A DNA stretch of 62,761 nt, counting the filler, from Vermamoeba vermiformis (taxonomy: Eukaryota): NCBI GenBank assembly GCA_045837725.1. It is 4 parts of 4 records of this genome, joined end to end, with 100 filler letters (N's around TTAATTAATTAA, not from the genome) between each part and the next. Parts side by side here need not be neighbours in the genome. Positions count along the whole stretch, not along the records: positions 1 to 30,386 come from JBEWZL010000133.1; 3 more parts are not named here. One strand, given 5' to 3'. Positions 1 through 62,761 of the stretch are shown in pieces. Below the pieces are notes generated by a model that had not been told where the DNA came from, did not search any database, and saw only the letters and a program-made list of their open reading frames with translations. Positions within the stretch are counted from its first letter, which is position 1; each line of letters opens with the position of its first letter. Both the position numbers and the translations under genes were made by a program.

Positions 1-88
1 GTGTAGAAATGGTGTAGCAGAGAATGTAAATATTTGTTTTATTACTAAAGTGTGCAAATGTTTTGATAATCTTTGTAACCTTAAGAAT

Positions 89-3000
89 TTAACCATGGAC
101 TGACACGTCATAATCTATACCAAGTGCAGCTAAGGTAATTGCAGCATATTCAGTTCTGGCTATAACTCGTTTAGGCTCGTATTTGAAGCAAATAAAAATG
201 TTCTGAACAACACGTTCGGCGACACGTGCCAGCGTCCACTGCAAGAAGAAATTCTTGAACGGATCAGCCAGCTGAGCAGCACCAAGACCTTTTCTCCAAG
301 AAGCACCACCAACGACAACTTCGCGCAGTTGCTTGATGGATAGTACTAGCTTCACTGACTGCGCTAGCGTTGAGTAGTTGAGCTCTATGGGTCTAAAATC
401 AGCTCCTTTGACAGCGAACTCCCATGTCACAGGGCCAAAGTTGGTAATGTGAGAGATGGCCATGAGAGGGTCTTCTTGCCCGTCTTGATTTTCGAGTAGC
501 AAAATGACTTCACTTGTTGCAGGCAAGTAATCATTCAAAACAAGCAATCTGGCAGCCTTTCCATAGGGAAATAGCAGTACATGTCGAATGGAGTTAGTCA
601 TTTTAAGACTATACAGGCACTGTTGAGTTGTCGAGCTGACTTCCTCCATGAACCCACAATCAATGAGTGTCGATTGTGCCATTTGGATGTACTCATTGTT
701 GTCCGGGACCAGCAGAAGCAAGTTAACAATGAGTGCTTCAGTTGAAGCAACTTGCATGCCATTTGGAAGAACTTGTGGTGGAGTCTGGACTTGAAACAGG
801 GTTTCAGGCAAGGCTTGGCCCCAAAATTGCATGCCACTGATGTTACTATTGGGTGAGTTGATGTTGCTTCCAAACTGGTATATAGAGTCATAATAATCAG
901 TGTTGAATGGTTGTATTCTGTAGTTAGTTGCTGTTTGAGATTCATCGTCGAGCTGCAAGTCATTGTGGGATATCAGCATTGGTTGTGCACCCATGTTTGT
1001 AGGAGGGAGTGTGGCTCGTTTGTTTCTATATGGCCAATTCAAATAGATAGTTTCTACACTCCCATCAGGAAACCTAAAGCAAAGGGTTTCTTGCTTGTTT
1101 GTGCGAAAGTGCACTTGATTCAAGTAGTAAGTTATGCCATTTGAAGCAGCAAAAGTAATACTCTCCCTTATTTCAGTAAACAACTTTGTGCCTTTAGTTA
1201 GAAGCTCCACTGGTTCAGTAGTAACAAACCAATAAATTGCCCGTGCAGTAAGAGAATTGCCTTGAGGTAGCAGGGGTTGTGATATTTCAACAACCCTTTG
1301 ATTTCTCTGATCTGATGATGCCAGTCGTACTACATCTTTGGCTCGTGCAAAATGTATACGACTCCTTAAAATTAAATTAGAAATGTGATTGCTTTGTGCC
1401 AACACTGACGTTTGGACAGATGGAGTTTGGGTATTCTTTTCTTCTACTGAATCCTCCCTTCATAATCGATTACATGTTGGGATTTTTGAGAACCACACTC
1501 AATAATGTACTTACTTTTGATTCTCTTCTTTAACTGAATCCCTCTTTGGAAAGTCTTTTACTGGACCCTAAACTTTTGGTTAATTCTGCTTTTAAATTTC
1601 TTAAAAGAGATGGCATTTAACTCACAGGCAAGTCAACCTTTTTTTGAGATTCCAAAGTGTCTTCCAAGTCACTTGATTTGTAAACTGAAAATCTACTATT
1701 AAAGTATTAGAATAATATTTGTTACCAACAACTTACTGATGAAGTGGTGGTGTCTCAGCAATTCCTTCACTGATCATTTGTTCTTTCAAAAAAAGCAACT
1801 CGTCCACAAACTCTTGATTATCTTCTCGTTTCATGGATGCTTCAACATCATCTATGAAACACTCATAGATCTCTGTCAGCCCTTCTGCAGAGAGGGTGTT
1901 GAATATCTCTTCCTCATGTTGAAGAATGTACCATGGAAGATATGAAGGACAGTGAATGTATAAGAGAACACTACCGTGGACTATTACTAGCTGATCTTTG
2001 AAATGATGAGCTATCTTCTCAATGATGAGAGTTTTTGAAGCATATTCAGTAAAAGCCTTGATGGGAGATGGTTCAAACTTGAAGCAAATAAACATATTCT
2101 GTTGAATATTTCTAACTATTCTGTCATGAAGAATCCATTCTGACATAAAATCAGTGAATGTCTCAACTAAGTTGTCATAACACTCTTGTTTCTTGCAGCT
2201 AGCACCTCCAACTATTCCATAAAGTTCATGGATAGAAAATATCTTCTTTACAGAGCCACTTAGCGTTGAGTAATCAAGTTCTAAGTCCCCAAAAGTAGCT
2301 GTTTTCAGAACAAACTTCCAAATGGTGTCTTTGATTTCATCATTGAAAGCTGTTTTGACATTAATTACTTGTGTTATTGCCACAATGTCATTTTGCTGTT
2401 CCATTTCATTCTCCAGAAGCAAAATGACTTCACTTGCACGGGGTAAATAATCAGACAATTTGCGAAATCTGCTTATGTCACCATAGGGAAACAGCAAAAT
2501 ATGGCGTTCTTTGTCTATCAGATCCAATTCACTATAAAGTTGCTGCTGAGTGTTCGAGCTGACTTCTTTCTTGAATCCCAATTTGAGTAAGGCACAATCA
2601 ACCATATCAACATATTCTTCAAAGTCAGGAACTAAAAGAAGTATATTGATGATGAGGGGCTTGCTTGACGGACGTTGTAGACCATCACCATAGGCAATTG
2701 GGGGTGCAATATGAGCTGTACATATTTCAACACTTGTCTGTTGAGGGGGTGTGTTGTGCTGTGCATCAGTAGGTTGATTCGTGTTGTTGCCTGTCCCATA
2801 GGCTATCATTGAAGGTTTGTCTTTTGTTTGTTTGTCAAATTCAATGTGCATCACAATATTGCTATTGGAAAAAACAAACTCAAGTGCCGCTGGTTGTGAA
2901 GACTTCATTTCTATTTGAGCAAGGTAATGAAGGACTCCATAGCCATCCATATATTCAAAACACTCCTTCCAGACGAATGAGTCGGGATTACTGAATCGAG

Positions 3001-3417
3001 GAGTAATTTGTTCTAGTGCGATGAACCAATAGACTGTGCGAGTTGCAAGTCGATTGTCAGGAGGTAGAGGGCGAGCCTTTTCAAGGATTTTTTCGCTCCG
3101 CTCCTGTCCTGGACGTAGTCTTGAGCCAAGATCTTTTACTCGCACACAGCGGAGGTGACACCTACATAAACGTTATTACGCCAAGCGTCTGGTTTGTTGA
3201 TTATAAATTAAGCACATACTGGGTACTCGCTTCTTGTGGTTGTTCTTGAACGCCATCATTCAGATCTGCAACATTTCAAAATTAATATTGTTGTATTTAA
3301 ATAAGTGTCTAATAGTCATAAATTTTTTAAAATAATTGTAAATCAGATTAATAAAGATTCTGACTGACAGATTCGGATTTGGATTTAAATTAGAATTTAA
3401 AGAGAGTGCTTACCCAT
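89..3417 (-). CDS. Family B gene B1: two tandem [N-domain + degenerate Ras-like fold + alpha/beta domain] modules, second module truncated, no protease-like domain
   Basis: ATG-G|gtaagc at 3417-3414 splices into ORF 1733-3145. Three small in-frame exons (1695-1626, 1567-1515, from 1457) with GT-AG introns link it to ORF 89-1405. Both ORFs share YWF, NxLLLVPD, YLPxxSEVILLL, GGAS and CFK[FY]EP motifs with 12049-12948 and 14619-16622. Confidence 0.65.
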
Positions 3418-3841
3418 TAATATTTATGCCACCAAATTTTAGTACACGTATCTCACTCGGGTGTGCTGTTTGCTGCTTTTCAAAAACCGTGCAAATAAAA
3501 TTCAAGATCGGTCACGAAACTAAAACGTCATTAATATTAGATCTGGCCAGTTATCTGAGAAACTAACGTAAGTTTCAATGGTTGTGTTATTGTATGCCAG
3601 TGTAAAGTAATATCAGGAGGTGTTGTGTTTGATAAATCGAATCAATTCAATTCTTTTGCCAGGGCTTTTTTTGTGTTGGCCGGAAAAAAATGCGAAGAAT
3701 TTAAATCAAATAATCGCCCAGCCTAGCCCATCAGCTACAATCTTATAACGTTAGTGATCATCATTATCTACCAGGTACTTACGAGACCCAAAAATTTTAG
3801 GCAGTTTATTAGGAATAAATAGCACAATAGTATGTCACTTC

Positions 3842-5329
3842 TCAGGTAGGTTCTACAGCTCTAGGGTACAATCGATTCAAACTCTCGTGCAAATTCTTGT
3901 GCGGATAAACATCGGGCTTTTTTGACCAGATGAACTTCGTCACCTGGTCGTAGCTCCATGTAGGATTAGTCTTATAGAGATAGGCTATACCGATAGACCC
4001 TGACCGTCCTATTCCCGCCCTGCAATGCACCAAGACTTTGCGTCCGTCAGCCAACATTTGCTCGATCCAATCCACTGCTTGAGCAACGAGTGGAGTTGCG
4101 ATCGGATGAGAAGCTCCGTCTAATCGTACAACAATTTGTTAGTTCGCTATTAATATATGTAATCAAAAACTACATAAGATGAATTTCTCGTGCGAGAAAC
4201 AAATAAACTAAACCGGATCTTTGTTCAAGATCGGATGTGTTTTGAGGCCTCAATGAAATTAAATGCTAGTATATTTGCGAATATTTAAAATGCGTACCAG
4301 GGACAGGAATCTTTTTGTATTGAATCGGCGCCACGCCCTCAGTAGCAGGAATTATGACGTCAAGTTCCTCAGCCATGTTCAGAATTGCTGTAAAGCCTAA
4401 TGAAGCGGCCTATAGACAATACGATATCAATTAATATAACTGCTAGTATACAATATTTTCAAGTCGGATGCGTACCTGGTTCGCGGCAATAAAATTTCCA
4501 ACAAAAAAGTTCGGTGCTACTTCGTTGTATTGTGGTCCCTGTGTCCACTTAGAGTTAGGGTTAGGCGGGAACACGTCCACGATTGCATTAGAGCCATATG
4601 AACCGATCCAGATCCAATCTAAGAAAAAAGTTCAGATCCGATTAAATACTTGTATGACGGCAAAATAACAACAAGTTCGTCATATTGGTAAAGTATCTAT
4701 TATTTAGTAATGTACATACCTCCTTTATTGTTGCGGATCCTCGACGTGAACTCGAACTTGCCCTCTGTCGTGCACATGAGAGTAGTTTTGAAGTTGTAAG
4801 AACTGTTGCTCGAGGGAGTAAAATACGTTGATCGTTCAAGCTCCATTGGAATATGATGCCAGCGACCATCAGGATTAGCTTGGTGGATTAGATTCGTGAC
4901 CTCGAAAAAAATTTTGGTTATTTGCGTTGCAATAAACTCTGCAAGCTTGGAAAATACAAAATAATAATTTCCTAATGCTCGTGCTAAGGTGATGAAGAAA
5001 GCTTACTAACTCAGCAGCAATAAGATCTTCGTGCACGACTCGGGATTGGAGCTCAAGCTGTACACGCACCGTTAAAGCTTCTAGCATGTACATCATTGTT
5101 GTCGAATTGCTCGATGGCTTCATAGTTAATGCGGTAATAATTGCGGCAGGCTCATTGTTGGCCATCAGCGGATTTCTAGCATCTAGTGGAGTGGCTGCCC
5201 TAAATGGGTAAAAATTGAGCAAAAATTAACACGAATTAATTATATTTTATTATTGTAAAGGCATTTTAATTAAATAAATAATTAAGTTCATTGCTCTGCA
5301 CCTTACTTTTCTATCGCAGAATGATTCAT
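3842..5329 (-). CDS. Dual-specificity phosphatase with an N-terminal beta-rich (possibly carbohydrate-binding) domain
   Basis: Catalytic motif VHCRAGIGRS (HCx5R) in the last exon. Spliced upstream exons give EVAPNFFVGNF, AILNMAEE and the acid loop PVP-DG. ATG at 5329 is followed by a gtaagg donor. Confidence 0.85.
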
Positions 5330-5631
5330 GTGGCCAATATCAATTAATTAATCTACTGGTAGGTTTTCAAGCATTGTTGCTGTTTTTATGCAATGTCAAC
5401 TTAAATGAAATCAATCAAACAATGGATTCCAGTTTTCCGCAATCGCAATGGTTCAATAAAGAGCAAAGACCTAAAGATACTTAACAATATGAGTTGCAAG
5501 TCGCTCGTGCATTTGCGCAAAATAGAAAAATTGGACGACAAAAGGAATTGTCTCGTCTTTGTCCCATCCGGTTTATACCACCTGTCAATCGGTTGTTGGA
5601 GTTCATTTTTGCAACGACACGTAATTAAAGA

Positions 5632-8267
5632 ATGCAGAAGGTGCATATTCGGCACTTCTTCAGGCTATACGTGCCTTTAGCGTGCCCTCCGGGGTATCAA
5701 CTTCAGATGTTAACTCCGCCGGATAATCCATTCGGCTTTGTTCTTAAAGACAAGGCAACAAATCGGACGCACAATTATCACTTAGAATTATTCTGCATTG
5801 CTGATGACGAAAAGCCCTCAAGATCCTACGAAAACTGGGCGACTTGGGCAAAGCGAAGTCCGATCTGCTTTCAAACGACGGAGAATGATCAAATTGAAGG
5901 AGTATTAATTAGAATTAAAGTAAATCATGGAGTATTTGATTTTAGAAAATTAAATGAGCAACTGGCGCGGATAGCACTGAACTATTCCGTGGATGGAATT
6001 CTACAACAACGTGCAGCCTCTCCGATTATTAAAATCTTGCCTAAAAGACGAACAGCTGCAGATGAAGATGAAGGTAAGCCCTAACTAGCGTCCTAAAATA
6101 CTTAATCTGGACTTTACGTGGCGTGAATCATTAATGATTACGGATAATATTTGCATAATCGTGATTATTTACATTATATTTTATAGTATGTATTCCCATT
6201 AATTGGGAACCAAACACGGGAAGTGGCATTAACGATCCGTCATCCCTGTCGGCTAGCAGCCAAGGCCTCAATTCCGACAATTACAATCCATTCGATGTTT
6301 CTGGCTCATATTCAAGCTATGATAGCCCTGATGACCAATTGTAAGCTTGCCTAACCTTCTGTATACAAAAGATTATTTTTAACCGTTGGATTAGAAAGAC
6401 GTCTTCAGTGGTCGCCGAAACTTCTTCAAATTCAGCGAGTCCCGTGCCCGAGGATGTTAATAAGTTCTAGTAAGTTCGATAATCAATTATGCTAGTTTTG
6501 GATCTCTAACTCTTTTTTTTTAGCTCTTCGTCACCGGATGATTACGAGCAAATGCAAGGCTTTAATACCAATAACATTGATTACGCCATGCAACAACGAG
6601 CAGAGTTGCAGTACATTTCACCGCAAAATGAGAATTATATGGTACTTTACAACGGCAATGCAGAAGTCGTTGGTAACTTCAGAGCATTGAACTTCTACAA
6701 GTCATCAGACATCAATATCAAAGAGGACATCAGGCTGCTCGTTGAAGGTACGTACGAGGCATTGGCTATGGCACTTTGCACTGCCTACCATCAGCATAAT
6801 CGTGCGCGTAATTCATGACTGACACGTGTCATTTATGGTACTTCAGACCATGACTGCCGTGACACTTTGCTTCAAATCGACGGAGTAAACTACAAGTTCA
6901 AGCAAGGAGTGCATCCAGACACGAACAGACGATTTGTTGGCTACATTGCACAACAAGTGGAGAGTGTTGTTCCTGAAGCTGTTCAGCTCATTGATGGTGA
7001 GTTCCATCCAGTCAATAAGCCCTGTTAAACTAATTAACTTCATATAGGTGTGCTGCACGTTGACTATGAGTCTCTGATACCATATCTAAGCGAGTCTATC
7101 AAGCAGAACTTCAATGACATCAAGGATGTTAACGCGAAGGCAGATCGGATACAGCAAGCTATTGACAGTATGTACGAGCAGTTTGTGAAGAAAGAAGACC
7201 TCAAAACACCAGTTGCTGTCACTGAGAGCAGCAGACGAGGTACCAAGAGACCAGCTCCGAGCAAGAAGGGCCTGAGCACGCTGTGGAAGACTATAATCAT
7301 TATCAGTATTGTAGCGACGTGTGCAACAATAGGCCTCGTTACCTACTTAGTGGTAATGTCACAACATCACGATCCAGTGCCTAACACCCCGCCGAGCGTG
7401 CCTGAAATACCCCTCGAACCCGTTGGGGAAGAAAAGTCTGCTACGTTCATCGCACTGAAAGAGTTTTATGAAGCAACGAACGGACCGAACTGGAAGATAC
7501 GAGATAACTGGCTGAACACGAGCGTTACTGTATGCAAATGGTTTGGCGTCAAGTGCAAGAATTCTGCCGTTGTGGAGCTCAATTTACCTTCCAATAACTT
7601 GGTGGGAACCATCCCAGACTCTTTTTCCGAATTAGGAAATTTAACACTGCTCAATTTGACGAACAACTTACTAGAAGGATCCCTTCCCGCGGTAGTATTA
7701 GAGAACAAAGAGCTTCGAACTTTGATTTTCGGCGGAAATAAGTTCAGTGGCACGATACCGAAAGAATATATTCAAACTAGCCTCATAGTTATGGATCTCA
7801 GCAACAACGAGCTTTCGGGTACTATTCCGGATTTGATGGGCATACAATTAGCGATGGTCGAGCTGAACCTATCAAGAAACAAATTTACCGGCGTGATCCC
7901 GCAGTTTGTCATCTCGAGGCTAGATCTGAGCCACAACCGCCTCGAAGGCACGATATCTCTTTCATGGTCAACAACGCACTTGAACTTGTCTAATAATAGC
8001 TTCTATGGCAACCTCCATACCATTACGGAAATGTCGAGTTTGGTAGTGCTAGATCTGTCGTACAATAACTTCAACGACACGCTGGTGCTCAGTTCCGATC
8101 AGTTAAAAACACTAACAGTGTTTGATGTATCGCATACGAAGATCAAACACTTGGTGGAGCAAGAGCCTAGTCCGAGTCCAAACTTCAACAGATGTGACGC
8201 GAGCGGTACTCCGTTCATTTGCCCGCTGCCGAGTTGGGCAGCTAAATGTAAAGCCACCTGTAGCTAA
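5632..8267 (+). CDS. Family A gene A1: MYRF/MrfA-like membrane-tethered factor (putative DNA-binding domain, Peptidase_S74 chaperone, coiled coil, TM, LRR ectodomain)
   Basis: Spliced model. Exon 1 (5632-6073) is a beta-rich domain ending SPIIKILPKRR, then S/D/N-rich exons. Chaperone reads NFYKSSDINIKEDI/…FVGYIAQQVESVVPEAV/…VDYESLIPYL (Ser 6705-6707, Lys 6720-6722). TM is TIIIISIVATCATIGLVTYLVVM, followed by a CxWxGVxC cap and LxLxxNxLxGxIP repeats. Confidence 0.85.
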
Positions 8268-8416
8268 TTTATGTTAATAGTTTTTGCTGTAAATAATAAC
8301 GATTCACTACACACCCTTTTCAATGTGCTTGCATAAGAAATACAACTCGCGAGATCTCGGGGTGTCACCCATTTGACGTCTATCGCGACACGAAAACAGA
8401 ATCATTGTCTTCCTCC

Positions 8417-11073
8417 ATGCAGAAAGTACACGTAAGAAATTTATTTAGGGTGTACGTACCCTTAGTTTGCCCTGTTGGCCATCAAGTGGACCGACTAACA
8501 CCAAATCCGGGCAATAATCGTTTCGGTTTTTCACTCAAAGACACAGCAACAGGCCAAGTGCATGTATATCAACTGCAATTATATTGTTTAGCCGACAGAG
8601 AATATGCCGAACGCACTTATGAGGATTGGGCAACGTGGGGAAAAAGGCATCCGCTCAGTTTTCAAAAGAACCCTCAAACCGAGGAAATTGAAGGTGTAAT
8701 AATTAGAATTAAAGTCAGCCATGGAGTATTCGATTTTAGAAAAATGAAAGAGCAGCTCGTAAGAATATCAGCAATTTACTGCGTGGATGGAGCGAACAAG
8801 AATCAAGGAGTATCTGCGCTATTCAAAGTATTGCCAAAGCGAAGACATGGAAATGATTTAGATAGCGATGGCGGCGATGAGGGTAATTATTATTTTGTTT
8901 TAGCCGCCATCTCTGATGGGACCCAATTCCCATTTTAGTTTCAAACTTCGTTGTTAGGCTCAAAAGTATTTACACGTTATTATAGTTAGGCTATCAATCG
9001 ACTGGGATCCTCTTACGAGTGAACCTAAGCCCGATCAAAGCGAGGCACGTGCGGATATGGATACAACAGCGAATATTGCAAACGCATCGCACGATTATTA
9101 CACGAGCCCTTCGATAGAATCATACGCAAGCTCTACGAGTTACATAGCGTAAGCATCAATAATTTCGCTCCGCTAAGGCGTTATTAAAACTCCTGTGTTA
9201 CTTAGGCCTGGTTCCAATACAAATGTAGTAATATCGAATAGCCCTCAGCAAGAACTATTATCTGGGCATTAGTAAGTTAATTACCAGTACCAACGCTTTC
9301 AATTTAAGGCTTGCTAACCCGCCGCATCTAGTTCCGACTACGAATTGCTAATGTTTCCTAACCCAAATCTACCAACCTTGCAACAACATTATTCTCCTTA
9401 CGAAGATATACCACAGCAGGTGCAGAACGAGAATTACATGGTACTTTACAACGGCAACGCCGAGGTGATCGGAAACTTCAGAGCATTGAACTTCTACAAG
9501 TCATCAGACATCAATATCAAAGAGGACATCAGGCTACTTGTTGAAGGTACTTAGGAAGCGTTAGCTATAGCACTTTACGCTTCCTACCGTCAGCATAATC
9601 GTGCATGTAACACATAACTGACACGTGTCATTTCTCGACTTCAGATCACGATTGCCGTGACACTTTGCTAAAGATCGACGGTGTTGACTACAAGTTCAAG
9701 CAAGAAGTGCATCCAGACACGAACAGACGATTTGTTGGCTACATTGCACAACAAGTGGAGAGTGTGGTTCCCGAGGCTGTTCAGCTCATTGATGGTGAGT
9801 TCCATCGAGCCTACTGTGGTAAATTAGTATATTGAACTGATGATGATATTTTCTAGGTGTGCTTCATGTCGATTATGAAGCTTTACTACCATATCTGAGT
9901 GAATCGGTTCGTGCCAATTACAACGACATTCGAAACATTAAGACAGACAAAACGAAGTTCCATCAAACTTTTGATTCGATATACGAAGAGTTCATCCAAA
10001 AAGAAAAGACGAAGAAAGCCAAGAAGGAGCCTGTGAAGACAAAAGAGAACGAATCTGGCGAATCCGGTCCAGGATTCAGCACGATCTGGAAAGTTATCAT
10101 CTTGATAGCCGGTCTCGCCATAGTAGGTGTTGGTGCGATGATTGCAGTCATGGCCATTCCTGGACATATTACTCATGTTCCTACGGACCCATTGACGCCT
10201 GCCCACTTGAGTCCTGCTGAACCTCAAGATCCGCTGATCGAGCGCGTCTTCAAAGACCTTTATCTCTCTACAAGTGGCCAGAATTGGAGACATAATATTG
10301 GCTGGCTCAACAAATCTACACCTATTTGCACGTGGTACGGCGTGAGCTGCACAGGCAAATCTGTTACGAAGCTAGCATTGCAAGAAAATGGTCTCAGCGG
10401 CACAATTTCATCGAGCTTGTTCGAATTAACAACGCTAATTGAAGTGGATTTATCTGGCAATCATATCAGCGGAACTCTGTCATCGGACATTCCTGCATTG
10501 ACACAATTGCAAGTGCTTCAACTTCAACAAAATGACTTGACCGGCACGATTCCTGAAGAACTCGCGCACATGGCTTCACTTAGTACCCTCCGACTGGACA
10601 ACAATAGATTCAGTGGAACCATTCCTGCGAGCATTGTCAGCGCACCACAGTTGCACGAAGTTAAGCTTGCAAACAATACACTTACAGGCACTATTCCCTT
10701 CGTGAACTTCACGCATCTCGACGTTAGCAATAACCTCCTTGAGGGCTCGTTACCTCAGTTTAGTGCCGTAACGACTAACCTCAACATTGAGAACAATAAG
10801 CTCGTGGGCGATGTCGCGAACCTGAGCAACTTGACTGGCATTGTTTCGCTGCTCATGGGCTCGAACAACTTGACTGGCACATTAAGCTTCAGCGAAACAC
10901 AGCTGCGCACGATTAAAGTGCTTCGTATGGCCCACACGTCGATCAGCAGCATTGAACAGACCCAATATGTACCGGGCAGACCGTCTTTCAAGTCTTGTGA
11001 CATGTCGCACGTGCCTTTGAAATGTCCTTTGCCAAATTGGGCTATTTCTAGCTGTAATGCCAATTGTAAGTAG
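8417..11073 (+). CDS. Family A gene A2 (same architecture, N-domain class shared with A1)
   Basis: MQKVHVRNLFRVYVPL…KVLPKRR; SSDINIKEDI with Ser at 9504-9506; GYIAQQVE exon; TM VIILIAGLAIVGVGAMIAVMAI; CTWYGVSC cap, LRRs, Cys-rich C-cap. Confidence 0.85.
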
Positions 11074-11336
11074 AAGAGTGTAAAATAGCGTGTATAAAAT
11101 TGTATGATTAGGCCTTGGGTTGGATCAGAACTGAATTAAACCTTGTTTGGAGTAATTGGAAGTTATTCGCTATACAGCGCTGTATGGAGGTTACTGCGTA
11201 CTTAGATCTGTTGGTCGAACCCTGATGAATTGGCTCCTCGGAAATGACAGGGAGGCAATTCATTTTAGCTTCGAAAATCGACATTTCTTCTCTGTAGAGC
11301 GTTGGTCGCCAACAACACTAATGCAAATAAGGCAGC

Positions 11337-14042
11337 ATGGAGTCTAAGTAAGTTCGTTTTCAAAGCGGAAAATTAACCAGATGCATTAAAATTAATTATC
11401 AATTTTGAATCAGCTACAATTTAAGTATTAGCGTCAAATTATCGAGTAATAATTATACAGAAATTTGGTTCTAACAAAAAATCTGGTTTTAATTGCCAGA
11501 TGTGCAAAATCTTCTGTATTCGCCTTGCAATTTCGTTATTAATTATTGAACAAGGTCATTGCGCTATGTTAGGGTCGAGAAAGTACAGAGTCCTGGAAAT
11601 AAAGAGGAGCGGAACAGACGGATCCTTCAATTCGCTCAACCCGTTCCCCAAAACAAACAATTGCCGTCGCTCGCGTGCTATTGGTTCGTAACAACAGAAG
11701 TGTTGGAAGATATTCGATACAACGACAAATTATTTGCTTGGAAAGGGCAAACTGAAGTCGAAGATTCCAATGGCATCGTGCACTACCTCTATCGAGTCGA
11801 TTTTAAAGCCAAAGAGCGCGGAGCAATTGGTTTTGAATTTACAGACGGTACAATAGTGCGATTAGAATGCTTGCCACCACTTGATCTATTATTAGAGAAT
11901 ATTGGTGTTGCAAAATCACGCGAGGTAAATTGGATCTTTTGTTGAAACTTTTAACGAACTAACGTTTGTCTGTCAGGAGCCATTCGATCTGAAAGATCTC
12001 CTCAGCAAGCTACCTCCAAAGACCATAATTGTCATCAACACACTGCTGTTGGTCCCTGACGAACCTGACTTTATTCAAATGGCTGACACGGCACTGACGA
12101 CCGTTGGTTTCAAGAAAGAAGTTAGCTCGCACAATCGTCAGTACCTCTACAGCCATACAGACTTGGTCAACACCAAGCGACACGTGCTCTTGATTCCTTT
12201 TGGCAACGAGAATAGATATCTCCGAATCGACGATTACCTGCCGCAAGCCAGTGAAGTCCTGTTGCTAATTGACAACAAAGGTGAACAGCAACCGAGCGAG
12301 TTGATGGCCATCAAGCAAGTGAATAACGTCGCCACTATTGTCAACAATATCTTGGTCAACAACACGTGGGAGTTCGTGACCAAGACAGCCAACTTTGGTC
12401 AGTTGGTGCTGAACTACGAGCCGCTGGAGCCGTCAGTCAAGACACTCTTTTCGATCTCAAAACTGCGTGGTATTCTCGGTGGCGCGAGCTGTCAGAACGC
12501 CACCATCCAAGAGCTACAAGGGCCGTTCAACAGGTTCCTCATTGAATGGACTCTGAACTCCGAGCGGGTTGTCAGACATACCCCAGAAGCGATCTATCTC
12601 TGCTTCAAGTTCGAACCAGACGTTGTTCAAGCATTGTCCGAGTACGCTGCCATCATCCTTGCTGCACTCGACATCGAATATGAATATACGCCCGTTGTGG
12701 TCCATGGCAGTGTCCTCGTGTACATCCGTTGCCCATCGTATCTTCCGTGGTACATTCTGCAGCGCAAACAAGACATCTTCGATACGCTCAGCAAATACGA
12801 ACTGACAGAGATCTACGAGTGTTTTATCAGCGATGTTGAAGTGTCAATGAAGCGACCCGGCAATGAAAAGTTCGTCGAAGAGTTGAGATTTTTGAAGGAA
12901 CTCATGCTTGAAGATGACGTGCTAGACCAGCCAACAGCAACAAGGTAAGGCGATACGACAAGCTATTAAATGTTTTAACTCGTTATGTACGCAGATTCAA
13001 GGTTGTACATCTACCAACCATGCCTCCCACCGTCGACAAACTTTCAAAGGAGCGGCAACAATCGCTTGAGGCAAAGTATAATGCTATGAAAGTCTTCGAT
13101 AACAAGTGGACCAAGACACTCGAAGAGTGCTACAACAGCGATCAACTGCGTCAACAATTGTTCAATTTCAAGACTGACAAGGTAAGTCATGACACCTATT
13201 CGTTATTCTCCTCATTTTAACCATCAATTTAGAACGCAAAAATCGCAATTCGTGTGTTCATCGCATCAGCCTCAGCAGGACTGGCAACGAACGTCGCCAA
13301 GTTGATGCGTCCTTTCAGAGGCAAATCAATCATCGATGGTGTGCACTCTGGTCTTCAGATCGCCAATACAGTAAGTGAATAACCGGCATTTCTTCCATAG
13401 TACTCATTTGTATGCTAGATCGTCGAGTGGAATCAAAGTGGTATCGTGCACATCGGCGAACTGAAACCCACGAGTGCCACGGCTGTTCTGTTCGACATTC
13501 AAGGCTCAGTCAAGTTTGATTTTACGGAAGAAATTGCTCAGAAGGTAAACAATATTCTAGCTAGCTAAGGTCATGATAGTTTGCTAACTACTCCTACTTG
13601 ATCAGATGATCAACTTCATTCAACTATGGAACATCAAGTACCGCTATTCATCTGACGAGTTAAACTCTCATCGCTTTGTGCGAGACTTCTTGCAATACAC
13701 GATGAACGTGTCACTTCTCGATTGCTTCAAAGGACCATTGGGTACGTCTATATGTGATGACTTGACATGAGCTAATACACGTCTCTAGGCTCATACATGG
13801 ACTACGTGATGAGAACAGGCGACGCGACTCCACGACTGTTTTCACCCAAGAACGGAGTGATGGTGTTCAAGACACACGAAGAGCTCGAAAAAGTAGATCG
13901 AAACCAACTGAGTGACGATGAGAACAAACTGTTGAAGATCTTCCATCGTGGCTTTCAGTTGCAAGAAGCAGCGAATGGCAAAGATGTGAGTAGCTGCTGT
14001 TACGGACTTCCCACGAATGGTTTGGAGATCTTGAACCAATGA
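11337..14042 (+). CDS. Family B gene B2: N-domain + degenerate Ras-like fold + alpha/beta domain + papain-like domain with Cys->Ser
   Basis: ATG 11337 with a gtaagt donor splices to 11555 (MESKSLRYVRVEK). Includes ORFs 11559-11945 and 12049-12948. The 3' exons encode GVHSGLQI (His 13344-13346), WN, NSHRFVRDFL (TCT 13666-13668) and FHRGFQL…LEILNQ*. Confidence 0.75.
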
Positions 14043-14452
14043 AATCATTAAACAAAATTTCCTTGTGGATCTTCTGATCGGATCTGCCGCTTCGCCCAAA
14101 CTCTCGCCTTTCTATATTGGATATTGCATCTTTTGGTATTGATAGATCGATTCTCGTCGACAAAAGATATAAATTTCTGGCCTAACATTTCAATGCGAGC
14201 GAGTCACGTGCTTGGAAAGAATTGATTTTGGGTGATGCGCATTCAATTCTTTTGGTCTAAAACATAAAAGAGAGGCTTCGAAACACCAAGCCAACAGAAA
14301 GTATACAACAGATCCAATCAATTGGATTTTACGGTAAAAAATCACGAATCCGCAGATTGACATTTAAATTTAATTCATTAAACTAATTTATAATTATAAT
14401 TCATTAAATTTTAGCTCTACAATAGCTAATTATTGCTTCAAGTTCAGGAGAA

Positions 14453-17400
14453 ATGTCAGATCGAAATATTTACCCGGCAGATTTACCCCAGCGCAATTAC
14501 GCGTGAGTAGAATTCCATTTTTCTTTAATAAAATATTGACAACAAAATTAGGGCGAAGCGTCCTCGGGAGGATTCAGTCGAAGAAAAGCAGATTCGGGTC
14601 CCATCCGTCCAAACGTAAGTGTTGGCACAAAGAAAGCACTTTTATAACTTAATTTTAAGGAATCGGATACGTTGTACACGAGTCAAAGACATTGGAACTC
14701 GACTGTCACCAGATCTAAAACTCCAAAGGGCCGTTGAAATATCGCAGCTTCCTCAAGGCAATTCTCTTACTGCACGAGCAATTTATTGGTTCGTTACTAC
14801 TGAACCGGTGTTGCTGATAATAGAAGACACAAACTTGTTTGTTTGGAAGGAGAGTCATACTTTGACCGCTTCCAATGGCACAACATACTACTTGAATCAA
14901 ATTGACTTTCACAAAAATAAGCGAGGAACCCTTCGCTTTAGGTTTCCTGATGAGACCGAAGACACTATCTACTGCTTGTCAACTCACCCAAACAAAAACA
15001 AACGAGCCAAACTCTCTCCCGCAAACAACAACGACATGCAGCTCGACGATGAGTCTCAAACAGCAACAAACTACAGTGCACAACCAACGCCGTTCAATGT
15101 TGAATATAATGATTTGATAAACCAGCTTGGAAGCAACACCATCTCGCCCAATAGTAGCATCAGTCCTTCGGGTAGTGGGGAGATGGACTTTATATACGAA
15201 GTTGGTGTGCCGCAAGTACCAACTTCGCTACAGGGCCAAGCCTCGCCCCAAACTCCGTCACAAGTACAAACTCCGTTTCAAGTCCAGACCCCGCCGCAAG
15301 TCCTTCCAAATGGCATGCAAGTTGCTTCAACTGAAGCACTCATTGTTAACTTCCTTCTGCTGGTCCCGGACAACAACGAGTGCATCCAAATGGCGCACTC
15401 AACGCTCGTTAATTGTGGGTTCACCGAAGAAGTCAGCTCGACAACTCAACAGCGCCTGTATAGTCTGAAAAAGACTAACAACACCATACGACACGTGCTG
15501 CTATTTCCATATGAAAAAGCTGACAGATTGTACGTCTTGGATGATTACTTGCCTGCAACAAGCGAAGTCATTTTGCTACTCGAAAATCAAGACAAGCAAG
15601 AAGACCCTCTCATGGCCATCTCTCACATTGCCAACATTGGCACCAATTGCGCATGGGAGTTTGTTGTCAAAGGGGCTGATTTTAGACCCATAGAGCTCAA
15701 CTACTCAACACTAGTGCAATCAGTGAAGTTAGTAGTATCAATCGAGCAACTTCGCGAAGTTATTGTTGGTGGTGCTTCATGGAGAAAAGGTCTTGGTGCC
15801 GCTCAGCTGGCTGATCCGTTCAAGAATTTCTTCTTGCAGTGGACGTTGGCACGTGTCGCCAAACGCGTTGTTCGGAACATTTTTCTTTGTTTCAAGTTCG
15901 AGCCTAAAGGAGTCATAGCCAGAACAATTGACTATGCCGCTAAATCCTTGGCTGCACTTGGAATAGAGTATGACTTGGAAGATGCGTCAGTAGTCAACGG
16001 CAGTGTGCTCGTCTATGTTCGATGCCCAGCGTATGTTCTTTGGTACGTTCTGCAACGCAAAAAGGACATCCTTCAAACCCTGAAAGAAGACGGATTGACC
16101 GAGATCTACGAGTGTTTCATTAGCGATGTTGAAACGTCAATGAAGCGAGCTGGAAACGAGCAGTTCATTGAAGAATTGGAGCACTTGAAAGAACAAATGA
16201 TTTGCGATGACATTGCTGAACAACCGACGCCTAACAAGTATGTACCACTGCGTTTTCGAAGAAAACTAACTGACGTTTGCCAAAGATTTAGACTGGTAAC
16301 TCTACCAAACTTGCCGTTGATAACCAGGTCGAGTTCGCACGTGGCAGCGGCAGCTGCTAAAACTTTAGCGCCGCCAGGGGACGTTGAACCAATGATCATC
16401 GATGATCTGCCAATAGAATATCCGCCGACTTTAGATAAATTGCCGGCAAACAAACGAAAAGTACTGGAAGAGAAAAGCGCCGAACTGAAGAATTTTGATA
16501 ATAAGTGGAATAAGACGCTTGAAGAGTGCTACAACAGCGATCAACTGCGTCAACAATTGTTCAACTTCAAGACTGACAAGGTAAGTCATGATGACAACTA
16601 TTCGTTATTCTCCTCATTTTAACCATCGATTTAGAATGCCAAAATCGCAGTTCGTGTGTTCATCGCATCAGCATCAGCAGGATTGGCAACGAACGTCGCC
16701 AAGCTGATGCGTCCTTTCAGAGGCAAATCAATCATCGATGGTGTGCACTCTGGTCTTCAGATCGCCAATACAGTAAGTGACACATGTCAACGTTTAGTTC
16801 TCGTTCAGTCTTGTTAATCACTCGTTTGTTTAGATCATCGAATGGAATCAAAGTGGTATCGTGCACATTGGCGAGCTCAAACATGGCAATGCAGTGGCTG
16901 TTTTGTTCGATATTCAAGACTCCGTCAAGTTTGACTTCTCTGAAGAGACGGCACAAAAAGTAAGTCACCCTTTCATTTTAAGTTGTTATACACCATTGTT
17001 AACACTACTTGCGCTCTTTTTAGATGATCAGCTTCATTCAAAAATGGAACGTAGAGTACCGCTATTCGTCTGACGAGTTCAACTCTCATCGCTTTGTGCG
17101 AGACTTCTTGCAATACACGATGGACGTGTCACTTCTCGATCGCTTCAAAGGACCATTGGGTACGTCTAAAGCTTATTTAGAATGACTGGCCATGTGCTAA
17201 TACACTTCTCTAGGCTCTTACATGGACTATGTGATGAGAACAGGTGACGCGACTCCACGACTGTTTTCACCCAAGAACGGAGTGATGGTGTTCAAGACAC
17301 ATGAAGAGCTCGAAGAAGCGGATCGTGCCCTTCGAAACCAACTGAGTGACGACGAGAACAAACTGTTGAAGATCTTCCATCGTGGCTTTCAGTTGCAAGA

Positions 17401-17500
17401 AGCAGCGAATGGCAAAGATGTGAGTAGCTGTTGTTATGGACTTCCCACGAATGGTTTGGAGATCTTGAATGACAGCGGCAAACCAACAAAGTATAATTAA
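14453..17500 (+). CDS. Family B gene B3: same architecture as B2, with a longer S/P/Q/T-rich linker
   Basis: ATG 14453; introns after 14502 and at 14615-14659 lead in frame into ORF 14619-16622. Basic motifs AKRPR and KNKRAKLSP. The 3' exons are nearly identical to B2 (GVHSGLQI; NSHRF with TCT at 17084-17086). Confidence 0.78.
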
Positions 17501-17563
17501 AATCTAATTTACTTCTATTACAAAAAATTAAATGGTTAAAGACATCGAAAGGATGTCACAGTG

Positions 17564-20500
17564 CTACTTCGTTTTGTGTCTTTTTTTGGTGTTCTTTTCT
17601 TTGGCGTCATGTTTTCTCTTCTTGGTCTTGATCTCAGAGCTGTTACCAATCTCATCAGAGTCAAATTCAATTAACTCTTCTTCTTTTGAGTCAAGGATTG
17701 GAATTGAAGCTTTCTCTTTTTTTCTTTCCTTCTTAGTAGTAGAAGTTTGGGCAATTTGATCTGAAATGACTTTTAGTGCTTCCTGTCTTGATTTGTAATC
17801 ACCCTTCATGGCAATGATGAATTTGGTGACATGTTCTTCTGTCAATACATCTTCATAGCCTCGTTCATCAAGGGTGTCATTCACCTGCTTGGTTATATCT
17901 TTTATCTTCATTTCAGCATTATTCTTTTCAGGGATTGCTAGTTGAATAAAGTGTCTAATGATTAAGTCCTCAAGATCTGGTTCATTGAATAAGTCAAAGG
18001 CATGTTGTAATGCATGTGAGCGATTGAAGGGATTATTGACATAGTTCATTGCTAGTGCAGCAGTTCCAAAAATTGACTAAATTGTAAATCAGAATCAAAT
18101 AGAAAGATCATTGGAAAACTTTTTACCTTGCTAAAGTGAATTGTTAGCATTTGGCGAACCCCAGATTTACCTCGCTCTTTGCCTTGGTTTGCTAGTGGAA
18201 AAGCTCGACGCAACCCTGTAATAACATTCTAATATTGTTAGTACTAACTTATAAAATGAAAAAACCTACTTGTATTGATTGTTGAGGCAAGCTAACTTTA
18301 CTGGTATTAGGAATGTCCCCATAGTTCTTAATTTGATTGACCACAAACTTTTTTTCTTCAAAACTCCAAACCTTTGGATGCTTTGCAACAAAGTGATTCC
18401 ACTCCATCTTATCTCTAGATAATTTAATGGCAGTGGCATTGATGAAACTCATCTCAAAGTATGAATGTAATATCTGTCGCTGTAACTTGCTGTTGCCAAA
18501 AGTTATTAATAAGTTAATAAATTGATATTGTCATACCATGATGACAAGCTAGGCTGAACAGCACATTGTAATATTGAGATGTGAGCTGCTTGAAAGTAGC
18601 TCTTCAACTTTAAGAAGTCATATTGATAATCAATTTCTCCGTTGTGCTTTTTAGAATTTGCTTTGAAGTAGTCTTGCATTTTGAGTACCAAACTGAAACC
18701 TTGTTCACCTTTATCAAGTCCAGCAATTCTTCTTAAGAGAGTATCAATTCGTTCAAGGATCTTCTCTTTAATTATTGCAGCACAGCTGTTGATAAATTGA
18801 GGAAGTATTTCTTTCAGATATGCATTTCTGTAGTTGATTCTAGAAATCTTTCTGTTCATGTATTGATCTTTTTGTTCAATTAGTTTTTTGATATCTGCAT
18901 CAAAAGTGACTTGTAAATTGGTCTTCTCTACAGCTACAACACTTGATAATCGTTCAAACTGCTTAATATTTGACTTCATCTCCACAATGAACTTATTCTT
19001 TTCAAATTGAATATATTGCTGCTTAATTTTGTTTTGAACATCATTGCCCTCGTCATTGTTCTTGTCACTGTTATTGTCATTGTTATTATTGTCATTGTGA
19101 TTACAGTGATCATTGTCATTGTCATCAATGTAATTGTTATTGTCAGTGTACTTGTAAATGTAATTGTCATCATTATTATCACTGTCCTTGTCATTGTTGC
19201 TGTAATCATCATTGTCATTGTTGTTATTATTATCATTGTGGTTATGGTGATCATTGTCATCAACGTAATTGTTGTTGTCATTGTAATGGTAAATATCATT
19301 GTAAATGTCAATGTAAGTGTAATTGTCATCATCATTATCACTGTCCATGTAATTATTGTTGTCATTGTCGTTATGGCTTTCAAAAAATTTTGCTGAAATG
19401 CCATTGATAATATCAAGCAAGTGAATTTCATCAATTGCAACAAAATCGTCAACATTTGGATGATCTTTTTCTTTGAGAATCAGCTTTCCAATGTTGTTCA
19501 GCATTGAATCAACTTCCTTCCACATTGGTCGTAGCACAATATCAGAAAGGGAATAGCATGAAAATCCTCCCTTTCCAAGGCAGATCCGGTTTATAAATTC
19601 TCTACATCGTTGCTCTGGGGCCTTGTGCTCAAACACTTTTGTTTGCTCAATTATCTGTCACAGTCAATATTTTGTAAAACTAATCACTTCAACTTACATA
19701 TTGTTCAAGCTTTGCCATTGAACATTGACTCTTGGCAGCCTCAATGTCAGCTGCAATGCGGGCTGTAACTTTGGCACTGGTATAGTGGTACCATTGTCTC
19801 AATTGAAATTGAAATTCTGGATAATGTTTGTACATCTTTGACTGAAGTTGAGCAGCAACTGCTTGAAAGTAAGTGCAATCAAGCTTTTGGCTGACATCTG
19901 ACATCTACCATGAATGGTTAATATATATATGCCAACACTAAATAATTAATTGCTTACAAATTGAATGCAGCTATCAATCTTTGAATAGAAGGATTTTGCT
20001 CTTTCAAGTTCATTCTTGGTTTGGTCTTGGAAAAGCATTTGAGCAAGTGAGTTCATGAAAAAATCAACTCCTTTTTCATTTCCACTCAGCTGGATGCCAT
20101 ACTTCTTTGTATTGAATAGAAGATGAGTCAAAGCAAATGGACTTGTGTAGATCTCGGGTCCTTGTGGTTGATAGTTTGCCTGAAATAGGAGCTGTCCAGC
20201 TCCATGAAGGCTTGAAAGCTATCAAAATGACATTAGAACTTTAATTAGAAATAATTGCTTACTGGTTCAGTTAAAGTCATTGACTCGTTGAAGTACCATT
20301 TAGATAATTTTTGGGATAGCTTAATTGCATGATCTTTGATATTTGCTGGAAATTGTTTTACACATGTCTGAATAATAAACTGCCAAAAGATTTCTTTGAG
20401 TCTGTTTTGCATCTTTGTTGCATGTTCTTTCATAATGCTCAGCATTTCTCCTTTGTTTTTTGCCTTTACATCTATGTTGTTGAAAACAATCGTGCACTGT

Positions 20501-22371
20501 GACGCCATGCTCTCCAAGCTGTTAGCCTCAAATTGTTCTTTGATCTTTTGTTGATATCTCTTCATGAATTTAGAGCTCTCCAGCAGTGCAAAATCATTAT
20601 TAATATCTCCATGGTCACTCACATAGATCACATGAGTTGCTACATCCAGAGCAGCCCTAATATTAATGTCAGGCAAGGTTGATCAAAATATTTCTACTTA
20701 CGATGTTTGTTGTTTGAGTATGTAGTCTTGTCGTACAAGCCCTGGGCAATCAATCAGCTGACCACCATTTTTCAGAATTGGTAATGGTAGTCTAAACTCA
20801 ACAGATTTGATTAGGCCCCAAAAGTGCCTGTCACCACCACAATAGGACATGTACTTGGCCTTTACGTATTGAAGGCTTTCATCAACTGAGTGGTAAGGTG
20901 ACGTGAAGGTTATCTTTGTTCCAAGCTTTCCACGGAAGTGTGGGTCAATGTGAAGCTCCTCTTCTGTCACTTCAACTAATTTCCGCTCAATTCCAATCAT
21001 GTTTAGGCCTTTGAAGGTAATATTCACTTCTTCGTCCTCATACGCAGCTTGGATGAAATTGTAGTCCTAGAATTGTTAGAGAAATGGTAATAGTACACTT
21101 CAGTAGAACTTACTTTGACTCTACAAAGCTCTATTTCAACTTGTCGGGCAGAAAGAAACTCAATTGTAATTGAAAACATAACTCCATATGAGATGGTTGA
21201 ATTTAACCGTGTTGTTGATGATACACTACCTATGCATCATTTCAGTTAGCAATTAATTAACGCTCGTCTTACAAACCTTCTTGAAGAAGATAGTACGAGC
21301 TCAATTTTTCATTGTTCATCGGCACTTCAACAAAGGAAGTTGTATTGTGATAGATGTTTTCTAGCGAATCCTCTGCATCTATTGTATCGACGACTATTTC
21401 TCGATACTTGAAGTGAAAGGAGTGCCAATACCAAGAAACCTCGTGCCAATAGGCAGCGTCGATTTCACTTTTCTTACGAAGCGAGTGTTTGATAATCTTG
21501 TTGATCAAAAAACTCTTGCCAATACCTACAAAATGAATTTGGTACCTGCACGCAAAGGAATGAACGTATGAATAACTGACCTTGACGTCCGAAAAACACA
21601 ATCTTCGCTCCTTGATCTCGTGGCTGTGATTCGGTCATAGTCAAACTCTAAACGCTTGTAGTTAATAGTTTATTCGCATATTTACTCTCTATTGAGTTTT
21701 TAAAGATTAACTTGCGTATTTTGTCGTCCCAATAAATTTATAAAATATTTGCAAAACGTACTTTGATATGTGGCCCAAGAGCAACGCGTAATTCCTTTGC
21801 ACCTTTTGACGAAGAGTTCTCTACGTGGCGCAGTGTTTCGGCTACGTGCTCGGTGACTAATTCGGAAAATTGAATTGTTGAAACCGGATGCGTGACTGAA
21901 AAGTTAAAGTGAGAAAATAAACCCTCATATATATAGATCAATTAATTACTTACTATGACGCTCAAAGACTAGCGGGCATATTTGCTTCGACTTTCTGAGA
22001 CCAAAAATTGCAATTTTTGTCGCATCCGAAGTGTCATTGATACGTTGCACTGAATCAGGTTCAATTACGTAAACTGTTGCATTTTGCGTTTCATTCCACT
22101 TGTGTAATGCTTTGTATAGGTCTTTATCTTCGTTATCAAGACGTTGCCGTAATTGTCCAACAAGTTGTGCGAAGTCCTTTCGTTGCCAGACATCCACGCC
22201 TTGAAATTTGTATTGCCAGTATAACATACTGGCAATTAGTGACTCGCCGACGAACTTCTCGGGGAGTTGGATTTCAGTTAAGTGCAGAAGATCCAATAAT
22301 AATTTGAAGCTCTCCTCCTCCTCCTCCTCCTTCGATTTCGGCGTCTTTTCTATTGCTATGTTGTCTTCCAT
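17564..22371 (-). CDS. Large dynamin-superfamily GTPase, NUGGC/SLIP-GC-like, with a D/N-rich insert; 5' end uncertain
   Basis: Splicing gives the P-loop IVFFGRQG|IGKSFLINK. FWGLIKSVEFRLPLPILKNGGQLIDCPGL carries G3 (DxxG) and IVFNNID is G4-like. Long helical C-terminal exons, all on the minus strand with gt-ag boundaries. Confidence 0.7.
19040..19378 (-). repeat. Coding trinucleotide low-complexity tract (AAT/GAT/AAC/GAC) encoding an Asn/Asp-rich insert
   Basis: Repeated TTGTCA/TTATCA on the + strand; reads NDNDNNN…YIDDND in ORF 18506-19636. Confidence 0.9.
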
Positions 22372-23385
22372 TCAAAATATCGATTGAATTGAAGTGGTAA
22401 GAAAGCGATTCAAAACCTGACTGGCTTTCGCAATTTTCCTGGCCAGAAATCTTTCGGACAATCCTACTTGACATGAGATCAGTAAATAAATGATACACGC
22501 GCTAGCATTATATTAATTATCGTTTAAATGAAGTACTCAGACTAAAATTCGTACCACAAATCGGGTTTCTCCGCCAAGAAACGTGCTTGTCCGTCAAAAT
22601 CCAATACCACATCCAAAAACAAAGCTACGATGTAAACAAATGCAGCCGCTGTAGCCTCGTTTTATATTGGTTGCATGCCACTCTAATTCTTCTAGTAACA
22701 TACGCGTTCTTTAGATCAAAATTTCACGCCATCGAATGAAGACATCTTGACGTGCGCTACAAAAGAAAGGTTATTCGTGCTTCGAGCCAATAGTAGTTAA
22801 CTACGTACATAGGTAACACAAGCTTAAAGTGCGAGTGATCTGCGCGAATTTACCATAGTTCGAAATGACAGCTCTGTGGACCACCAATTATGGTATGCAG
22901 CAGCTTAGTAAGTATCAAACTGGAATAAAATATTTAATATAACTTGACGAAAGATACAAAGTAAATACTAAATAAAAACCGAAACATCTGGCAAATTTCG
23001 TTTTGCATTATTTAATTGTCCAGTTGGTACGATGTCGGTCCGACAAAAATTAAAATTTACATTGGCTATTGTTCCAATTATTCTAATATATTAAGTATTA
23101 TTTTTTAAAAATGCTTACCACGGGATTTGGAACCCAAAACAACACTGCTTAATTTCTCTTTCTGCATTATCAATCATATGAATATATTTAATTGGTTGTC
23201 TGTTACGAACGGCTTCCTTACTAAACTGTTTTTTGGTCAGATGAAACGCAATTTGTTCTGACCACGCGGCAATGTCCACAAGATTTCGATACTAAGTCGT
23301 GAGTTTCACAAGCTAATCAATATAAATTACAATATTGCTCCGCAGGGTTTCAGGTACGCCGAATTAGCATTTCAAGCAGATGTAA

Positions 23386-23682
23386 ATGGATCTCGCATTG
23401 GAAGAAAATGGTCTCAGCGGCACAATTTCTTCGAGCTTGTTCGACATAACGACGCTAATTGAAGTGGATTTATCTGGCAATCATATCAGCGGAACTCTAT
23501 CATCGGACATTACTGCATTGACACAATTGCAAGTGCTTCAACTTCAACGAAATGACTCGACTAGCACGATTCCTGAAGAACTCGTACACACGGCTTCACC
23601 TAGTACCCTCCGGCCGGATGACCTTTCTGCAAGTGGCGATAGTCTGTTGAGCAGTGTCAGCGCGGCCTAGTGGCACGAAGTG
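23386..23682 (+). pseudogene. Orphan LRR fragment closely related to the A2 ectodomain
   Basis: Near-identical to about 10372-10661 (ENGLSGTISSSLF…IEVDLSGNHISGTLSSDI…LTQLQVLQLQ). Later repeats are decayed, with a stop at 23668-23670 and no upstream exons. Confidence 0.85.
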
Positions 23683-23900
23683 CTACTTACACGAGCTCGC
23701 GACTTGCTCAGTGGAAGAAGAGGTGCGTTATTGAAGTGCTAAAGCTTGGCGTACTCATAAATCATAGCGAACAGATGAAGGATTTCGCATTAACGCGCGC
23801 CTTTGAGCTTCGGCACGTGCCCGCCGCCGAAAAGTAGACGAAGAGTGCACAGAAACTTAAATTTGAATACTTTGAACGCAGTAACTCAACTAGTCATTTT

Positions 23901-25042
23901 ATGGGCCTCAAAGTATCCCGAACCATCTCTCCGTCGGAAGACCCTTCGCAAAATCGCAAATCCACATCTTCCTCAAATCACCCTTCAGCAACAAGTGACG
24001 GAGCAGCGAGCGTTCACAAAAAAATTAAAGGCCTAGGGGATGACTGGGCGAGTATTAGCGCCGACGACTATTATTCACCAGAGATCTTAGCCAACAAAAT
24101 GTTTCCGTTCCCGAAAAATGCTAGCGGCGTAAGTACGATGAATACTAAAATTATAGAGATAAACTATATATTTTGCTATTTTTAAAGCTAATTATTGCAT
24201 TATAGACAATCAGACTGCCTGTCAAGCTCTTCATCTCTTCAATTACTCCGTCTCTTGTAAATATGGCGAAAGTCCTCAATTTCTTTAAGAAAGGTTCACT
24301 AATATTTGGAGCATCGCACGTAGGATTGCAATTTGGTTCCGTTGTAAGTTAAAATTTAATTCTTTTGCTCGATCTGATTACTTTCTGATTTTAAGGTCAT
24401 TGATTGGAACGAAAGCAGCCTTGTACATATTGGAGAGTTAAAATCTAAGACAGCTACAATATTATTTGATGTTCACGATTCAGTCCAAGTCGTTTACACT
24501 CCTGAACTGGAACAAAAGGTCAGCCAAATCCGCTAAAAGTGATTACAAAGATTGACATTAGCTTTTAGGCTGTGGAATTTGTACAAAAATGGAACTCTAC
24601 GGTCAAATACTCGCAGACAGAGTGGAACTGTCACAAGTTCGTCAAAGATTTTTTGGATCAAGTCCTCAGCTTGTCGCTTTCGACTTGTTTCCAGGGTATT
24701 CTTGGTAAGTACTATATTTAATGTTCTAATTTTAGCTCATTATTCTCTTCAGGCGAATATATTGAATCGTGTATCATCACCAAAGGCGATCCAAAGCCAC
24801 GTCTCAAGTCGAAAAACCATGGAGTATTAACATTCGACACGCATCAAGACTTGGAGCGAATAGAGCGCGAAAGAGAAGAGGACAAAGACAAGCCTGAAGA
24901 TCAGCAACGTTGGAAATTTACTCCTGAAGAGCTCAAATTGATGAAAGTGTTTCATCGAGGCTTTCAAATGCGCGAAGCAGTTTCTGGTCATTATGTCAAT
25001 TGTTATTACGGCAATCCGACTGGCGCATTGGAGATCCTGTAA
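23901..25042 (+). CDS. Stand-alone permuted papain-like (PPPDE/NlpC-P60-type) enzyme, His-Cys intact, possible N-myristoylation
   Basis: Five exons: MGLKVS…; FGASHVGLQFGSV (His 24317-24319); VIDWNESS; KYSQTEWNCHKFVKDFL (Cys TGT 24629-24631); FHRGFQM…LEIL*. Intron positions match the C-terminal domain of B2 and B3. Confidence 0.75.
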
Positions 25043-25231
25043 CGGAACAGTCTCCGACTATTTATTTGTACAATACTCTCAAGAATAATGCTTTGTTGTT
25101 ACCTTCAACGACAATATATTATTTTAAAATTGTTGAAATGAACTGGCCGAACTATTTGCCCGGATGTCACATTTGTCTCGTCACATCTTAAGTGCGCACA
25201 CAAAACCGCCATTCAATCAATTTCGGTAAAG

Positions 25232-27632
25232 ATGGCACACAGTGCACGTATTCGTAACCTATTCGATCTTTTCGTTCCTCTCAACGGTCCTGCTAATCTG
25301 GAAGCGGTTCCTTTACTTGGAACGAATTTTGGATTTGCGTTGGGTCTCAAAAACAACGATGAAAATTGCCTTCAATACCACATTCAACTAGCTTTTAAAC
25401 ATCCGAGAACAGGTGAAGACGTTGCGTTGACCAACTGCTTCGAGTGGGCGAAGAGAAACGCAATTCGATTTCAACGCTCGGAGGAAACACAAGAAGTCGA
25501 GGGAATAATAGTTAAGATTAAATTACCGCCCAAAGTATTCGATTTCAGAAAGCATAGAACACAACAAACGCGAATTCAAGTGAATGAAATCAAAAATGGT
25601 CAGATCATCAAACAAGCATTCAGCAACATCGTCCAAATATTACCTAAAAGTCGGACCTCGCATACAGACTCTACGGGTAAGCGATTTAACATTTTTAAGA
25701 ATTTTTTAAGATAAAGATACGTTTAATTAGCTCGTCTGCGGAATCTGCGCTAACGATTCACTTTAGTACTTATACCAGTTTTATGGATGCAAGACGTTAT
25801 TCCATTGAGCCCTGTTTCACCGCTGAACCTTTCTTCGTATGTGGCGGAAAGTCCGGCGGACGAGATCGAGAACCTAGGAGACATCGACCCACTGCTGCCC
25901 ACGTAAGTTTCTTCTGACCGTGAATTCCTTACCTAACGTTTATGTGTAGCCCGTATAATTACGATGCAGAGCTACAGTACCTGTCGAACAACAATACCGG
26001 CGAGCAATACATGGTACTTTACAACGGCAACGCAGAAGTCGTTGGTAACTTCAGAGCATTGAACTTCTACAAGTCATCAGACATCAATATCAAAGAGGAC
26101 ATCAGGCTGCTCGTTGAAGGTACGTACGGTGCAGGACAAGCACTCTGCACGAGCTGCTACTTCGTGTACCAATTGACTAACACGTGTCATATCTCTCCTT
26201 CAGACCGCGATTGCCGTGACACGTTGCTTCAAATCGACGGAGTAAACTACAAGTTCAAGCAAGGAGTGCATCCAGACACGAACAGACGATTTGTTGGCTA
26301 CATTGCACAACAAGTGGAGAGTGTTGTTCCTGAAGCTGTTCAGCTCATTGATGGTAAGTTCTATTGTCTCGTTTATACTCATATCGACTATGAAACTAAT
26401 ACAGAGCATACTTAGGTATTCTTCATGTCGACTATGAGTCTCTGATTCCATATCTGAGCGAGTCAGTTCGTGCCAACTATGGTGACATCAACGATCTTCG
26501 CTCAAAGACAGAACGAATTCAACGAACTATTGACGAGATGTACGAGCAATTTATCCGTAAGACAGAGTCTCCTCAGCAAACTTCGACGTCATCAAAGCCT
26601 CAACGTGCATCACGAGTGAAAAAACTTGTTCTGCTTAGCGTCATTTCGGTTACAGTATTGGTCGCTATACTTGCCACGTTGGCCTTCATTGGTGTGATCC
26701 CTATCCAAAACTTTGGTGGCTCGCAAGACGACACACCACCAAGCCCAGACTCGAAGTTTCCACCAGAGTTCAGCGTCGCTTGGAAAGATTTATATAGTTC
26801 AACGAATGGTGACACGTGGCTGAGAAAAGACAATTGGCTCAACGAACAAATATCAATTTGCGAGTGGTACGGCGTGAAGTGCATCGAACAACAGCGTTAC
26901 TTGAACGGAACTGCGGTGACATATAATTTCATTCACATCTCATTGGACAACAACAACTTGACTGGCACATTGCCCTCGTCATTGAACAATATCACGTGGC
27001 TTCAAAGTCTCGCTCTGCGGAACAACTCGTTGACTGGAACCATCCCTGAAGAATTCGCGAAGATTGAAAACTTGGAAGTTCTAAGATTGTCGAGCAACAG
27101 ATTGACGGGAACGTTGCCTAATATGGCTAAATTTTCCAAGTTGATAGTGCTGGATCTGAACAGAAATCAGTTCTACGGCACATTCCCGAAAGATTTCTTC
27201 GACAACGATCACATCAATGAAGTCTACTTGGCAAACAATCAGATCGAAGGCCCCATACCAGGGCATAGCCGACTAAAAGTGCTGGATCTGAGTTCAAACC
27301 GCATCAACGGATCTCTTCCCTTCTTAAGCGTTGCATTGGCATACCTCGATTTATCCAACAATAGGATTGAAGGCGAGGTCTTAGCGTCAACTGCAAACGC
27401 GATCCATCTCAACTTGGCGAACAACAGATTCAGCGGTCATTTTACAATGTCAGCCGAACAATTCATCAAAATGAGGTACCTTAATATTTCAAATAATATG
27501 CTTCGTACTTGGCAAGACGAGTACCCTCGCGTGCCTGAGAACGGGTTCCGATGCGACGCAAGTAATAATCAGTTTGCTTGTCCGTTGGGATCGGTTTATA
27601 TCGAACATATTTGTCGTGCTACTTGTAAATAG
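25232..27632 (+). CDS. Family A gene A3 (second N-domain class, S74 chaperone, TM, LRR ectodomain)
   Basis: MAHSARIRNLFDLFVPL…VFDFRK…SNIVQILPK; SSDINIKEDI with Ser at 26077-26079; TM LVLLSVISVTVLVAILATLAFIGVI; CEWYGVKC cap, LRRs, C-cap ending CRATCK*. Confidence 0.85.
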
Positions 27633-27869
27633 GATCATAATTAAATAGTGTAGATATTAGGCTCCTGCTGATTTAAAATTCAGCTAGATCAAGACTTACT
27701 TACCGACGAAATAGCTGAATAGATTAACGATCAGGTTCGCCAAAGTACTTTAAAATAATTCCGGCCTTTTTCAAGTAAAATGATGCAAAATCTGATAGGA
27801 CTGGCTATTTGCCCGGAAGGGAATCAACTGGCACTCGTCACTTTTTTACTATGTATTGATCATCAACAA

Positions 27870-30386
27870 ATGGCACACACCGCTCGCATTCGGAACATAT
27901 TTGATTTGTATATTCCTCTAAGTGGTCCCGCGAATCTCGAATCTGTTCCGTTGTTGGGGAAGAATTTTGGATTTGCTTTGGCCGAGAAAAATAACGATGA
28001 AAGCAGCCTACAGTACCATATAACACTTGTTTATAAACAGCCTCAAACTAACGAAGAAGTTTCATTGCCAAACTGCTTCGTTTGGGCGAAGAGAAAACCA
28101 ATAAGATTTCAACGCTCTGAGGAAACACAAGAAGTTGAAGGAATAGTCGTAAGAATTAAGCTTCCAGCCAAATTGTTCGATTTTCGAAGATACAAAGCCC
28201 GAGAAATACGAATTCAAGTGAATGAAATCAAAAATGGCCAGATCATAAAACAAGCATTCAGCAACATCGTCCAAATATTACCAATAAATCGCCAAGGGAG
28301 CTCCGACTCAACGGGTAAGCAATTGGATCAAGTTAAAAATATTTTCGGCAGGCGTACGCCAAAAAATACGAAAATATGTATTTTCTCGTGGATTTACTCA
28401 CCGGTTTATTGTTAAGCTTTTATCCCCGTGTTTTGGGTACCAGATTTCGTTCCGACATCACCTTTAAGCCAAGTTTCGCCCAATCTTTCGGCTTATGTTG
28501 AAGAAAGTCCACACGAGTCTTTTTATGTTGACTACAACCAAGCGAGCTATTCTAACGAAGACTCGGGGCAAGGTTATTCGCAGACCAATCAGATGTATCC
28601 CTACGATCAGTCAAAGTAAGTTTTCACATCCGTTTTTTACGGCTATTAACTGCTTCGTAGCGCTATCGAATTGCAATATTTGCCCAAGAACAACAACAAC
28701 GATACAGAGCTACAGTATATAGCGAGCAACAACAATGGCGAGCAATACATGGTACTTTACAACGGCAATGCAGAAGTCGTTGGAAACTTCAGAGCATTGA
28801 ACTTCTACAAGTCATCAGACATCAATATCAAAGAGGACATTAGGCTGCTCGTTGAAGGTACGTAGGATGTGCTGGATAGTACATGTTGAAGCTCTACCAG
28901 ACACATGGGATCGCGTGTAACATTTGACTGACACGCGTCATTTATGTACTTTAGATCATGACTGCCGCAATACTCTACTTCAAATCGACGGTGTCAAGTA
29001 CAAGTTCAAGCAAGGAGTGCATCCAGACACGAACAGACGATTTGTTGGCTACATTGCACAACAAGTGGAGAGTGTTGTTCCTGAAGCTGTTCAGCTCATC
29101 GATGGCGAGTTCTATTGTCTCATTTATGCTCATATTGACTATCAAACTAATTGCGGTCACACTTAGGTATTCTTCACGTTGACTATGAGTCTCTGATACC
29201 ATATCTGAGCGAGTCAGTTCGTGCCAATTATGGTGACATCAGTGATCTTCGATCGAAAACAGATCGAATCCAACGAACTATTGACGAGATGTACGAGCAA
29301 TTTCTGCAAAAAGACAACGCTGCTAAGCAATACTCAACGCCGTCACGCAATAATAATAACTATCAACGCGGATCACGAACGAAAAAGATCGTGCTCCTTG
29401 CAGTTAGCTGTGTAACGATTCTAGCCACCGTCCTCATGGCACTGGCATTCGCTGGAGTTATTCCGCTCCACAGCGCCGAGCAAGATGATTTTAAAATTCC
29501 GCCGGAGTTCGTTACGGCTATGAAAGATTTTTATGTTGCAACAAACGGTGACACGTGGCTGAGAAAAGACAATTGGCTCAACGAACAAATATCGATCTGC
29601 GAGTGGTACGGCGTTAAATGCGAGAACACGTGGCATTATTTCGACGAGCTTACGAACGGCACTATGCCACGCGAGTTGTGGACCAACATTCACATTTGGC
29701 TGGACAACAATAACTTGACTGGCACATTGCCATCGTCACTGAACAAAATCACGTGGCTTAGTAGTCTTGTACTGCGGAACAACTCGTTGACTGGCACTAT
29801 AACTGACAAATTTGGACAGCTTGACAGATTGACAGAGCTAAGGCTTGCGGACAACAGTCTCACGGGATCACTTCCAAATATAGTAAAATATCCTGAACTG
29901 CGCGTGCTCGATCTGAGCAGAAACAAATTCTACGGCACACTTCCCGAACATTTTCTCAGTGGCGAATGGATTGCGGAAGTGAACTTGGCAAACAATCAGA
30001 TCGACGGAACAATTCCGGACTGTCGAATGATTGACACGCTGGATCTGAGTTCAAATCGATTCAATGGAACACTGCCGTACTTTGGATTCGGTCTAAAGTA
30101 CCTCAATTTGGCGAACAATATGCTGACAGGCGACTCATTTGCCGCGACCAGATCCGACTCATTAGTTCATCTCGATTTGTCCAATAATCAGCTCAACGGA
30201 GATTTCCATCTTTTACCGGTTGCATTCAACCAAATGGTCTACCTTGATATTTCAAACAATCGATTTCGGAAGTGGGATGAGGTCACTGTTTTACCAGAAA
30301 ATCTGGCTGTTTGTTCAGCGAGTAACAACCAGTTTGTATGTCCGTTAGGATCTGATTGGATGCAGAACAAATGCTTTGCGACGTGT
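27870..30386 (+). CDS. Family A gene A4 (close paralogue of A3), cut by the contig end just before the expected stop
   Basis: MAHTARIRNIFDLYIPL; SSDINIKEDI with Ser at 28815-28817; GC donor at 29105 where paralogues have GT; TM IVLLAVSCVTILATVLMALAFAGVI; LRRs ending CFATC at the gap. Confidence 0.85.
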
Positions 30387-30486
30387 NNNNNNNNNNNNNN
30401 NNNNNNNNNNNNNNNNNNNNNNNNNNNNNNTTAATTAATTAANNNNNNNNNNNNNNNNNNNNNNNNNNNNNNNNNNNNNNNNNNNN
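30387..30486. other. Artificial contig linker
   Basis: 44 N + TTAATTAATTAA (stops in all six frames) + 44 N. Confidence 0.97.
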
Positions 30487-31165
30487 CCACAGTTCGCCAA
30501 CAACAACACAACGGACGTTTGGGCCCTTGTGTTGTGTTGACTACGCGAAGTATTTAAAAAGAAACAAACGCGGAAAATAATTTCTGACACAAGCACGTGG
30601 CGGTCACGTGTTTTTCTAAAATTAGATCGGAGATTAAAAGTTGCTTTCACACGAACAAATTGCAGTGACAAGCACAAGGTAAGTGCTATTATAGTCCGCT
30701 AAATTGTGGACGCGTTCGCCCATTCGTGAACGTTAATTGTTTCCGTTTTAAAACGGATTTTAATCCGCTCACCCGTGGATTAAAATTTAGTGGCGCCATT
30801 CTCATTCGAATGCTCACTAAAAAATTAAAATATTACTTTTGTTTTAATGGAAAGAGTAGAGTACCGTTTAAACAAAAAATTGTAGCGTAATAACGAGCTG
30901 ATCGGTAACGTAAGTACACATTGGAGTTAGAATTTTGTTAATTGCAATTACGATCTGCAGTACGAAATTCCTATTGTTTGATGATTGCGTTAATTTAAAT
31001 ATTTAAAATATTAATAAATTAGTTACAATTAATTGGGAATTTGGAGTTCTCCCGGCACGTCATTAAATCGATATGATAATTGTTATTAGTTAAATTAATA
31101 GTAAATATAAAGCCATTATATTAACAAAATTTTTATTTAGGCCTGGTGGCAGACAAATTGGTAGA

Positions 31166-32534
31166 ATGCTCGAGTACACGGACTGCGTTTCTTTGCAACA
31201 ATGGCTCGAGAAGTCGATAAAATCAGAAGAATTTTGCGAAATTAAACCTGCCCTTGTACAGCAACTAAAATTAACTGTACAAACTGTACGCGGTAATAAA
31301 AACATTTAAAGTCAGCTTAATTGACAATTCCTAGGTAAAAACACGCGGGAGAGAGCTTGGTATCATATTCAATGAGGGATGGGCATTGCGATTGTGTATT
31401 TCCAAGGGCAGTTATATGGTTTTTGCTGCTCATGACAGTGTGGCACCGGCTGTAGTAGAGCAAGCCCCTTTAGCAATGAAAACGGTTACTGGCAACTCTC
31501 TATTGTTGGTGGATGAAGGGGTTGGCAGATCTGTGGTGGTCTTTCAGCCTGAACTGGCGTGGGATGCTTACGGCCCTGACATTCTCTTAGAATCAGCTCT
31601 GTTCACCGCGAACCTCACAACTGTCTTGTCAACTCAGAGTGATTACTTGCGACAAATCACTTTGTTTGAGGCTCTGCTTGATCCTTACTTATTTAATGGT
31701 TTTGGTCCGTTGCTCGTCAATGAGATTCTTCAACGGCTATATTATTATTTTGGTAATCTCCAGATTTGCAGTAAACAAAAGACTCATATCTTTACAGAAA
31801 TACGTCCATTCATCAATGCTCGACAATTTTTAAAGCACGACCACAACCGCAACCTTCTTCAACGCATGAGCACTGAATTTATTGGTCAGTTTTTACATAT
31901 GTCATCGTTGGCACTGAACTGTGTCAATTTCATGGACTTTGGATGGCTTGAATTAAGATCTGTGTTGCTGTTTTCATTTCGGCAACAAGCTTGTCGTGAA
32001 ACAACTGTAAGCTGGTACAGTGTTACTTTGGTCTCTCAACGAGAAGAAATTTGTTATTCAACATGTGAGTCTGTTGATTTGCCGCAAAATTGGAGCAAAA
32101 TGGATGCAGTTCTCCAAGGGCCAGGGCTATCTCATTACTTTACTTGGCAAAGGGTTAGTATGATGTTCATCCTGTAGCTTTGCTAATTGTACCAGCTGGA
32201 GGCAAGCAATTCCAAAAGAAAGGGATTACCAACTACTGAGACACGCGTCAAAAAGCCGCGCAATCACCAGTCTGCTGCTCCAAAGAGAGAAACTGAAGAT
32301 GTTGATACAATGTTTGTTCCGTATTGTGATGTTCTTTGCAAGTATGTGTTATAATCCAATTCTTTTCAATTTCTAATGTTTAATAGTGTTACTTTTCCTG
32401 ATTATTCTGACGACTGCACTGAAAGCGAAGATGAGAGCGCAGCCAATGACAAAGAGATTGCAAGGTTAAAACGTAGATTTAACAAAAAGTGTCGTAGGAT
32501 CGCCAACAAATTCAAACATAAAATAAAATTATAA
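31166..32534 (+). CDS. Divergent NEIL1/Fpg-Nei-like DNA glycosylase homologue
   Basis: TRGRELGIIF, GPDILLES and LFEALLDPYLFNGFGPLLVNEILQRL…IRPF match the NEIL1 pattern RGKEL…GP…ICEALLDQRFFNGIGNYLRAEILYRLKIPPF. Starts MLEY rather than MPEG; basic C-terminal tail; several introns. Confidence 0.65.
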
Positions 32535-32576
32535 CTCTTCACTCAATTATTGCACTGATGTATTAAAAACAAAGGC

Positions 32577-33520
32577 AATGCCTTGAAGGTAACAACCTAC
32601 CTAACTTCGGACATCGTCGCCTTGAAGGTAACGACCTCCCTGACTTTGAACGTTGTCGCCTTGAAGGTAACGACCTCCCTGACTTTGGACGTTGTCGCCT
32701 TGAAGGTAACGACCTCCCTGACTTTGGACGTCGTCACCTTGAAGGTAACGACCTCCCATGTTGTCGCCTTAAAGGTAACGACCTCTCATGTTGTCGCCTT
32801 GAAGGTAACGACCTCCCTGACTTTGGACGTTGTCGCCTTGAGGGTAACGAGCTCCAACGTTGTCGCCTTGAAGGTAACGACCTCCCACGTTGTCGCCTTG
32901 AAGGTAACGACCGTCCTGACGTTGGACGTTGTTGCCTTGAGGGTAATGACCTGTCTAACTTCTGACATCGTTGCCTTGAAGGTAACGACCTCCAACGTCG
33001 TCGCCTTGAAGGTAACGACCTACCTGACTTTGGACATTGTCGCCTTGAGGGTAACGACCTACCCAACTTTGGACGTTGTCGCCTTGAAGGTAATGACCTC
33101 TCATGTTGTCGCCTTGAAGGTAACGACCTCCCTGACTTTGGACGTCGTCGCCTTGAAGGTAACGACCTACCTGACTTTGGATGTTGTCGCCTTGAGGGTA
33201 ACGACCTACCCAACTTTGGACGTTGTCGCCTTGAAGGTAACAACCTACCCAACTTTGGACGTTGTCGCCTTGAGGGTAACAACCTCTCACGTTGTCGCCT
33301 TGAAGGTAACGACCTCCCATGTTGTCGCCTTAAAGGTAACGACCTCCCATGTTGTCGCCTTGAAGGTAACGACCTCCCTGACTTTGGACGTCGTCGCCTT
33401 GAAGGTAACGACCTACCCAACTTTGGACATTGTCACCTTGAGGGTAACGACCTACCCAACTTTGGATGTTGTCGCCTTGAAGGTAACGACCTCCCACGTT
33501 GTCGCCTTGAAGGTAACGCC
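32577..33520. repeat. Minisatellite of mixed 30-bp and 39-bp units
   Basis: Core GTTGTCGCCTTGA[A/G]GGTAACGACCT followed by a short (CCCAT/CCCAC/CCAAC) or long (CCCTGACTTTGGAC/ACCCAACTTTGGAC) tail, repeated more than 20 times. Confidence 0.95.
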
Positions 33521-33763
33521 TCTGGCGTTGTCCAGAGGATATTTCATGCATTGGCTGTTCGACTTAGTATTTTTTCCATAACCCAAACATCCGTCAACCC
33601 CAAGTATATATAAAATATTATCAGCAGCACTGCTTGCTATTATTTTAGCATTAAATTAATTTTTACTTGCCCTTGGCGCAACTCGAAAAAAAAGTCAAAT
33701 CTGGATTTTTTTCAGTAAATTTCTCCTTTATTGTTTTATTGGCCAGGTTCCCAGTGGAATCGA

Positions 33764-33980
33764 CCCTTGTTTGGACTTAGGTTTTCAAGGGTTGGTTTCA
33801 CGCGATACCGACCCTATTTGGACTTAGTTTTTTTCAAGGGGTGGTTTCACGTGATACCGCCCCTTGTTTGGACTTAGTTTTTTTCAGGGGTCGGTTTCAC
33901 GTGATACCGCCCCTTGTTTGGACTTAGTTTTTTTCAAGGGTCGGTTTCATGTGATACCACCCCTTGCTGGACTTAGTTTT
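33764..33980. repeat. Tandem repeat, 50-bp period, about 4 copies
   Basis: CCCTTGTTTGGACTTAGTTTTTTTCAAGGGTCGGTTTCACGTGATACCGC-like units start near 33764, 33811, 33861, 33911 and 33961. Confidence 0.9.
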
Positions 33981-35020
33981 TTAACTTCTTTACTAGGACT
34001 TTCACTAGCTCATGCCTTCTTAGTCTTGCTAGCTTGCCCTGTAACTCCTTTGTACTATTTGTAACTTTGTAAATAAATGTTTTAACTCTACCTTTTGTTT
34101 ATTATTTTAGTCATGCTCTTTTTACTGTGAACTTTTTCAACAAAATAAAGCATTCATAAACTGCTTTATATAAGTTTGTTTACTATGGACAAATTCCTAC
34201 ATAGATGAATTTTTCGGCCAAAAAGTTCAACAAAAAATGAGTTTAAAGCCTCTTTAAACTCTATAACCTGTGGGTTTTTATAACCCAGAAGCCTACTATA
34301 GTTGAGTGTTTTGACTTCGGTCTTAAGTTGGTTGTTTTCTCTCACTGTAGTATTGCCTGAAATAATATTACCATCATAACCATGCCCTGAGGAATTATCT
34401 CCATCGACGTTTGGGTCAGGTTGCGCAAATTGCAAGATCACATCTCAGGTATGCAGAGAAAACAAATCCGTTTTGTTCCAATCCATCGAAATAAATAAGA
34501 TAGGGGCATCAGGTGGGAGTGCCAATGTTATGACCCGTTCTGTGGTAGTGTGAACGGTCGTTTATTTATATAAGTACAACGAGATATATACACGAGATAT
34601 TTGTCTCATCACACCTGGCATTGAATTCATCTGTAGTCATGTTAACCCTGCATGAAGAAAGGGGGAGGTTAGGTGTTGGACCAAGGTCAGGGGTCATGCC
34701 CCCTCAGGGTCCCAAGTCCCACCAAGATAGTAAACCTTCAATTTTCTGATAACACAGGTGTCTAACTGCATTGTTGCAACAGTGGTTAGCAGCGTGAGGA
34801 CATGGTTGATGTGTGAGATGATCACATCGTTAGAGTCCTCATTTGATATGGCAGATCCCTTTGTCAAGATTGTGACTCAACACTGTCAAAATTACAGAAA
34901 ATGGCCTTCAATATACATTTGGCTTATTTAAATTCAAATGCATGCCCTTTGGCCTAACCAACACACCTACCACATTTCAACAAATGATGAATCTACTCAT
35001 TTATATTACAAGACACCAAT

Positions 35021-37721
35021 TTACATGCATGAAAAGAAAGAAAATGAGTGAAGGAACAGCCCATATTGATGGTGTCCAAAAAGAGATGTTTGCCGCTGAC
35101 ACTGAGGCAGTTACTGAATAAAAGTGTTAACAATGTGATTGTCTTTAGCTGTTGGTTAATATTTACCAGGAGTGGATTGAGGTTGGCTTGTTGTAACTTG
35201 TGCACCACTTACTTCATCTAAACAACATTTAATGGAGTGCTACAAAATAATAAATTTGTGTTAACTTACTCTCCAAAGGCTTTCCAATAATATCTTGAAC
35301 AGATGGAACCTCTTGTTTCACTTGATTGATGGCTGTTTGATTGTTGACAAAGTTGGTTACCACTTCTGAAGCTGAAGGTTCACTAGAATTTCCTGCAGCA
35401 ATAGTTACTTCAAGCTCTTGTTCCAGGTCACTTTGGCGCTTCTTGTTGCCATTTTCCTGCCCACTGATACGATTGACATCAATATTTAAGGTATCAGCCA
35501 AAACAGAACGAAGGTTAGCGATGAAGGCAGTGAGATCTGTAGACGGTGGAGATACAATGACCAAGAAGGAGATATCTATTATTTGACAGTGAGCACAGTC
35601 AATTGTGATATATTAACTTACTTGATGGACACACAAGAGAAGTGTCAGAAGTGTCGAATGTCAACAAAAAACCATCAACAAACCAATTGACAATCACACC
35701 AGAAGAGTAATTGCTCTAAAATACTGTTAACAAGGCCACATTAAGTGTTGAAAGCATCTTACTGTGAAAGCAGAGAGTGGATAAAAGAACGGACGACCAG
35801 TAAGAAAACTCTCAACTGGCTGACCTGAAGGGTTGATGTTGTTGTTGGGTCCGTTTGCAATGCTCACTTGGCTAGAGACTTGATTTTGATACGAGAACGA
35901 GGCAACCTTGCCGCCATTGTTTCCAGTCTCAATGCACTGCAAGATGGGGACGATTCTATTTCCGACGCAGACGGAACGGGACTCGAGGCAAGTCGGAGTC
36001 TCGCCTTGACATTGCGAGCAGCTTGTGAACGCCACAGGTGACGAGTTCGCAGTGCAGCCTGTGGATCTTGGAGTGGTGGGAGTAGTGCCAGCAGAGCACT
36101 GACAAGCACTGTTACAGTTTGGTCCGCCGTCACATTGCTCATTGCCCGTGACAATTCCGTTGCCGCATAGATCAGTCTGCACGAGGTCAGGAAGTTGTTG
36201 CTTGATTAAATTAAATACTTACACAAAAGCCGCCCATCGGAACTGTTCCAGTAGTGCACTGACAATTAACGCACGAAGCACCTCCATCGCATTGTTCGGC
36301 ACCAGTAACATTCATGTCCCCACAAAAGTCACCGAAAAACTGTAAACGTGTCAAAAACCACGGGCACCAACAGTTTCAATCCACGTACCTGCAAACTAAC
36401 TGTCGTCATATTGGTCGTTAGATCTACCTCTTTCAGCGACAACACGTAGCCGTTCTGCTGCACCAAGTGCTTTGACGTTCCAACAAGAAACTTTGTAAAG
36501 GTGGTACCAGGATCCGGTCCTATGTTAAATCCGGCGTTCCATGTAACAAAACTTGAATCATCTACATCGAACGGCAATTCGAACCACGGAGAGTCCCAGC
36601 GATAGATAAAGGCATAATAACCTGACTAGGTGTCAGCGCAATTATACAAAAAACGCGTCCTGTACCTTGGGCAAATACTGGGTAGGCCTGCGTGAAATAG
36701 TTGGCAATAGTTGTCGACGCTAGGGACTGAATGGGCTGCATATTAGACGTGCTGAGTATTACGATTGCCTTGGTGCTTGGAGCAACTTGCAACAGGACAA
36801 TGAGAGTGTTGTTCTTGTAAGTGATCGACATATCGGTGTAAGACGGCACCTCATAGATTCCAAGTGCGGCATTAAGGTTCGACGGATCGTACTTGATCAC
36901 CGAACAAAAGTCGCTGGCGTTGTTGAAACAAGAGCCGTAAAAGAGGTAAGTTCCGTCGGAGGCTAAAGTGAAACTGACCGGCGATGTTGTAACATGAAGG
37001 GCTAAACTGCTTCTAATTGTAAGATCGTTTTCCATTATATACAAGGTACTCGTATTGATGTCTTTGTTCGAGGCAACAACGGCAAAACAAGTTTGGTTGA
37101 TACGAGTTGCAGTGATGTACGAAACATTTTGCGTCGGAAGGCCAATAAAACCATCGAATTGAATATTTCCTATCAAAAGAATCACTTGAGTATTATTTCC
37201 TCGCAGCAGATCGCTCCGCAAACTTACCGTTCGCATCTATTTTAGTGGCCCGCAGGCTGCCCATGACAGAATCTGAATTCTGTAAATATGCGTAAAATAT
37301 GATAATATTATTGTCAGTTGGAGAATGAATAACTGCTGGTAGTACGCCAACGTCACCGTCTCCCTGCGTGATCGACAGATTGAAGCTTTTTGTTTGCGCA
37401 AGGCTTGAAATTATGGTCAACTTCGTCTGTGCTTCAAAATCCACGACTGCCATGGTAGTAGAGTTAAGCTGAATAACTTGCGGGTTTATCCACATCTTCA
37501 CACTGATCAATGCCTGGTTATCAGGGATAAACGTTGATGTTGCGGGGTAAGAATATTCAAAAGTATTGCTTAAGGATGGTCGAGACGCTGTATTATACCC
37601 TATAATTATAAAAATATTAATTTCCGACAGCATTGGGTTTCAATTAGTGGCGATCACATCCGATCTGAGACTTACCGGCCACCAGCATTAATATTGTGGT
37701 TAAAAATTGCAATATTCTCAT
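35021..37721 (-). CDS. Secreted or GPI-anchored surface glycoprotein with a Cys-rich CGNG…EQCD repeat
   Basis: Signal-like MRILQFLTTILMLVA; beta-rich exons; LCGNGIVTGNEQCDGGPNCNSACQC; KKRQ dibasic site; hydrophobic C-terminus …WAVPSLIFFLSCM*. Confidence 0.7.
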
Positions 37722-37999
37722 TTTATATAGCAGATCAGTGGCGTTCGTTTGTTTCATTGCAAGGTTTGTGGCCACAAACGTTGCGAAAAAAAAATTTGGT
37801 GCGTTTTTGTGATTGACACGTCTTCAAATCTTGTTTTAGTTTCGACTTCATTATGCTGTACCATTAATCGTCATGAGGCACGCAGTGTTTGATTTAACGT
37901 TGGGAAGTTTAAAGTCCGGATTTGATCTTGTCCGCCATTTCTGCCGACGTTTTATTGAAATAAATAAACGTTTATCGATATATTACAACTTTTTTGTCC

Positions 38000-40461
38000 T
38001 TACTGGTCCTCCAAAGCCAGGATTTGCTCGTGTGGCTCCAGCGGAAATTCCGTGTCTTCACCGCTGTCGTTGTGCTCTTCGGTGGTATGCGCTGTGTCGT
38101 CGATGAACTCCACGATGTCCCCTTCTTCGTTGTGCTCGTCGGCCTGACCACCTTCCAGCAGCTCTTTGTCAATGTCGTAGTTGTCGAACTCGAGCTCGGG
38201 ATCGTCATTCAGATTGATCTCGTCCTCAACTTTGTTCTCTTCGACTGGTGCAGGAGTCTCCTTGACCTCTGGCTCGGCTTCTTCGAGTTTCTTTTCCTCG
38301 ACAGATGGTGTTGGGATTGGATCCTCACGAGGCGTGGTAGTTGCCGATGAGTTCGTGGATGTTGCGGTAGGTGCCGCTGTTGTGGCCGGTTTTGAAATGG
38401 TGACTTTAGTACCTCCCTTGATTGTGGGTGGCTTGACAACTGAAGGCGATGAAGTCACTGTGGGCGTTGTGACTGCAGTGGTCTTGGGCTTGGTGACCGA
38501 GGACGGTGTTTTCAGCGCAGATTTCGCTGGCGTCGTGGTTGTGCTCGTCGTCTTAGTCTTAGCAGTCGGCGTTGAGATCGTTGTTTTGGCAGGTGTCTTT
38601 GACGGAGTTGCCGAGGACTTGGAAGGAGTCGCCAAGGACTTTGATGGAGTGCTCGCTGGCGTGCTGGCTGTAGCGCGAAAGATTAGCGCATGTCACGAGC
38701 GAATTTGTCGTTAATTGACTTGCCTTTAGATCCAGACTTTGCCTCAGCCAATTGTTTCGTCAACGAAGCAATCTTGGCATCGGCCTTCTCTTTTTGTTCT
38801 TTGACCGTGAGAACTTCTTGCTTGGCTTTGTTAACGACTGCTTTGTTGTTTTTGATCTCTTGTTCGAGCTTCACTTTCACTTGTTGCAACTCTTGAAGTT
38901 GAGCGTTCAAATTCTTGATTTCACTCGTTGATTTTTCACGCGCAGTTCGCAAATCTTCCTCGACTGCACGAACCCTATTTACAATCTAATTAGCAATGCC
39001 TCGACATCGCTGGTTATGACGTACTTGTTCTTCGAATTGACGTTATCACGCTGCTCGCTCTCGTATTTGAGCTGCGCACCACGCAACAACTCGTTCTTGT
39101 TTGAAATCTCCGTGCGCAAGTTAGCAATGGTCTGTTTCATCTCTTCGATGCTCGTCTTCTGGTCCATGTAGTCGTTGTCCCATTGAATCTTGTCGCTCCT
39201 AAAACACTATATTAGCGTCACGTACAACAACACACTTGTGGCTTAGCTCACCTGACTTCGTTCAACTGGCCCTGCATCTTCTCCAACATCAACTTGGCCT
39301 TGGCTTGTGTGTCAAGTAAATCTTGCTTGGTCGTGTTGTGCGCGAGAACTTCCATCTCGTACTTGGTCTTAGTCGAGTCCAGCTCTTGTTTCAAGGCTTG
39401 ATTGTTCAGTTTCAACGTGTTCACTTGGTTGATTTGCTCGTTCAATTGCAAGTTCAAATTACCAATCTCGCGTTGATTGGCCTGCAACAATACTGTTAGA
39501 TATCGTACTTTGTACATTATTATAATATTGGTATGATACCCGCTCATTGTGAGGAAAAGTGTCGGATCCAATCAAAAAAAAGACATGCGCATAATTACTC
39601 AAAGACATGACAACACGTACCGTGACAGTCGTCTGCAAAGATTGAATTTGCACGTCGGATTCACGCTGCACTTGTTTGAGTTGTTGAATTTCTTGGTTCT
39701 GTCTGTTGGTTTGTGAACGCAGGACTTCTGTTTGCGCTTTTTCTTCGTCTAATAGCAGTTGTGTTTTCTGTTTAATAGATCAATATCATTAGTATTTAAA
39801 CCGCCAAACTAAAGGCCTTGCGACGTACTTCTAAATTCATTTTGAAGGATCTAGCTTGCGCTTCGGCCATTTCGAGCAGCTGTTTCTTATGCTGAATATC
39901 GGTGTTTAATTTGTTATTTTCCAATTTCAAGGTCTCAATCAGCTTGATCTGCTCGTTGAATTTGTCTGATAAGGCTTGCTTGTCGTCTTGGAGTTGCTAA
40001 CAAACGAAAAATTCAGATCGAGTTCCGAAACAACGATAAAAATCTCATATTGATGTTACCTTATTTAATTGTTGTTGTTGATTGAAGTGACCCTCCATTT
40101 GAGTCGCTTTTTGCCGCGCGATAGTCAAATCCGTGTTCAATCTTTCATTTTCAGCTTTTAAAGTATTGTTTGTCTTGACTTGCGAATCTAGTTTTGTGTT
40201 TATTTCGAAGAGTTGATTTTTCAATGCCTGTATAATTAAATTGGATTTTAATTATTTTTTCCGGATTCGGATTTCACGCTGGCTCGCTAATTACAGCGAA
40301 ACATTTACCTCATTATTTCTCAATAATTCACTACTATTAGAGGAGCTCGCACTTGTTGGCGTGGATTGATTACTTGACGGGTTTTCAGCTTGGTTTTGCG
40401 CGATCGTTGCGTTCAACTTGGCAAAAACAGGGGCCTTTGCATTTCCACCGAACATAGACAT
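38000..40461 (-). CDS. Long coiled-coil protein with a T/P/K-rich linker and acidic tail
   Basis: Multiple spliced exons rich in Q/E/K/L heptads, starting MSMFGGNAKAP; final ORF 38000-38635 is low complexity. Confidence 0.7.
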
Positions 40462-40697
40462 CTTGAATATAATAATGCAATAGTGGAACTGCAGCAAAAT
40501 AAAATTAAAGAAAATCTTTCGATTCAATTTCTGCCAAGATTTTGGCGCAGTTTTTCCTGCGACGTTTTTTTCGGCTGCAGACTTTGAGAAAGTTTATTAG
40601 TATTATTTATGTATTGTATATACCACGTGTAAATATTTGTGGGTTTATTAAGTCCATGCTTGTCTAATCTCGACCGATAGTTAGCACGTTAACAGAG

Positions 40698-42449
40698 ATG
40701 GGGATCTTGTAAGAATTAATAGCAAATAATAGCGACAATATTTTACAACAATTTATATTGGAAATAATAATACAATTTAAGCACCGTGGTATTGCAATCT
40801 AATTTGTTTTTTGACAGGAGCCAACTATTTGACCCGAGTTCACTATTAATATTAGCCACCGCATTATTTGTAATGTGGTATGGCTCAAAACGATCGAAAT
40901 CATCGCCGTTGGAATCATCTGAAGTGCAAGAAGAAGCAGGAGGTAAATTTCTACGCTCTTTCAATTCGCTATTCCGCAGTTCTAGCTCGTATTATTATAC
41001 TATAATGTATTTATAATATATATTAATATTATTTTTATTTTGCAATGCTTAGGCGAAGAAAATACCTCGATCCAATTAAGACAAGCAATTATTATGCCTG
41101 TACTAGGCTCAGTATCACTGGTGGTCCTATTTTATTTTTTAAATATTATCTATTGGCTGCTTGTGGTAATATTAGGCCTCGCTGTATTTTTCTCCATGAT
41201 CTACGTTTGGCAACCGATCGTGGATGGCATAATCAAAGATATTTTGCATCGTGAGCCGAGGAAGTTCAAGTAAGATTATTATTAATTGGTATGTCACGTC
41301 TAATCATTTGTTTCAGCATTTTGTTGCGTTGGTGTGATCCAACGCCGATCTCCACACTTATCGCGATGTTTTTTTCGCTTATAATGGTCGTATTATGGAT
41401 TGTCACGAACAATTGGGCCGTCATTGACTGTAAGTACATAATTACACCAATAATATCGATACTAACAGTCACAGTCCTGGCTATTTGCAACGGCATTGCC
41501 TCGTTGTCCTTCATGCGCATTCCGAACTTGAAAATTGCTTCGATCTTGTTGGGCCTGTTCTTCGTCTACGATATATTCTGGGTGTTTTTCTCGCACTTGA
41601 TTTTCAAAGAGAGTGTCATGTAAGTTGACTTCAGAGTTCAAAAAGTATTGCACGCCGGATCTGACATTCAATGCTAGGGTGTCGGTAGCAACGAAGAGCT
41701 TGTCACTCGGCTTACCTATTGTTATTAAATATCCCAAGCTAAGCTACTTGTGGAACGCGACAAATTATATCGTAAGTATTCGTGTTCACTGCACTATTTT
41801 CACGAGGCTAATGAATGTTTTAAGGTCATGCCCAATCCATTGAATGAACTCGTCCATCGCTACGTGACATTAGCTGCAAGTGACTATACGATCAGCTGGT
41901 TCTTAATAGGCATGGGTGATATAGTACGTGTCACGTGGTATCTTTGAAGCAATTTTACTGACCAGCGCTAGATTTTACCAGGCGTGTGGATCAATTTCTT
42001 GTATCGACTCGACGATCGCATGGGCAAGTCATGGAAGAGCGGGTATTTCTTGACGGGCATGGTCGGATACACCTTCGGAATGTTTGCCACTCAAATCGCT
42101 GTGTTTTTGATGCGCCAAGGCCAACCAGCCTTACTTTATCTCGGTAAGTCTATTATTACACTGCTGTAGTCGTCATTAACACGGATTAGTGCCGTTCATC
42201 TTGGTGCCCGTCACGATCCAAGCTCGGATCAAAAAAGAACTGCACATTTTGTGGCAAGGCATGTCGTACTTCGATGAACAAGAAGATCGACAAGATTTGA
42301 TGGAACAAGGCGAGTTGAACGATAACGACGAGAAGCTTGTGTTTTTAGTGAAAAGACCTGAACTCGAAAAGAAGCACAACGAAGAGGACGAAGGTACCGC
42401 CTTGCCTGGCATTCAGTTAGAAGACGAGGATAACATGCACGAGGAATAA
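40698..42449 (+). CDS. Signal peptide peptidase-like GxGD intramembrane aspartyl protease (family A22B); start approximate
   Basis: LFFVYDIFWVF (YD), IGMGDI (GxGD) and GQPALLYL (PAL) motifs in order across spliced exons; many TM segments. Confidence 0.9.
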
Positions 42450-42551
42450 CTCTTAGTCCTAATTCTAATGCAAAACATTTGATTGCGGATTGTTTTATGT
42501 ACAAAGTTGGGTTGTAATAAATAGTTTTTGAGTTGTAATTACAAAGCGTTT

Positions 42552-45500
42552 TCAAGCTCCCTGCGACAATTGTAGCGTTCTCGTCGTATTTCTCGCCGTT
42601 CTATCGGTAGCTTCTTCAATGTTCTTTTTGTATAGCGATAAGAAGTGCACGACGCGAGGGTGCGTGACTTTTTCCAAAATGACAAGCAAAGCCGGATCTA
42701 AGTACGCAGGAACTGTCTGGCCCGATTCTACAATACCAATATTAGCACCATATGGTACCACAGAAACGATTATACCTTTGTGGGTGATCTTGGCTAACAA
42801 CCAAGCTGCAAGCAAGTTAAACTCGACGACATCCGTTTCGAACAAGTGGACGTAATGAGGTCTTAAGGACTGCACCACGAGTGACCATTTGACATCGAGT
42901 GGAACTTCTTCGGTGAACTGCACCAGTGAACTTAGGTACTTGGGCTCGAGTTTAGCTGCTAGTCCTGTTAGTACGAATGTAGGTTTTTTCAGGCTGAGGT
43001 TTACCTGTAGCATTAAAGTATGACAAGCAAAGCACGCCTCTAAATCGAGACTCGGGAGGCACTAATCGACTTTCAGCCCAAAATTTGACGCGCTTGAGGA
43101 CTTTTTGTTTCTTCACCAACTTCTGACGAATGAACTCTAGACCAAAAAATTTCGTTATAATCTCATCTAATAGGCATAACAATTGCGATTAGAGGTACCT
43201 AGTCTCGCCAATGGTGTCAAAATTGATATGGCCCATGACGCTCTTTTCGGCGTTGAAGTCACGGACAAGTGTTGCAGCGCACTCAACGCGAGATTCACGA
43301 GCTGTTTGGCGTCGTAGTAAAAATGAATAGTGACGTTCTTGTCCGACAAATTGAAGAAAAGTGTCGCCAATAAGAACTTCAAATCATCGGAGTTCAGTTT
43401 GTCGTTCAACATGAAGATGATTTGTTCCACCAACTTGAACAAAATATTCTGCGGCAAATTCATCACTGGCCAATGCCATCAATATTAATATCGATTATAA
43501 TAATGCTTATTATTTACTACGTACCCCACACGCAATGTTTCCAAAAATCAACGCACGCCTCTTTCACTTTTTGCGTGAAACTCAAAATTTCTATCAAGTA
43601 ATCAAAATGAGGCGTAACATTGGCTATACATCGGTCACGGAGAGCTTCTATATCAGCATTAATATGAGTGGTATAATATGACTTTGAAATAATCTTACGG
43701 TTGGTTGACGGCATCGAGACGACCATGCAGTCGGCCAAGATGAGCAGTGAATACAGCACAGCCCTGACTGGTGCTATCCGAAAGAAGGCCAACATCACTT
43801 CGAGGCCGCCAAGCTCGATAAATTTAGCTGCGTTGGATTCTAATGGGATTGTTAGAGATAGTTTTGGAGTCTCGAAGTGCGGGGTTGCACGTACCTATTT
43901 GCGTCAATTTTGACAGTGCCCGAACAATCTGCTCTCTATTTTCAAAGCTTTTTTCTTTTTGCAGCAAGTCTATGAGCGATTTAATCGTTTTTGAACTGCC
44001 GACCACGCCCAGCGTTTGTTCTACGAATATTTTGTTAAACAATTGTAACGGATGCAGGTATCAACATTGACGTACCATTTCTAGTCGATAAATATATAAT
44101 ACATCCTATGCCTAGTTTAAAATCATATTTTACAAGTTCTAGAAATGCGTCCACGCCGTTGGCTTCAATAATTGTGTCGTGCTCTGAAAAAAATTATTGA
44201 ATTAGATTTCCGGAAAATTATTCGTTTAAATTATACGTACCTCCACATCTAATAAAATTCCATAATATACATGCTGCATTACGTTTCAAACTGTCTGCTT
44301 TTTGATTGAGCAAGCAATTGATACATTTTTCGATAATTGTACCGCTCTTTAATTGCTTAATTGCTTCGGCTAAAATAACAGAATATTATTTGTATATATT
44401 TATAATAATTTTGATAATTTAAATTAAGACTTACGTGTTTTAAAATAGCTGAGAATGCCGTACGAATTGATTACTGTTCCAACATTCATATTTTCATCGT
44501 TGACTAGGCCCAGTATTATTTGAATGGTACCTAATTTCACCAAAATCGATTGAAATATGTCTAAATATGGTTATTAATAATTAATGTACATTTAAGTACT
44601 AATTACCTTTTGCGGCAAAACTCATTATGATATGCGTTAGAGCTTTGGGTAATTTGGGATATAGTGTTAATAGACTCTTATTGCCTATTATAGTCAACAA
44701 AGACTTAAATACACCAATCGCTGTCAGAAAATTCTCTTGTTTTTCTAAACGAATAAAAATTAGATCGAGATCCAGGATCAGTTTGTCGTCGACAATGATT
44801 TTGATTCTTACCGAGGAATACTATTAACTTGAGTATTAAATAGACTATCACGAATTGATCTTGCGCTAAATATTTTCGTAATAACGAAACGAGAATATTC
44901 AACCCGCCAATTTCGATAAACATATGACGCGCTCCTATTAATAAAATTTATAAAAATTAACCTCTATATTACTAGTCAATACTATCATAGCAATTAGAAT
45001 AAGACATGTACGGTTGGTCAAGAAATTTTAAAAATATTACCTTGTATTGATTCCAAAACGGTGTCTGTGTTCTTCTTAAACGGCACACAATGCGATAAGT
45101 CTTTTAATATAGTCAATGTGTCTTGCGCGGATTGGTCCTCGAGCAATAATTTCAATTTTTCAATCACCAGATCGTCGGAAGAGTTGATCCGCAGGAAATT
45201 CTCCTTGCTGTGTCGTTTTTTGTATTCTTCAAGCCAAGATCTATTTTAAACATAATAATTTAATGTATTATATTGAAATAGGTGAATTATCTTGGGGCGG
45301 GATAATAAACGCACAAAATTTTGGATTTGGTTCAGCGAAAATAACGTGCATAATTATTATTTGTAAATTCTACTTTGAGGTTATATTAAATACAACAATA
45401 GCGCTGTATTTGCTAAAGTCTCGAATTTGCAAACTAAATCAAAATAAAAAATAAGTACATCCAAAATTTACAAAATTAGAGGGCTTTTAAATGCGCTCAG

Positions 45501-45769
45501 CACGTATTAAAAAACTAAAGAAAATATTTAAGAGAATTATTTATGAAAATATAACGGTCAAAACCTTACCTCTCCGGCATCAGGGCTAACTCGTAATCAT
45601 CAAGGCCCCACCGCGTACTATATAAGCTTCGCCATTTAGCGTTCGGCAAACTGACTATTAAGTGACGCAATTTGCCGCTAACTTGTGACAGGTTTAGCAA
45701 ATCTGTTGCACGATCAACTTGTTCTATGATCCAAAGGACTAACTCATTCGGCAGCTGAGTAAAATCCAT
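42552..45769 (-). CDS. F-box protein with armadillo/HEAT-like repeats
   Basis: MDFTQLPNELVLWIIEQVDRATDLLNLSQVSGKLRHLI (F-box) splices to SWLEEYKKRH; later exons include FIEIGGLNILVSLL and other helical repeats. Confidence 0.7.
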
Positions 45770-45981
45770 ATTGAAGGTGAATTTATATTCGCAACATGTG
45801 GTGACTTGATTAAATAATCGCGAGTGAATTAAAAGAAACCACAAGATTTGAATTGACCTTCCTATTTAGGCAATCGTACCGAAAAAATATGTTTTATTTT
45901 GCAATGAGAAGCACGTAACAAGCGTTGAGATTGTTCGTTGCCATAAAATGAAAAAAGTAAAATAAAAAATGCACGCGCGGG

Positions 45982-48900
45982 TCATAATTTTTGCATGGTG
46001 GATCTTTTGATAAATTTGTAAGTCTCGCTAAGCACGAAAAAGACGATTAAGCATACCATGACAACGACCCACTCGAGGCCAATGCCAACGTGCTTGAAAA
46101 CAGCCGTGTTAACGACAGGGATGTAGAGCGTTGGGACTGTAAGAGCCATGCCAGCAAGGACCGTCCAGAACAGCAATTTGTTCTTCCACAACTTCATGCG
46201 CCAAATAGGCTTGCGGAAGTGCTTGCAATTGAATGCCTGGAGGAGGATAAGCAGCGACATGGTGATGAAGGCAGTAGATCGGGATCGGTAGACTGGTTCA
46301 CAATCGATCGAGTCATCAGAGACGATGTTGCAGTTCTGGCCCACGAGACCGTCATAGAATATATTGAGCACGAATAAAAATGCACCCAAAGATAATCCGC
46401 CCATAATAGAGCCATAGACTAGAATGTCCATGATGACCTCTTTGGTGAACAGTTTGTTGCGCTTAGACGGAGGTTGCTGCATGATTTTCTTGTCTGCTGG
46501 CTCCACACCGAGACCTAGCGCTGGAGGAGTGCTATAAACACGTTAGTAGATGACACGTAATAGTAATTTAAGTTGCTTTACCTGGTGATCATGTTGAGCC
46601 ACAAGATCTCGAGCGGCGACATGACGTAAACACTGCGCTCATTCATGTCTTGCACTACGAGACCAATAACAAGGGCTATGACTTCTGCAACATTGCCAGA
46701 CATCAGGTGAATAATGAACTTGGTAATGTTGCTCAAAATTCGACGACCTTCCTTGATAGCCACGACGATGGTAGCGAAGTTATCGTCAGTGAGCACGATG
46801 TCAGCCGCTTGTTTCGCGACATCACTGCCGTTCATGCCCATGGCAATGCCGACGTCAGCTTGTTTCAGAGCAGGAGCGTCATTGACTCCATCACCAGTCA
46901 TCGCCACTAACTTGCCACGACGGTGCAAAGCTTCAATAAGCTTCACTTTTGATGTTGGACTGCAGCGTGCAATGACGTGTGGGAGCTCTTCAATGCCATC
47001 GATTTGTTCATCGTCCATTGCATCAAAGTCGGTTGCGACCATGACTAGATCATTGGACTTTGGTTCGTCTTCCACGATACTAACTGCGCGGGCAATGGCA
47101 GCTGCAGTCTTGGGATGATCACCAGTGGCCATGTGCACCATTATACCTGCACCGTGGCACAACTCAACGGAGCCTTTTGATTCTACCAAAGCACGTCAGA
47201 AAATGGGAAACAAAAAGAGCTGTAAATTTTACCTTCTCGAGGTGGGTCGTAGATGCCAAGCAGACCAAGATAAGTCATTTCAGGTGCATTTTCAATGGCT
47301 TGGCGGGGAGCACGAGGATCAGCAATTGAGGGAGCGTACGCCAGTGACAACACACGCTGCGCAGAACGAGGTTAATACGAGGATGTGATGCACGCAAGTT
47401 ACTTACTAGACCATCAGCGCTCATTGCCTGCAAGTTCTCTTCCACTTGTGGCTTGAATTCACTTGTCATCGGCACGCGCTCATTGCCTCGCTGGACGTAC
47501 TTGCAGCAACTTAACACGACTTCAGTGGCACCCTTCATGAACACCATATTAGTGCCTTCTTTACCGTACACGACCGCCATTCTTTTTAAAGCTGAGTCGA
47601 AGGGATGTCCATTCACCAACGAATATCCTTCAGCCAATAAATCACTCTTGAAGATCTGGTGGTCAACACCGAGCATTAACAATGCAATCTAAAGTAATTA
47701 GTGAACAAACACTTTTTTGACAACAAGTTTTGTCTTACTTCAGTGGGATCACCAATAGCCTTCAATCCAGCACCACTGCCTGTTTCAATGTCTGCCTCAC
47801 GCTCAGGCTCGCCTCGTCCTTGATCGTTTTCTTTTTCTTCCGAGTTACGGCGCAACATAGCACTGTTACACAGCACGCACGTGTCCAAGATCAAGCGCAA
47901 GTGCTCGTCATCTTTGTTTAACGTGCCCTTGCTCTCCTCTTGTACTGAAATCAGTTCGCCTTCGGTAGACCACACTTGTTTCACGACCATCTTGGCTTGG
48001 GTTAGCGTGCCAGTCTTGTCCGTGCAAATGTTCGTGATTGATCCGAGCGACTCCAGCGCATTTAAACGGCGTACAAGTGCCTTCTGCTTGGCCATAGACT
48101 TGACACCGATAGCCATAGTAAGCGTGACTACTGCCACGAGACCCTCGGGGATGATTGCAATGCCAAGGGCGATAGCGTACAGAATTACTTCAGTTTGCAA
48201 ATCAAACTTGTTGGCAGCAAATACCACGACAGCCAGAACGCACGCGATGCCGAACAAAATGTAGGCCATGATGTCGAGTCTGGATCCGAGTTATTTCAAT
48301 CACGCAATCAATTTTGTCTTACCTCTTTTGCAATTTTGTTTTGCTCTTGAAACCCTTTCCAGCGACAGCTTTAGCAATGCCTCCGATCTGAGTCGACATG
48401 CCCGTTGCAATTACAACGCCTGTGATACATTAATGCGGGGTCCCTTAAAAGATTCTGTCGTGTCGTACCTTTGCCTCGACCCTGCGTCACAATAGTGCTC
48501 ATGTACGCCATGTTCTTTCTGTCGCCAAGAGGGATTGTTTCGCCAGCGAATGGTTCGACACTGTGCACAAAAAAAAGGTGCGTAAATGGGCGGATCTGTT
48601 GGGGTTTCCTAAGAGATTCACTTACGACTTCTCAACGGGTTCGCTTTCGCCAGTGAGCATTGCCTCGTCGACTTTTAAATTCAGCGCTTCAATGAGTCGC
48701 ATGTCAGCACCGATCACATCTCCTGCATCCATGGTTACGATGTCGCCTGGAACAATTTTGTTCGTAGAAACCTCAATAACTTGACCCCCGCGTATAACCT
48801 ATTGCAAAATAAGTAAATCCAGCAAACGCAAATTACGCACTCCGATTTTGGCTCACACATCGGTAACTTACTTTAGCTGTCGGCGAAGACAATTTGCGCA

Positions 48901-49494
48901 ATGAAGCCATAGTCTTCTCGCTCTTGAACTCTTGGAAGAAGCCAATTAAGATATTGGCGACAATTACAAACAGCACCACGCCTAAAATTAGATCACGTCA
49001 CAAATTTGAAAGGGAAATTATTGAAAAGGAAAAGATTACCTGTTTCAATCCATTGTTCAGTCACGATTGATAATACCGCTGCGATCAGCAGAATAATTGT
49101 CAAACCATTCACAGAGTGTCTTAGCAATAAAATAAAAGGATTCACCTAAAAAGGAATTGGAATTGATAAGCTTTCAATCCATAAATTAATAAATATTACG
49201 TACGCCTCCTTCTCCCTTCAATTGATTGTCTCCATACTGAGCGAGTCTTTTCGTCGCTTCTTCGTCGCCTAATCCGTCGATCGAAGTTTCGAACTTTTGA
49301 AGAACTTGTTCGTACGTGTCACAGTGATAGGGTGGTTGCTCCACGGTCTTGTTCTTGTCCTTTTTCTTGCCTTTCTTCTTCTTCTTGCTTGCAGGACTCA
49401 CTGGTGCTCGTGGTTCAGACGGTGCGAGCGGCACGGGCAGATCGCCTAACTCGAGCTGCTCTCTTGATAGTTCACTTGAGCTGTTGCTGTCCAT
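45982..49494 (-). CDS. P-type cation ATPase, probably type IID (ENA, Na+/K+ efflux)
   Basis: [27 protein letters not shown] (phospho-Asp), [29 protein letters not shown], and C-terminal TM helices. Confidence 0.92.
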
Positions 49495-49845
49495 AACAAT
49501 CTAATATAATTGATATTGAATAACTGTCGCGACAGCACCAGTGCCCCTGGGCAAAAAGCACAGCTGGAAATTTCAGAGCATAGTTTGTAGGTTTCGTTCA
49601 ATTCCACATAAACGCGCAGTGATTGGTCAATACGGACAGTACTGTCTAAGTGTTTTCGAATTTAAAGCATGGGTTTGCTTTTGACAGTTTTCTTTTGGCA
49701 GTTGTTGCTAGATCCCGCAGGCATTGCCGCTTGAGTCTTCGAAAGTTATGCGCGCTCAACATACGACGATGGATTGTCTAAAAGTCGAGTTAATAAATTT
49801 TATACGCAAAAATTATTTCCCAAATTTTAGAATCAGTCTGCGTCA

Positions 49846-51882
49846 GAGTGCCGTACCGATTTTGTCTCCACAGATCAATTTTGTCACCACCAAAAACAAC
49901 ACGAACACAACTCGTTCGCAATTTTTTCTCAATAATTTTCACCTATGAGAGCCACTAAATCAGTAAAACAGACAAAGGGAGCAAAAAATCCCGAAAATAA
50001 AGTCACCTCTTTGGCAGATTTGGTGCCGATCGTTGCAAAGCGGATTGACACTTCAGGCGAATCAATTCGGGACGCTTGCAAAAAAATTGCTGCAGAAAAA
50101 AAAGTTAATCACGATTCTTTGCGTCGCACATATCAACGATGGTTAGTAAAAAAAGACAGAGCTCATGGAAATATGAAATTTTCAGATGAGGACGAGGAAA
50201 TTATTTGTGCACTCATTTTATCACTCAGTTCACGTGGGTTAGCATTAACAAGAGGAATACTAATAGAATTAGTGAAAGAAACGTTTGAAGTTGATGATGA
50301 TTGGAGCGGAGACGGATGGTTCCGTCGGTTCATTGAACGTCACTCCGATCTGCTAGCAATGACATCGGGAAAGTCTTTGGACCCTCAGCGCGTTTCGAAA
50401 GTTACTGAAGAGCATGTTGATAAATTTATTGCTTCATTCAATTATTTACAAGAGCACAATCTCTATCAAAGTGACTACATCATCAATGTTGACGAATCTT
50501 CGTGCAAACTGCAAAACAATCGCTCTACCAAAGTTATAACGAGTGCTAAGGCGTCCAAACAAGGAGTGGTTACTACACCACCAAGTCAACTACGAACTAT
50601 CATTCCATTCGTTGCAGCCTCTGGCAAGGTGTGGATGGTTGTCTACGTTTTCAAGGCCATGTCAAACAAGAGTGCGAAGGCAAAGGATGCAATAGTGCTC
50701 CGCCCAATGAAGAGACAGACTCGCGGCGAATGGACAAGCTATTATGCTAGTACATCAGAAGGATATATTACAAACGAATTATGGATTGATATTATAGCAA
50801 AGTTCATCGATTTGATTTCACCCATCAAGCATGACTTACCCGCTGTACTACTCTTAGACCGCGTTGGCCCACACATGCAAGATTCTACAATTGCCAAATT
50901 AGCTGAGATTGATACTACCACACTGTACCTACCTGCCCATAGTAGTCACATTATACAGCCCCTTGATGACGTTCCGTTTGCCAACCTTAAACGGTTCGGG
51001 TGCCAAGCCCGCGACAAATTGACACTTGGGCGCCAACTCCGTGGAGAGTCCCTCAATAACGTCACACAAGAGGCAATATTGATAGCTGAGAAGAAGGCCT
51101 TTTCACCTGATATAATCAAAGCCGGATTTGCCCACACTGGTGTCTGGCCCTGGAACGAAAAGTTGATCCGTCAAAATTTTGCCGCTGAGCAAGGATGGGA
51201 ACAACAAAACGAACTTACCACTGACAAGAAGAAACGTGTGGACGAAGTAGCAACCAAAATGAAAGACCTATTCGCTGTGCCTGAGAAACCAACCTCAGCA
51301 AGAGGAACTGTATTCAAGAAGCTTGGCCTGTGCATGACAGGTGATGAGGTGCGTGTCACGCATGAAGAGATCCAAAAGAGCGCCGAACAGAAGAAAGCAG
51401 CGAAGCAAGAGAAAACCAATACCAAAGGAAACAAGCGTGCACGAGAGGAGTCTAATGACGAAGAAGTGCCAGCCCAAAAGAAAGTCAAGGTGGCCCACGA
51501 GAGCGATGAAGAAATGTCCTTCGAAATTTCAGCGGAAGGTGATGTGATGTGCGACTGTTGTTTCGAGATACGCGAGAATACATGGACTTGCCGTAAGTGC
51601 CAAGACTTTAACCTGTGTACTAAGTGTCAGAAGGCAACAAAATTACTCGCTAATCACCGCCTGGAATGCGAAAAATAATCGGATCAGCAATATTTAATTT
51701 TTTCAATATTTTAAAAATTACTTGGCATTCCTTTGAAGCACGTACCATATAGACGATATTATTACACGTGTTAATACATACAAATAAATATTATTTTGTT
51801 TCAGAACTTAATTGTGTTGTGGTGTTCAGTTCTGAAAGCGGAGACAAAATTGATCCGTGGAGACAAAATCGGTACGGCACTC
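49846..51882 (+). mobile_element. pogo/Fot-like (Tc1-mariner superfamily) DNA transposon, apparently complete
   Basis: TIRs of about 43 bp with 2 mismatches (GAGTGCCGTACCGATTTTGTCTCCAC[A/G]GATCAATTTTGTC[A/T]CC) at 49846 and 51882; TCA on both flanks; one intronless transposase ORF. Confidence 0.92.
49945..51678 (+). CDS. DDE_1 transposase with CENP-B-type HTH, DD35D triad and C-terminal Cys-rich zinc finger
   Basis: GWFRRFIERH, NVDES, LLLDRVGPH then QPLDD with 35 residues between the Asps, PAHSSHIIQPLD, GFAHTGVWP, terminal CxxC motifs. Confidence 0.92.
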   Translation: MRATKSVKQTKGAKNPENKVTSLADLVPIVAKRIDTSGESIRDACKKIAAEKKVNHDSLRRTYQRWLVKKDRAHGNMKFSDEDEEIICALILSLSSRGLALTRGILIELVKETFEVDDDWSGDGWFRRFIERHSDLLAMTSGKSLDPQRVSKVTEEHVDKFIASFNYLQEHNLYQSDYIINVDESSCKLQNNRSTKVITSAKASKQGVVTTPPSQLRTIIPFVAASGKVWMVVYVFKAMSNKSAKAKDAIVLRPMKRQTRGEWTSYYASTSEGYITNELWIDIIAKFIDLISPIKHDLPAVLLLDRVGPHMQDSTIAKLAEIDTTTLYLPAHSSHIIQPLDDVPFANLKRFGCQARDKLTLGRQLRGESLNNVTQEAILIAEKKAFSPDIIKAGFAHTGVWPWNEKLIRQNFAAEQGWEQQNELTTDKKKRVDEVATKMKDLFAVPEKPTSARGTVFKKLGLCMTGDEVRVTHEEIQKSAEQKKAAKQEKTNTKGNKRAREESNDEEVPAQKKVKVAHESDEEMSFEISAEGDVMCDCCFEIRENTWTCRKCQDFNLCTKCQKATKLLANHRLECEK

Positions 51883-51906
51883 TCAAGATCGAGAAACGGA
51901 TCCTAA

Positions 51907-52006
51907 NNNNNNNNNNNNNNNNNNNNNNNNNNNNNNNNNNNNNNNNNNNNTTAATTAATTAANNNNNNNNNNNNNNNNNNNNNNNNNNNNNNNNNNNNNN
52001 NNNNNN
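51907..52006. other. Artificial contig linker
   Basis: N44-TTAATTAATTAA-N44. Confidence 0.97.
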
Positions 52007-52159
52007 ATGAAGACGAGATAGCCTGTTACACTCCGTGACTTGTGCGTAAGTCTAGTTCTTTGGAATAACGTACTTTAGGTCCGTTAGCCTGACACCCTGA
52101 AGTGGTTGGCCAGCCAACGAAAAGTGTTGCGGTATTACCGGCGGTGAATTAAACTAACT

Positions 52160-52960
52160 CTAAAGGTTTATTACCATAATCAAAGCAATGACTAATAGGT
52201 ACACGGACAAGACAGAGATTTGGTCCGTAGATGGACTGGTTCTCGGAGTTGCTGTTTCTGACGAGGACGGTTGGACTACTGGTGGCTCAGCGGCTTTGTC
52301 GACATAGCAACTGGGAATGAGAGAGGTCTTATAGATATCGCATTGACTGAAGAATGGATCGTACATAAGAGTGGCACAATCAGTGCGACATTGGCTGTCA
52401 CTGCAGTTCGTCAGAATCAAAAATCCCGTCTCGTTGCACATCGTTGATGTGCTGAAGTGGATGTTATCGATAGACAAGCAAGAGGGTGTTTGCACTGAAA
52501 TATAGGCAATATTGTCGACTTCCACTGGGCACGTGGACTCTTCTTTCGGAATGGTCGTGACAATGGATCTTGATGGTATGAACGGGAGTCGGTTAACGGT
52601 ATACTTTGTATAGTAGGCGTCTTCTTTAAAATATTGATCTAAAGGCTGGGGCGTCATTGAGTTGCAGGTAGTGCAGTTTGAGTCCGAGCAATGGAAGATC
52701 GCAAGCTTCGAATCCGTATCAACGATGCCTCGATGGAATTGGCTGCTATTTCCTTGCAGAGCACCGGAAAAATAGCTGGCAGGCATGCAGGCGAAGGAAG
52801 GAATGATTATTAAAGACGACAGCGACTCTTCATTTTGCGACGGGTATCGAGCTACGGCCCAGTAGTTGGATGGCAATGGCGAGAGAGCCGAAGTGGCATA
52901 AAGTCCGTTGATAATTGATAGAAAGGTGCAGAAATATACGAATAAACGGTGTTGATCCAT
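52160..52960 (-). CDS. Cys-rich secreted or GPI-anchored surface protein
   Basis: Intronless 266 aa ORF with a signal peptide, two CSDSxC…C units, an S/T/P stalk and a hydrophobic C-terminus. Confidence 0.75.
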   Translation of the reverse strand: MDQHRLFVYFCTFLSIINGLYATSALSPLPSNYWAVARYPSQNEESLSSLIIIPSFACMPASYFSGALQGNSSQFHRGIVDTDSKLAIFHCSDSNCTTCNSMTPQPLDQYFKEDAYYTKYTVNRLPFIPSRSIVTTIPKEESTCPVEVDNIAYISVQTPSCLSIDNIHFSTSTMCNETGFLILTNCSDSQCRTDCATLMYDPFFSQCDIYKTSLIPSCYVDKAAEPPVVQPSSSETATPRTSPSTDQISVLSVYLLVIALIMVINL

Positions 52961-53365
52961 ATTACAAGGGCGTCAGTTGCAAATAATGACAAAAGAAGAA
53001 TAAAATGAAAAAAGCGAATTGAGAATTAAATATCTGTCTGGCACGTGAAAAAACAGGCTATCGACCAATGGGATAACTCGTAATTGGCGCACAGATTAAC
53101 TTCAATGCGAATCACAAATTCACTCCTCCTTCACAGCGGCGAAACACCGCTTGTGCGTCATCTATATATATATATATATTAACTCGAATAGACGCACGAA
53201 CGTGTAACCCACCAACGTCGGGAAGGCATCGTTTTATGTGAGCAAGACACATTTTTTTGAAAATCAATCGAGCTGAATACCACAATACCCAAATATTACC
53301 ACTGTTTTCCTACTCAGTGGTCTTTGCAAGCTTGTTATGTTTACGAGCTACAGAACACTAAATTT

Positions 53366-54836
53366 ATGGAATCAAGTTTAACGGTACGTGGATGCGAGCA
53401 GAATCTTGCTTCAATCATTGCCCAAAATGTTTCAAAAAATTCCTTTAACGATCATTTCTCGTTCGAATGTAATTAAGGATAAAAAGGCATTTTCGGACCA
53501 CATTTAATAATTTTCTTTCAGATAATTGACACCGGTGACACATCCACTCTTCCCAAAGACGTATGGGGCTTAATACTCCAACATCTGAACCTTTTTGATG
53601 TTATATTTGCAAGAGCAACGAGCACGGCATATTACAAGTGGTGCAAAGAATATCGGCCGTTTCCAAAGTATTTCGTTCTTGATCAAAGCAAGTGCATGGA
53701 ATATTTGGTCGAGAATGGCTACATTTCTTGTTTAGATTATGTTAAGAATGCTCTACACTTCCAGTGGACCCCGAAACTCTGCTCAAAGGCTGCCAGATTC
53801 GGACAAATTGACATGCTAAAACATCTCATCAACAACGGCCAAGTTTTTGACCCAAAATCAATTATGTTAGAATGCACAAAAGGAACATGCAATATTGATA
53901 TGATAAAATACTTGCACGAGAAGGAGGTTCCTTGGGATCAGACAGATTCACCAGCGAAATCTCAAATGGATTTGATTGGAAGGGTGGCCTTGGATCTTTT
54001 AACAATATTCAAGTTATGCCCCCCCAACCAACTAAAAGAAGTATCTGTGAAGAGGCAGCTTGGCTGGGCAATTTGACAATGTTGAAGTATGCACATCAGA
54101 ATGGTGCTGCACTCAATAGGAGTGCTTTGTTTGCAGCAAAAGCAGGGCACCTTGATTGCTTAGTTTATGCAGTTGAAAATTGTGTTCAATTGACAGATCC
54201 ACCACTGGCAGCTAAAACTTTGCCCTGCTTCAAATACATTGTAGAAAAGTTTGGCTTGACAAAACTGCAGCAACTTAGTGTCTATTGGAGGACCCAGTTT
54301 CACATAGGCAACATCGACATTTTGCAATTCATGCTCCAAAACAATTTTAAATTGGGTAATTCAGTCAATCAAGAGTTAAATACAGTGATGAAATCAGCAG
54401 ATGTCTTAAAGTTTGTGCTTGACAACAATATAATCACAGTGTCAAACTTAAAACAGCACTTGACTTGCATTCACTTTGGCAATATTGAAAGTGTTGTACT
54501 TCTTTTTGAGCGTTATCCACCTGATAGTTTTCCAGATTTTGAAAAAATGAAACACTCACTCATTAACAATGCAGTTTTGTCTAAAGAATTGAAAGTATTG
54601 AAATTTATTTTTTTATTTTTTTATTTCTTCAAAACACCTTGTTGCTGCAGCACACAGTGGAAATTTGTCAAACATGGCATACTTGACACGCCTAGGATGT
54701 AAGCCAAAAAGCATTAAACAGCATTCACTCACTTTTGTTTTTGTTAGGTCAATGGGATGATAAAGAGTGTTCATCCTTTAATGAAGTCTGTGTTAAATAT
54801 GCAAAGGAACATGGTTGTAGAAATTTCAGTACTTGA
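53366..54836 (+). CDS. F-box + ankyrin-repeat protein with an apparent frameshift near 53940
   Basis: LPKDVWGLILQHL (F-box-like); CSKAARFGQIDMLKHL, CEEAAWLGNLTMLKYAHQNG and AAKAGHLDCLVYA repeats are split between ORFs 53696-54076 and 53932-54702. Confidence 0.7.
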
Positions 54837-55063
54837 ACAATTGCAAACAACCTTGTAAAGTAAACTGGTGGCATTTACAATGTCTGATAGCATCATTGGG
54901 TGTTCTAATTGACGTGGCTGCTTTATTGAGGTTTAAAGCAAAGTAATCCCGACACTCAAACAGATCAATCGCGCTAGTACAGAGCGTATGCCAAATTAGG
55001 CAAGTGTGCTAGTCCATGGCCCAAGTTTGTTCTTCGGTGAACTGCGTCGGGCACAATGAACCC

Positions 55064-55970
55064 TTATTGCAGCGCAGGTCGAGCCCTCTGATAGTCAAAT
55101 ACATTAAGCCAGCGCGATGTGTTCATTGAAAAGTAGTTCACAGGCGTTGAGCCAGCTGCTTCGCCCCAACCAAGCACGTCGAAGAACGTCGTTTTGCGAG
55201 ATGATCCAAGCTGCTGTGTTGAGCGGCAACGGACCAATGTCTTGACGCCCACCCAGCATGTACTTGATGACGCCGTAGCTGTCAAATGGTTCCCCACGTG
55301 GGCGAATTGAGACTGTCTTCATTGGCATTAGCGACGAGTACTTCCTTAATTCCGTTGGTGTAGTTGTACGGGTGAACGGTGTTGGATTGGATAAGGTTCA
55401 GTACATCGTATTGAACATTGACGAGTAGCATTTGGTTGGAGTGGTGTACGTAGTGCCAAGTTTGGTACTGATAGTGGGTTAGATCCGAAGCACTAACCAC
55501 AGTTTGTCCAGCGGCTGTAACAGTCGTACTGTAGGAGATGGTTCCTCCCGTCGCCAACATCGCAATGTCGTTCAAATATTGAATATCGATCGAATAGGAG
55601 TTGTCAGAAAACGCTAATTTGAACGGGAACAGAAACGGTGGATCCAGAAGCCACGGCTACAACAGAGTCTTCGGCTGTTGTTAATTGACCTTCGCAGAAA
55701 GGATGTCTGAATACTATGTACTGCGCAGGCAAGGAACGATTCGTCGGATTTTGTAGGTATCGGAGCGTAGCTTTGCGCACTGACAGCACACTAACGCTAA
55801 TTCCGCGAGAATAAGCATGTTGATTCGACTGTTGTAAGTAAAGTAAATAAAGGTACCAGGATTTTGGTTAAAAATACTCACACGGGACCCTCTTGTGTTA
55901 TTGACCCGGTCCTATGCTGTCAAATTTGTCAACCATGGGATTTTCTTCCTTGAAATCTTCCAAAGGCACG
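55064..55970 (-). pseudogene. Unidentified gene fragment with apparent frameshifts, cut by the contig end
   Basis: Consecutive protein-like ORFs 55604-55789, 55282-55575 and 55104-55328 lie in different frames with no clear introns between them. Confidence 0.4.
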
Positions 55971-56040
55971 TAATACCTAAATTAGTAGAATGGTTATCGG
56001 GGGCTTATATCGCGTATTAACTGCGAAGAAAATGTAGTTC

Positions 56041-56140
56041 NNNNNNNNNNNNNNNNNNNNNNNNNNNNNNNNNNNNNNNNNNNNTTAATTAATTAANNNN
56101 NNNNNNNNNNNNNNNNNNNNNNNNNNNNNNNNNNNNNNNN
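56041..56140. other. Artificial contig linker
   Basis: N44-TTAATTAATTAA-N44. Confidence 0.97.
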
Positions 56141-56207
56141 TAATCAGTGAATTAATCAATTAATCTTATAAGTAGCAACAACACAATAAGAGCGCTCCCA
56201 TTCCAAT

Positions 56208-57943
56208 ATGGGATACGTTTATTTTGTAGCTGCTCTGTTTCTTGCGTCAATTGTTAGTGCGTTGACAATCATCCCCGAACAGATCCCACTTAACGAAGGC
56301 GAGATTAGAAATGCTAATCGAGGGTTCTACACATGGTACGGCACTAATGCTGTAAGTTCATGCTCCGCCACCTTCGATGCTGCAACTGGTCTCTGACAAG
56401 TTCAATTTGTTAAACAGATGCCGCAAGATCAAGCTCCCTACCTCGAATATTGGCGCTTCTCTTGGAGCACGATTGAAAAAGGTCTAAATCAATACGACTT
56501 TTCCGCTTTCGACTACCAAGCGAAGCAATGTTGCCGAAAATCAGGTTGCAGTTTCGGATTTCGTTACATGGCCGTGCTACCCGACTATCCTACTGTTCTA
56601 CCGACCTACCTCAACAATGCTATGCAGAAGGCATACTTTGTAAATAGTAAGTATTCGATGATTGCAGTTCTTGCCGATCTAACCGCTAACAGACACCTAT
56701 GCCCAAGCACTGATGCCTGATTGGAACGACCCTTATTTCCTCACACGAGCGAGAGCTTTGTTCAATGCTACAGCGGAGCACATCCGAACTAGCAATTTGA
56801 CGTGTGTTCGACACGTTGACATCGGTCTCTTCGGCTGGTTTGGTGAAGGTCATTTGTCGTTTGTCAATTATCCACTGCCCAGTGGAGCTCAAGCACCCAC
56901 TAATGCCACTCAATACGCACTGGTGGACATGCATCTCGAGGCATTCCAGGGCATGCAGCTGTACGCAATGACCGACAATGTCATCATGACCCTTTATGCC
57001 TTCTCCCAGTCAGACTCAGTTGGCATGCGACGGGACAGCTTGGGCAACAATATCTTCGATGCACTGACGACTAAGGTAATGTAGCATCTGAGATGACGTA
57101 ACCATTGCATCTCGATCACCGCGTGCATTGCGATTCAAAGCCGTTGGAAACAAGCTCCATTCATCACTGAATTGTACGGCGGTTATCCAGCGTACACTAA
57201 TATCAGCAAGGCGTTGGCACAGGTAACTAAGCCAGCTACATTCTGTGCTCAGCACGTTCTCATCAATCGCAGGTCAAGCAGTACCATGTCAGTCTGGTGG
57301 GTAATGGCAACGGTTGATCAACGCCACGACCATGCCCTTGGCTGATCGATCGCTTTGGAACACAACTGGAAAGTCCGCAGGGTTCAGATTAACCATTGAA
57401 CGGCTTGACATTCAGTCTGCTGGAAAGAGTACGTGCGGCACACAACATCAGATATGATACTAATGCTGCTTCTGATTAGTTATGACCGTCAATATTACTT
57501 GGAATAACTACGGCGTTGCACCCGTGTACGAGCAGTGGAACGTCAGTTTCTCATTGGTCTCGAATGTTTCGTCGGTTGTCGCAAGATGGACATCAGGCAT
57601 TAACATTCGCACCTTAATGCCAGCGAGTCCAGTAACGTTTAATGACAAGTTCGATGTGTCTCGTGTTCAGACTGGCAACTACGCACTCTGGTTGCAAATA
57701 GTGGATCCAAGAAACTTCAACAAGCCTCTCGGTCTCGCCATCAGAGGTGCCGATGTCAACAACGTGTACACTTTCCAATCGATCCAAATTGATGCTTCTG
57801 CACCCGCATCTGACTCACCTTTTGACCCAGCAACTAGCCCAGATAGCTCGATAACTAATCAAGCTCCAGAGGTGGTTTCGAGCACTGCGGCCAATATGGT
57901 GTCAATTGTGATCCTTGTGTTGGCGCTCGTATTTTTGTTTTAA
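56208..57943 (+). CDS. Secreted, membrane-anchored glycoside-hydrolase-like protein (GH-A barrel + DUF4832-like domain)
   Basis: Signal peptide; NANRGF, YWRFSWSTIEKGLNQYDFS, PDWNDPYFL, DIGLFGWFGEGH, GMRRDSLG, AGFRL, WNNYGVAPVYEQW; hydrophobic C-terminus; introns; apparent frameshift near 57313. Confidence 0.7.
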
Positions 57944-57970
57944 CGCTACACTTTGTAACAGAACAGCACA

Positions 57971-58462
57971 ATGTCGGTCCTTACCACTAAAAACCCAGCC
58001 TCGCTTTTGGGAGCATTGTACTATAACTGCTTAGTTGTGCTAGTTATGTCGACGATCTTCGTTGGTACAGCAATAAGCGGAGCAACGGATGATAAGGACT
58101 CGATCCAAGAGGGCTTCTTTTTGGTTCTCTCTGTTGTTCCAAGCGTATTATTAGCATTAATTGGTATGGGAATGATGAAGAAAGGCGTTGCTCCCGGAGA
58201 TAATCAGCCATTAATTTTTGGAGTTCTTTCGCTGATCTTGGCCATCGGTGAAGGTTTCATGGCAGCCATTTGTCTTTCTGGATTAATTCAGGTAAGCATG
58301 GTAATTTATGATGAATTTAAGAGCGGTGCGTAATTTTTGTAACAAAAATAGAAAATGTACGCCGCAGTCGCAGCTTTACAATTCAGCAGCACTATCCTCG
58401 CGATTATGTTATGGCAATCTGTAGTTAAGCCTGAAGATTTTGTCCACTTTGAACGAGCGTAA
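57971..58462 (+). CDS. Small protein with about four TM helices
   Basis: Three hydrophobic segments in ORF 57971-58333, an intron from about 58291, then a fourth segment and a stop at 58460-58462. Confidence 0.6.
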
Positions 58463-59043
58463 TGAAGTCAACGGTTCCTCTGAAGGATTTGGATTTGCTT
58501 GATCTTGTAATTTTGTAGTTGGCTTGCTTCGAAACTCAAAAAAAAAAACATTCGATGGATTGAGGACGATTTTTTAGTTTCGCAGCACGCTAAGTTCGTC
58601 ATTTTCTTGTGTATTTTATGATTCCTTCAATATGAGCTTCGACACACACGAGCTTCGTGTTTAGACTCTCCAATTTATCGAGTTTTCCGGAAGAAAATTT
58701 GACCCTGTGCGGTTTTGCATTTATTTTGTTCCGGAACAGAAAAAATCTGGATGCCAACGCAATCAACGAACAGGAATAACACAAGCATTGGCTTTACGTC
58801 AAAAATTATTGTGGTAACTGGATTCAAATCTCATAGAACTTCATGTCAACTTTTACAACCAAAACCTCGGAAATCAAAATTAAATATTGATAAATGGTTG
58901 ACATGCATATTATCTCCTCGGTAAAATAATAATAATTATAATGATATAATAATAATAATAATTATTTCATTAAGTTTTGTCATTTACTGTGGGATTTTGA
59001 TGGTGATGTATCTCTAAACAAAAATTAATTACTTTCACAGGAA

Positions 59044-59790
59044 ATGGCTTGCTCTTCTAATCAAGAAGTTTTACAAGCACTTTACTCTGCACAACCTTTC
59101 ACTCTCGTTAAAATGGAATTCCTGGAACTGTGCAGCTTAAATGATCTCCGGTGCCAATTATTAGCTCAAGCCCTCACAAGAAATTCTACCCTTAAATCAT
59201 TATCTTTGATGGAAGGAGACTTAAAAGATGATGGTTTGAAGTGGTTGTGTGAAGCTTTCGCCCACCATAAGACGTTGCGGAGTCTGAACTTAAGCTACAA
59301 TTATATCACTGATGAAGGGGGCCAGTGGCTATGTTGGGCTTTGGAAAACAATCAATCTTTGACTCACCTAAATTTGTATGAAACTAGCATAACTGATGAG
59401 ACACTACAGCTATTATGCAATTGCCTGCAACAAAATCAATCACTCCAACAAGTGCAGTTGCCTGTCCAGCTTAGCTTTGTGGAGTCTCTCTCTGATTCTT
59501 TTACTAAATACTTAAACTACAATCGTCAGCTTTACAAACAAAATGTCACGAACACCATTACCAATCTGTTGTGCATAGCAAGGAATCCCAAATCCCTTCC
59601 ACAAGAAGTCTGGATTCATATTTTTAGTTACATAGAGTTCCCAGGAATCAGTGGATTTGAAAAGATTGCTAGTGCTGTTTTTTCCAGTATGAAGCAAATT
59701 AACGAAATGTTAATAAGACTCAAGTTTAAACTATTAATAATGGAATCTTCTGGCATTAAAGAAATAAATATTAAGTTAGTATACTTTTAA
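59044..59790 (+). CDS. Ribonuclease-inhibitor-type LRR protein (3' exon)
   Basis: LxxLxLxxNxIxDxG repeats (NSTLKSLSL, TLRSLNLSYNYITDEG, SLTHLNLYETSITDE); F-box-like LPQEVWIHIFSYI near the C-terminus. Confidence 0.75.
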   Translation: MACSSNQEVLQALYSAQPFTLVKMEFLELCSLNDLRCQLLAQALTRNSTLKSLSLMEGDLKDDGLKWLCEAFAHHKTLRSLNLSYNYITDEGGQWLCWALENNQSLTHLNLYETSITDETLQLLCNCLQQNQSLQQVQLPVQLSFVESLSDSFTKYLNYNRQLYKQNVTNTITNLLCIARNPKSLPQEVWIHIFSYIEFPGISGFEKIASAVFSSMKQINEMLIRLKFKLLIMESSGIKEINIKLVYF

Positions 59791-59879
59791 GTACCATCAC
59801 AGATTGTATTATGAATTAAAAAGGGCAAAAAAAGCAGGCAGATTGGTGCTGGGACTAATAAAATTTTGCTACTTTTAAA

Positions 59880-60660
59880 CTAGACAATGGAAACATGGCG
59901 AGCAATACCAACCTGTTTTATCTTTTTTGTTTTACGTGAACAATGCATACAACATTGCGTTAACAGAGGAGTGATGGCAATCACACCAATGAATACCGTG
60001 TTGTAGATGGCCCAGCTGATTGATTTAGACTGTTGTAAAGCTTGCACTTGATGCTGTAGATCTTGTACGAGACTAATACGCCAAGCACGAGCAAGACACC
60101 CTTTGTGCACAAAAAGAGGATGTTGTAGACTTGACGACGAACAGCATCGGGAGCTGCCATGGAAAAATCTCTCAGAGCGAGGAGACCAGTATCAAATCCT
60201 GACCAAGTAGTTCTGTTTGAGTAGACACTCCAGTTACTGTTGGGAATAGTGTTGATAATACTGTAGAGTGGTGCGCCCCAGTCATAGATGATGGAGAACA
60301 TGCGAAGCTCACCAACGAAATATCTTTGATCTCAAACTTGGCCCATGTTGGAATGAACATGTTGGTCCAAGCTTTTGCAGTGTTGACAGATTGAGATGTG
60401 GCACAATCAATGCCATATTTCGAGACCAAATGTGGGCCACACCATCTTCGAGCAGCAGGCTGTAGAAAGTGTAGTTGAAAGTAGACAAGATTTTGAAACT
60501 TTGTTCACAGATTGCACACCTAGGCAGAATGGCAGCAGCCACAGATCTACAGATCATAGAGGAAGTACTGGCTTCACAGCTCAACAATTTGCGCCGATAA
60601 CGGTAATGTGGGACGTTACAGAGATACTTAGCAACACGTCGTCTTTCAGCGCAGCAAACG
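59880..60660 (-). CDS. Unidentified gene or pseudogene with C-terminal hydrophobic segments
   Basis: Overlapping protein-like ORFs in different frames (60172-60429, 59981-60301, 59880-60110) with TM-like stretches; intron acceptor near 60661. Confidence 0.3.
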
Positions 60661-60826
60661 ATCAAATTTGTCAGTATTTTAGTGAAGTAAGTATTTAGTT
60701 ACTGGAAGTAATTTTTGCTAAACAAAGCTTGTACAAGGAAATGAATCACGAGAAACTTTCAGGCAGCACATCATTTGGCTTTGGACCATTTGGCAGCTCT
60801 GTTGGTAATAGCTTTTGACTTCTGTG

Positions 60827-60916
60827 TGCCACACCCAGCCAGTATTCGATCTCAGAGTGATTTGGGTAGCGCAGTGATCTCAGTAGCATTACGGTGAATA
60901 CTGGCTGGGTGTGGCA
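60827..60916. repeat. Perfect 21-bp inverted repeat around a 48-bp spacer
   Basis: TGCCACACCCAGCCAGTATTC (60827-60847) and GAATACTGGCTGGGTGTGGCA (60896-60916). Confidence 0.9.
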
Positions 60917-62761
60917 ATCTTAGCATAAAGACATGTCACGCAGCAAGTGTAGGACCAAACGCATCTGTTATCTGCTGATGTAACCTATTACTGCTACTAC
61001 AGCTGGATTTGCACATGCTACCCGTGCTGGCGCAATTCAATAAAGTGCTGTTCGGTTTGGTGATGCAACGGCTGCACAAGAGCAAATTGGACTTTTTAGT
61101 GCAAGAACGCCGCTGCATTTCACGGAGCAGCAACCACCGTTGGCTGCATGTGGACACCCGATTGCGACAGTTCACCGCTGACTGGGCTAACACACATCAG
61201 CTACCCCGATCAGGTCGTTTTTCGCGTGCAGTACATCGATACGAAAGATGACGAGGTGGCGACACAGTACAACTATCACATCACGGCAGTCTACGTGCAC
61301 GACGTGCAATATGCACTGTACTACCAAATGCACGCTGACAGGGTGAGCCAGATACTGTGCTTCCACTACGTTAGCGTGTGGCGCATGAAGAACAGTAGCA
61401 GCATAGTCTTGTACCAATAAAACAGCAATGTTTCCAAGAATTGCACTGTGTATGTGTGGTATTTCGTAGCACGTGACGAACCACATTCAATCAGGGTCTT
61501 CTCTGCTCTCCTAGAATAGAATGCACCAATTGCTGTGCACTGCTGATCCGCTCTATACTTGCACAACTGAACACCACACACGTGCACTACATGAATTTCT
61601 TCACATCCCCCAAGGGTCTGGTCTATTTGGGTCTGCCTGGTCGCTGCTCTACTATGTCATGCTGTCCGTCATCATTCTGCCTGCCATCTTCCACCAAAGC
61701 ATTTTTGGTGGCCTCATTACCTATGTCGTGGGCATGTGTTGTCCGCACCGCGGACTGCACTTAGCCCTCAACCAAGCCGCACCACACATGCACACCAAAC
61801 CACCTGTTCACAGTTCACCTCCTGTAACCCATGCCAAGGTGCAAAGCCATTAATAAAATCAGCTGTAGTTCTGTTAACGATGAACGTAGCATTTATTACA
61901 AGTCCCTGCTCAAAGGCAAAACACACGTGTGTCCACCAAATAGTTTGCAGCATGCGCGTGCACTTTGTTCACGTACGGCCTATGAAATGAATCCCACTCC
62001 TTGCAGCTATTGTTCAGCTACCGCCTGTGGCTACGCTGTTTCGCACCACGCTGCACTGCTTGGATCTGTCCCCACAAGCTTTTCAAGTGGAGAACTGGGT
62101 GATCGATGGCAAGTGCTATTGTGCAATGCACATGCGTGATTACAGCTACAAACCTAAATAAATGTGTGTGCTATTGTTGTAGCTTGTAGTAACTACTTGT
62201 ACTTTTTCTATTATATTACATTTACTATATATAGATAATAACCATATATATTACTATATATAGTAAAGATGTAGAGAATAACCAAAAACAGAAGAACACC
62301 CACTATTGTATTGTATGGTAACATTTTGTGCATCACTGTTACCATGTGTCATTTCACTTGGTTGCTTATGCTGCTGCTAGTGTCAGCAATTCTTCTCGCA
62401 CTAGCCGTGGCAGCTGTGGTAGTGCGCTGGCTGTACCACATAGGTGTGCTGCTGCTCCGCAACAGGGTGCTTACGTTCGCTGGTGATAAGTCCTTTTATA
62501 TTAAGTCACAATGAAAATCAGTCCCTCCCATTCATTGTTCCGCTCAGTTTTACCGATACAGTGTATGTGAACCAACATCCGCGAACTCAATAAGAAATTT
62601 TTTAATTAGGCCAAAAAATGCCTTTTAAAATATAGCTAGCTATTGCGAGATTTATGACCCTGATTTCGGAGGCGGAAAATTACTAAAATCATAACATGTA
62701 TTTCTGCTGCAATTTCCTTAACGTGCTTAAATATTCCCGTATCCATTAGCTGATGCAACCA

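Follow-up and report, generated by a model that had tools for sequence, protein, structure and literature searches.

A putative tandem array of MYRF-like LRR receptor genes beside a second gene family in Vermamoeba vermiformis

Gene content of the cluster

The DNA analysed here, the window, is a stretch of 62,761 nt from Vermamoeba vermiformis (GCA_045837725.1); it is eukaryotic, and its genes are split by GT-AG introns of around 50 nt (47-102 nt). Positions 1-30386 hold, from left to right, B1(-), B1'(-), a dual-specificity phosphatase(-), A1(+), A2(+), B2(+), B3(+), a large P-loop GTPase(-), an LRR relic(+), a solo C-terminal-domain gene(+), A3(+) and A4(+). The genes of the original prediction were present in the predicted order, but one family B copy, B1', had been missed, so that family B comprises four genes and not three. 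No A- or B-like piece was found at 30.4-62.8 kb, and the LRR relic was the sole such piece outside the annotated genes. The following features were located:

1..1459, minus strand: B1, N-domain and core (tblastn with P0001 residues 39-481)
1737..3172, minus strand: B1' (tblastn with P0001 residues 26-551, 40% identity)
3842..4560, minus strand: dual-specificity phosphatase (Pfam DSPc, E 1.1e-14; 54.8 bits, cut-off 33.5)
5632..8267, plus strand: A1, 754 aa, 6 exons (Pfam LRR_1, LRR_8 and LRRNT_2, and spliced model)
6623..7195, plus strand: S74 cassette of A1 (blastn, 78-83% identity among all four copies)
8417..11073, plus strand: A2, 758 aa, 6 exons, layout as A1 (spliced model)
9422-9920, plus strand: matching S74 block of A2 (blastn)
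11550..14042, plus strand: B2, 7 exons from spliced X8 contigs, C-terminal domain with NSHRF
14453..17500, plus strand: B3, complete family B gene, C-terminal domain with NSHRF
17564..21638, minus strand: large P-loop GTPase, model of about 1200 aa with G1, G3 and G4 motifs
21946..22371, minus strand: ORF upstream of the GTPase, 141 aa, no Pfam match
23389..23715, plus strand: LRR relic (Pfam LRR_1, E 5.2e-07), lacking head, S74 domain and membrane helix
23901..25042, plus strand: solo gene, about 300 aa, 5 exons (tblastn, three spliced joints in X8)
25232..27632, plus strand: A3, 705 aa, 5 exons, layout as A1 (Pfam Peptidase_S74, E 2.7e-11, and LRR families)
26001-26552, plus strand: matching S74 block of A3 (blastn)
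27870..30386, plus strand: A4, at least 737 aa, 5 exons, end of the protein cut off by the N run at 30387
28739-29314, plus strand: matching S74 block of A4 (blastn)

For family B, a nuclear-signal-like motif, an Ig-like N-domain, a three-layer alpha/beta domain and a C-terminal domain of papain-like appearance are proposed. The start proposed for B3 (MSDRN...) takes in an AAKRPR motif common to P0001, a transcript-derived protein that was the best of 11 homologues (E 4.9e-170). The 3' part of B1 lies off the start of the window and a possible first exon at 1562-1616; B1' has the N-domain and core without the C-terminal domain, and its 5' exons are uncertain. The first exon of B2 was not found, and the remainder of its translation is open. 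Between the window copies and P0001 the C-terminal domain is 74-83% identical, the core only about 50%. The solo gene, which has a relative in P0063 (301 aa), is homologous to this C-terminal domain and starts with MGLKVS, a myristoylation-like sequence. It carries N-C-H-K-F where B2, B3 and P0001 have N-S-H-R-F, with Ser in place of Cys. The predicted labels "protease" and "pseudo-enzyme" were not confirmed: family B and the solo gene gave no Pfam or PDB sequence match, and PPPDE/Peptidase_C97 arose solely as a language-model lead (score 0.91, 12 matches of that family set).

In the GTPase, the G1 motif GRQGIGKS is made by the splice 21581|21525 and is accompanied by G3 DCPG, the G4 variant NNID and an Asn/Asp-rich insert at about 19040-19376. 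Searched as exon pieces, no exon matched Pfam or PDB sequences, and GBP/RHD3 was a language-model lead with a score of 0.92 and recognition below the tool's mark, so that the description "dynamin-like" is left with motifs and this lead and is without profile support. The ORF upstream, which ends in the degenerate P-loop-like stretch KIAIFGLRKSKQ, may belong to the GTPase gene as a 5' exon or be a remnant on its own. The phosphatase has an intact active-site loop (HCRAGIGRSG); the limits of its upstream exons are placed approximately.

Run X8 yielded spliced contigs, 95-100% like the window, that covered B2, the solo gene, A3 and A4, including the A4 joints 28313|28416 and 29103|29166, and the A3 intron 26353|26416 was present in RNA reads. 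The GTPase was represented in X8 by a single unspliced piece of 251 nt, and X8 depth was zero over the interval 23073-23739, which contains the relic. Three raw RNA runs under the same species label yielded 43, 34 and 68 reads on 20 kb, mostly as partial fits.

Family A and its S74 cassette

All four A genes are intact, with open spliced models and common intron positions; the A4 intron at 29105-29166 is of GC-AG type by its donor sequence. The encoded proteins share the layout of A1, namely a beta-sandwich head, a Ser-rich and acidic linker, an S74 domain of the self-cleaving intramolecular-chaperone type, a helical segment, a single membrane helix with Lys/Arg before it, and, at the C-terminus, an LRR ectodomain of plant type with Cys-rich caps. 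On the exons, Pfam recognised Peptidase_S74 (E 2.7e-11) as well as LRR and LRRNT_2 families, and no signal peptide was found by inspection. The predicted receptor fused to a releasable N-terminal module is thus borne out at the level of layout (LRR, membrane helix, S74, NLS-like head). The heads of A1 and A2 are 58% identical, while heads and LRRs share 32-38% protein identity between the two pairs.

The same layout was found elsewhere. In P0076, an independent public model of 726 aa, a head is followed by S74 (residues 264-323, E 8.6e-12) and then by LRRs. The S74 exon retrieved 36 metagenome loci, mostly on short contigs (10 longer than 5 kb). S74 was present in 36 of them, the head upstream on the same strand in 29 and the LRR downstream in 22, missing parts falling mostly at contig ends. 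In locus L019 the tail is not an LRR, and in L035 and L036 the protein stops at the membrane helix; the ectodomain is therefore not obligatory in the family. Unrelated genes and transposon-like ORFs were observed in the flanks of these loci.

The block conserved among the four window copies spans about 500-580 nt at 78-83% DNA identity. It holds two introns at conserved positions and, in 4/4 copies, the Ser-x4-Lys site SDINIK; MYRF has a catalytic dyad, S578/K583, of the same spacing (PMC3742443). Over the S74 core (104 codons) dS was 0.19 for A1-A3, 0.25 for A1-A4, 0.30 for A3-A4 and 0.67 for A1-A2 (range 0.19-0.69). This conflicts with the flanks, which pair A1 with A2 and A3 with A4 and in which dS was saturated (at least 1.19 or not computable). 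Low dS in the cassette against saturated flanks fits gene conversion. Alternatively, strong nucleotide-level constraint may act on the S74 exons, and in keeping with this the introns inside the cassette are only 58-82% alike, less than a dS of 0.19 predicts.

Recombination and possible independence of the two families

Mosaic identity, as predicted for both families, was recovered in the blastn block comparison. In family B, the 5' part and core of B3 resemble B1 (74-88% DNA identity) and its 3' part resembles B2 (85% over 980 nt including introns). The predicted LRR relic is a fragment copied from an A2-like ectodomain (85% DNA identity over 290 nt to A2 10372-10661; 72% protein identity over 109 aa). 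A minisatellite and a DDE transposase ORF were observed near the cluster. The relic, the mosaic B genes, the minisatellite and the transposase ORF point to a recombination-active region.

The A ectodomains match those of plant LRR receptors such as GSO1, ERL1 and FLS2 with E values of 8e-60 to 1e-53. Whole-ectodomain dN/dS was 0.25-0.27, which indicates purifying selection; at exposed LRR positions, just 35 codons, pN/pS was 0.70 against 0.40 elsewhere. Of the hallmarks of immune loci that had been invoked, the cluster shows tandemly duplicated genes, a single pseudogene fragment and a signal that resembles gene conversion. Positive selection on exposed LRR positions is not shown.

On balance, we favour by some margin of belief over doubt the reading that the core of the locus is a tandem array of type II single-pass receptors of MYRF-like build, partly homogenised by gene conversion. 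A functional tie of these receptors to their neighbours has adjacency as its sole evidence here. It is conceivable, if not what we expect, that independent tandem arrays simply came to lie side by side in a duplication-prone region, with family A perhaps serving developmental, mating or peptide-signal sensing. Such an origin would agree with the recombination-active setting, with A tandem pairs lacking B in the metagenome loci L001, L003 and L009, with the purifying selection on the ectodomain, and with an LRR type that matches plant peptide and hormone receptors as well as microbial-pattern receptors. Against it stands the interleaving within 30 kb together with A and B relatives on shared contigs, which probably goes beyond what two unrelated small families would show. 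These contigs, on which A-B sharing is inferred from equal size alone, belong to another assembly: one of 457,969 with the A relatives P0014, P0071, P0074 and P0026 and the B relatives P0002 and P0005, and one of 386,137 with the A relatives P0073 and P0077 and the B relatives P0003 and P0066. The two may be one locus in two assemblies.

Head domain, proposed release and known systems

The head is an all-beta sandwich of 148 aa (AlphaFold2 model of A3, mean pLDDT 93.5). From 1.84 billion proteins its profile collected 50 representatives with E<=1e-3, of which 44 reached E<=1e-10. Nothing in Pfam matched, nor did the 50-sequence profile match PDB at E<=10, and judged by sequence the head is a new family without a Pfam entry. 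An Ndt80/PhoG domain was considered and, by the same sequence searches, ruled out. The top structural match was the EBF1 DNA-binding domain (rmsd 3.6 Å, 125/148 residues aligned) at Z 8.1, about the usual best value for models without a clear relative; further matches included NF-kB (5.5), velvet (5.5), RBPJ (5.3), Ndt80 (5.1) and the MYRF DNA-binding domain (5.0). Other folds scored close, with an S-layer domain at Z 7.9 and transglutaminase beta-sandwiches at 7.0-7.4, and Foldseek and a second structural look returned mostly V-set Ig domains (Z 5-6.5). Since these matches are middling and generic, DNA binding is something that we infer. Eight basic positions are kept in the head, positions 139-141 carrying a basic residue in 98%, 78% and 90% of the sequences aligned, and the basic NLS-like motif LPK[KR]R is conserved in family A.

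In the proposed mechanism, the LRR would face the outside or a lumen, and S74 would trimerise on the cytosolic face and cut at its own Ser. Cleavage would free a trimer of head plus linker, which LPK[KR]R would carry to the nucleus, where the head would bind DNA. That the head is instead no transcription factor, S74 serving just to fold the trimer and to free an effector or adaptor in the cytosol, or the protein remaining an uncut trimeric receptor, appears unlikely to us: the generic Ig-like character of the fold matches and the lack of a sequence link to any DNA-binding family in Pfam or PDB would suit it, but the conserved LPK[KR]R and eight basic positions, the DNA-binding domain as closest structure and the precedent of MYRF speak for a transcription factor. 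To our knowledge, MYRF, itself a transcription factor, is the sole eukaryotic precedent of S74 followed by a membrane helix.

More doubtful still is the predicted single pathogen- or prey-sensing system, in which A would sense and B, the solo gene (the predicted protease), the GTPase and perhaps the phosphatase would transduce or execute: three A/B-type junctions within 30 kb (B1'-phosphatase-A1, A2-B2 at 0.5 kb, solo gene-A3 at 0.2 kb), the size-matched contigs, the nuclear-signal-like AAKRPR of family B and the X8 contigs over A3, A4, B2 and the solo gene alike would favour it, but the 84,391 nt of flanks of the 36 metagenome A loci, 10 of them above 5 kb, held unrelated genes and transposon-like ORFs and 0 relatives of B, solo domain, GTPase or phosphatase (E<=1e-5), the two contigs are perhaps one locus, and neither GTPase nor family B could be placed in a known immune family. 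Related sequences give a mixed picture of A-B linkage, which the two large contigs suggest and which was seen at 0/36 metagenome loci.

With regard to known systems, the likeness of the B C-terminal domain and the solo gene to PPPDE/Peptidase_C97 (DeSI-type) is the language-model lead; we take the His-containing motif and N-C-H-x-F of the solo gene to resemble motifs of that family, whereas the B copies have Ser for Cys and no sequence match, and AlphaFold2 confidence is low in their C-terminal region. The GTPase shares G1/G3/G4-like motifs, large size and a long helical tail with the dynamin superfamily (mitofusin/BDLP-like, GBP/RHD3-like), its G motifs presumably resembling those of mitofusin, but its exons match no profile or PDB sequence. 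With plant LRR receptors (FLS2, GSO1, ERL1, PEPR1) family A has in common LRRNT_2 and plant-specific LRRs (E down to 8e-60) and tandem genes with a pseudogene fragment; in contrast to them it has no kinase domain, its LRR lies C-terminal of the membrane helix in the opposite topology, and its output would be self-cleavage and not phosphorylation.

The closest parallel in layout is MYRF/MrfA, with which family A shares the type II arrangement, a beta-sandwich head at the N-terminus that bears basic NLS-like motifs, S74 (ICA) with the Ser-x4-Lys dyad, a helical segment and one membrane helix, and an outside domain at the C-terminus that varies. It differs in a head of a separate sequence family without NDT80_PhoG match (MYRF and Ndt80 DNA-binding domains at Z 5.0-5.1), in a plant-type LRR as outside domain and in tandem arrays of several copies whose S74 cassette is homogenised. 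In C. elegans, the LRR membrane protein PAN-1 is reported to be tied to MYRF release (PMC8099431); there the LRR is a separate partner, while in family A it is fused in one chain. Family A thus presents the known MYRF-type layout, changed in its head and with LRRs as its tail.

Gene models and surroundings of the cluster

Comparison of the window with itself revealed two repeated gene families, A and B, within 1-30.4 kb. The DNA is eukaryotic, its long reading frames being split into pieces in different frames, and contigs of the sequencing run X8, which are 95-100% like the window, skip stretches of 47-102 nt with GT..AG ends. Part of the window is also present in water metagenome runs, and no RNA run is listed for it. 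A small dynamic-programming script was used to build gene models from the X8 splice joints and from splice sites that are conserved. The gene order of the original prediction agrees with these models, except that B1', an extra copy of family B, was absent from its list. From left to right the cluster reads:

B1, minus strand, family B
B1', 1737-3172, minus strand, family B
dual-specificity phosphatase, minus strand
A1, plus strand, family A
A2, plus strand, family A
B2, plus strand, family B
B3, plus strand, family B
GTPase, 17564-21638, minus strand
LRR relic, 23389-23715, plus strand
solo gene, 23901-25042, plus strand, homologue of the B C-terminal domain
A3, plus strand, family A
A4, plus strand, family A

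When every part of A and B was searched against the full window by tblastn, the relic was 72% identical in protein sequence to the ectodomain of A2; beyond it no further A or B piece was found in the window, and none in 30.4-62.8 kb. The last residues of A4 are cut off by the spacer at 30387-30486, which, like those at 51907-52006 and 56041-56140, consists of two 44-N runs around 12 bases. To its right the cluster is followed by unrelated genes:

41255-41620, plus strand, Peptidase_A22B signal peptide peptidase
45982-49500, minus strand, P-type ATPase
52163-52972, minus strand, CfaA_B_C-like Cys-rich protein
59029-59787, plus strand, LRR_6 (RNI-type) protein

Two Pfam families matched in the window, LRR_ComC and CfaA_B_C, are best known from Dictyostelium, a weak pointer to an amoebozoan. 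The plus-strand ORF at 49936-51675 is intact and encodes 580 aa; it has a DDE_1 transposase domain (E 6.5e-09) and, at its C-terminus, a ZZ zinc finger (E 3.4e-05), and is either a pogo/Tigger-like element or a domesticated one. A minisatellite at 32580-33522 (period about 39 nt, also 69/108/147; about 25 copies, 74-79% match) is open in several frames and therefore gives long artefactual ORFs on both strands.

The phosphatase matched PF00782 (DSPc) with 54.8 bits at a cut-off of 33.5 and carries an intact VHCRAGIGRSG loop (HCxxGxxR); it is an ordinary DSPc member. The canonical P-loop of the GTPase, GRQGIGKS, is formed only once a 55-nt intron (21581|21525) is spliced. The gene also encodes a G3 motif DCPG, a G4 variant NNID and a long helical tail into which an Asn/Asp-rich stretch is inserted. 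The motifs G1, G3 and G4 define a P-loop GTPase and not the dynamin superfamily; they look mitofusin-like. Dynamin_N, GBP and RHD3_GTPase had no match on any single exon ORF, a comparison weakened by the splitting of the G domain over at least four exons, and the exons had no match to any Pfam family or among PDB sequences. A protein language model gave a GBP/RHD3 lead of 0.92, with recognition below the mark of the tool. Part of the tail, encoded at 18976-19479 (minus strand), is a low-complexity insert of about 110 residues rich in Asn, Asp and Tyr; its DNA has internal repeats at 19040-19376. The upstream ORF at 21946-22371 ends in a degenerate P-loop-like stretch and may be part of the GTPase gene or a remnant.

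Architecture, head domain and spread of family A

A1-A4 are all open, and their introns lie at the same positions; two of these interrupt the S74 domain. An interpretation as pseudogenes was rejected, since the four frames are open and the splice sites conserved. The second intron of the S74 cassette in A4 (29105-29166) is of the GC-AG type, with a GC donor in place of GT, yet is spliced out in X8 contigs. The proteins of 705-758 aa begin with a 148-aa head in exon 1, followed by a Ser/acidic-rich linker and Peptidase_S74. Downstream of S74 a helical segment leads to a hydrophobic helix with Lys/Arg in front of it, and the ectodomain that follows comprises LRRNT_2 and LRRs with a Cys-rich cap at its end. 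Peptidase_S74 (ICA, PF13884) was matched in Pfam by the A3 ORF (E 2.7e-11) and by P0076 (E 8.6e-12; profile positions 1-57 of 58, residues 264-323), a public 726-aa model that was found via cluster membership and has the same domain order, with LRRs from about residue 490. All four window copies carry SDINIK (Ser-x4-Lys) at the start of S74. By inspection, the membrane helix is a hydrophobic stretch of about 23-25 residues with Lys/Arg before it, separated from the ICA core by about 60-70 residues, and an N-terminal hydrophobic signal is absent. The ectodomain matched the Pfam families LRRNT_2, LRR_1, LRR_8 and LRR_4, which are plant-type LRR features, and that of P0076 matched the plant receptor ectodomains GSO1, ERL1 and FLS2 at E 8e-60 to 1e-53 (phmmer).

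Pfam holds no family for the A head, and NDT80_PhoG was found neither on the four window heads nor on six longer relatives or P0076. Among 1.84 billion proteins, a profile of the four heads retrieved 50 representatives at E<=1e-3, of which 44 reached E<=1e-10 and 9 E<=1e-30; most have 145-240 aa, i.e. are single-exon ORFs. One of the profile matches, P0039 (1289 aa), was rejected as a bacterial repeat protein of which only profile positions 32-54 aligned. A word-index search found no longer proteins bearing the head. The AlphaFold2 model computed from 50 sequences is all-beta with a mean pLDDT of 93.5; Foldseek against the PDB gave nothing at E<=1e-3, and the 50-head profile gave nothing at E<=10 against PDB sequences. 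With an exhaustive aligner the best structural match was the DNA-binding domain of EBF1 (Z 8.1, rmsd 3.6 Å, 125 residues aligned), and NF-kB, velvet, RBPJ, Ndt80 (Z 5.1) and the MYRF DNA-binding domain (Z 5.0) were matched as well. Other folds came near the EBF1 score, an S-layer domain with 7.9 and transglutaminase sandwiches with 7.0-7.4, and the re-examined Foldseek list contained chiefly V-set Ig domains (Z 5-6.5) besides p53 (5.0). Based on these mixed matches the head is an Ig/p53-like sandwich, and fold likeness by itself is not decisive for DNA binding. The weak similarity of the modelled fold to Ndt80 and MYRF may be compatible with distant kinship. Eight conserved basic positions count in favour of the head being a candidate DNA-binding domain, as does the basic LPK[KR]R motif at the domain end; the strict pattern occurs in 29/50, and its three positions carry a basic residue in 98%, 78% and 90% of the aligned sequences. 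The head is a new, confidently folded beta-sandwich domain with 50 representative clusters and no Pfam entry.

A metagenome scan with the S74 exon of A1 as query yielded 36 loci with a total of 157,077 nt. S74 was present in 36/36, a head upstream on the same strand in 29/36 and an LRR region downstream in 22/36. The seven loci without a head have less than about 700 nt upstream of S74, and most of the 14 without LRR stop shortly past S74. Two relatives without LRR, L035 (975-1316) and L036 (826-1167), end at the membrane helix and are therefore tail-anchored forms; in another, L019 (1215-1973), the membrane helix is followed by a non-LRR acidic tail. In L001 and L003 a further head and S74 follow downstream in the same orientation, and L009 has one additional S74 match on the opposite strand. 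In an environmental protist lineage the A genes have been amplified into arrays. The contig name of L020 indicates a human oral metagenome; the other 35 loci are environmental. At L003, positions 192-4104 (minus strand) hold three long ORFs (254, 554 and 534 aa) with the look of a mobile element, adjoining the tandem A pair. ORFs sharing the motif ..PYMH.FV.HVG.FLKT.. lie near the A genes of three loci (L008:6262-6735, L009:6262-6735 and L031:6371-6727) and may be a repeated element.

Family B and the solo gene

B2, as joined by X8, and B3 are open through the C-terminal domain; B1' is without this domain and B1 runs past the start of the window. A plausible start of B3 at 14453 gives MSDRN...AAKRPRE, of which the AAKRPR motif is common to P0001. 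This transcript-derived protein of 881 aa (E 4.9e-170) is among 11 relatives of the B3 ORF. No Pfam family was found for family B or P0001; PDB sequence searches with P0001 and the 301-aa solo relative P0063 gave chance-level rows only, the B profile gave nothing at E<=10 against PDB sequences, and Foldseek gave nothing at E<=1e-3 against the PDB. The AlphaFold2 model of P0001 (22 rows) has a mean pLDDT of 61.7, with 85-97 in the N-domain (41-150), moderate values in the core (260-570), less than 50 in residues 629-735 and 56-88 beyond. In the C-terminal part, a candidate papain-like fold, the model is too weak to be of use in fold searches. For the N-domain, Foldseek gave only Ig constant domains, and the exhaustive aligner an amoebic cysteine-protease inhibitor (Z 7.1). 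Residues 259-432 of P0001 aligned to a chlamydial MTAN with Z 8.1, and 15/50 aligner rows for the core came from the MTAN/purine-nucleoside-phosphorylase group, beside receiver, Rossmann and TIR folds. These matches of predicted models are common three-layer and Ig-like arrangements, and no function is drawn from them.

Identity between the window copies and P0001 is 74-83% in the C-terminal domain and about 50% in the core; this higher conservation points to strong constraint on the C-terminal domain. Its Ser/Cys motif is NSHRF in B2, B3 and P0001, NSLRF in P0062, and NCHKF in the solo gene and P0063, both of which begin MG...S. The original prediction of an active protease beside pseudo-enzymes is a fair reading of this Cys/Ser difference, but the Pfam and PDB sequence searches gave no enzyme family in its support. 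A protein language model placed the C-terminal domain nearest the PPPDE/Peptidase_C97 clusters (score 0.91); PF05903 (PPPDE) had no match at E<=1 in P0001 and none at E<=10 in P0062 and P0063. A metagenome scan with an alignment of B gave 593 pattern matches, of which 0 were confirmed. Family B is a second unnamed multi-domain family.

Sequence exchange, linkage and comparison with MYRF

Mosaic identity had been noted inside both families and was borne out by self-comparison and, in family A, by dS. In the S74 core (104 codons) the four A copies are 92-98% identical in protein sequence, with dN/dS of 0.04-0.07 and dS of 0.19 (A1-A3), 0.25 (A1-A4) and 0.30 (A3-A4); pairs with A2 have dS of 0.50 (A2-A3), 0.67 (A1-A2) and 0.69 (A2-A4). 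In the head and LRR parts dS is at least 1.19 or not computable, and the copies pair as (A1,A2) and (A3,A4). From this contrast in dS and pairing, the cassette has a history different from, and younger than, that of its flanks, a pattern that fits what gene conversion would give. The first cassette intron is 62-82% alike in all pairs, versus 56-63% for intron 1, while the second follows the pair tree (A1,A2)(A3,A4), so that either the conversion tracts would be short or constraint at the exon level adds to the effect. B3 is likewise a mosaic, its 5' part and core resembling B1 (74% and 88%) and its 3' part B2 (85% over 980 nt including introns). In 35 exposed LRR codons pN/pS is 0.70 (A3-A4) and 0.84 (A1-A2) versus 0.40 and 0.60 elsewhere, all values being below 1 with synonymous sites near saturation. 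Tandem paralogues, a pseudogene fragment and sequence exchange between paralogues are traits which the window has in common with immune clusters such as those of plant R genes and RLP-like genes.

The window contains three A/B-type junctions. The claim that A, B, the protease and the GTPase form one system is not borne out by the 36 metagenome A loci, whose flanks hold none of the partners: no relative of B, the solo domain, the GTPase or the phosphatase was found at E<=1e-5 in 84,391 nt outside the A genes, ten loci being longer than 5 kb, and the flanking ORFs are unrelated or transposon-like. On the side of linkage, members of 4/20 A-head clusters (P0014, P0015, P0018 and P0026) lie on a contig of 457,969 nt, and members of the P0018 and P0026 clusters also on one of 386,137 nt; the B relatives P0002 and P0005 are on a contig of the former size and P0003 and P0066 on one of the latter, all contigs being matched by equal size alone. 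The two may be one locus in two assemblies. Complex prediction for the N-domain and core of B3 with the A3 head scored 0.00 versus a mark of 0.34. X8 contigs are spliced over B2 (six joints), the solo gene (three joints), A3 and A4 and unspliced where they cover parts of B3 and the GTPase, and no contig lies over the LRR relic; these contigs show that transcripts exist, not a joint response. Three raw RNA runs under the same species name gave 43, 34 and 68 matched reads, mostly partial and 95-99% alike, and are with so few reads uninformative on expression. The single-system immune reading is possible yet unsupported.

According to PMC3742443 the Ser-x4-Lys spacing is that of the catalytic dyad of MYRF (S578/K583) and of phage endosialidases. 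Family A resembles this membrane-bound transcription factor in having, as read from its sequence, an ICA domain that opens with a catalytic-type Ser and Lys at a spacing of five residues, and a single membrane helix after the ICA, for which a type II orientation is predicted by inspection. By analogy, it would work like MYRF. Its heads are without an Ndt80/PhoG-type DNA-binding domain, a defining feature of MYRF, and family A is therefore set apart as a variant and not a member of the MYRF family. No description of an S74-LRR architecture in protists or Amoebozoa was found in the openly accessible literature.

We regard it as quite improbable that A is a pattern-recognition receptor and transcription factor in one chain within a protist immune locus. 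Under such a scheme a ligand on the plant-type LRR would drive trimerisation, the phage-derived S74 would then cut itself and the trimeric DNA-binding head would go to the nucleus, with the neighbouring B proteins, the large GTPase and the Cys protein, peptidase-like and anchored to the membrane, as putative co-evolving partners. A complete sensing-to-transcription pathway would then reside in a single protein.

To our knowledge, no eukaryotic protein other than MYRF has been well studied for its use of the self-cleaving S74 domain of phages, and outside control of its cleavage, if any, is still debated. If the head binds DNA, family A would connect an outside ligand with transcription by a very short route, and would be a natural system in which to ask whether S74 cleavage can be gated by ligand-driven trimerisation. 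In worms, as reported in PMC8099431, a separate LRR membrane protein is involved with MYRF; family A, by contrast, combines LRR sensor and self-cleaving module in one chain.

Follow-up and report, generated by a model that had tools for sequence, protein, structure and literature searches.

Four tandem Vermamoeba genes encode LRR proteins predicted to carry a MYRF-like, self-cleaving membrane tether

Four intact, intron-bearing genes (A1, A2, A3 and A4) neighbour one another on the + strand of amoeba-type DNA from Vermamoeba vermiformis (the window, i.e. the whole stretch of 62,761 nucleotides that was analysed), and most likely encode MYRF-like, self-cleaving tethered precursors that would release a trimeric cytosolic fragment. 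The cytosolic half would consist of a basic β-sandwich, an acidic linker, a short β-helix, a Peptidase_S74 chaperone domain (S74/ICA) and a trimeric coiled coil, and the outside half would be a plant-type LRR solenoid. Gene structure, domain composition, the intact Ser-Lys dyad and the topology signals are established in this analysis, and we infer that the chain is cut, that the N-fragment is released, enters the nucleus and binds DNA, and any link to a ligand. The reading as a whole, i.e. self-cleaving type II LRR proteins whose freed N-domain trimer would reach the nucleus and DNA and whose ectodomains would be paralog-specific, lies in our view just on the probable side. The gene models and one related fragment are as follows:

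5632-8267, + strand: A1, six exons (5632-6073, 6187-6340, 6395-6469, 6524-6747, 6847-6996, 7048-8267), 754 aa; gene model and end-to-end alignment
8417-11073, + strand: A2, six exons (8417-8882, 8986-9148, 9206-9271, 9332-9546, 9645-9794, 9857-11073), 758 aa; gene model, architecture as A1
25232-27632, + strand: A3, five exons (25232-25676, 25767-25902, 25950-26119, 26204-26353, 26416-27632), 705 aa; gene model, architecture as A1
27870-30386+, + strand: A4, five exons (27870-28314, 28417-28615, 28661-28857, 28955-29104, 29167-30386), at least 737 aa read; gene model, architecture as A1
23392-23715, + strand: isolated A2-like LRR fragment, 72% identity to A2 residues 526-631 (tblastn)

The introns are 45-113 nt long with canonical GT..AG borders, the single exception being the last A4 intron (GC..AG), and the frame is preserved over all introns in all four models. 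The last codons and the stop codon of A4 are unseen because its 3' end enters the masked N run from 30387. A tblastn search of the whole window with A1 and A2 as queries returned exactly four copies and the one A2-like LRR fragment, near which the same search found no further gene parts and which is probably a pseudogene remnant. dN/dS is 0.04-0.41 for all domains of A1-A4 with unsaturated dS, and the genes are under purifying selection. Judged by these ratios and the end-to-end family alignment, the pattern is not due to chance, and the best explanation is that A1-A4 are tandem paralogs, all functional, belonging to a large gene family of amoebozoans (Vermamoeba-type).

The sequence-only reading had taken each gene to encode a single protein, which is borne out at transcript level. 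Over their entire length, A1-A4 can be aligned with full-length proteins of the family found elsewhere (A1 1-754 with P0005 1-754 and with P0013 1-764), three V. vermiformis Trinity ORFs marked 'complete' (P0012, P0013, P0015) share the layout, and complete Trinity ORFs as well as contigs of 2.2-3.0 kb encode full family proteins of 706-781 aa. In the comparison with reads and contigs, which covered A1 and A2, contigs of run X1 from a close relative (95-99% alike, 28 of 30 bins covered) exhibit intron-less joints at all five A1 introns and, among the joints listed, at three of the five A2 introns; X1 is presumably RNA-derived, solely on account of these joints. Raw RNA reads X13-X15 from a relative (90-95% alike) match only the conserved S74 part. 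As full V. vermiformis transcripts have the same end-to-end architecture, each gene encodes one protein rather than mis-joined genes, and the architecture is expressed as one transcript. PF13884 also co-occurs with LRRs, being found in 25 of 28 matches to the S74 piece, 23 of which have LRR families in addition. Prokaryote-style calls in public data split the exons into small proteins (e.g. P0030, P0043, P0056), in keeping with an annotation artefact in which the N-domain, S74 and LRR exons are separate neighbouring genes, but this reading is contradicted by the intron-less joints, the complete ORFs and contigs and the preserved frames, and is extremely improbable. All parts that had been proposed for the four copies, from the N-domain to the LRRs, were found:

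5632-6073, + strand: A1 exon 1, basic all-β N-domain (orphan), ending in LPKRR
8417-8882, 25232-25676 and 27870-28314, + strand: N-domain exons of A2, A3 and A4
6187-6635 (introns included), + strand: acidic Ser/Thr-rich linker of A1, exons 2-3 and start of exon 4, net charge -14
6636-7060, + strand: A1 β-helix stub (YMVLYNGNAEVVGNFRALNFYK), SDINIK and S74/ICA domain (Pfam PF13884), interrupted by introns 6748-6846 and 6997-7047
6705-6722 (A1), 9504-9521 (A2), 26077-26094 (A3) and 28815-28832 (A4), + strand: SDINIK (motif search)
7061-7292, + strand: coiled coil of A1 with a basic juxtamembrane segment (RRGTKRPAPSKK), predicted heptad-spaced trimer contacts in the P0013 equivalent
7293-7355 (A1), 10096-10158 (A2), 26628-26690 (A3) and 29388-29450 (A4), + strand: single TM helix (KD19)
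7356-8267, + strand: A1 ectodomain with LRRNT-type cap CKWFGVKC, plant-type LRRs and 4-Cys C-terminal cap
7533-7556 (A1), 10327-10350 (A2), 26859-26882 (A3) and 29598-29621 (A4), + strand: CxWxGVxC cap

The S74 domain is genuine, as had been suspected from its dyad. The two S74-bearing pieces tested score 40.5 and 44.0 bits with Pfam Peptidase_S74 (cut-off 22), and the overall range is 38-44 bits; in the transcript proteins, the match covers profile positions 1-57/58 and begins at the Ser. The Ser-x4-Lys dyad is invariant (18/18 family proteins), and its residues align with SSDRRIK in 6f45, a fibre of phage T5 (E 3e-4), as well as with 7dc3, the ICA domain of MYRF (E 0.066). Modelling of the trimer, which had been suggested as a check, predicts that the S74 part forms a homotrimer: ipSAE is 0.91 vs 0.17 for the best of three controls. 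In the calibration of the method, 21 of 30 homo-pairs but none of the 23 single chains reached this ipSAE mark. The score, obtained without the family alignment, may reflect the predictor's memory of solved ICA trimers, which the prediction resembles. At least 94% of the contacts agree between trimer runs, with pLDDT of at least 86. The predicted interface of P0013 is heptad-spaced and extends from the ICA domain almost as far as the TM helix; in A1 the 20 residues preceding the TM helix carry a charge of +7.

Each protein contains one TM segment (KD19 maximum 2.3-2.9), and no N-terminal hydrophobic segment or signal peptide was found in A1-A4 (maximum KD19 < 1.0). The charge is 0 to +7 ahead of the TM helix and -1 to -3 behind it. 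The ~310 ectodomain residues contain 4-7 N-x-S/T sequons vs 2 in 370-432 cytosolic residues, and the conserved Cys caps are confined to the C-terminal side. A1-A4 are thus predicted to be type II single-pass membrane proteins (N-in/C-out), in agreement with the proposed MYRF-like topology, i.e. a cytosolic N-terminus, the ICA domain just upstream of the TM helix and the C-terminus outside. Pfam identifies LRR_1, LRR_8 and LRR_4 in the two last-exon pieces tested, LRRNT_2 being sub-threshold, and the best PDB sequence matches of the P0013 ectodomain are plant GSO1 (E 5.7e-62) and FLS2 (E 1.3e-56). Six ectodomain Cys residues are found at conserved positions in A1-A3, and A4 has the same six plus one extra.

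The N-domain, expected to be β-rich and of approximately 140 aa, is present in all four genes as a basic all-β domain of 145 aa with a net charge of +5 to +9, and the linkers of A2, A3 and A4 have net charges of -16, -10 and -11, respectively. Its family comprises 52 true matches among 1.84 billion representative sequences, with no sequence relative outside the family; no Pfam family scored above its cut-off for the three N-domain pieces tested, and no PDB chain matched the profile at E <= 10. The AF2 model is confident (pLDDT 90.7, pTM 0.83), and its best structural match is the EBF1 DNA-binding domain (3mln_A, Z 8.4, rmsd 3.6, 128/147 residues), a marginal, commonplace level, as a best Z of 7-8 is usual even when a model has no true match. 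In PDB and BFVD, Foldseek gave no match at E <= 1e-3, the best rows being IgV domains with TM-scores of ~0.3. Among the 50 structural matches listed, 15 are Ig-fold transcription-factor domains, including Ndt80 (Z 5.3) and the MYRF DBD (Z 5.0). N-domains are net positive in 51 of 52 sequences (median +7), and 39 of 52 have a basic cluster of the PK[KR]R type at their end, which is absent from A3 and A4, the A3 tail being degenerate (LPKSR).

The proposed role of the released fragment as a transcription factor is therefore weakly supported: the basic charge, the PK[KR]R cluster and EBF1 as best match would fit it, whereas the orphan sequence, the marginal Z and the lack of the cluster in A3 and A4 argue against it, and we consider this role plausible, with slightly less than an even chance. 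Alternatively, the N-fragment might be a cytosolic effector or adaptor, i.e. a generic Ig-like β-sandwich that binds protein, lipid or RNA instead of DNA. No sequence tie to any DNA-binding family, the IgV rows, the missing NLS-like cluster of A3 and A4 and the similar Z of β-sandwiches that do not bind DNA (S-layer SlaA 7.8, transglutaminase N-domains 7.1-7.3) are consistent with such a role, but the EBF1 alignment is both the longest and the top-scoring one, Ig-fold transcription-factor domains recur among the listed matches, and nearly all N-domains are basic with an acidic linker next to them. A basic domain followed by an acidic linker is the typical layout of a DNA-binding domain and its activation region. 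We regard an effector role as less likely than not, though by no means remote.

In the mechanism we favour, three chains would come together via ICA domain and coiled coil, and the Ser-Lys dyad would then cut directly N-terminal to the SDINIK serine, in the manner of MYRF, MrfA and the tailspikes of phages. A soluble trimer of N-domains and acidic linkers would be freed, ICA-TM-LRR remaining in the membrane, and the N-domain trimer would probably enter the nucleus and bind DNA; the strongly diverged LRR ectodomains may confer on each paralog its own extracellular specificity. If S74 were a trimerisation or folding module only, the N-domain would stay as cytosolic signalling domain of a trimeric LRR receptor. 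The predicted trimer does form from uncleaved chains, but the dyad is invariant and aligned with the catalytic residues of ICA domains of known structure, and trimerisation alone would not need such conservation, making a non-cutting S74 domain very unlikely. Cleavage might also occur automatically in the ER, as for MrfA, and give two independent products, one a soluble trimer in the cytosol and the other an LRR trimer at the surface that would act as adhesin or receptor, with release not controlled by the ectodomain and any regulation occurring later or not at all. This is a minority possibility that would fit the interface from ICA domain to near the TM helix, by which trimerisation needs no ligand, the S74 regions, which are almost identical among paralogs while the LRRs are divergent, and Dictyostelium MrfA, whose autoproteolysis is reported to be rapid and constitutive in the ER (PMC3828593). 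However, cleavage of C. elegans MYRF is timed and reportedly needs a surface LRR-TM partner (PMC8099431), a precedent for an ICA tether being controlled on its ectodomain side, and all full-length members seen combine N-domain, ICA domain and LRR ectodomain, suggesting that the halves work together. Given the predicted trimeric coiled coil beside the membrane and the constitutive MrfA cleavage, cleavage of A1-A4 could be ligand-independent, and a putative gating by ligand is unlikely.

Animal MYRF and Dictyostelium MrfA are membrane-tethered transcription factors released by ICA/Peptidase_S74 (PMC3828593, PMC3742443). A1-A4 share with them a modelled cytosolic N-terminal β-sandwich, a β-helix stub and an ICA domain that bears the Ser-x4-Lys dyad and immediately precedes the only TM helix, the N-in/C-out topology and a predicted homotrimer. 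Nevertheless, they fall outside the MYRF family, as they have neither an Ndt80/PhoG domain by sequence (Ndt80 and the MYRF DBD match structurally at only Z 5.0-5.3) nor the MRF C-terminal domains; instead, they have an orphan N-domain of ~145 aa and a plant-type LRR solenoid, and their S74 domain is nearer by sequence to the phage T5 fibre than to MYRF. C. elegans PAN-1, an LRR-TM protein, binds MYRF via extracellular regions and is required for its surface localisation and nuclear release, according to PMC8099431 and PMC12803276. An LRR ectodomain is thus paired with an ICA-tethered factor in both systems, functional coupling being known from these sources for PAN-1/MYRF, but two proteins act in trans there, whereas LRR and tether form one chain in A1-A4, and the A1-A4 LRRs belong to the plant-specific class and bear an LRRNT_2 cap.

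With phage tailspike and fibre chaperones (K1F endosialidase, T5 pb1 fibre 6f45) A1-A4 share PF13884, the aligned dyad and the conserved G[YF]IAQ..E...PE.V box; the phage domain is C-terminal, soluble and discarded once the fibre has folded, whereas S74 of A1-A4 is internal, with a coiled coil, the TM helix and the large ectodomain coming after it. Plant LRR receptors (GSO1, FLS2, BRI1, PEPR1 ectodomains) have the same CxWxGVxC N-cap and single-pass layout, but A1-A4 have the opposite orientation, with C-terminal LRRs and no signal peptide (type II), contain no kinase domain (Pfam) and carry a predicted self-cleaving tether as output module. According to its model, the N-domain resembles EBF/COE and other Ig-fold (p53-like) transcription-factor domains in being a basic β-sandwich, but sequence identity to EBF is 7-8%, and the structural match lies within the range common for unrelated folds. 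Moreover, the EBF DNA-binding domain carries a zinc knuckle, whereas the 52 N-domain sequences contain no conserved Cys/His pattern fit for one and no (near-)invariant Cys/His column.

In line with the initial impression that this architecture may be undescribed, our literature search found no description of MYRF-type proteins with an LRR ectodomain. If the reading proposed here is true, A1-A4 would provide a direct route from the cell surface to the nucleus, with a plant-like sensor outside and a phage-type self-cutting domain inside.

The window is eukaryotic in character, with a G+C content of ~0.42 and short GT..AG introns, and between 5.6 and 30.4 kb of its + strand one series of protein pieces, read as stop-to-stop ORFs, recurs four times. 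Exon models were built automatically and then corrected by comparing the paralogs around every junction. The repeated series and the four resulting models, A1-A4, bear out the proposal of the sequence-only reading that four copies of one architecture are present, i.e. an N-terminal domain (N-domain), an acidic linker, a Peptidase_S74 intramolecular chaperone (ICA) domain, a coiled coil, a transmembrane segment (TM) and a C-terminal LRR ectodomain.

Exon models of the four paralogous genes, in positions of the window
A1: 5632-6073, 6187-6340, 6395-6469, 6524-6747, 6847-6996, 7048-8267; + strand; 754 aa
A2: 8417-8882, 8986-9148, 9206-9271, 9332-9546, 9645-9794, 9857-11073; + strand; 758 aa
A3: 25232-25676, 25767-25902, 25950-26119, 26204-26353, 26416-27632; + strand; 705 aa
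A4: 27870-28314, 28417-28615, 28661-28857, 28955-29104, 29167-30386; + strand; 737 aa read

The introns of A1-A4 are 45-113 nt long and of the GT..AG type, the sole exception being the last intron of A4 (29105-29166), which has GC..AG borders (donor/acceptor GCGAGT..TTAG) in an otherwise intact frame and is either a GC-AG intron or the product of a recent donor mutation. The 3' end of A4 runs into an N block from 30387 that hides its last codons and stop; this block (30387-30486), like those at 51907-52006 and 56041-56140, consists of two 44-base N runs with 12 bases between them. Searching the window by tblastn with A1 and A2 returned only A1-A4 and an isolated A2-like LRR fragment. The latter, at 23392-23715, is 72% identical to LRR residues 526-631 of A2, lacks the remaining gene parts and is probably a pseudogene remnant.

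Between A2 and A3 lies a second tandem pair of paralogous genes on the + strand (11550-14042 and 14619-17500), with large ORFs at 11929-12948 and 14619-16622, neither of which matches a Pfam family, and with common C-terminal pieces at 13776-14042 and 17201-17500. On the - strand, an ORF at 18506-19657 carries a long Asn/Asp-rich low-complexity tract (repeats of the N-D-N-N-N-Y type) and no Pfam family. Further along, a 580-aa + strand ORF at 49936-51678 combines a DDE_1 endonuclease domain (E 6.5e-9) with a ZZ zinc finger (E 3.4e-5); it probably encodes a transposase of the pogo/Tigger type or a domesticated version of one. A sub-threshold match to CfaA_B_C, a Dictyostelium-type counting-factor-associated family, at 52160-52972 on the - strand (E 1.2e-4, 22.6 bits, cut-off 28.6) is a weak hint consistent with amoebozoan origin.

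N-domain, S74 and LRR exons are, as far as sequence data show, parts of one protein. Logan contigs of X1, a run from a close relative, share 95-99% identity with the window and span 28 of the 30 bins of 5600-11100; that X1 is RNA is the tool's guess, and no run containing the stretch is on record as RNA. In these contigs an intron-less joint occurs at each of the five predicted A1 introns, i.e. 6071>6185 (cut +2), 6340>6395, 6466>6524, 6747>6870 and 6998>7062, the last three with a few letters replaced, as expected for a diverged strain or a paralog, and likewise at three out of five A2 introns (8873>8984, 9148>9206, 9271>9332). Three further joints, 5947>9438, 6730>9643 and 6998>9887, were rejected as transcripts, being cross-mapping between conserved paralog parts. 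Raw RNA-seq runs of a relative (X13-X15; 90-95% alike, picked by species label) are uninformative on the expression of the A locus, since their reads come from the relative and fall only on the conserved S74 exons.

The same family is found elsewhere. With the S74 piece of A3 as query, 28 of 111 candidate proteins matched, none with a UniRef source or an informative name; 25 of the 28 contain PF13884 (Peptidase_S74), 23 of them LRR families as well, and three of the 28, P0012, P0013 and P0015, are Trinity ORFs from Vermamoeba vermiformis that are marked complete. Several family forms of 706-781 aa lie on contigs of 2.2-3.0 kb, and exon-sized pieces of such forms on contigs of 0.4-0.66 Mb. A1-A4 align end to end with family proteins at 34-39% identity, e.g. 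A1 1-754 with 1-754 of P0005 and with 1-764 of P0013. The joints, the complete Trinity ORFs and these alignments favour a single chain over the separate transcripts that would have undone the proposed architecture.

Judged from its sequence, the Peptidase_S74 domain of the A genes is genuine. PF13884 (cut-off 22 bits) scores 40.5 and 44.0 bits in window pieces and 38.1-43.2 bits in all four full-length family proteins searched, and in intron-free family proteins the match covers profile positions 1-57 of 58, its first residue being exactly the dyad Ser of S-D-I-N-I-K. This motif is preceded by Y-M-V-L-Y-N-G-N-A-E-V-V-G-N-F-R-A-L-N-F-Y-K. Among PDB sequences, the S74 region of P0013 matches the phage T5 fibre 6f45 (E 3e-4), with S-D-R-R-I-K under S-D-I-N-I-K, and the ICA domain of MYRF, 7dc3 (E 0.066), with SDINIK aligned to (A)DLRAK. 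In the latter alignment, which reaches upstream into the beta-helix, the Lys matches and the Ser position is occupied by Ala in the crystallised chain. The dyad Ser and Lys, five residues apart, are invariant in 18/18 full-length family proteins, as are ~35 other positions of the domain. Profile scores, alignments and invariance thus agree with the assignment of this motif as the S74 Ser-Lys dyad.

Three copies of P0013 268-420 gave a predicted trimer with an ipSAE of 0.91, whereas the best of three controls reached 0.17; at least 94% of contacts were shared between runs, and pLDDT was at least 86. The prediction did not draw on the family alignment, and the ipSAE mark had been calibrated with two copies; in that calibration 21 of 30 solved homo-pairs attain it, against none of 23 single chains. 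The modelling proposed in the sequence-only reading thus predicts a homotrimer, although the pass may reflect memory and indicate likeness only, because ICA trimers have already been solved. Within the predicted interface heptad spacing carries on over P0013 residues 371-410, which points to a trimeric coiled coil in the stretch from the ICA domain to the membrane.

The N-domain, encoded by exon 1, is an orphan family without a detectable sequence relative. No Pfam family matched it, A3 giving just two sub-threshold chance hits. A search of 1.84 billion representatives with a profile built from seven N-domains yielded 54 matches at E <= 1e-3, 48 of them at E <= 1e-10. Two long matches, P0108 and P0122, were rejected as unrelated repeat proteins, and the true count is 52/54; these are mostly exon-sized calls of the same family (120-240 aa), with a few fragments of 62-119 aa and two longer calls of 264-325 aa. 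The profile found no PDB chain at E <= 10, the best feature score in the ESM Atlas (0.86) lay under the 0.9 level and gave no lead, and among 5823 longer candidate proteins only two matched, both known S74+LRR proteins, in what is, owing to word crowding, a weak test for the presence of the domain in other architectures. Conserved motifs of the domain are H-V-R-N-x-F, F-G-F, W-A-K-R-x-P, G-x-F-D-F-R-K and L-P-K-[KR]-R.

AlphaFold2 models of the N-domain reached a pLDDT of 79 with seven sequences and a pLDDT of 90.7 (pTM 0.83) with 52, the latter model being an eleven-strand beta-sandwich. At E <= 1e-3 Foldseek found nothing in the PDB for either model, nor in BFVD for the better one. In a structure search independent of Foldseek the DNA-binding domain of EBF1 ranked first for both models (for the better one 3mln_A, Z 8.4, rmsd 3.6, 128/147 residues aligned), a likeness that is a lead and not a finding, since according to the tool's stated background best Z values of 7-8 are common for models without a real match. 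Next came unrelated beta-sandwiches, namely S-layer SlaA (Z 7.8) and transglutaminase N-domains (Z 7.1-7.3). Ig-fold transcription-factor domains make up 15 of the 50 structure matches listed: EBF1 (two), RBPJ, VeA, VosA, CP2c, Cep-1, Ndt80 (Z 5.3), p53 (three), Rel/NF-kB (three) and the MYRF DNA-binding domain (DBD; Z 5.0). From the strand order of the model we infer that the best-conserved loops, W-A-K-R and F-D-F-R-K, would share one end of the sandwich.

Net charge is positive in 51 of the 52 N-domains (median +7), and 39 of them terminate in a PK[KR]R-type cluster that is similar to a classical nuclear localisation signal; A3 (LPKSR) and A4 (LPINR) lack this cluster. Basic charge and cluster are in support of a putative nucleic-acid binder. 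The linker that follows comprises 66-119 residues with a net charge of -10 to -16, is Ser/Thr-rich and almost devoid of basic residues, a composition that fits an acidic activation region and is equally typical of any disordered spacer. The earlier suggestion that the released fragment is a transcription factor is plausible but weakly supported: the basic N-domains and the NLS-like cluster speak for it, whereas the N-domain is a sequence orphan, the EBF1 score is near background and two of the window's own genes are without the cluster.

A single hydrophobic segment (KD19 2.3-2.9) is present in each protein, 130-140 residues past the dyad Ser, and A1-A4 have neither a signal peptide nor an N-terminal hydrophobic segment (KD19 below 1.0). 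Net charge is 0 to +7 in the 20 residues before the TM and -1 to -3 after it, and N-glycosylation sequons number 4-7 in the ~310 C-terminal residues versus 2 on the N-terminal side of the TM, which comprises 370-432 residues. The C-terminal part contains LRR families, six conserved Cys and a C-x-W-x-G-V-x-C cap, whose C..W.G..C motif is invariant in 18/18 family proteins; LRRNT_2 scores 25.6 bits in the family protein P0069 (cut-off 20.7) and a sub-threshold 19.3 bits in A1. Among PDB sequences, the best matches of the P0013 ectodomain are the plant receptors GSO1 (5.7e-62) and FLS2 (1.3e-56). Hydropathy, sequons and Cys cap agree with the description of one TM, no signal peptide and a C-terminal LRR region, and the sequence features support an N-in/C-out (type II) topology that places the LRR outside.

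Among eukaryotic factors freed from membranes by a phage-type self-cleaving domain, only MYRF and MrfA have, to our knowledge, been well studied so far. The A proteins share with them, as read from sequence, an ICA domain followed by a single TM and a cytosolic N-terminus. Unlike MYRF and MrfA, they have an LRR solenoid at the lumenal end and a small beta-sandwich at the N-terminal end; Pfam gave no Ndt80 match in the window N-domains (E <= 0.1) or in four full-length family proteins (E <= 0.01), the structural Z being only 5.3 for Ndt80 and 5.0 for the MYRF DBD, and found no MRF C-terminal domains, only LRR families lying C-terminal of the TM. Thus, the A genes may work like MYRF, yet by domain content they are not members of the MYRF family. 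Nor are they, by the same measure, plant-type RLKs or RLPs. They resemble plant LRR-RLKs/RLPs in an ectodomain with an LRRNT_2-type paired-Cys cap and plant-specific LRRs, but differ in that the LRR follows the TM, in reverse orientation and with no signal peptide; moreover, Pfam found no kinase family in the window pieces or in four full-length family proteins.

No description of a combination of S74 and LRR was found in open-access text, in line with the novelty claimed from the sequence, although supplementary domain tables might list it. The open-access papers listed on PF13884 in eukaryotes do not concern the A-type family, and none was found on autoproteolytic membrane-tethered transcription factors with LRRs. 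Open-access papers found to join the chaperone of endosialidase with LRR are only those on PAN-1/MYRF, a C. elegans pair in which an LRR-TM protein acts with ICA-tethered MYRF, and titles or abstract openings of open-access papers that mention Vermamoeba along with LRRs and transmembrane proteins held nothing relevant. The main text of a 2026 survey of membrane-bound transcription regulators names neither LRR nor S74, and reports only proteins with Ndt80 and 'chaperone of endosialidase' in four Amoebozoa, among other species (PMC13294678).

The paralogs differ unevenly along their length. Amino-acid identity is 86-97% in the beta-helix and S74 domain; the N-domain shows 31-73% and the LRR region 31-58%. 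Wherever dS is measurable, dN/dS is 0.04-0.41, and all four A genes are therefore under purifying selection; in the LRR region, checked for diversifying selection, synonymous sites are saturated in most pairs. pS is 0.20-0.50 in the S74 core (A1 6636-7060 and equivalents) versus 0.48-0.98, mostly saturated, elsewhere, and the intron splitting the S74 domain can be aligned across all four genes. The low synonymous divergence of the core suggests homogenisation by gene conversion or constraint at the nucleotide level, and such near-identical S74 cores could allow mixed trimers between paralogs.

This intron also holds a 14-nt element, CTGACACGTGTCAT, at 6819-6832, 9618-9631, 26177-26190 and 28928-28941, its last base preceding the 3' splice site by 13-16 nt in A1-A4; it is absent elsewhere in the window. 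The element contains the palindrome TGACACGTGTCA with a CACGTG core. Counting palindromic sites on both strands, there are 6 matches versus 0.44 expected, and 6 or more occurred in 0/100 shuffles. Part of the element may be a branch point (CTGAC/CTAAC).

How the A proteins might work is suggested by analogy with phage ICA domains, MYRF and MrfA (PMC3742443, PMC3742440, PMC5436001, PMC3828593). Three chains would come together and the dyad would cut before the Ser of SDINIK; this would free a soluble trimer of N-domain and linker into the cytosol, while the part comprising ICA domain, coiled coil, TM and LRR would remain in the membrane. On this analogy self-cleavage probably occurs. That the freed fragment would be a nuclear DNA-binding factor we regard as possible and propose tentatively.

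Whether the ectodomain has a say in the cut is a separate matter. According to the one-component reading, a bacterial, viral or self cue bound by the LRR would control assembly or unmasking of the cytosolic ICA trimer, which would cut itself and send an EBF-like, DNA-binding trimeric fragment to the nucleus with no kinase relay. In favour of gating, the A-type family does look like the PAN-1/MYRF pair fused into a single chain, a likeness that does not imply relatedness of the LRR domains. However, the coiled coil suggests that trimers form free of ligand, and self-cleavage of MrfA is reported to be constitutive and to take place in the ER (PMC3828593). We consider gating of the cut by ectodomain ligands unlikely, and the complete route from LRR ligand to nucleus is equally improbable.

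Even with constitutive cleavage, the family defines a new orphan domain with 52 true clusters at 50% identity and exemplifies the use of plant-type LRR ectodomains in Amoebozoa, in the opposite membrane orientation. If cleavage does respond to the ectodomain, the A proteins would be a minimal eukaryotic signalling path, with receptor, protease and effector in a single chain, and would offer a simple system in which the gating of ICA cleavage can be studied. If the one-component reading is true, they would be the cis-fused counterpart of the nematode PAN-1/MYRF pair, and dozens of diverged paralogs, each with its own LRR and N-domain, would be parallel lines from surface to genome in free-living amoebae. 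Vermamoeba hosts giant viruses as well as Legionella-like bacteria, and a large, diversified family of surface LRR proteins is thus a natural candidate for microbe sensing.

Follow-up and report, generated by a model that had tools for sequence, protein, structure and literature searches.

Two tandem genes of the amoeba Vermamoeba vermiformis, B2 and B3, end in an intact copy of a permuted papain-like enzyme domain whose catalytic Cys has become Ser, joined to a constant module that elsewhere in the genome carries quite different partners. The Ser domain is quite plausibly a ligand-binding pseudoenzyme that forms the variable portion of a switch in conflict or signalling. The architecture, expression and fold of the B proteins, the single origin of their Ser, the purifying selection upon it and the exchange of module partners are all demonstrated by the evidence below; the most likely role of the family would be in cell-autonomous defence or in signalling under stress. 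Coordinates are positions along the window, the whole 62,761-nt stretch of DNA that was analysed.

Gene C and its Ser-bearing relatives

The locus contains the following features.

23901-25042, plus strand: gene C, five exons, 304 aa, a predicted free permuted-papain (DeSI/PPPDE-related) enzyme
24629-24631, plus strand: Cys codon TGT of gene C (His codon at 24317-24319)
11562-14042, plus strand: gene B2, 723 aa as modelled, 5' end approximate, six introns spliced in run X1
13666-13668, plus strand: B2 Ser codon TCT at the nucleophile position (Ser615; His codon at 13344-13346), with the same Ser in the second haplotype
14453-17500, plus strand: gene B3, eight exons, about 888 aa, architecture as in B2 with a longer disordered linker
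17084-17086, plus strand: B3 Ser codon TCT (Ser769; His codon at 16746-16748), TCT in both haplotypes
17484-23828, no strand: segment of about 6.3 kb between B3 and C, missing from the second haplotype (contig C172) by blastn

The original prediction placed an HVGL…NCHKF enzyme with a TGT Cys codon at 23901-25042, and the gene model agrees: five exons (23901-24128, 24206-24343, 24396-24518, 24569-24704 and 24753-25042) give an open frame of 304 aa with no internal stops and the motifs HVGLQ and WNCHKF. His114, Asp125, Tyr177 and Cys184 lie in columns conserved across the family alignment, and they correspond to the set of Cys, His, polar third residue and Tyr as defined in the available text of PMC3142127. 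The permuted papain-like fold that had been proposed is borne out by a model of P0001 (83% identical to C; pLDDT 86), which matches DeSI-1 (2wp7) at Z 8.0 (rmsd 3.6, 106 aligned), with further matches to CLN5 (Z 6.7), TseH (6.4), YiiX (5.6) and PLAAT4 (4.1) and PPPDE1 as the top Foldseek match. By these structural matches, the circularly permuted core is present with its His strand before the Cys helix, and the fold match and motif spacing together suggest that His and nucleophile are juxtaposed. The profile PF05903 (Peptidase_C97) had no match in C or P0001 and, among 133 homologues, 15 at E<=0.001 and one over the curated cut-off, while P0001 had no useful match to Pfam or PDB sequences and only a weak PPPDE lead (0.89) in an Atlas search.

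Like DeSI-1/PPPDE (PF05903; PDB 2wp7, 3ebq), the C family has a permuted papain fold with His before Cys and a Tyr seven residues before the nucleophile (compare Tyr101/Cys108 of PPPDE1), but it is only 15-18% identical, carries additional helices at the N terminus and a subdomain at the C terminus, and has an acidic residue or His as its third residue. LRAT/PLAAT proteins share the superfamily (PLAAT4, Z 4.1). Gene C belongs to a protist family related to DeSI/PPPDE within the permuted papain (PPNE) superfamily, and its product is probably a thiol hydrolase targeted to membranes; the protein begins Met-Gly, making myristoylation possible. The label "protease" is unproven because the fold also spans lipid acyl-hydrolases and transferases, and the substrate may be a ubiquitin-like conjugate or an acyl/lipid bond.

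Homologous domains in B2 and B3, described from the raw sequence as intact HSGL…NSHRF copies with TCT at 13666 and 17084 and shared introns, stood up in the spliced frames. Both frames are open (the B3 exon 4 acceptor may be 16286 or 16292, either in frame) and encode HSGLQ and NSHRF, the catalytic Cys being replaced by Ser615 and Ser769, respectively; four intron positions match among C, B2 and B3 (phases 0, 0, 0 and 1). The C and B domains are 37-38% identical over profile columns. All five B-type rows keep the His, a Glu at His+11, the Tyr at nucleophile-7 and nearby W, N and F, and the conserved Gly at His-3 is replaced by Asp or Glu. A complete V. vermiformis transcript product, P0157 (881 aa), has the entire B architecture and an identical Ser motif.

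In near-identical contigs of run X1, classed as RNA by guess, six of six modelled B2 introns and three of four C introns are spliced out, and the B genes and C are expressed together in RNA runs X18 and X20. The locus is tandem and variable between haplotypes, B3 directly adjoining C in haplotype C172. Between haplotypes, dN/dS is 0.079 (B2) and 0.042 (B3) for the Ser domain and 0.063 for C; the Ser domain is under purifying selection, and these low values give no sign of an arms race. It is also the best-conserved part of B, with 82% identity between B3 and P0157 versus 47-68% for the module domains. Pseudogene decay is ruled out by the open frames, the splicing and dN/dS <0.1, and sequencing error at the Ser codon by the presence of Ser in both haplotypes, three paralogues, P0157 and P0007.

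Of 134 aligned rows, 124 have Cys, the normal state of the family, and the exceptions outside the B type, four Ser and one Ala, are scattered single lineages. In the tree, the B-type Ser sequences form one clade (support 1.0) whose sister group is C/P0001 (0.996); on this basis the change from Cys to Ser in B is a single event, so that no statistic of fused versus free copies is possible. The original prediction was to fall if most fused homologues retained Cys, and across the family they do; a general link of Ser with fusion is not supported. Cys is kept in 18 of 19 external homologues of at least 440 aa, in all ten with a clear extra Pfam domain, and, together with the His, in a kinase-fused peptidase copy of the same genome. 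The long homologues and the kinase-fused copy rule out any rule that fusion implies Ser. Motif states at the second gene of contig C289 and at C30, C126 and C87 are frame translations, and all four lie outside the tree.

A constant module with exchangeable partners

The module and its junction occupy the following positions.

14661-14984, plus strand: N-terminal all-beta domain of B3, predicted from the B3 module model (pLDDT about 90)
15333-15863, plus strand: predicted PNP/MTAN-fold domain of B3, highly diverged, by structural match to 4qaq
15864-16220, plus strand: TRADD-N-like alpha/beta domain of B3, suggested by secondary structure and a weak profile match, with its Gly-Ser turn at 15999-16004
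16238-16285 (B3) and 12945-12994 (B2), plus strand: phase-2 intron 3' of the module, with a shared donor, at the constant/variable junction
1736-3172, minus strand: B1, a paralogous module that has just a short tail beyond the shared intron
92-1459, minus strand: a further paralogous module, ending within the TRADD-N-like domain

B2 likewise runs from a beta domain through a PNP-fold domain (about 12037-12576), a TRADD-N-like domain (about 12577-12927) and a linker to the Ser-type peptidase-fold domain. The B3 beta domain has no Pfam or PDB sequence match. The domain with the PNP (nucleoside phosphorylase/hydrolase) fold matches the MTAN CT263 at Z 12.5-13.0 (4qaq: Z 12.5, rmsd 3.2, 155 aligned, 8% identity; Foldseek E 1e-4), and pyroglutamyl peptidase and PAC2-like proteins at Z 8-9; such a fold is also common to non-immune proteins. 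It has no sequence match to PNP enzymes, and the PF01048 profile matched none of 30 module members and, genome-wide, six other places, none at module loci. Two columns after strand 1, which may be the catalytic acidic positions, are acidic in 10 of 13 and 11 of 13 rows of the sequence alignment. A degenerate small GTPase was ruled out for this domain, since GTPases reached Z of about 8, below the 12.5 of MTAN.

The third domain is present once per protein, flanked by globular domains, where the constant part meets the variable one. TRADD-N is described in passages of PMC8195603 as an RRM-like two-layer alpha+beta sandwich with kinked helices and, at the beta2-beta3 turn, a tiny residue and Ser (sometimes Cys). 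The predicted order here (beta-alpha-beta-beta-kinked alpha-beta) fits that description, and the turn is GS in 25 of 27 rows and GC in two. The TRADD-N Pfam profile had no match in this domain; the best profile alignment, to the TRADD-N of an Acaryochloris protein, has GS in register and is weak (E 0.024, probability 2%), with 3 of 1000 shuffles and 1 of 142 real controls scoring equally high. Fold searches with the module model yielded matches taken up by the PNP domain, not the third. Topology and the GS turn, with weak profile support, suggest that the domain is TRADD-N-like.

Nothing was found for the module in the Atlas, and no useful match for profiles A2-A5 in the PDB, among viral folds (best E 1e-3) or in a plasmid search; a PADLOC search gave no match. 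The third domain had one match of 17 residues in prokaryote genomes, taken as chance, and PF20694 had none over the cut-off in 401 genomes of one bacterial phylum. Only 17 close database proteins have the module by a word-based search, which misses distant relatives.

The genome has about 13 loci with long module matches (22 matches before duplicate contigs and haplotypes were collapsed). Partners comprise the Ser-peptidase, kinase, coiled coil plus kinase, TPR plus kinase, Peptidase_C14 (metacaspase), RhoGAP and AAA ATPase, and the donor of the junction intron lies at the identical codon position in 8 of 11 tested loci; partners are exchanged mostly at this one phase-2 intron. All three kinases behind a full module lack HRD or DFG-type motifs, and those at C30 and C99 keep both. 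Judged by eye, three partners have what look like intact catalytic motifs (His/Cys in the metacaspase, an Arg motif in the RhoGAP, Walker A in the AAA ATPase), so dead partners are not the rule.

Interpretation of the Ser domain

For a ligand-binding pseudoenzyme, the history would include a single fusion of a C-like gene to the 3' end of a lineage-specific module (beta, linker, diverged PNP-fold and TRADD-N-like domains), with replacement of its Cys by Ser. The Ser domain would have lost most turnover, would still bind the ligand class of C, and would provide the B protein with sensing or targeting; the TRADD-N-like domain may restrain its flanking domains and relay occupancy, as proposed for bacterial and animal TRADD-N proteins. 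A precedent comes from FAM84B (LRATD2), a stand-alone vertebrate protein. The portion of PMC6535720 consulted reports that it retains two His and not the Cys and judges it inactive, making it a pseudoenzyme of the permuted papain fold; unlike FAM84B, the B pseudo-domain is a fused variable part beside a Cys-bearing sister, C.

Less probably, the B domain is an active serine hydrolase or acyltransferase with a reshaped catalytic set of Ser, His, Glu and Tyr; it would then be the effector output of the module and probably attack ester, thioester or lipid bonds of higher reactivity. The early caveat that Ser might be a nucleophile is upheld by the His, Glu and Tyr kept in five of five B-type rows; moreover, constraint on the Ser domain equals that on C, other partners of the module include intact-looking enzymes, and superfamily members act on lipids (available text of PMC3142127; CLN5, Z 6.7). 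Serine-based papain-like families and partially active Cys-to-Ser mutants are listed in passages of PMC10318531, which call the matter speculative. Against this, Cys stands in 124 of 134 rows with the remaining Ser and Ala cases scattered, and the Gly at His-3 is Asp or Glu in B. Changing Cys to Ser is, moreover, the usual way of inactivating thiol enzymes, and the Cys-less FAM84B is regarded as inactive (PMC6535720, in part).

Plant NLRs with integrated domains have a constant scaffold and variable host-like domains, some catalytically dead. The B module resembles them in its scaffold and host-like partners, some apparently dead, but B2 and B3 have no NB-ARC or LRR sensor and their integrated domain evolves slowly. 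A strict integrated decoy, in which the Ser copy would mimic C as the target of an effector or inhibitor of an intracellular parasite and so detect attack, is unlikely. The trap or decoy first suggested survives insofar as the scaffold is constant and the Ser domain one of its variable parts, three kinases without catalytic motifs being among the others; the host-like domains are swappable and four partner types appear dead, the Ser copy derives from the neighbouring C lineage, and the locus is tandem and haplotype-variable. It fails as a fast-evolving decoy, the Ser domain being the most conserved part of B with dN/dS <0.1, and neither B2 nor B3 has an NLR-type NTPase. Since the B domain is only 37-38% identical to C and each is strongly conserved, separate fixed roles fit better than mimicry.

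Least probable is a regulatory partner of C, by analogy with cFLIP, which binds caspase-8 as a heterodimer: C and B are adjacent (directly so in haplotype C172) and both are expressed in runs X18 and X20, but adjacency follows from tandem duplication and the module's other partners are left unexplained. A complex prediction for P0001 and the P0157 Ser domain, made without alignments, scored 0.01 and points neither way.

Known systems and biological significance

The pseudoenzyme reading draws its analogy from TRADD-N constant/variable conflict proteins, such as bacterial PNPase+TRADD-N+caspase or +STAND, which passages of Kaur et al. 2021 (PMC8195603) record from bacteria and metazoans, with PNPase+TRADD-N+X in 13 rows of the bacterial table. 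Like these, the B family places an alpha/beta domain with a GS/GC turn directly after a PNP fold, at the constant/variable junction, and shows lineage-specific expansion and kinase and caspase-like partners. Unlike them, it has an extra beta domain, no Death-like domain and several dead partners, and its PNP-fold domain does not resemble PNP enzymes in sequence. A search of 12 of the 13 supplements of that paper, one of them in truncated form, found no Vermamoeba, Dictyostelium or Planoprotostelium. Immune ATP nucleosidases (Cap17-like PNP; bioRxiv 10.1101/2023.01.24.525353) similarly place a PNP fold in multidomain proteins with immune-like partners, but the B module has no PF01048 or PADLOC match; "amoeb" is absent from the main text of that preprint. 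Our literature searches found no work joining TRADD-N, PNP and amoeba or on PPPDE in the V. vermiformis genome, and we did not find a Ser enzyme copy as swappable partner on a TRADD-N/PNP-like module described for amoebae.

Giant viruses and intracellular bacteria live in free-living amoebae, whose cell-autonomous defence is still little understood. A bolder and tentative idea, which we consider doubtful, is that Vermamoeba-like amoebae possess a private family of immune receptors inside the cell, based on a switch of PNP-fold and TRADD-N domains rather than on an NLR, with last-exon swaps at one intron and dead copies of host enzymes (kinases and a permuted-papain hydrolase) as integrated sensors. 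If true, the integrated-domain strategy would have arisen independently here, and no TRADD-N system would have been described before outside bacteria and animals. The C/B pair provides a natural comparison for the question of serine as a workable nucleophile in the papain fold, a topic that the available text of PMC10318531 calls poorly explored. Finally, a TRADD-N-like constant/variable family would extend the bacterial and animal system to Amoebozoa, with named genes.

The locus and its genes

The window is made up of eukaryotic DNA with introns of ~50 bases; its positions 1-30386 correspond to contig C133 of a 43.3 Mb assembly (309 contigs). The named relatives nearest to the window proteins (P0009 and P0157) are from Vermamoeba vermiformis, which points to a Vermamoeba-like amoebozoan. 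Positions 1-17459 are duplicated at 100% on another contig (C87), and a second haplotype of the region is present on contigs C172 and C11 at ~93% identity. The relevant features are as follows.

23901-25042: gene C, five exons, 304 aa, with HVGLQ and WNCHKF motifs (TGT at 24629)
13666: TCT codon in the C-terminal domain of B2, homologous to C, with HSGLQ and NSHRF
17084: TCT codon in the C-terminal domain of B3, homologous to C, with HSGLQ and NSHRF
17484-23828: ~6.3 kb missing from haplotype contig C172, with a minus-strand multi-exon gene that by eye resembles a dynamin-like GTPase (motifs GxGKS and DxPG; no match in a Pfam search)
19040-19376 (approximate): Asn/Asp-rich repeat within that segment
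23392-23681: LRR fragment, 85% identical to part (10372-10661) of another window gene
5629-11073 and 25142-30434, plus strand: tandem array of four genes that combine a Peptidase_S74 domain (Pfam E 2.7e-11 at 25924-26412), a hydrophobic segment and C-terminal LRRs
3845-4138, minus strand: dual-specificity phosphatase exon, CX5R motif intact (Pfam DSPc E 1e-14)
49936-51678, plus strand, off the contig of the B and C genes: Tc5/pogo-type DDE_1 transposase bearing a ZZ zinc finger

The original prediction described intact fused copies, B2 and B3, carrying serine and sharing the introns of C, and this description holds. All three reading frames are open, and the four introns agree in position and phase. 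The identity between C and the B domains is 37-38%. In contigs of run X1, near-identical to the window, the modelled introns are removed in six of six cases for B2 and three of four for C. In a more distant strain, reads of RNA runs X18 and X20 fall on the Ser domain as well as on C, with none on the 17484-23828 segment, and P0157, a complete transcript product of 881 aa, possesses the entire B architecture including the Ser motif. The Peptidase_S74/LRR genes, which presumably encode self-cleaving proteins of the MYRF/MrfA type whose LRR portion is receptor-like, are interspersed among the B and C genes, and further copies lie on C289 and C87.

Fold and nucleophile position

A fold model was built on P0001, a database homologue 83% identical to C, together with 98 relatives (pLDDT 86). 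Its best structural match was DeSI-1 (Z 8.0, rmsd 3.6, 106 aligned), followed by CLN5 (Z 6.7), TseH (6.4), YiiX (5.6) and PLAAT4 (4.1), and Foldseek placed PPPDE1 on top (E 4e-3). The proteins matched by this predicted structure are permuted papain-like NlpC/P60 proteins, whose catalytic set comprises Cys, His, a polar third residue and Tyr, and many of which are argued to bind lipid-like substrates (PMC3142127). The corresponding residues of C are His114, Asp125, Tyr177 and Cys184, while B2 and B3 carry His, Glu, Tyr and Ser. With phmmer, 142 hits were obtained among 1.84 billion representatives; PF05903 matched 15 of 133 homologues at E<=0.001 and only one above its cut-off, so the C family is DeSI-related and protist rather than DeSI proper. 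Of the "active protease" originally proposed, the permuted papain-like fold survives; the protease label is not established. C starts with Met-Gly, as do 40 of the 120 Met-starting hits, which suggests myristoylation.

Of 148 sequences, 134 could be aligned across both sites (14 fragments were left out): 124 are His/Cys, nine His/Ser and one His/Ala. The Ser rows B2, B3, P0157, P0007 and P0151 form a single clade (support 1.0), sister to C plus P0001 (0.996), and the remaining five rows without Cys lie dispersed in the tree; the Cys-to-Ser change of the B domains is one event. The Ser domain is maintained by purifying selection, with haplotype dN/dS values of 0.079 and 0.042 (0.063 for C) and TCT kept. 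Likewise, B3 and P0157 are 82% identical in the Ser domain and 47, 56 and 68% in the three domains preceding it.

Fusion itself does not predict serine, since Cys is kept in 18 of 19 external homologues of at least 440 aa (among 128 external rows) and in all ten that carry an unambiguous additional Pfam domain (SAM, FYVE, PX, kinase, patatin). The pattern originally named as refuting the proposal, fused homologues usually keeping Cys, is thus the one seen across the family. The exception, P0079 (472 aa), is a second and independent case of a long homologue whose nucleophile position holds Ser, and its tree neighbours include the SAM-fused P0029. According to frame translations, the same genome has three Cys loci besides C and a third Ser copy. 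Of the Cys loci, that on C289 is another free gene, and C126 and C30 hold a copy each, the C30 copy in a frame continuing from a kinase; the Ser copy lies on C87, behind a module broken off before its GS turn.

A module with exchangeable partners

The B proteins share an N-terminal module. In B3, its large exon is predicted to form an all-beta domain (residues 1-106) and, after a disordered linker, two alpha/beta domains (226-401 and 405-515) as the second and third of the module. The all-beta domain has no match in Pfam or among PDB sequences. The second domain models as a PNP/MTAN fold (Z 12.5, rmsd 3.2, 155 aligned, 8% identity), with lower scores for small GTPases (Z near 8) and, at Z 8-9, for pyroglutamyl peptidases and PAC2-like proteins; no sequence similarity of this domain to PNP enzymes was found. 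The third, without a Pfam match, runs strand-helix-strand-strand-kinked helix-strand, with GS (25 of 27 rows) or GC (two) at its second turn. The same order and turn features are given for TRADD-N, which sits where constant and variable regions meet (Kaur et al. 2021, PMC8195603). By eye, a coral row in part of the TRADD-N alignment of that paper has GS and then a strand ending Cys-Pro-Ser, as in the module. In a direct comparison with a PNPase+TRADD-N+HTH protein of Acaryochloris (576 aa), the best alignment fell on TRADD-N with GS in register and was weak (E 0.024, probability 2%); scores as high came up in 3 of 1000 shuffles and in 1 of 142 real controls. The third domain is likely TRADD-N-like.

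Module matches in the genome number 22, resolving into 13 loci with long matches and three fragments.

Partners found behind the module
Three loci: Ser domain
C235: kinase
C181: coiled coil and kinase
C101: TPR and kinase
C237 (L058:6242-7090, minus strand): Peptidase_C14 (metacaspase), His and Cys motifs intact
C232: RhoGAP
C56:489236 onward (L055): very large AAA protein, two open frames (929 and 1343 aa), weak AAA_22/AAA_5/AAA_7 matches
C213: SH2-like stretch by eye, no Pfam match
C172: hydrophobic tail
B1 (paralogous module): short tail

A phase-2 donor follows the module at the same codon in 8 of 11 loci tested; in the others it lies one codon earlier (one), is read through (one) or is unresolved (one). 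From frame and intron geometry, we infer fusions at the non-B loci. None of the three kinases behind a full module has the canonical motifs (they read HRR with DFS; HQN; HCD with AGF), whereas those on C30 and C99 keep HRD and DFG; the metacaspase, RhoGAP and AAA partners appear intact by eye. The AAA protein may be akin to RNF213-type immune ATPases. The beta domain also occurs at C99:62220 and C132:4836, beside kinase exons and without the PNP and TRADD-N-like parts.

The metacaspase locus repeats the domain order of bacterial PNPase+TRADD-N+caspase, cited in Gemmata; PNPase+TRADD-N+X fills 13 rows of the bacterial table of the same source (PMC8195603). TRADD-N is reported there from bacteria and metazoans, with animals throughout the first of three parts of the eukaryote count table, and four amoebal host names are absent from 12 of the 13 supplements (one covered in part). 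Similarly, the main text of a PNP immune paper (bioRxiv 10.1101/2023.01.24.525353) does not mention amoebae, and searches of the openly accessible literature for Vermamoeba PPPDE and amoebal TRADD-N/PNP returned no matching paper.

Possible roles of the Ser domain

On the favoured reading, about as likely as not, the Ser domain would bind, without efficient cleavage, the ligand class of C, and would report or localise through the TRADD-N-like hinge. FAM84B, regarded as an inactive member of the same fold (PMC6535720), provides a precedent. Rather unlikely is a true Ser-His-Glu enzyme serving as output; serine-based papain-like families are listed in PMC10318531, where their activity is called speculative. 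A strict integrated decoy would agree with the constant/variable architecture, but is improbable given the slow evolution of the domain and its 37% identity to C. Least probable is a heterodimeric regulator of C.

Pseudoenzymes next to active paralogues are ordinary. The unusual part of the B2/B3 finding is the module scaffold.
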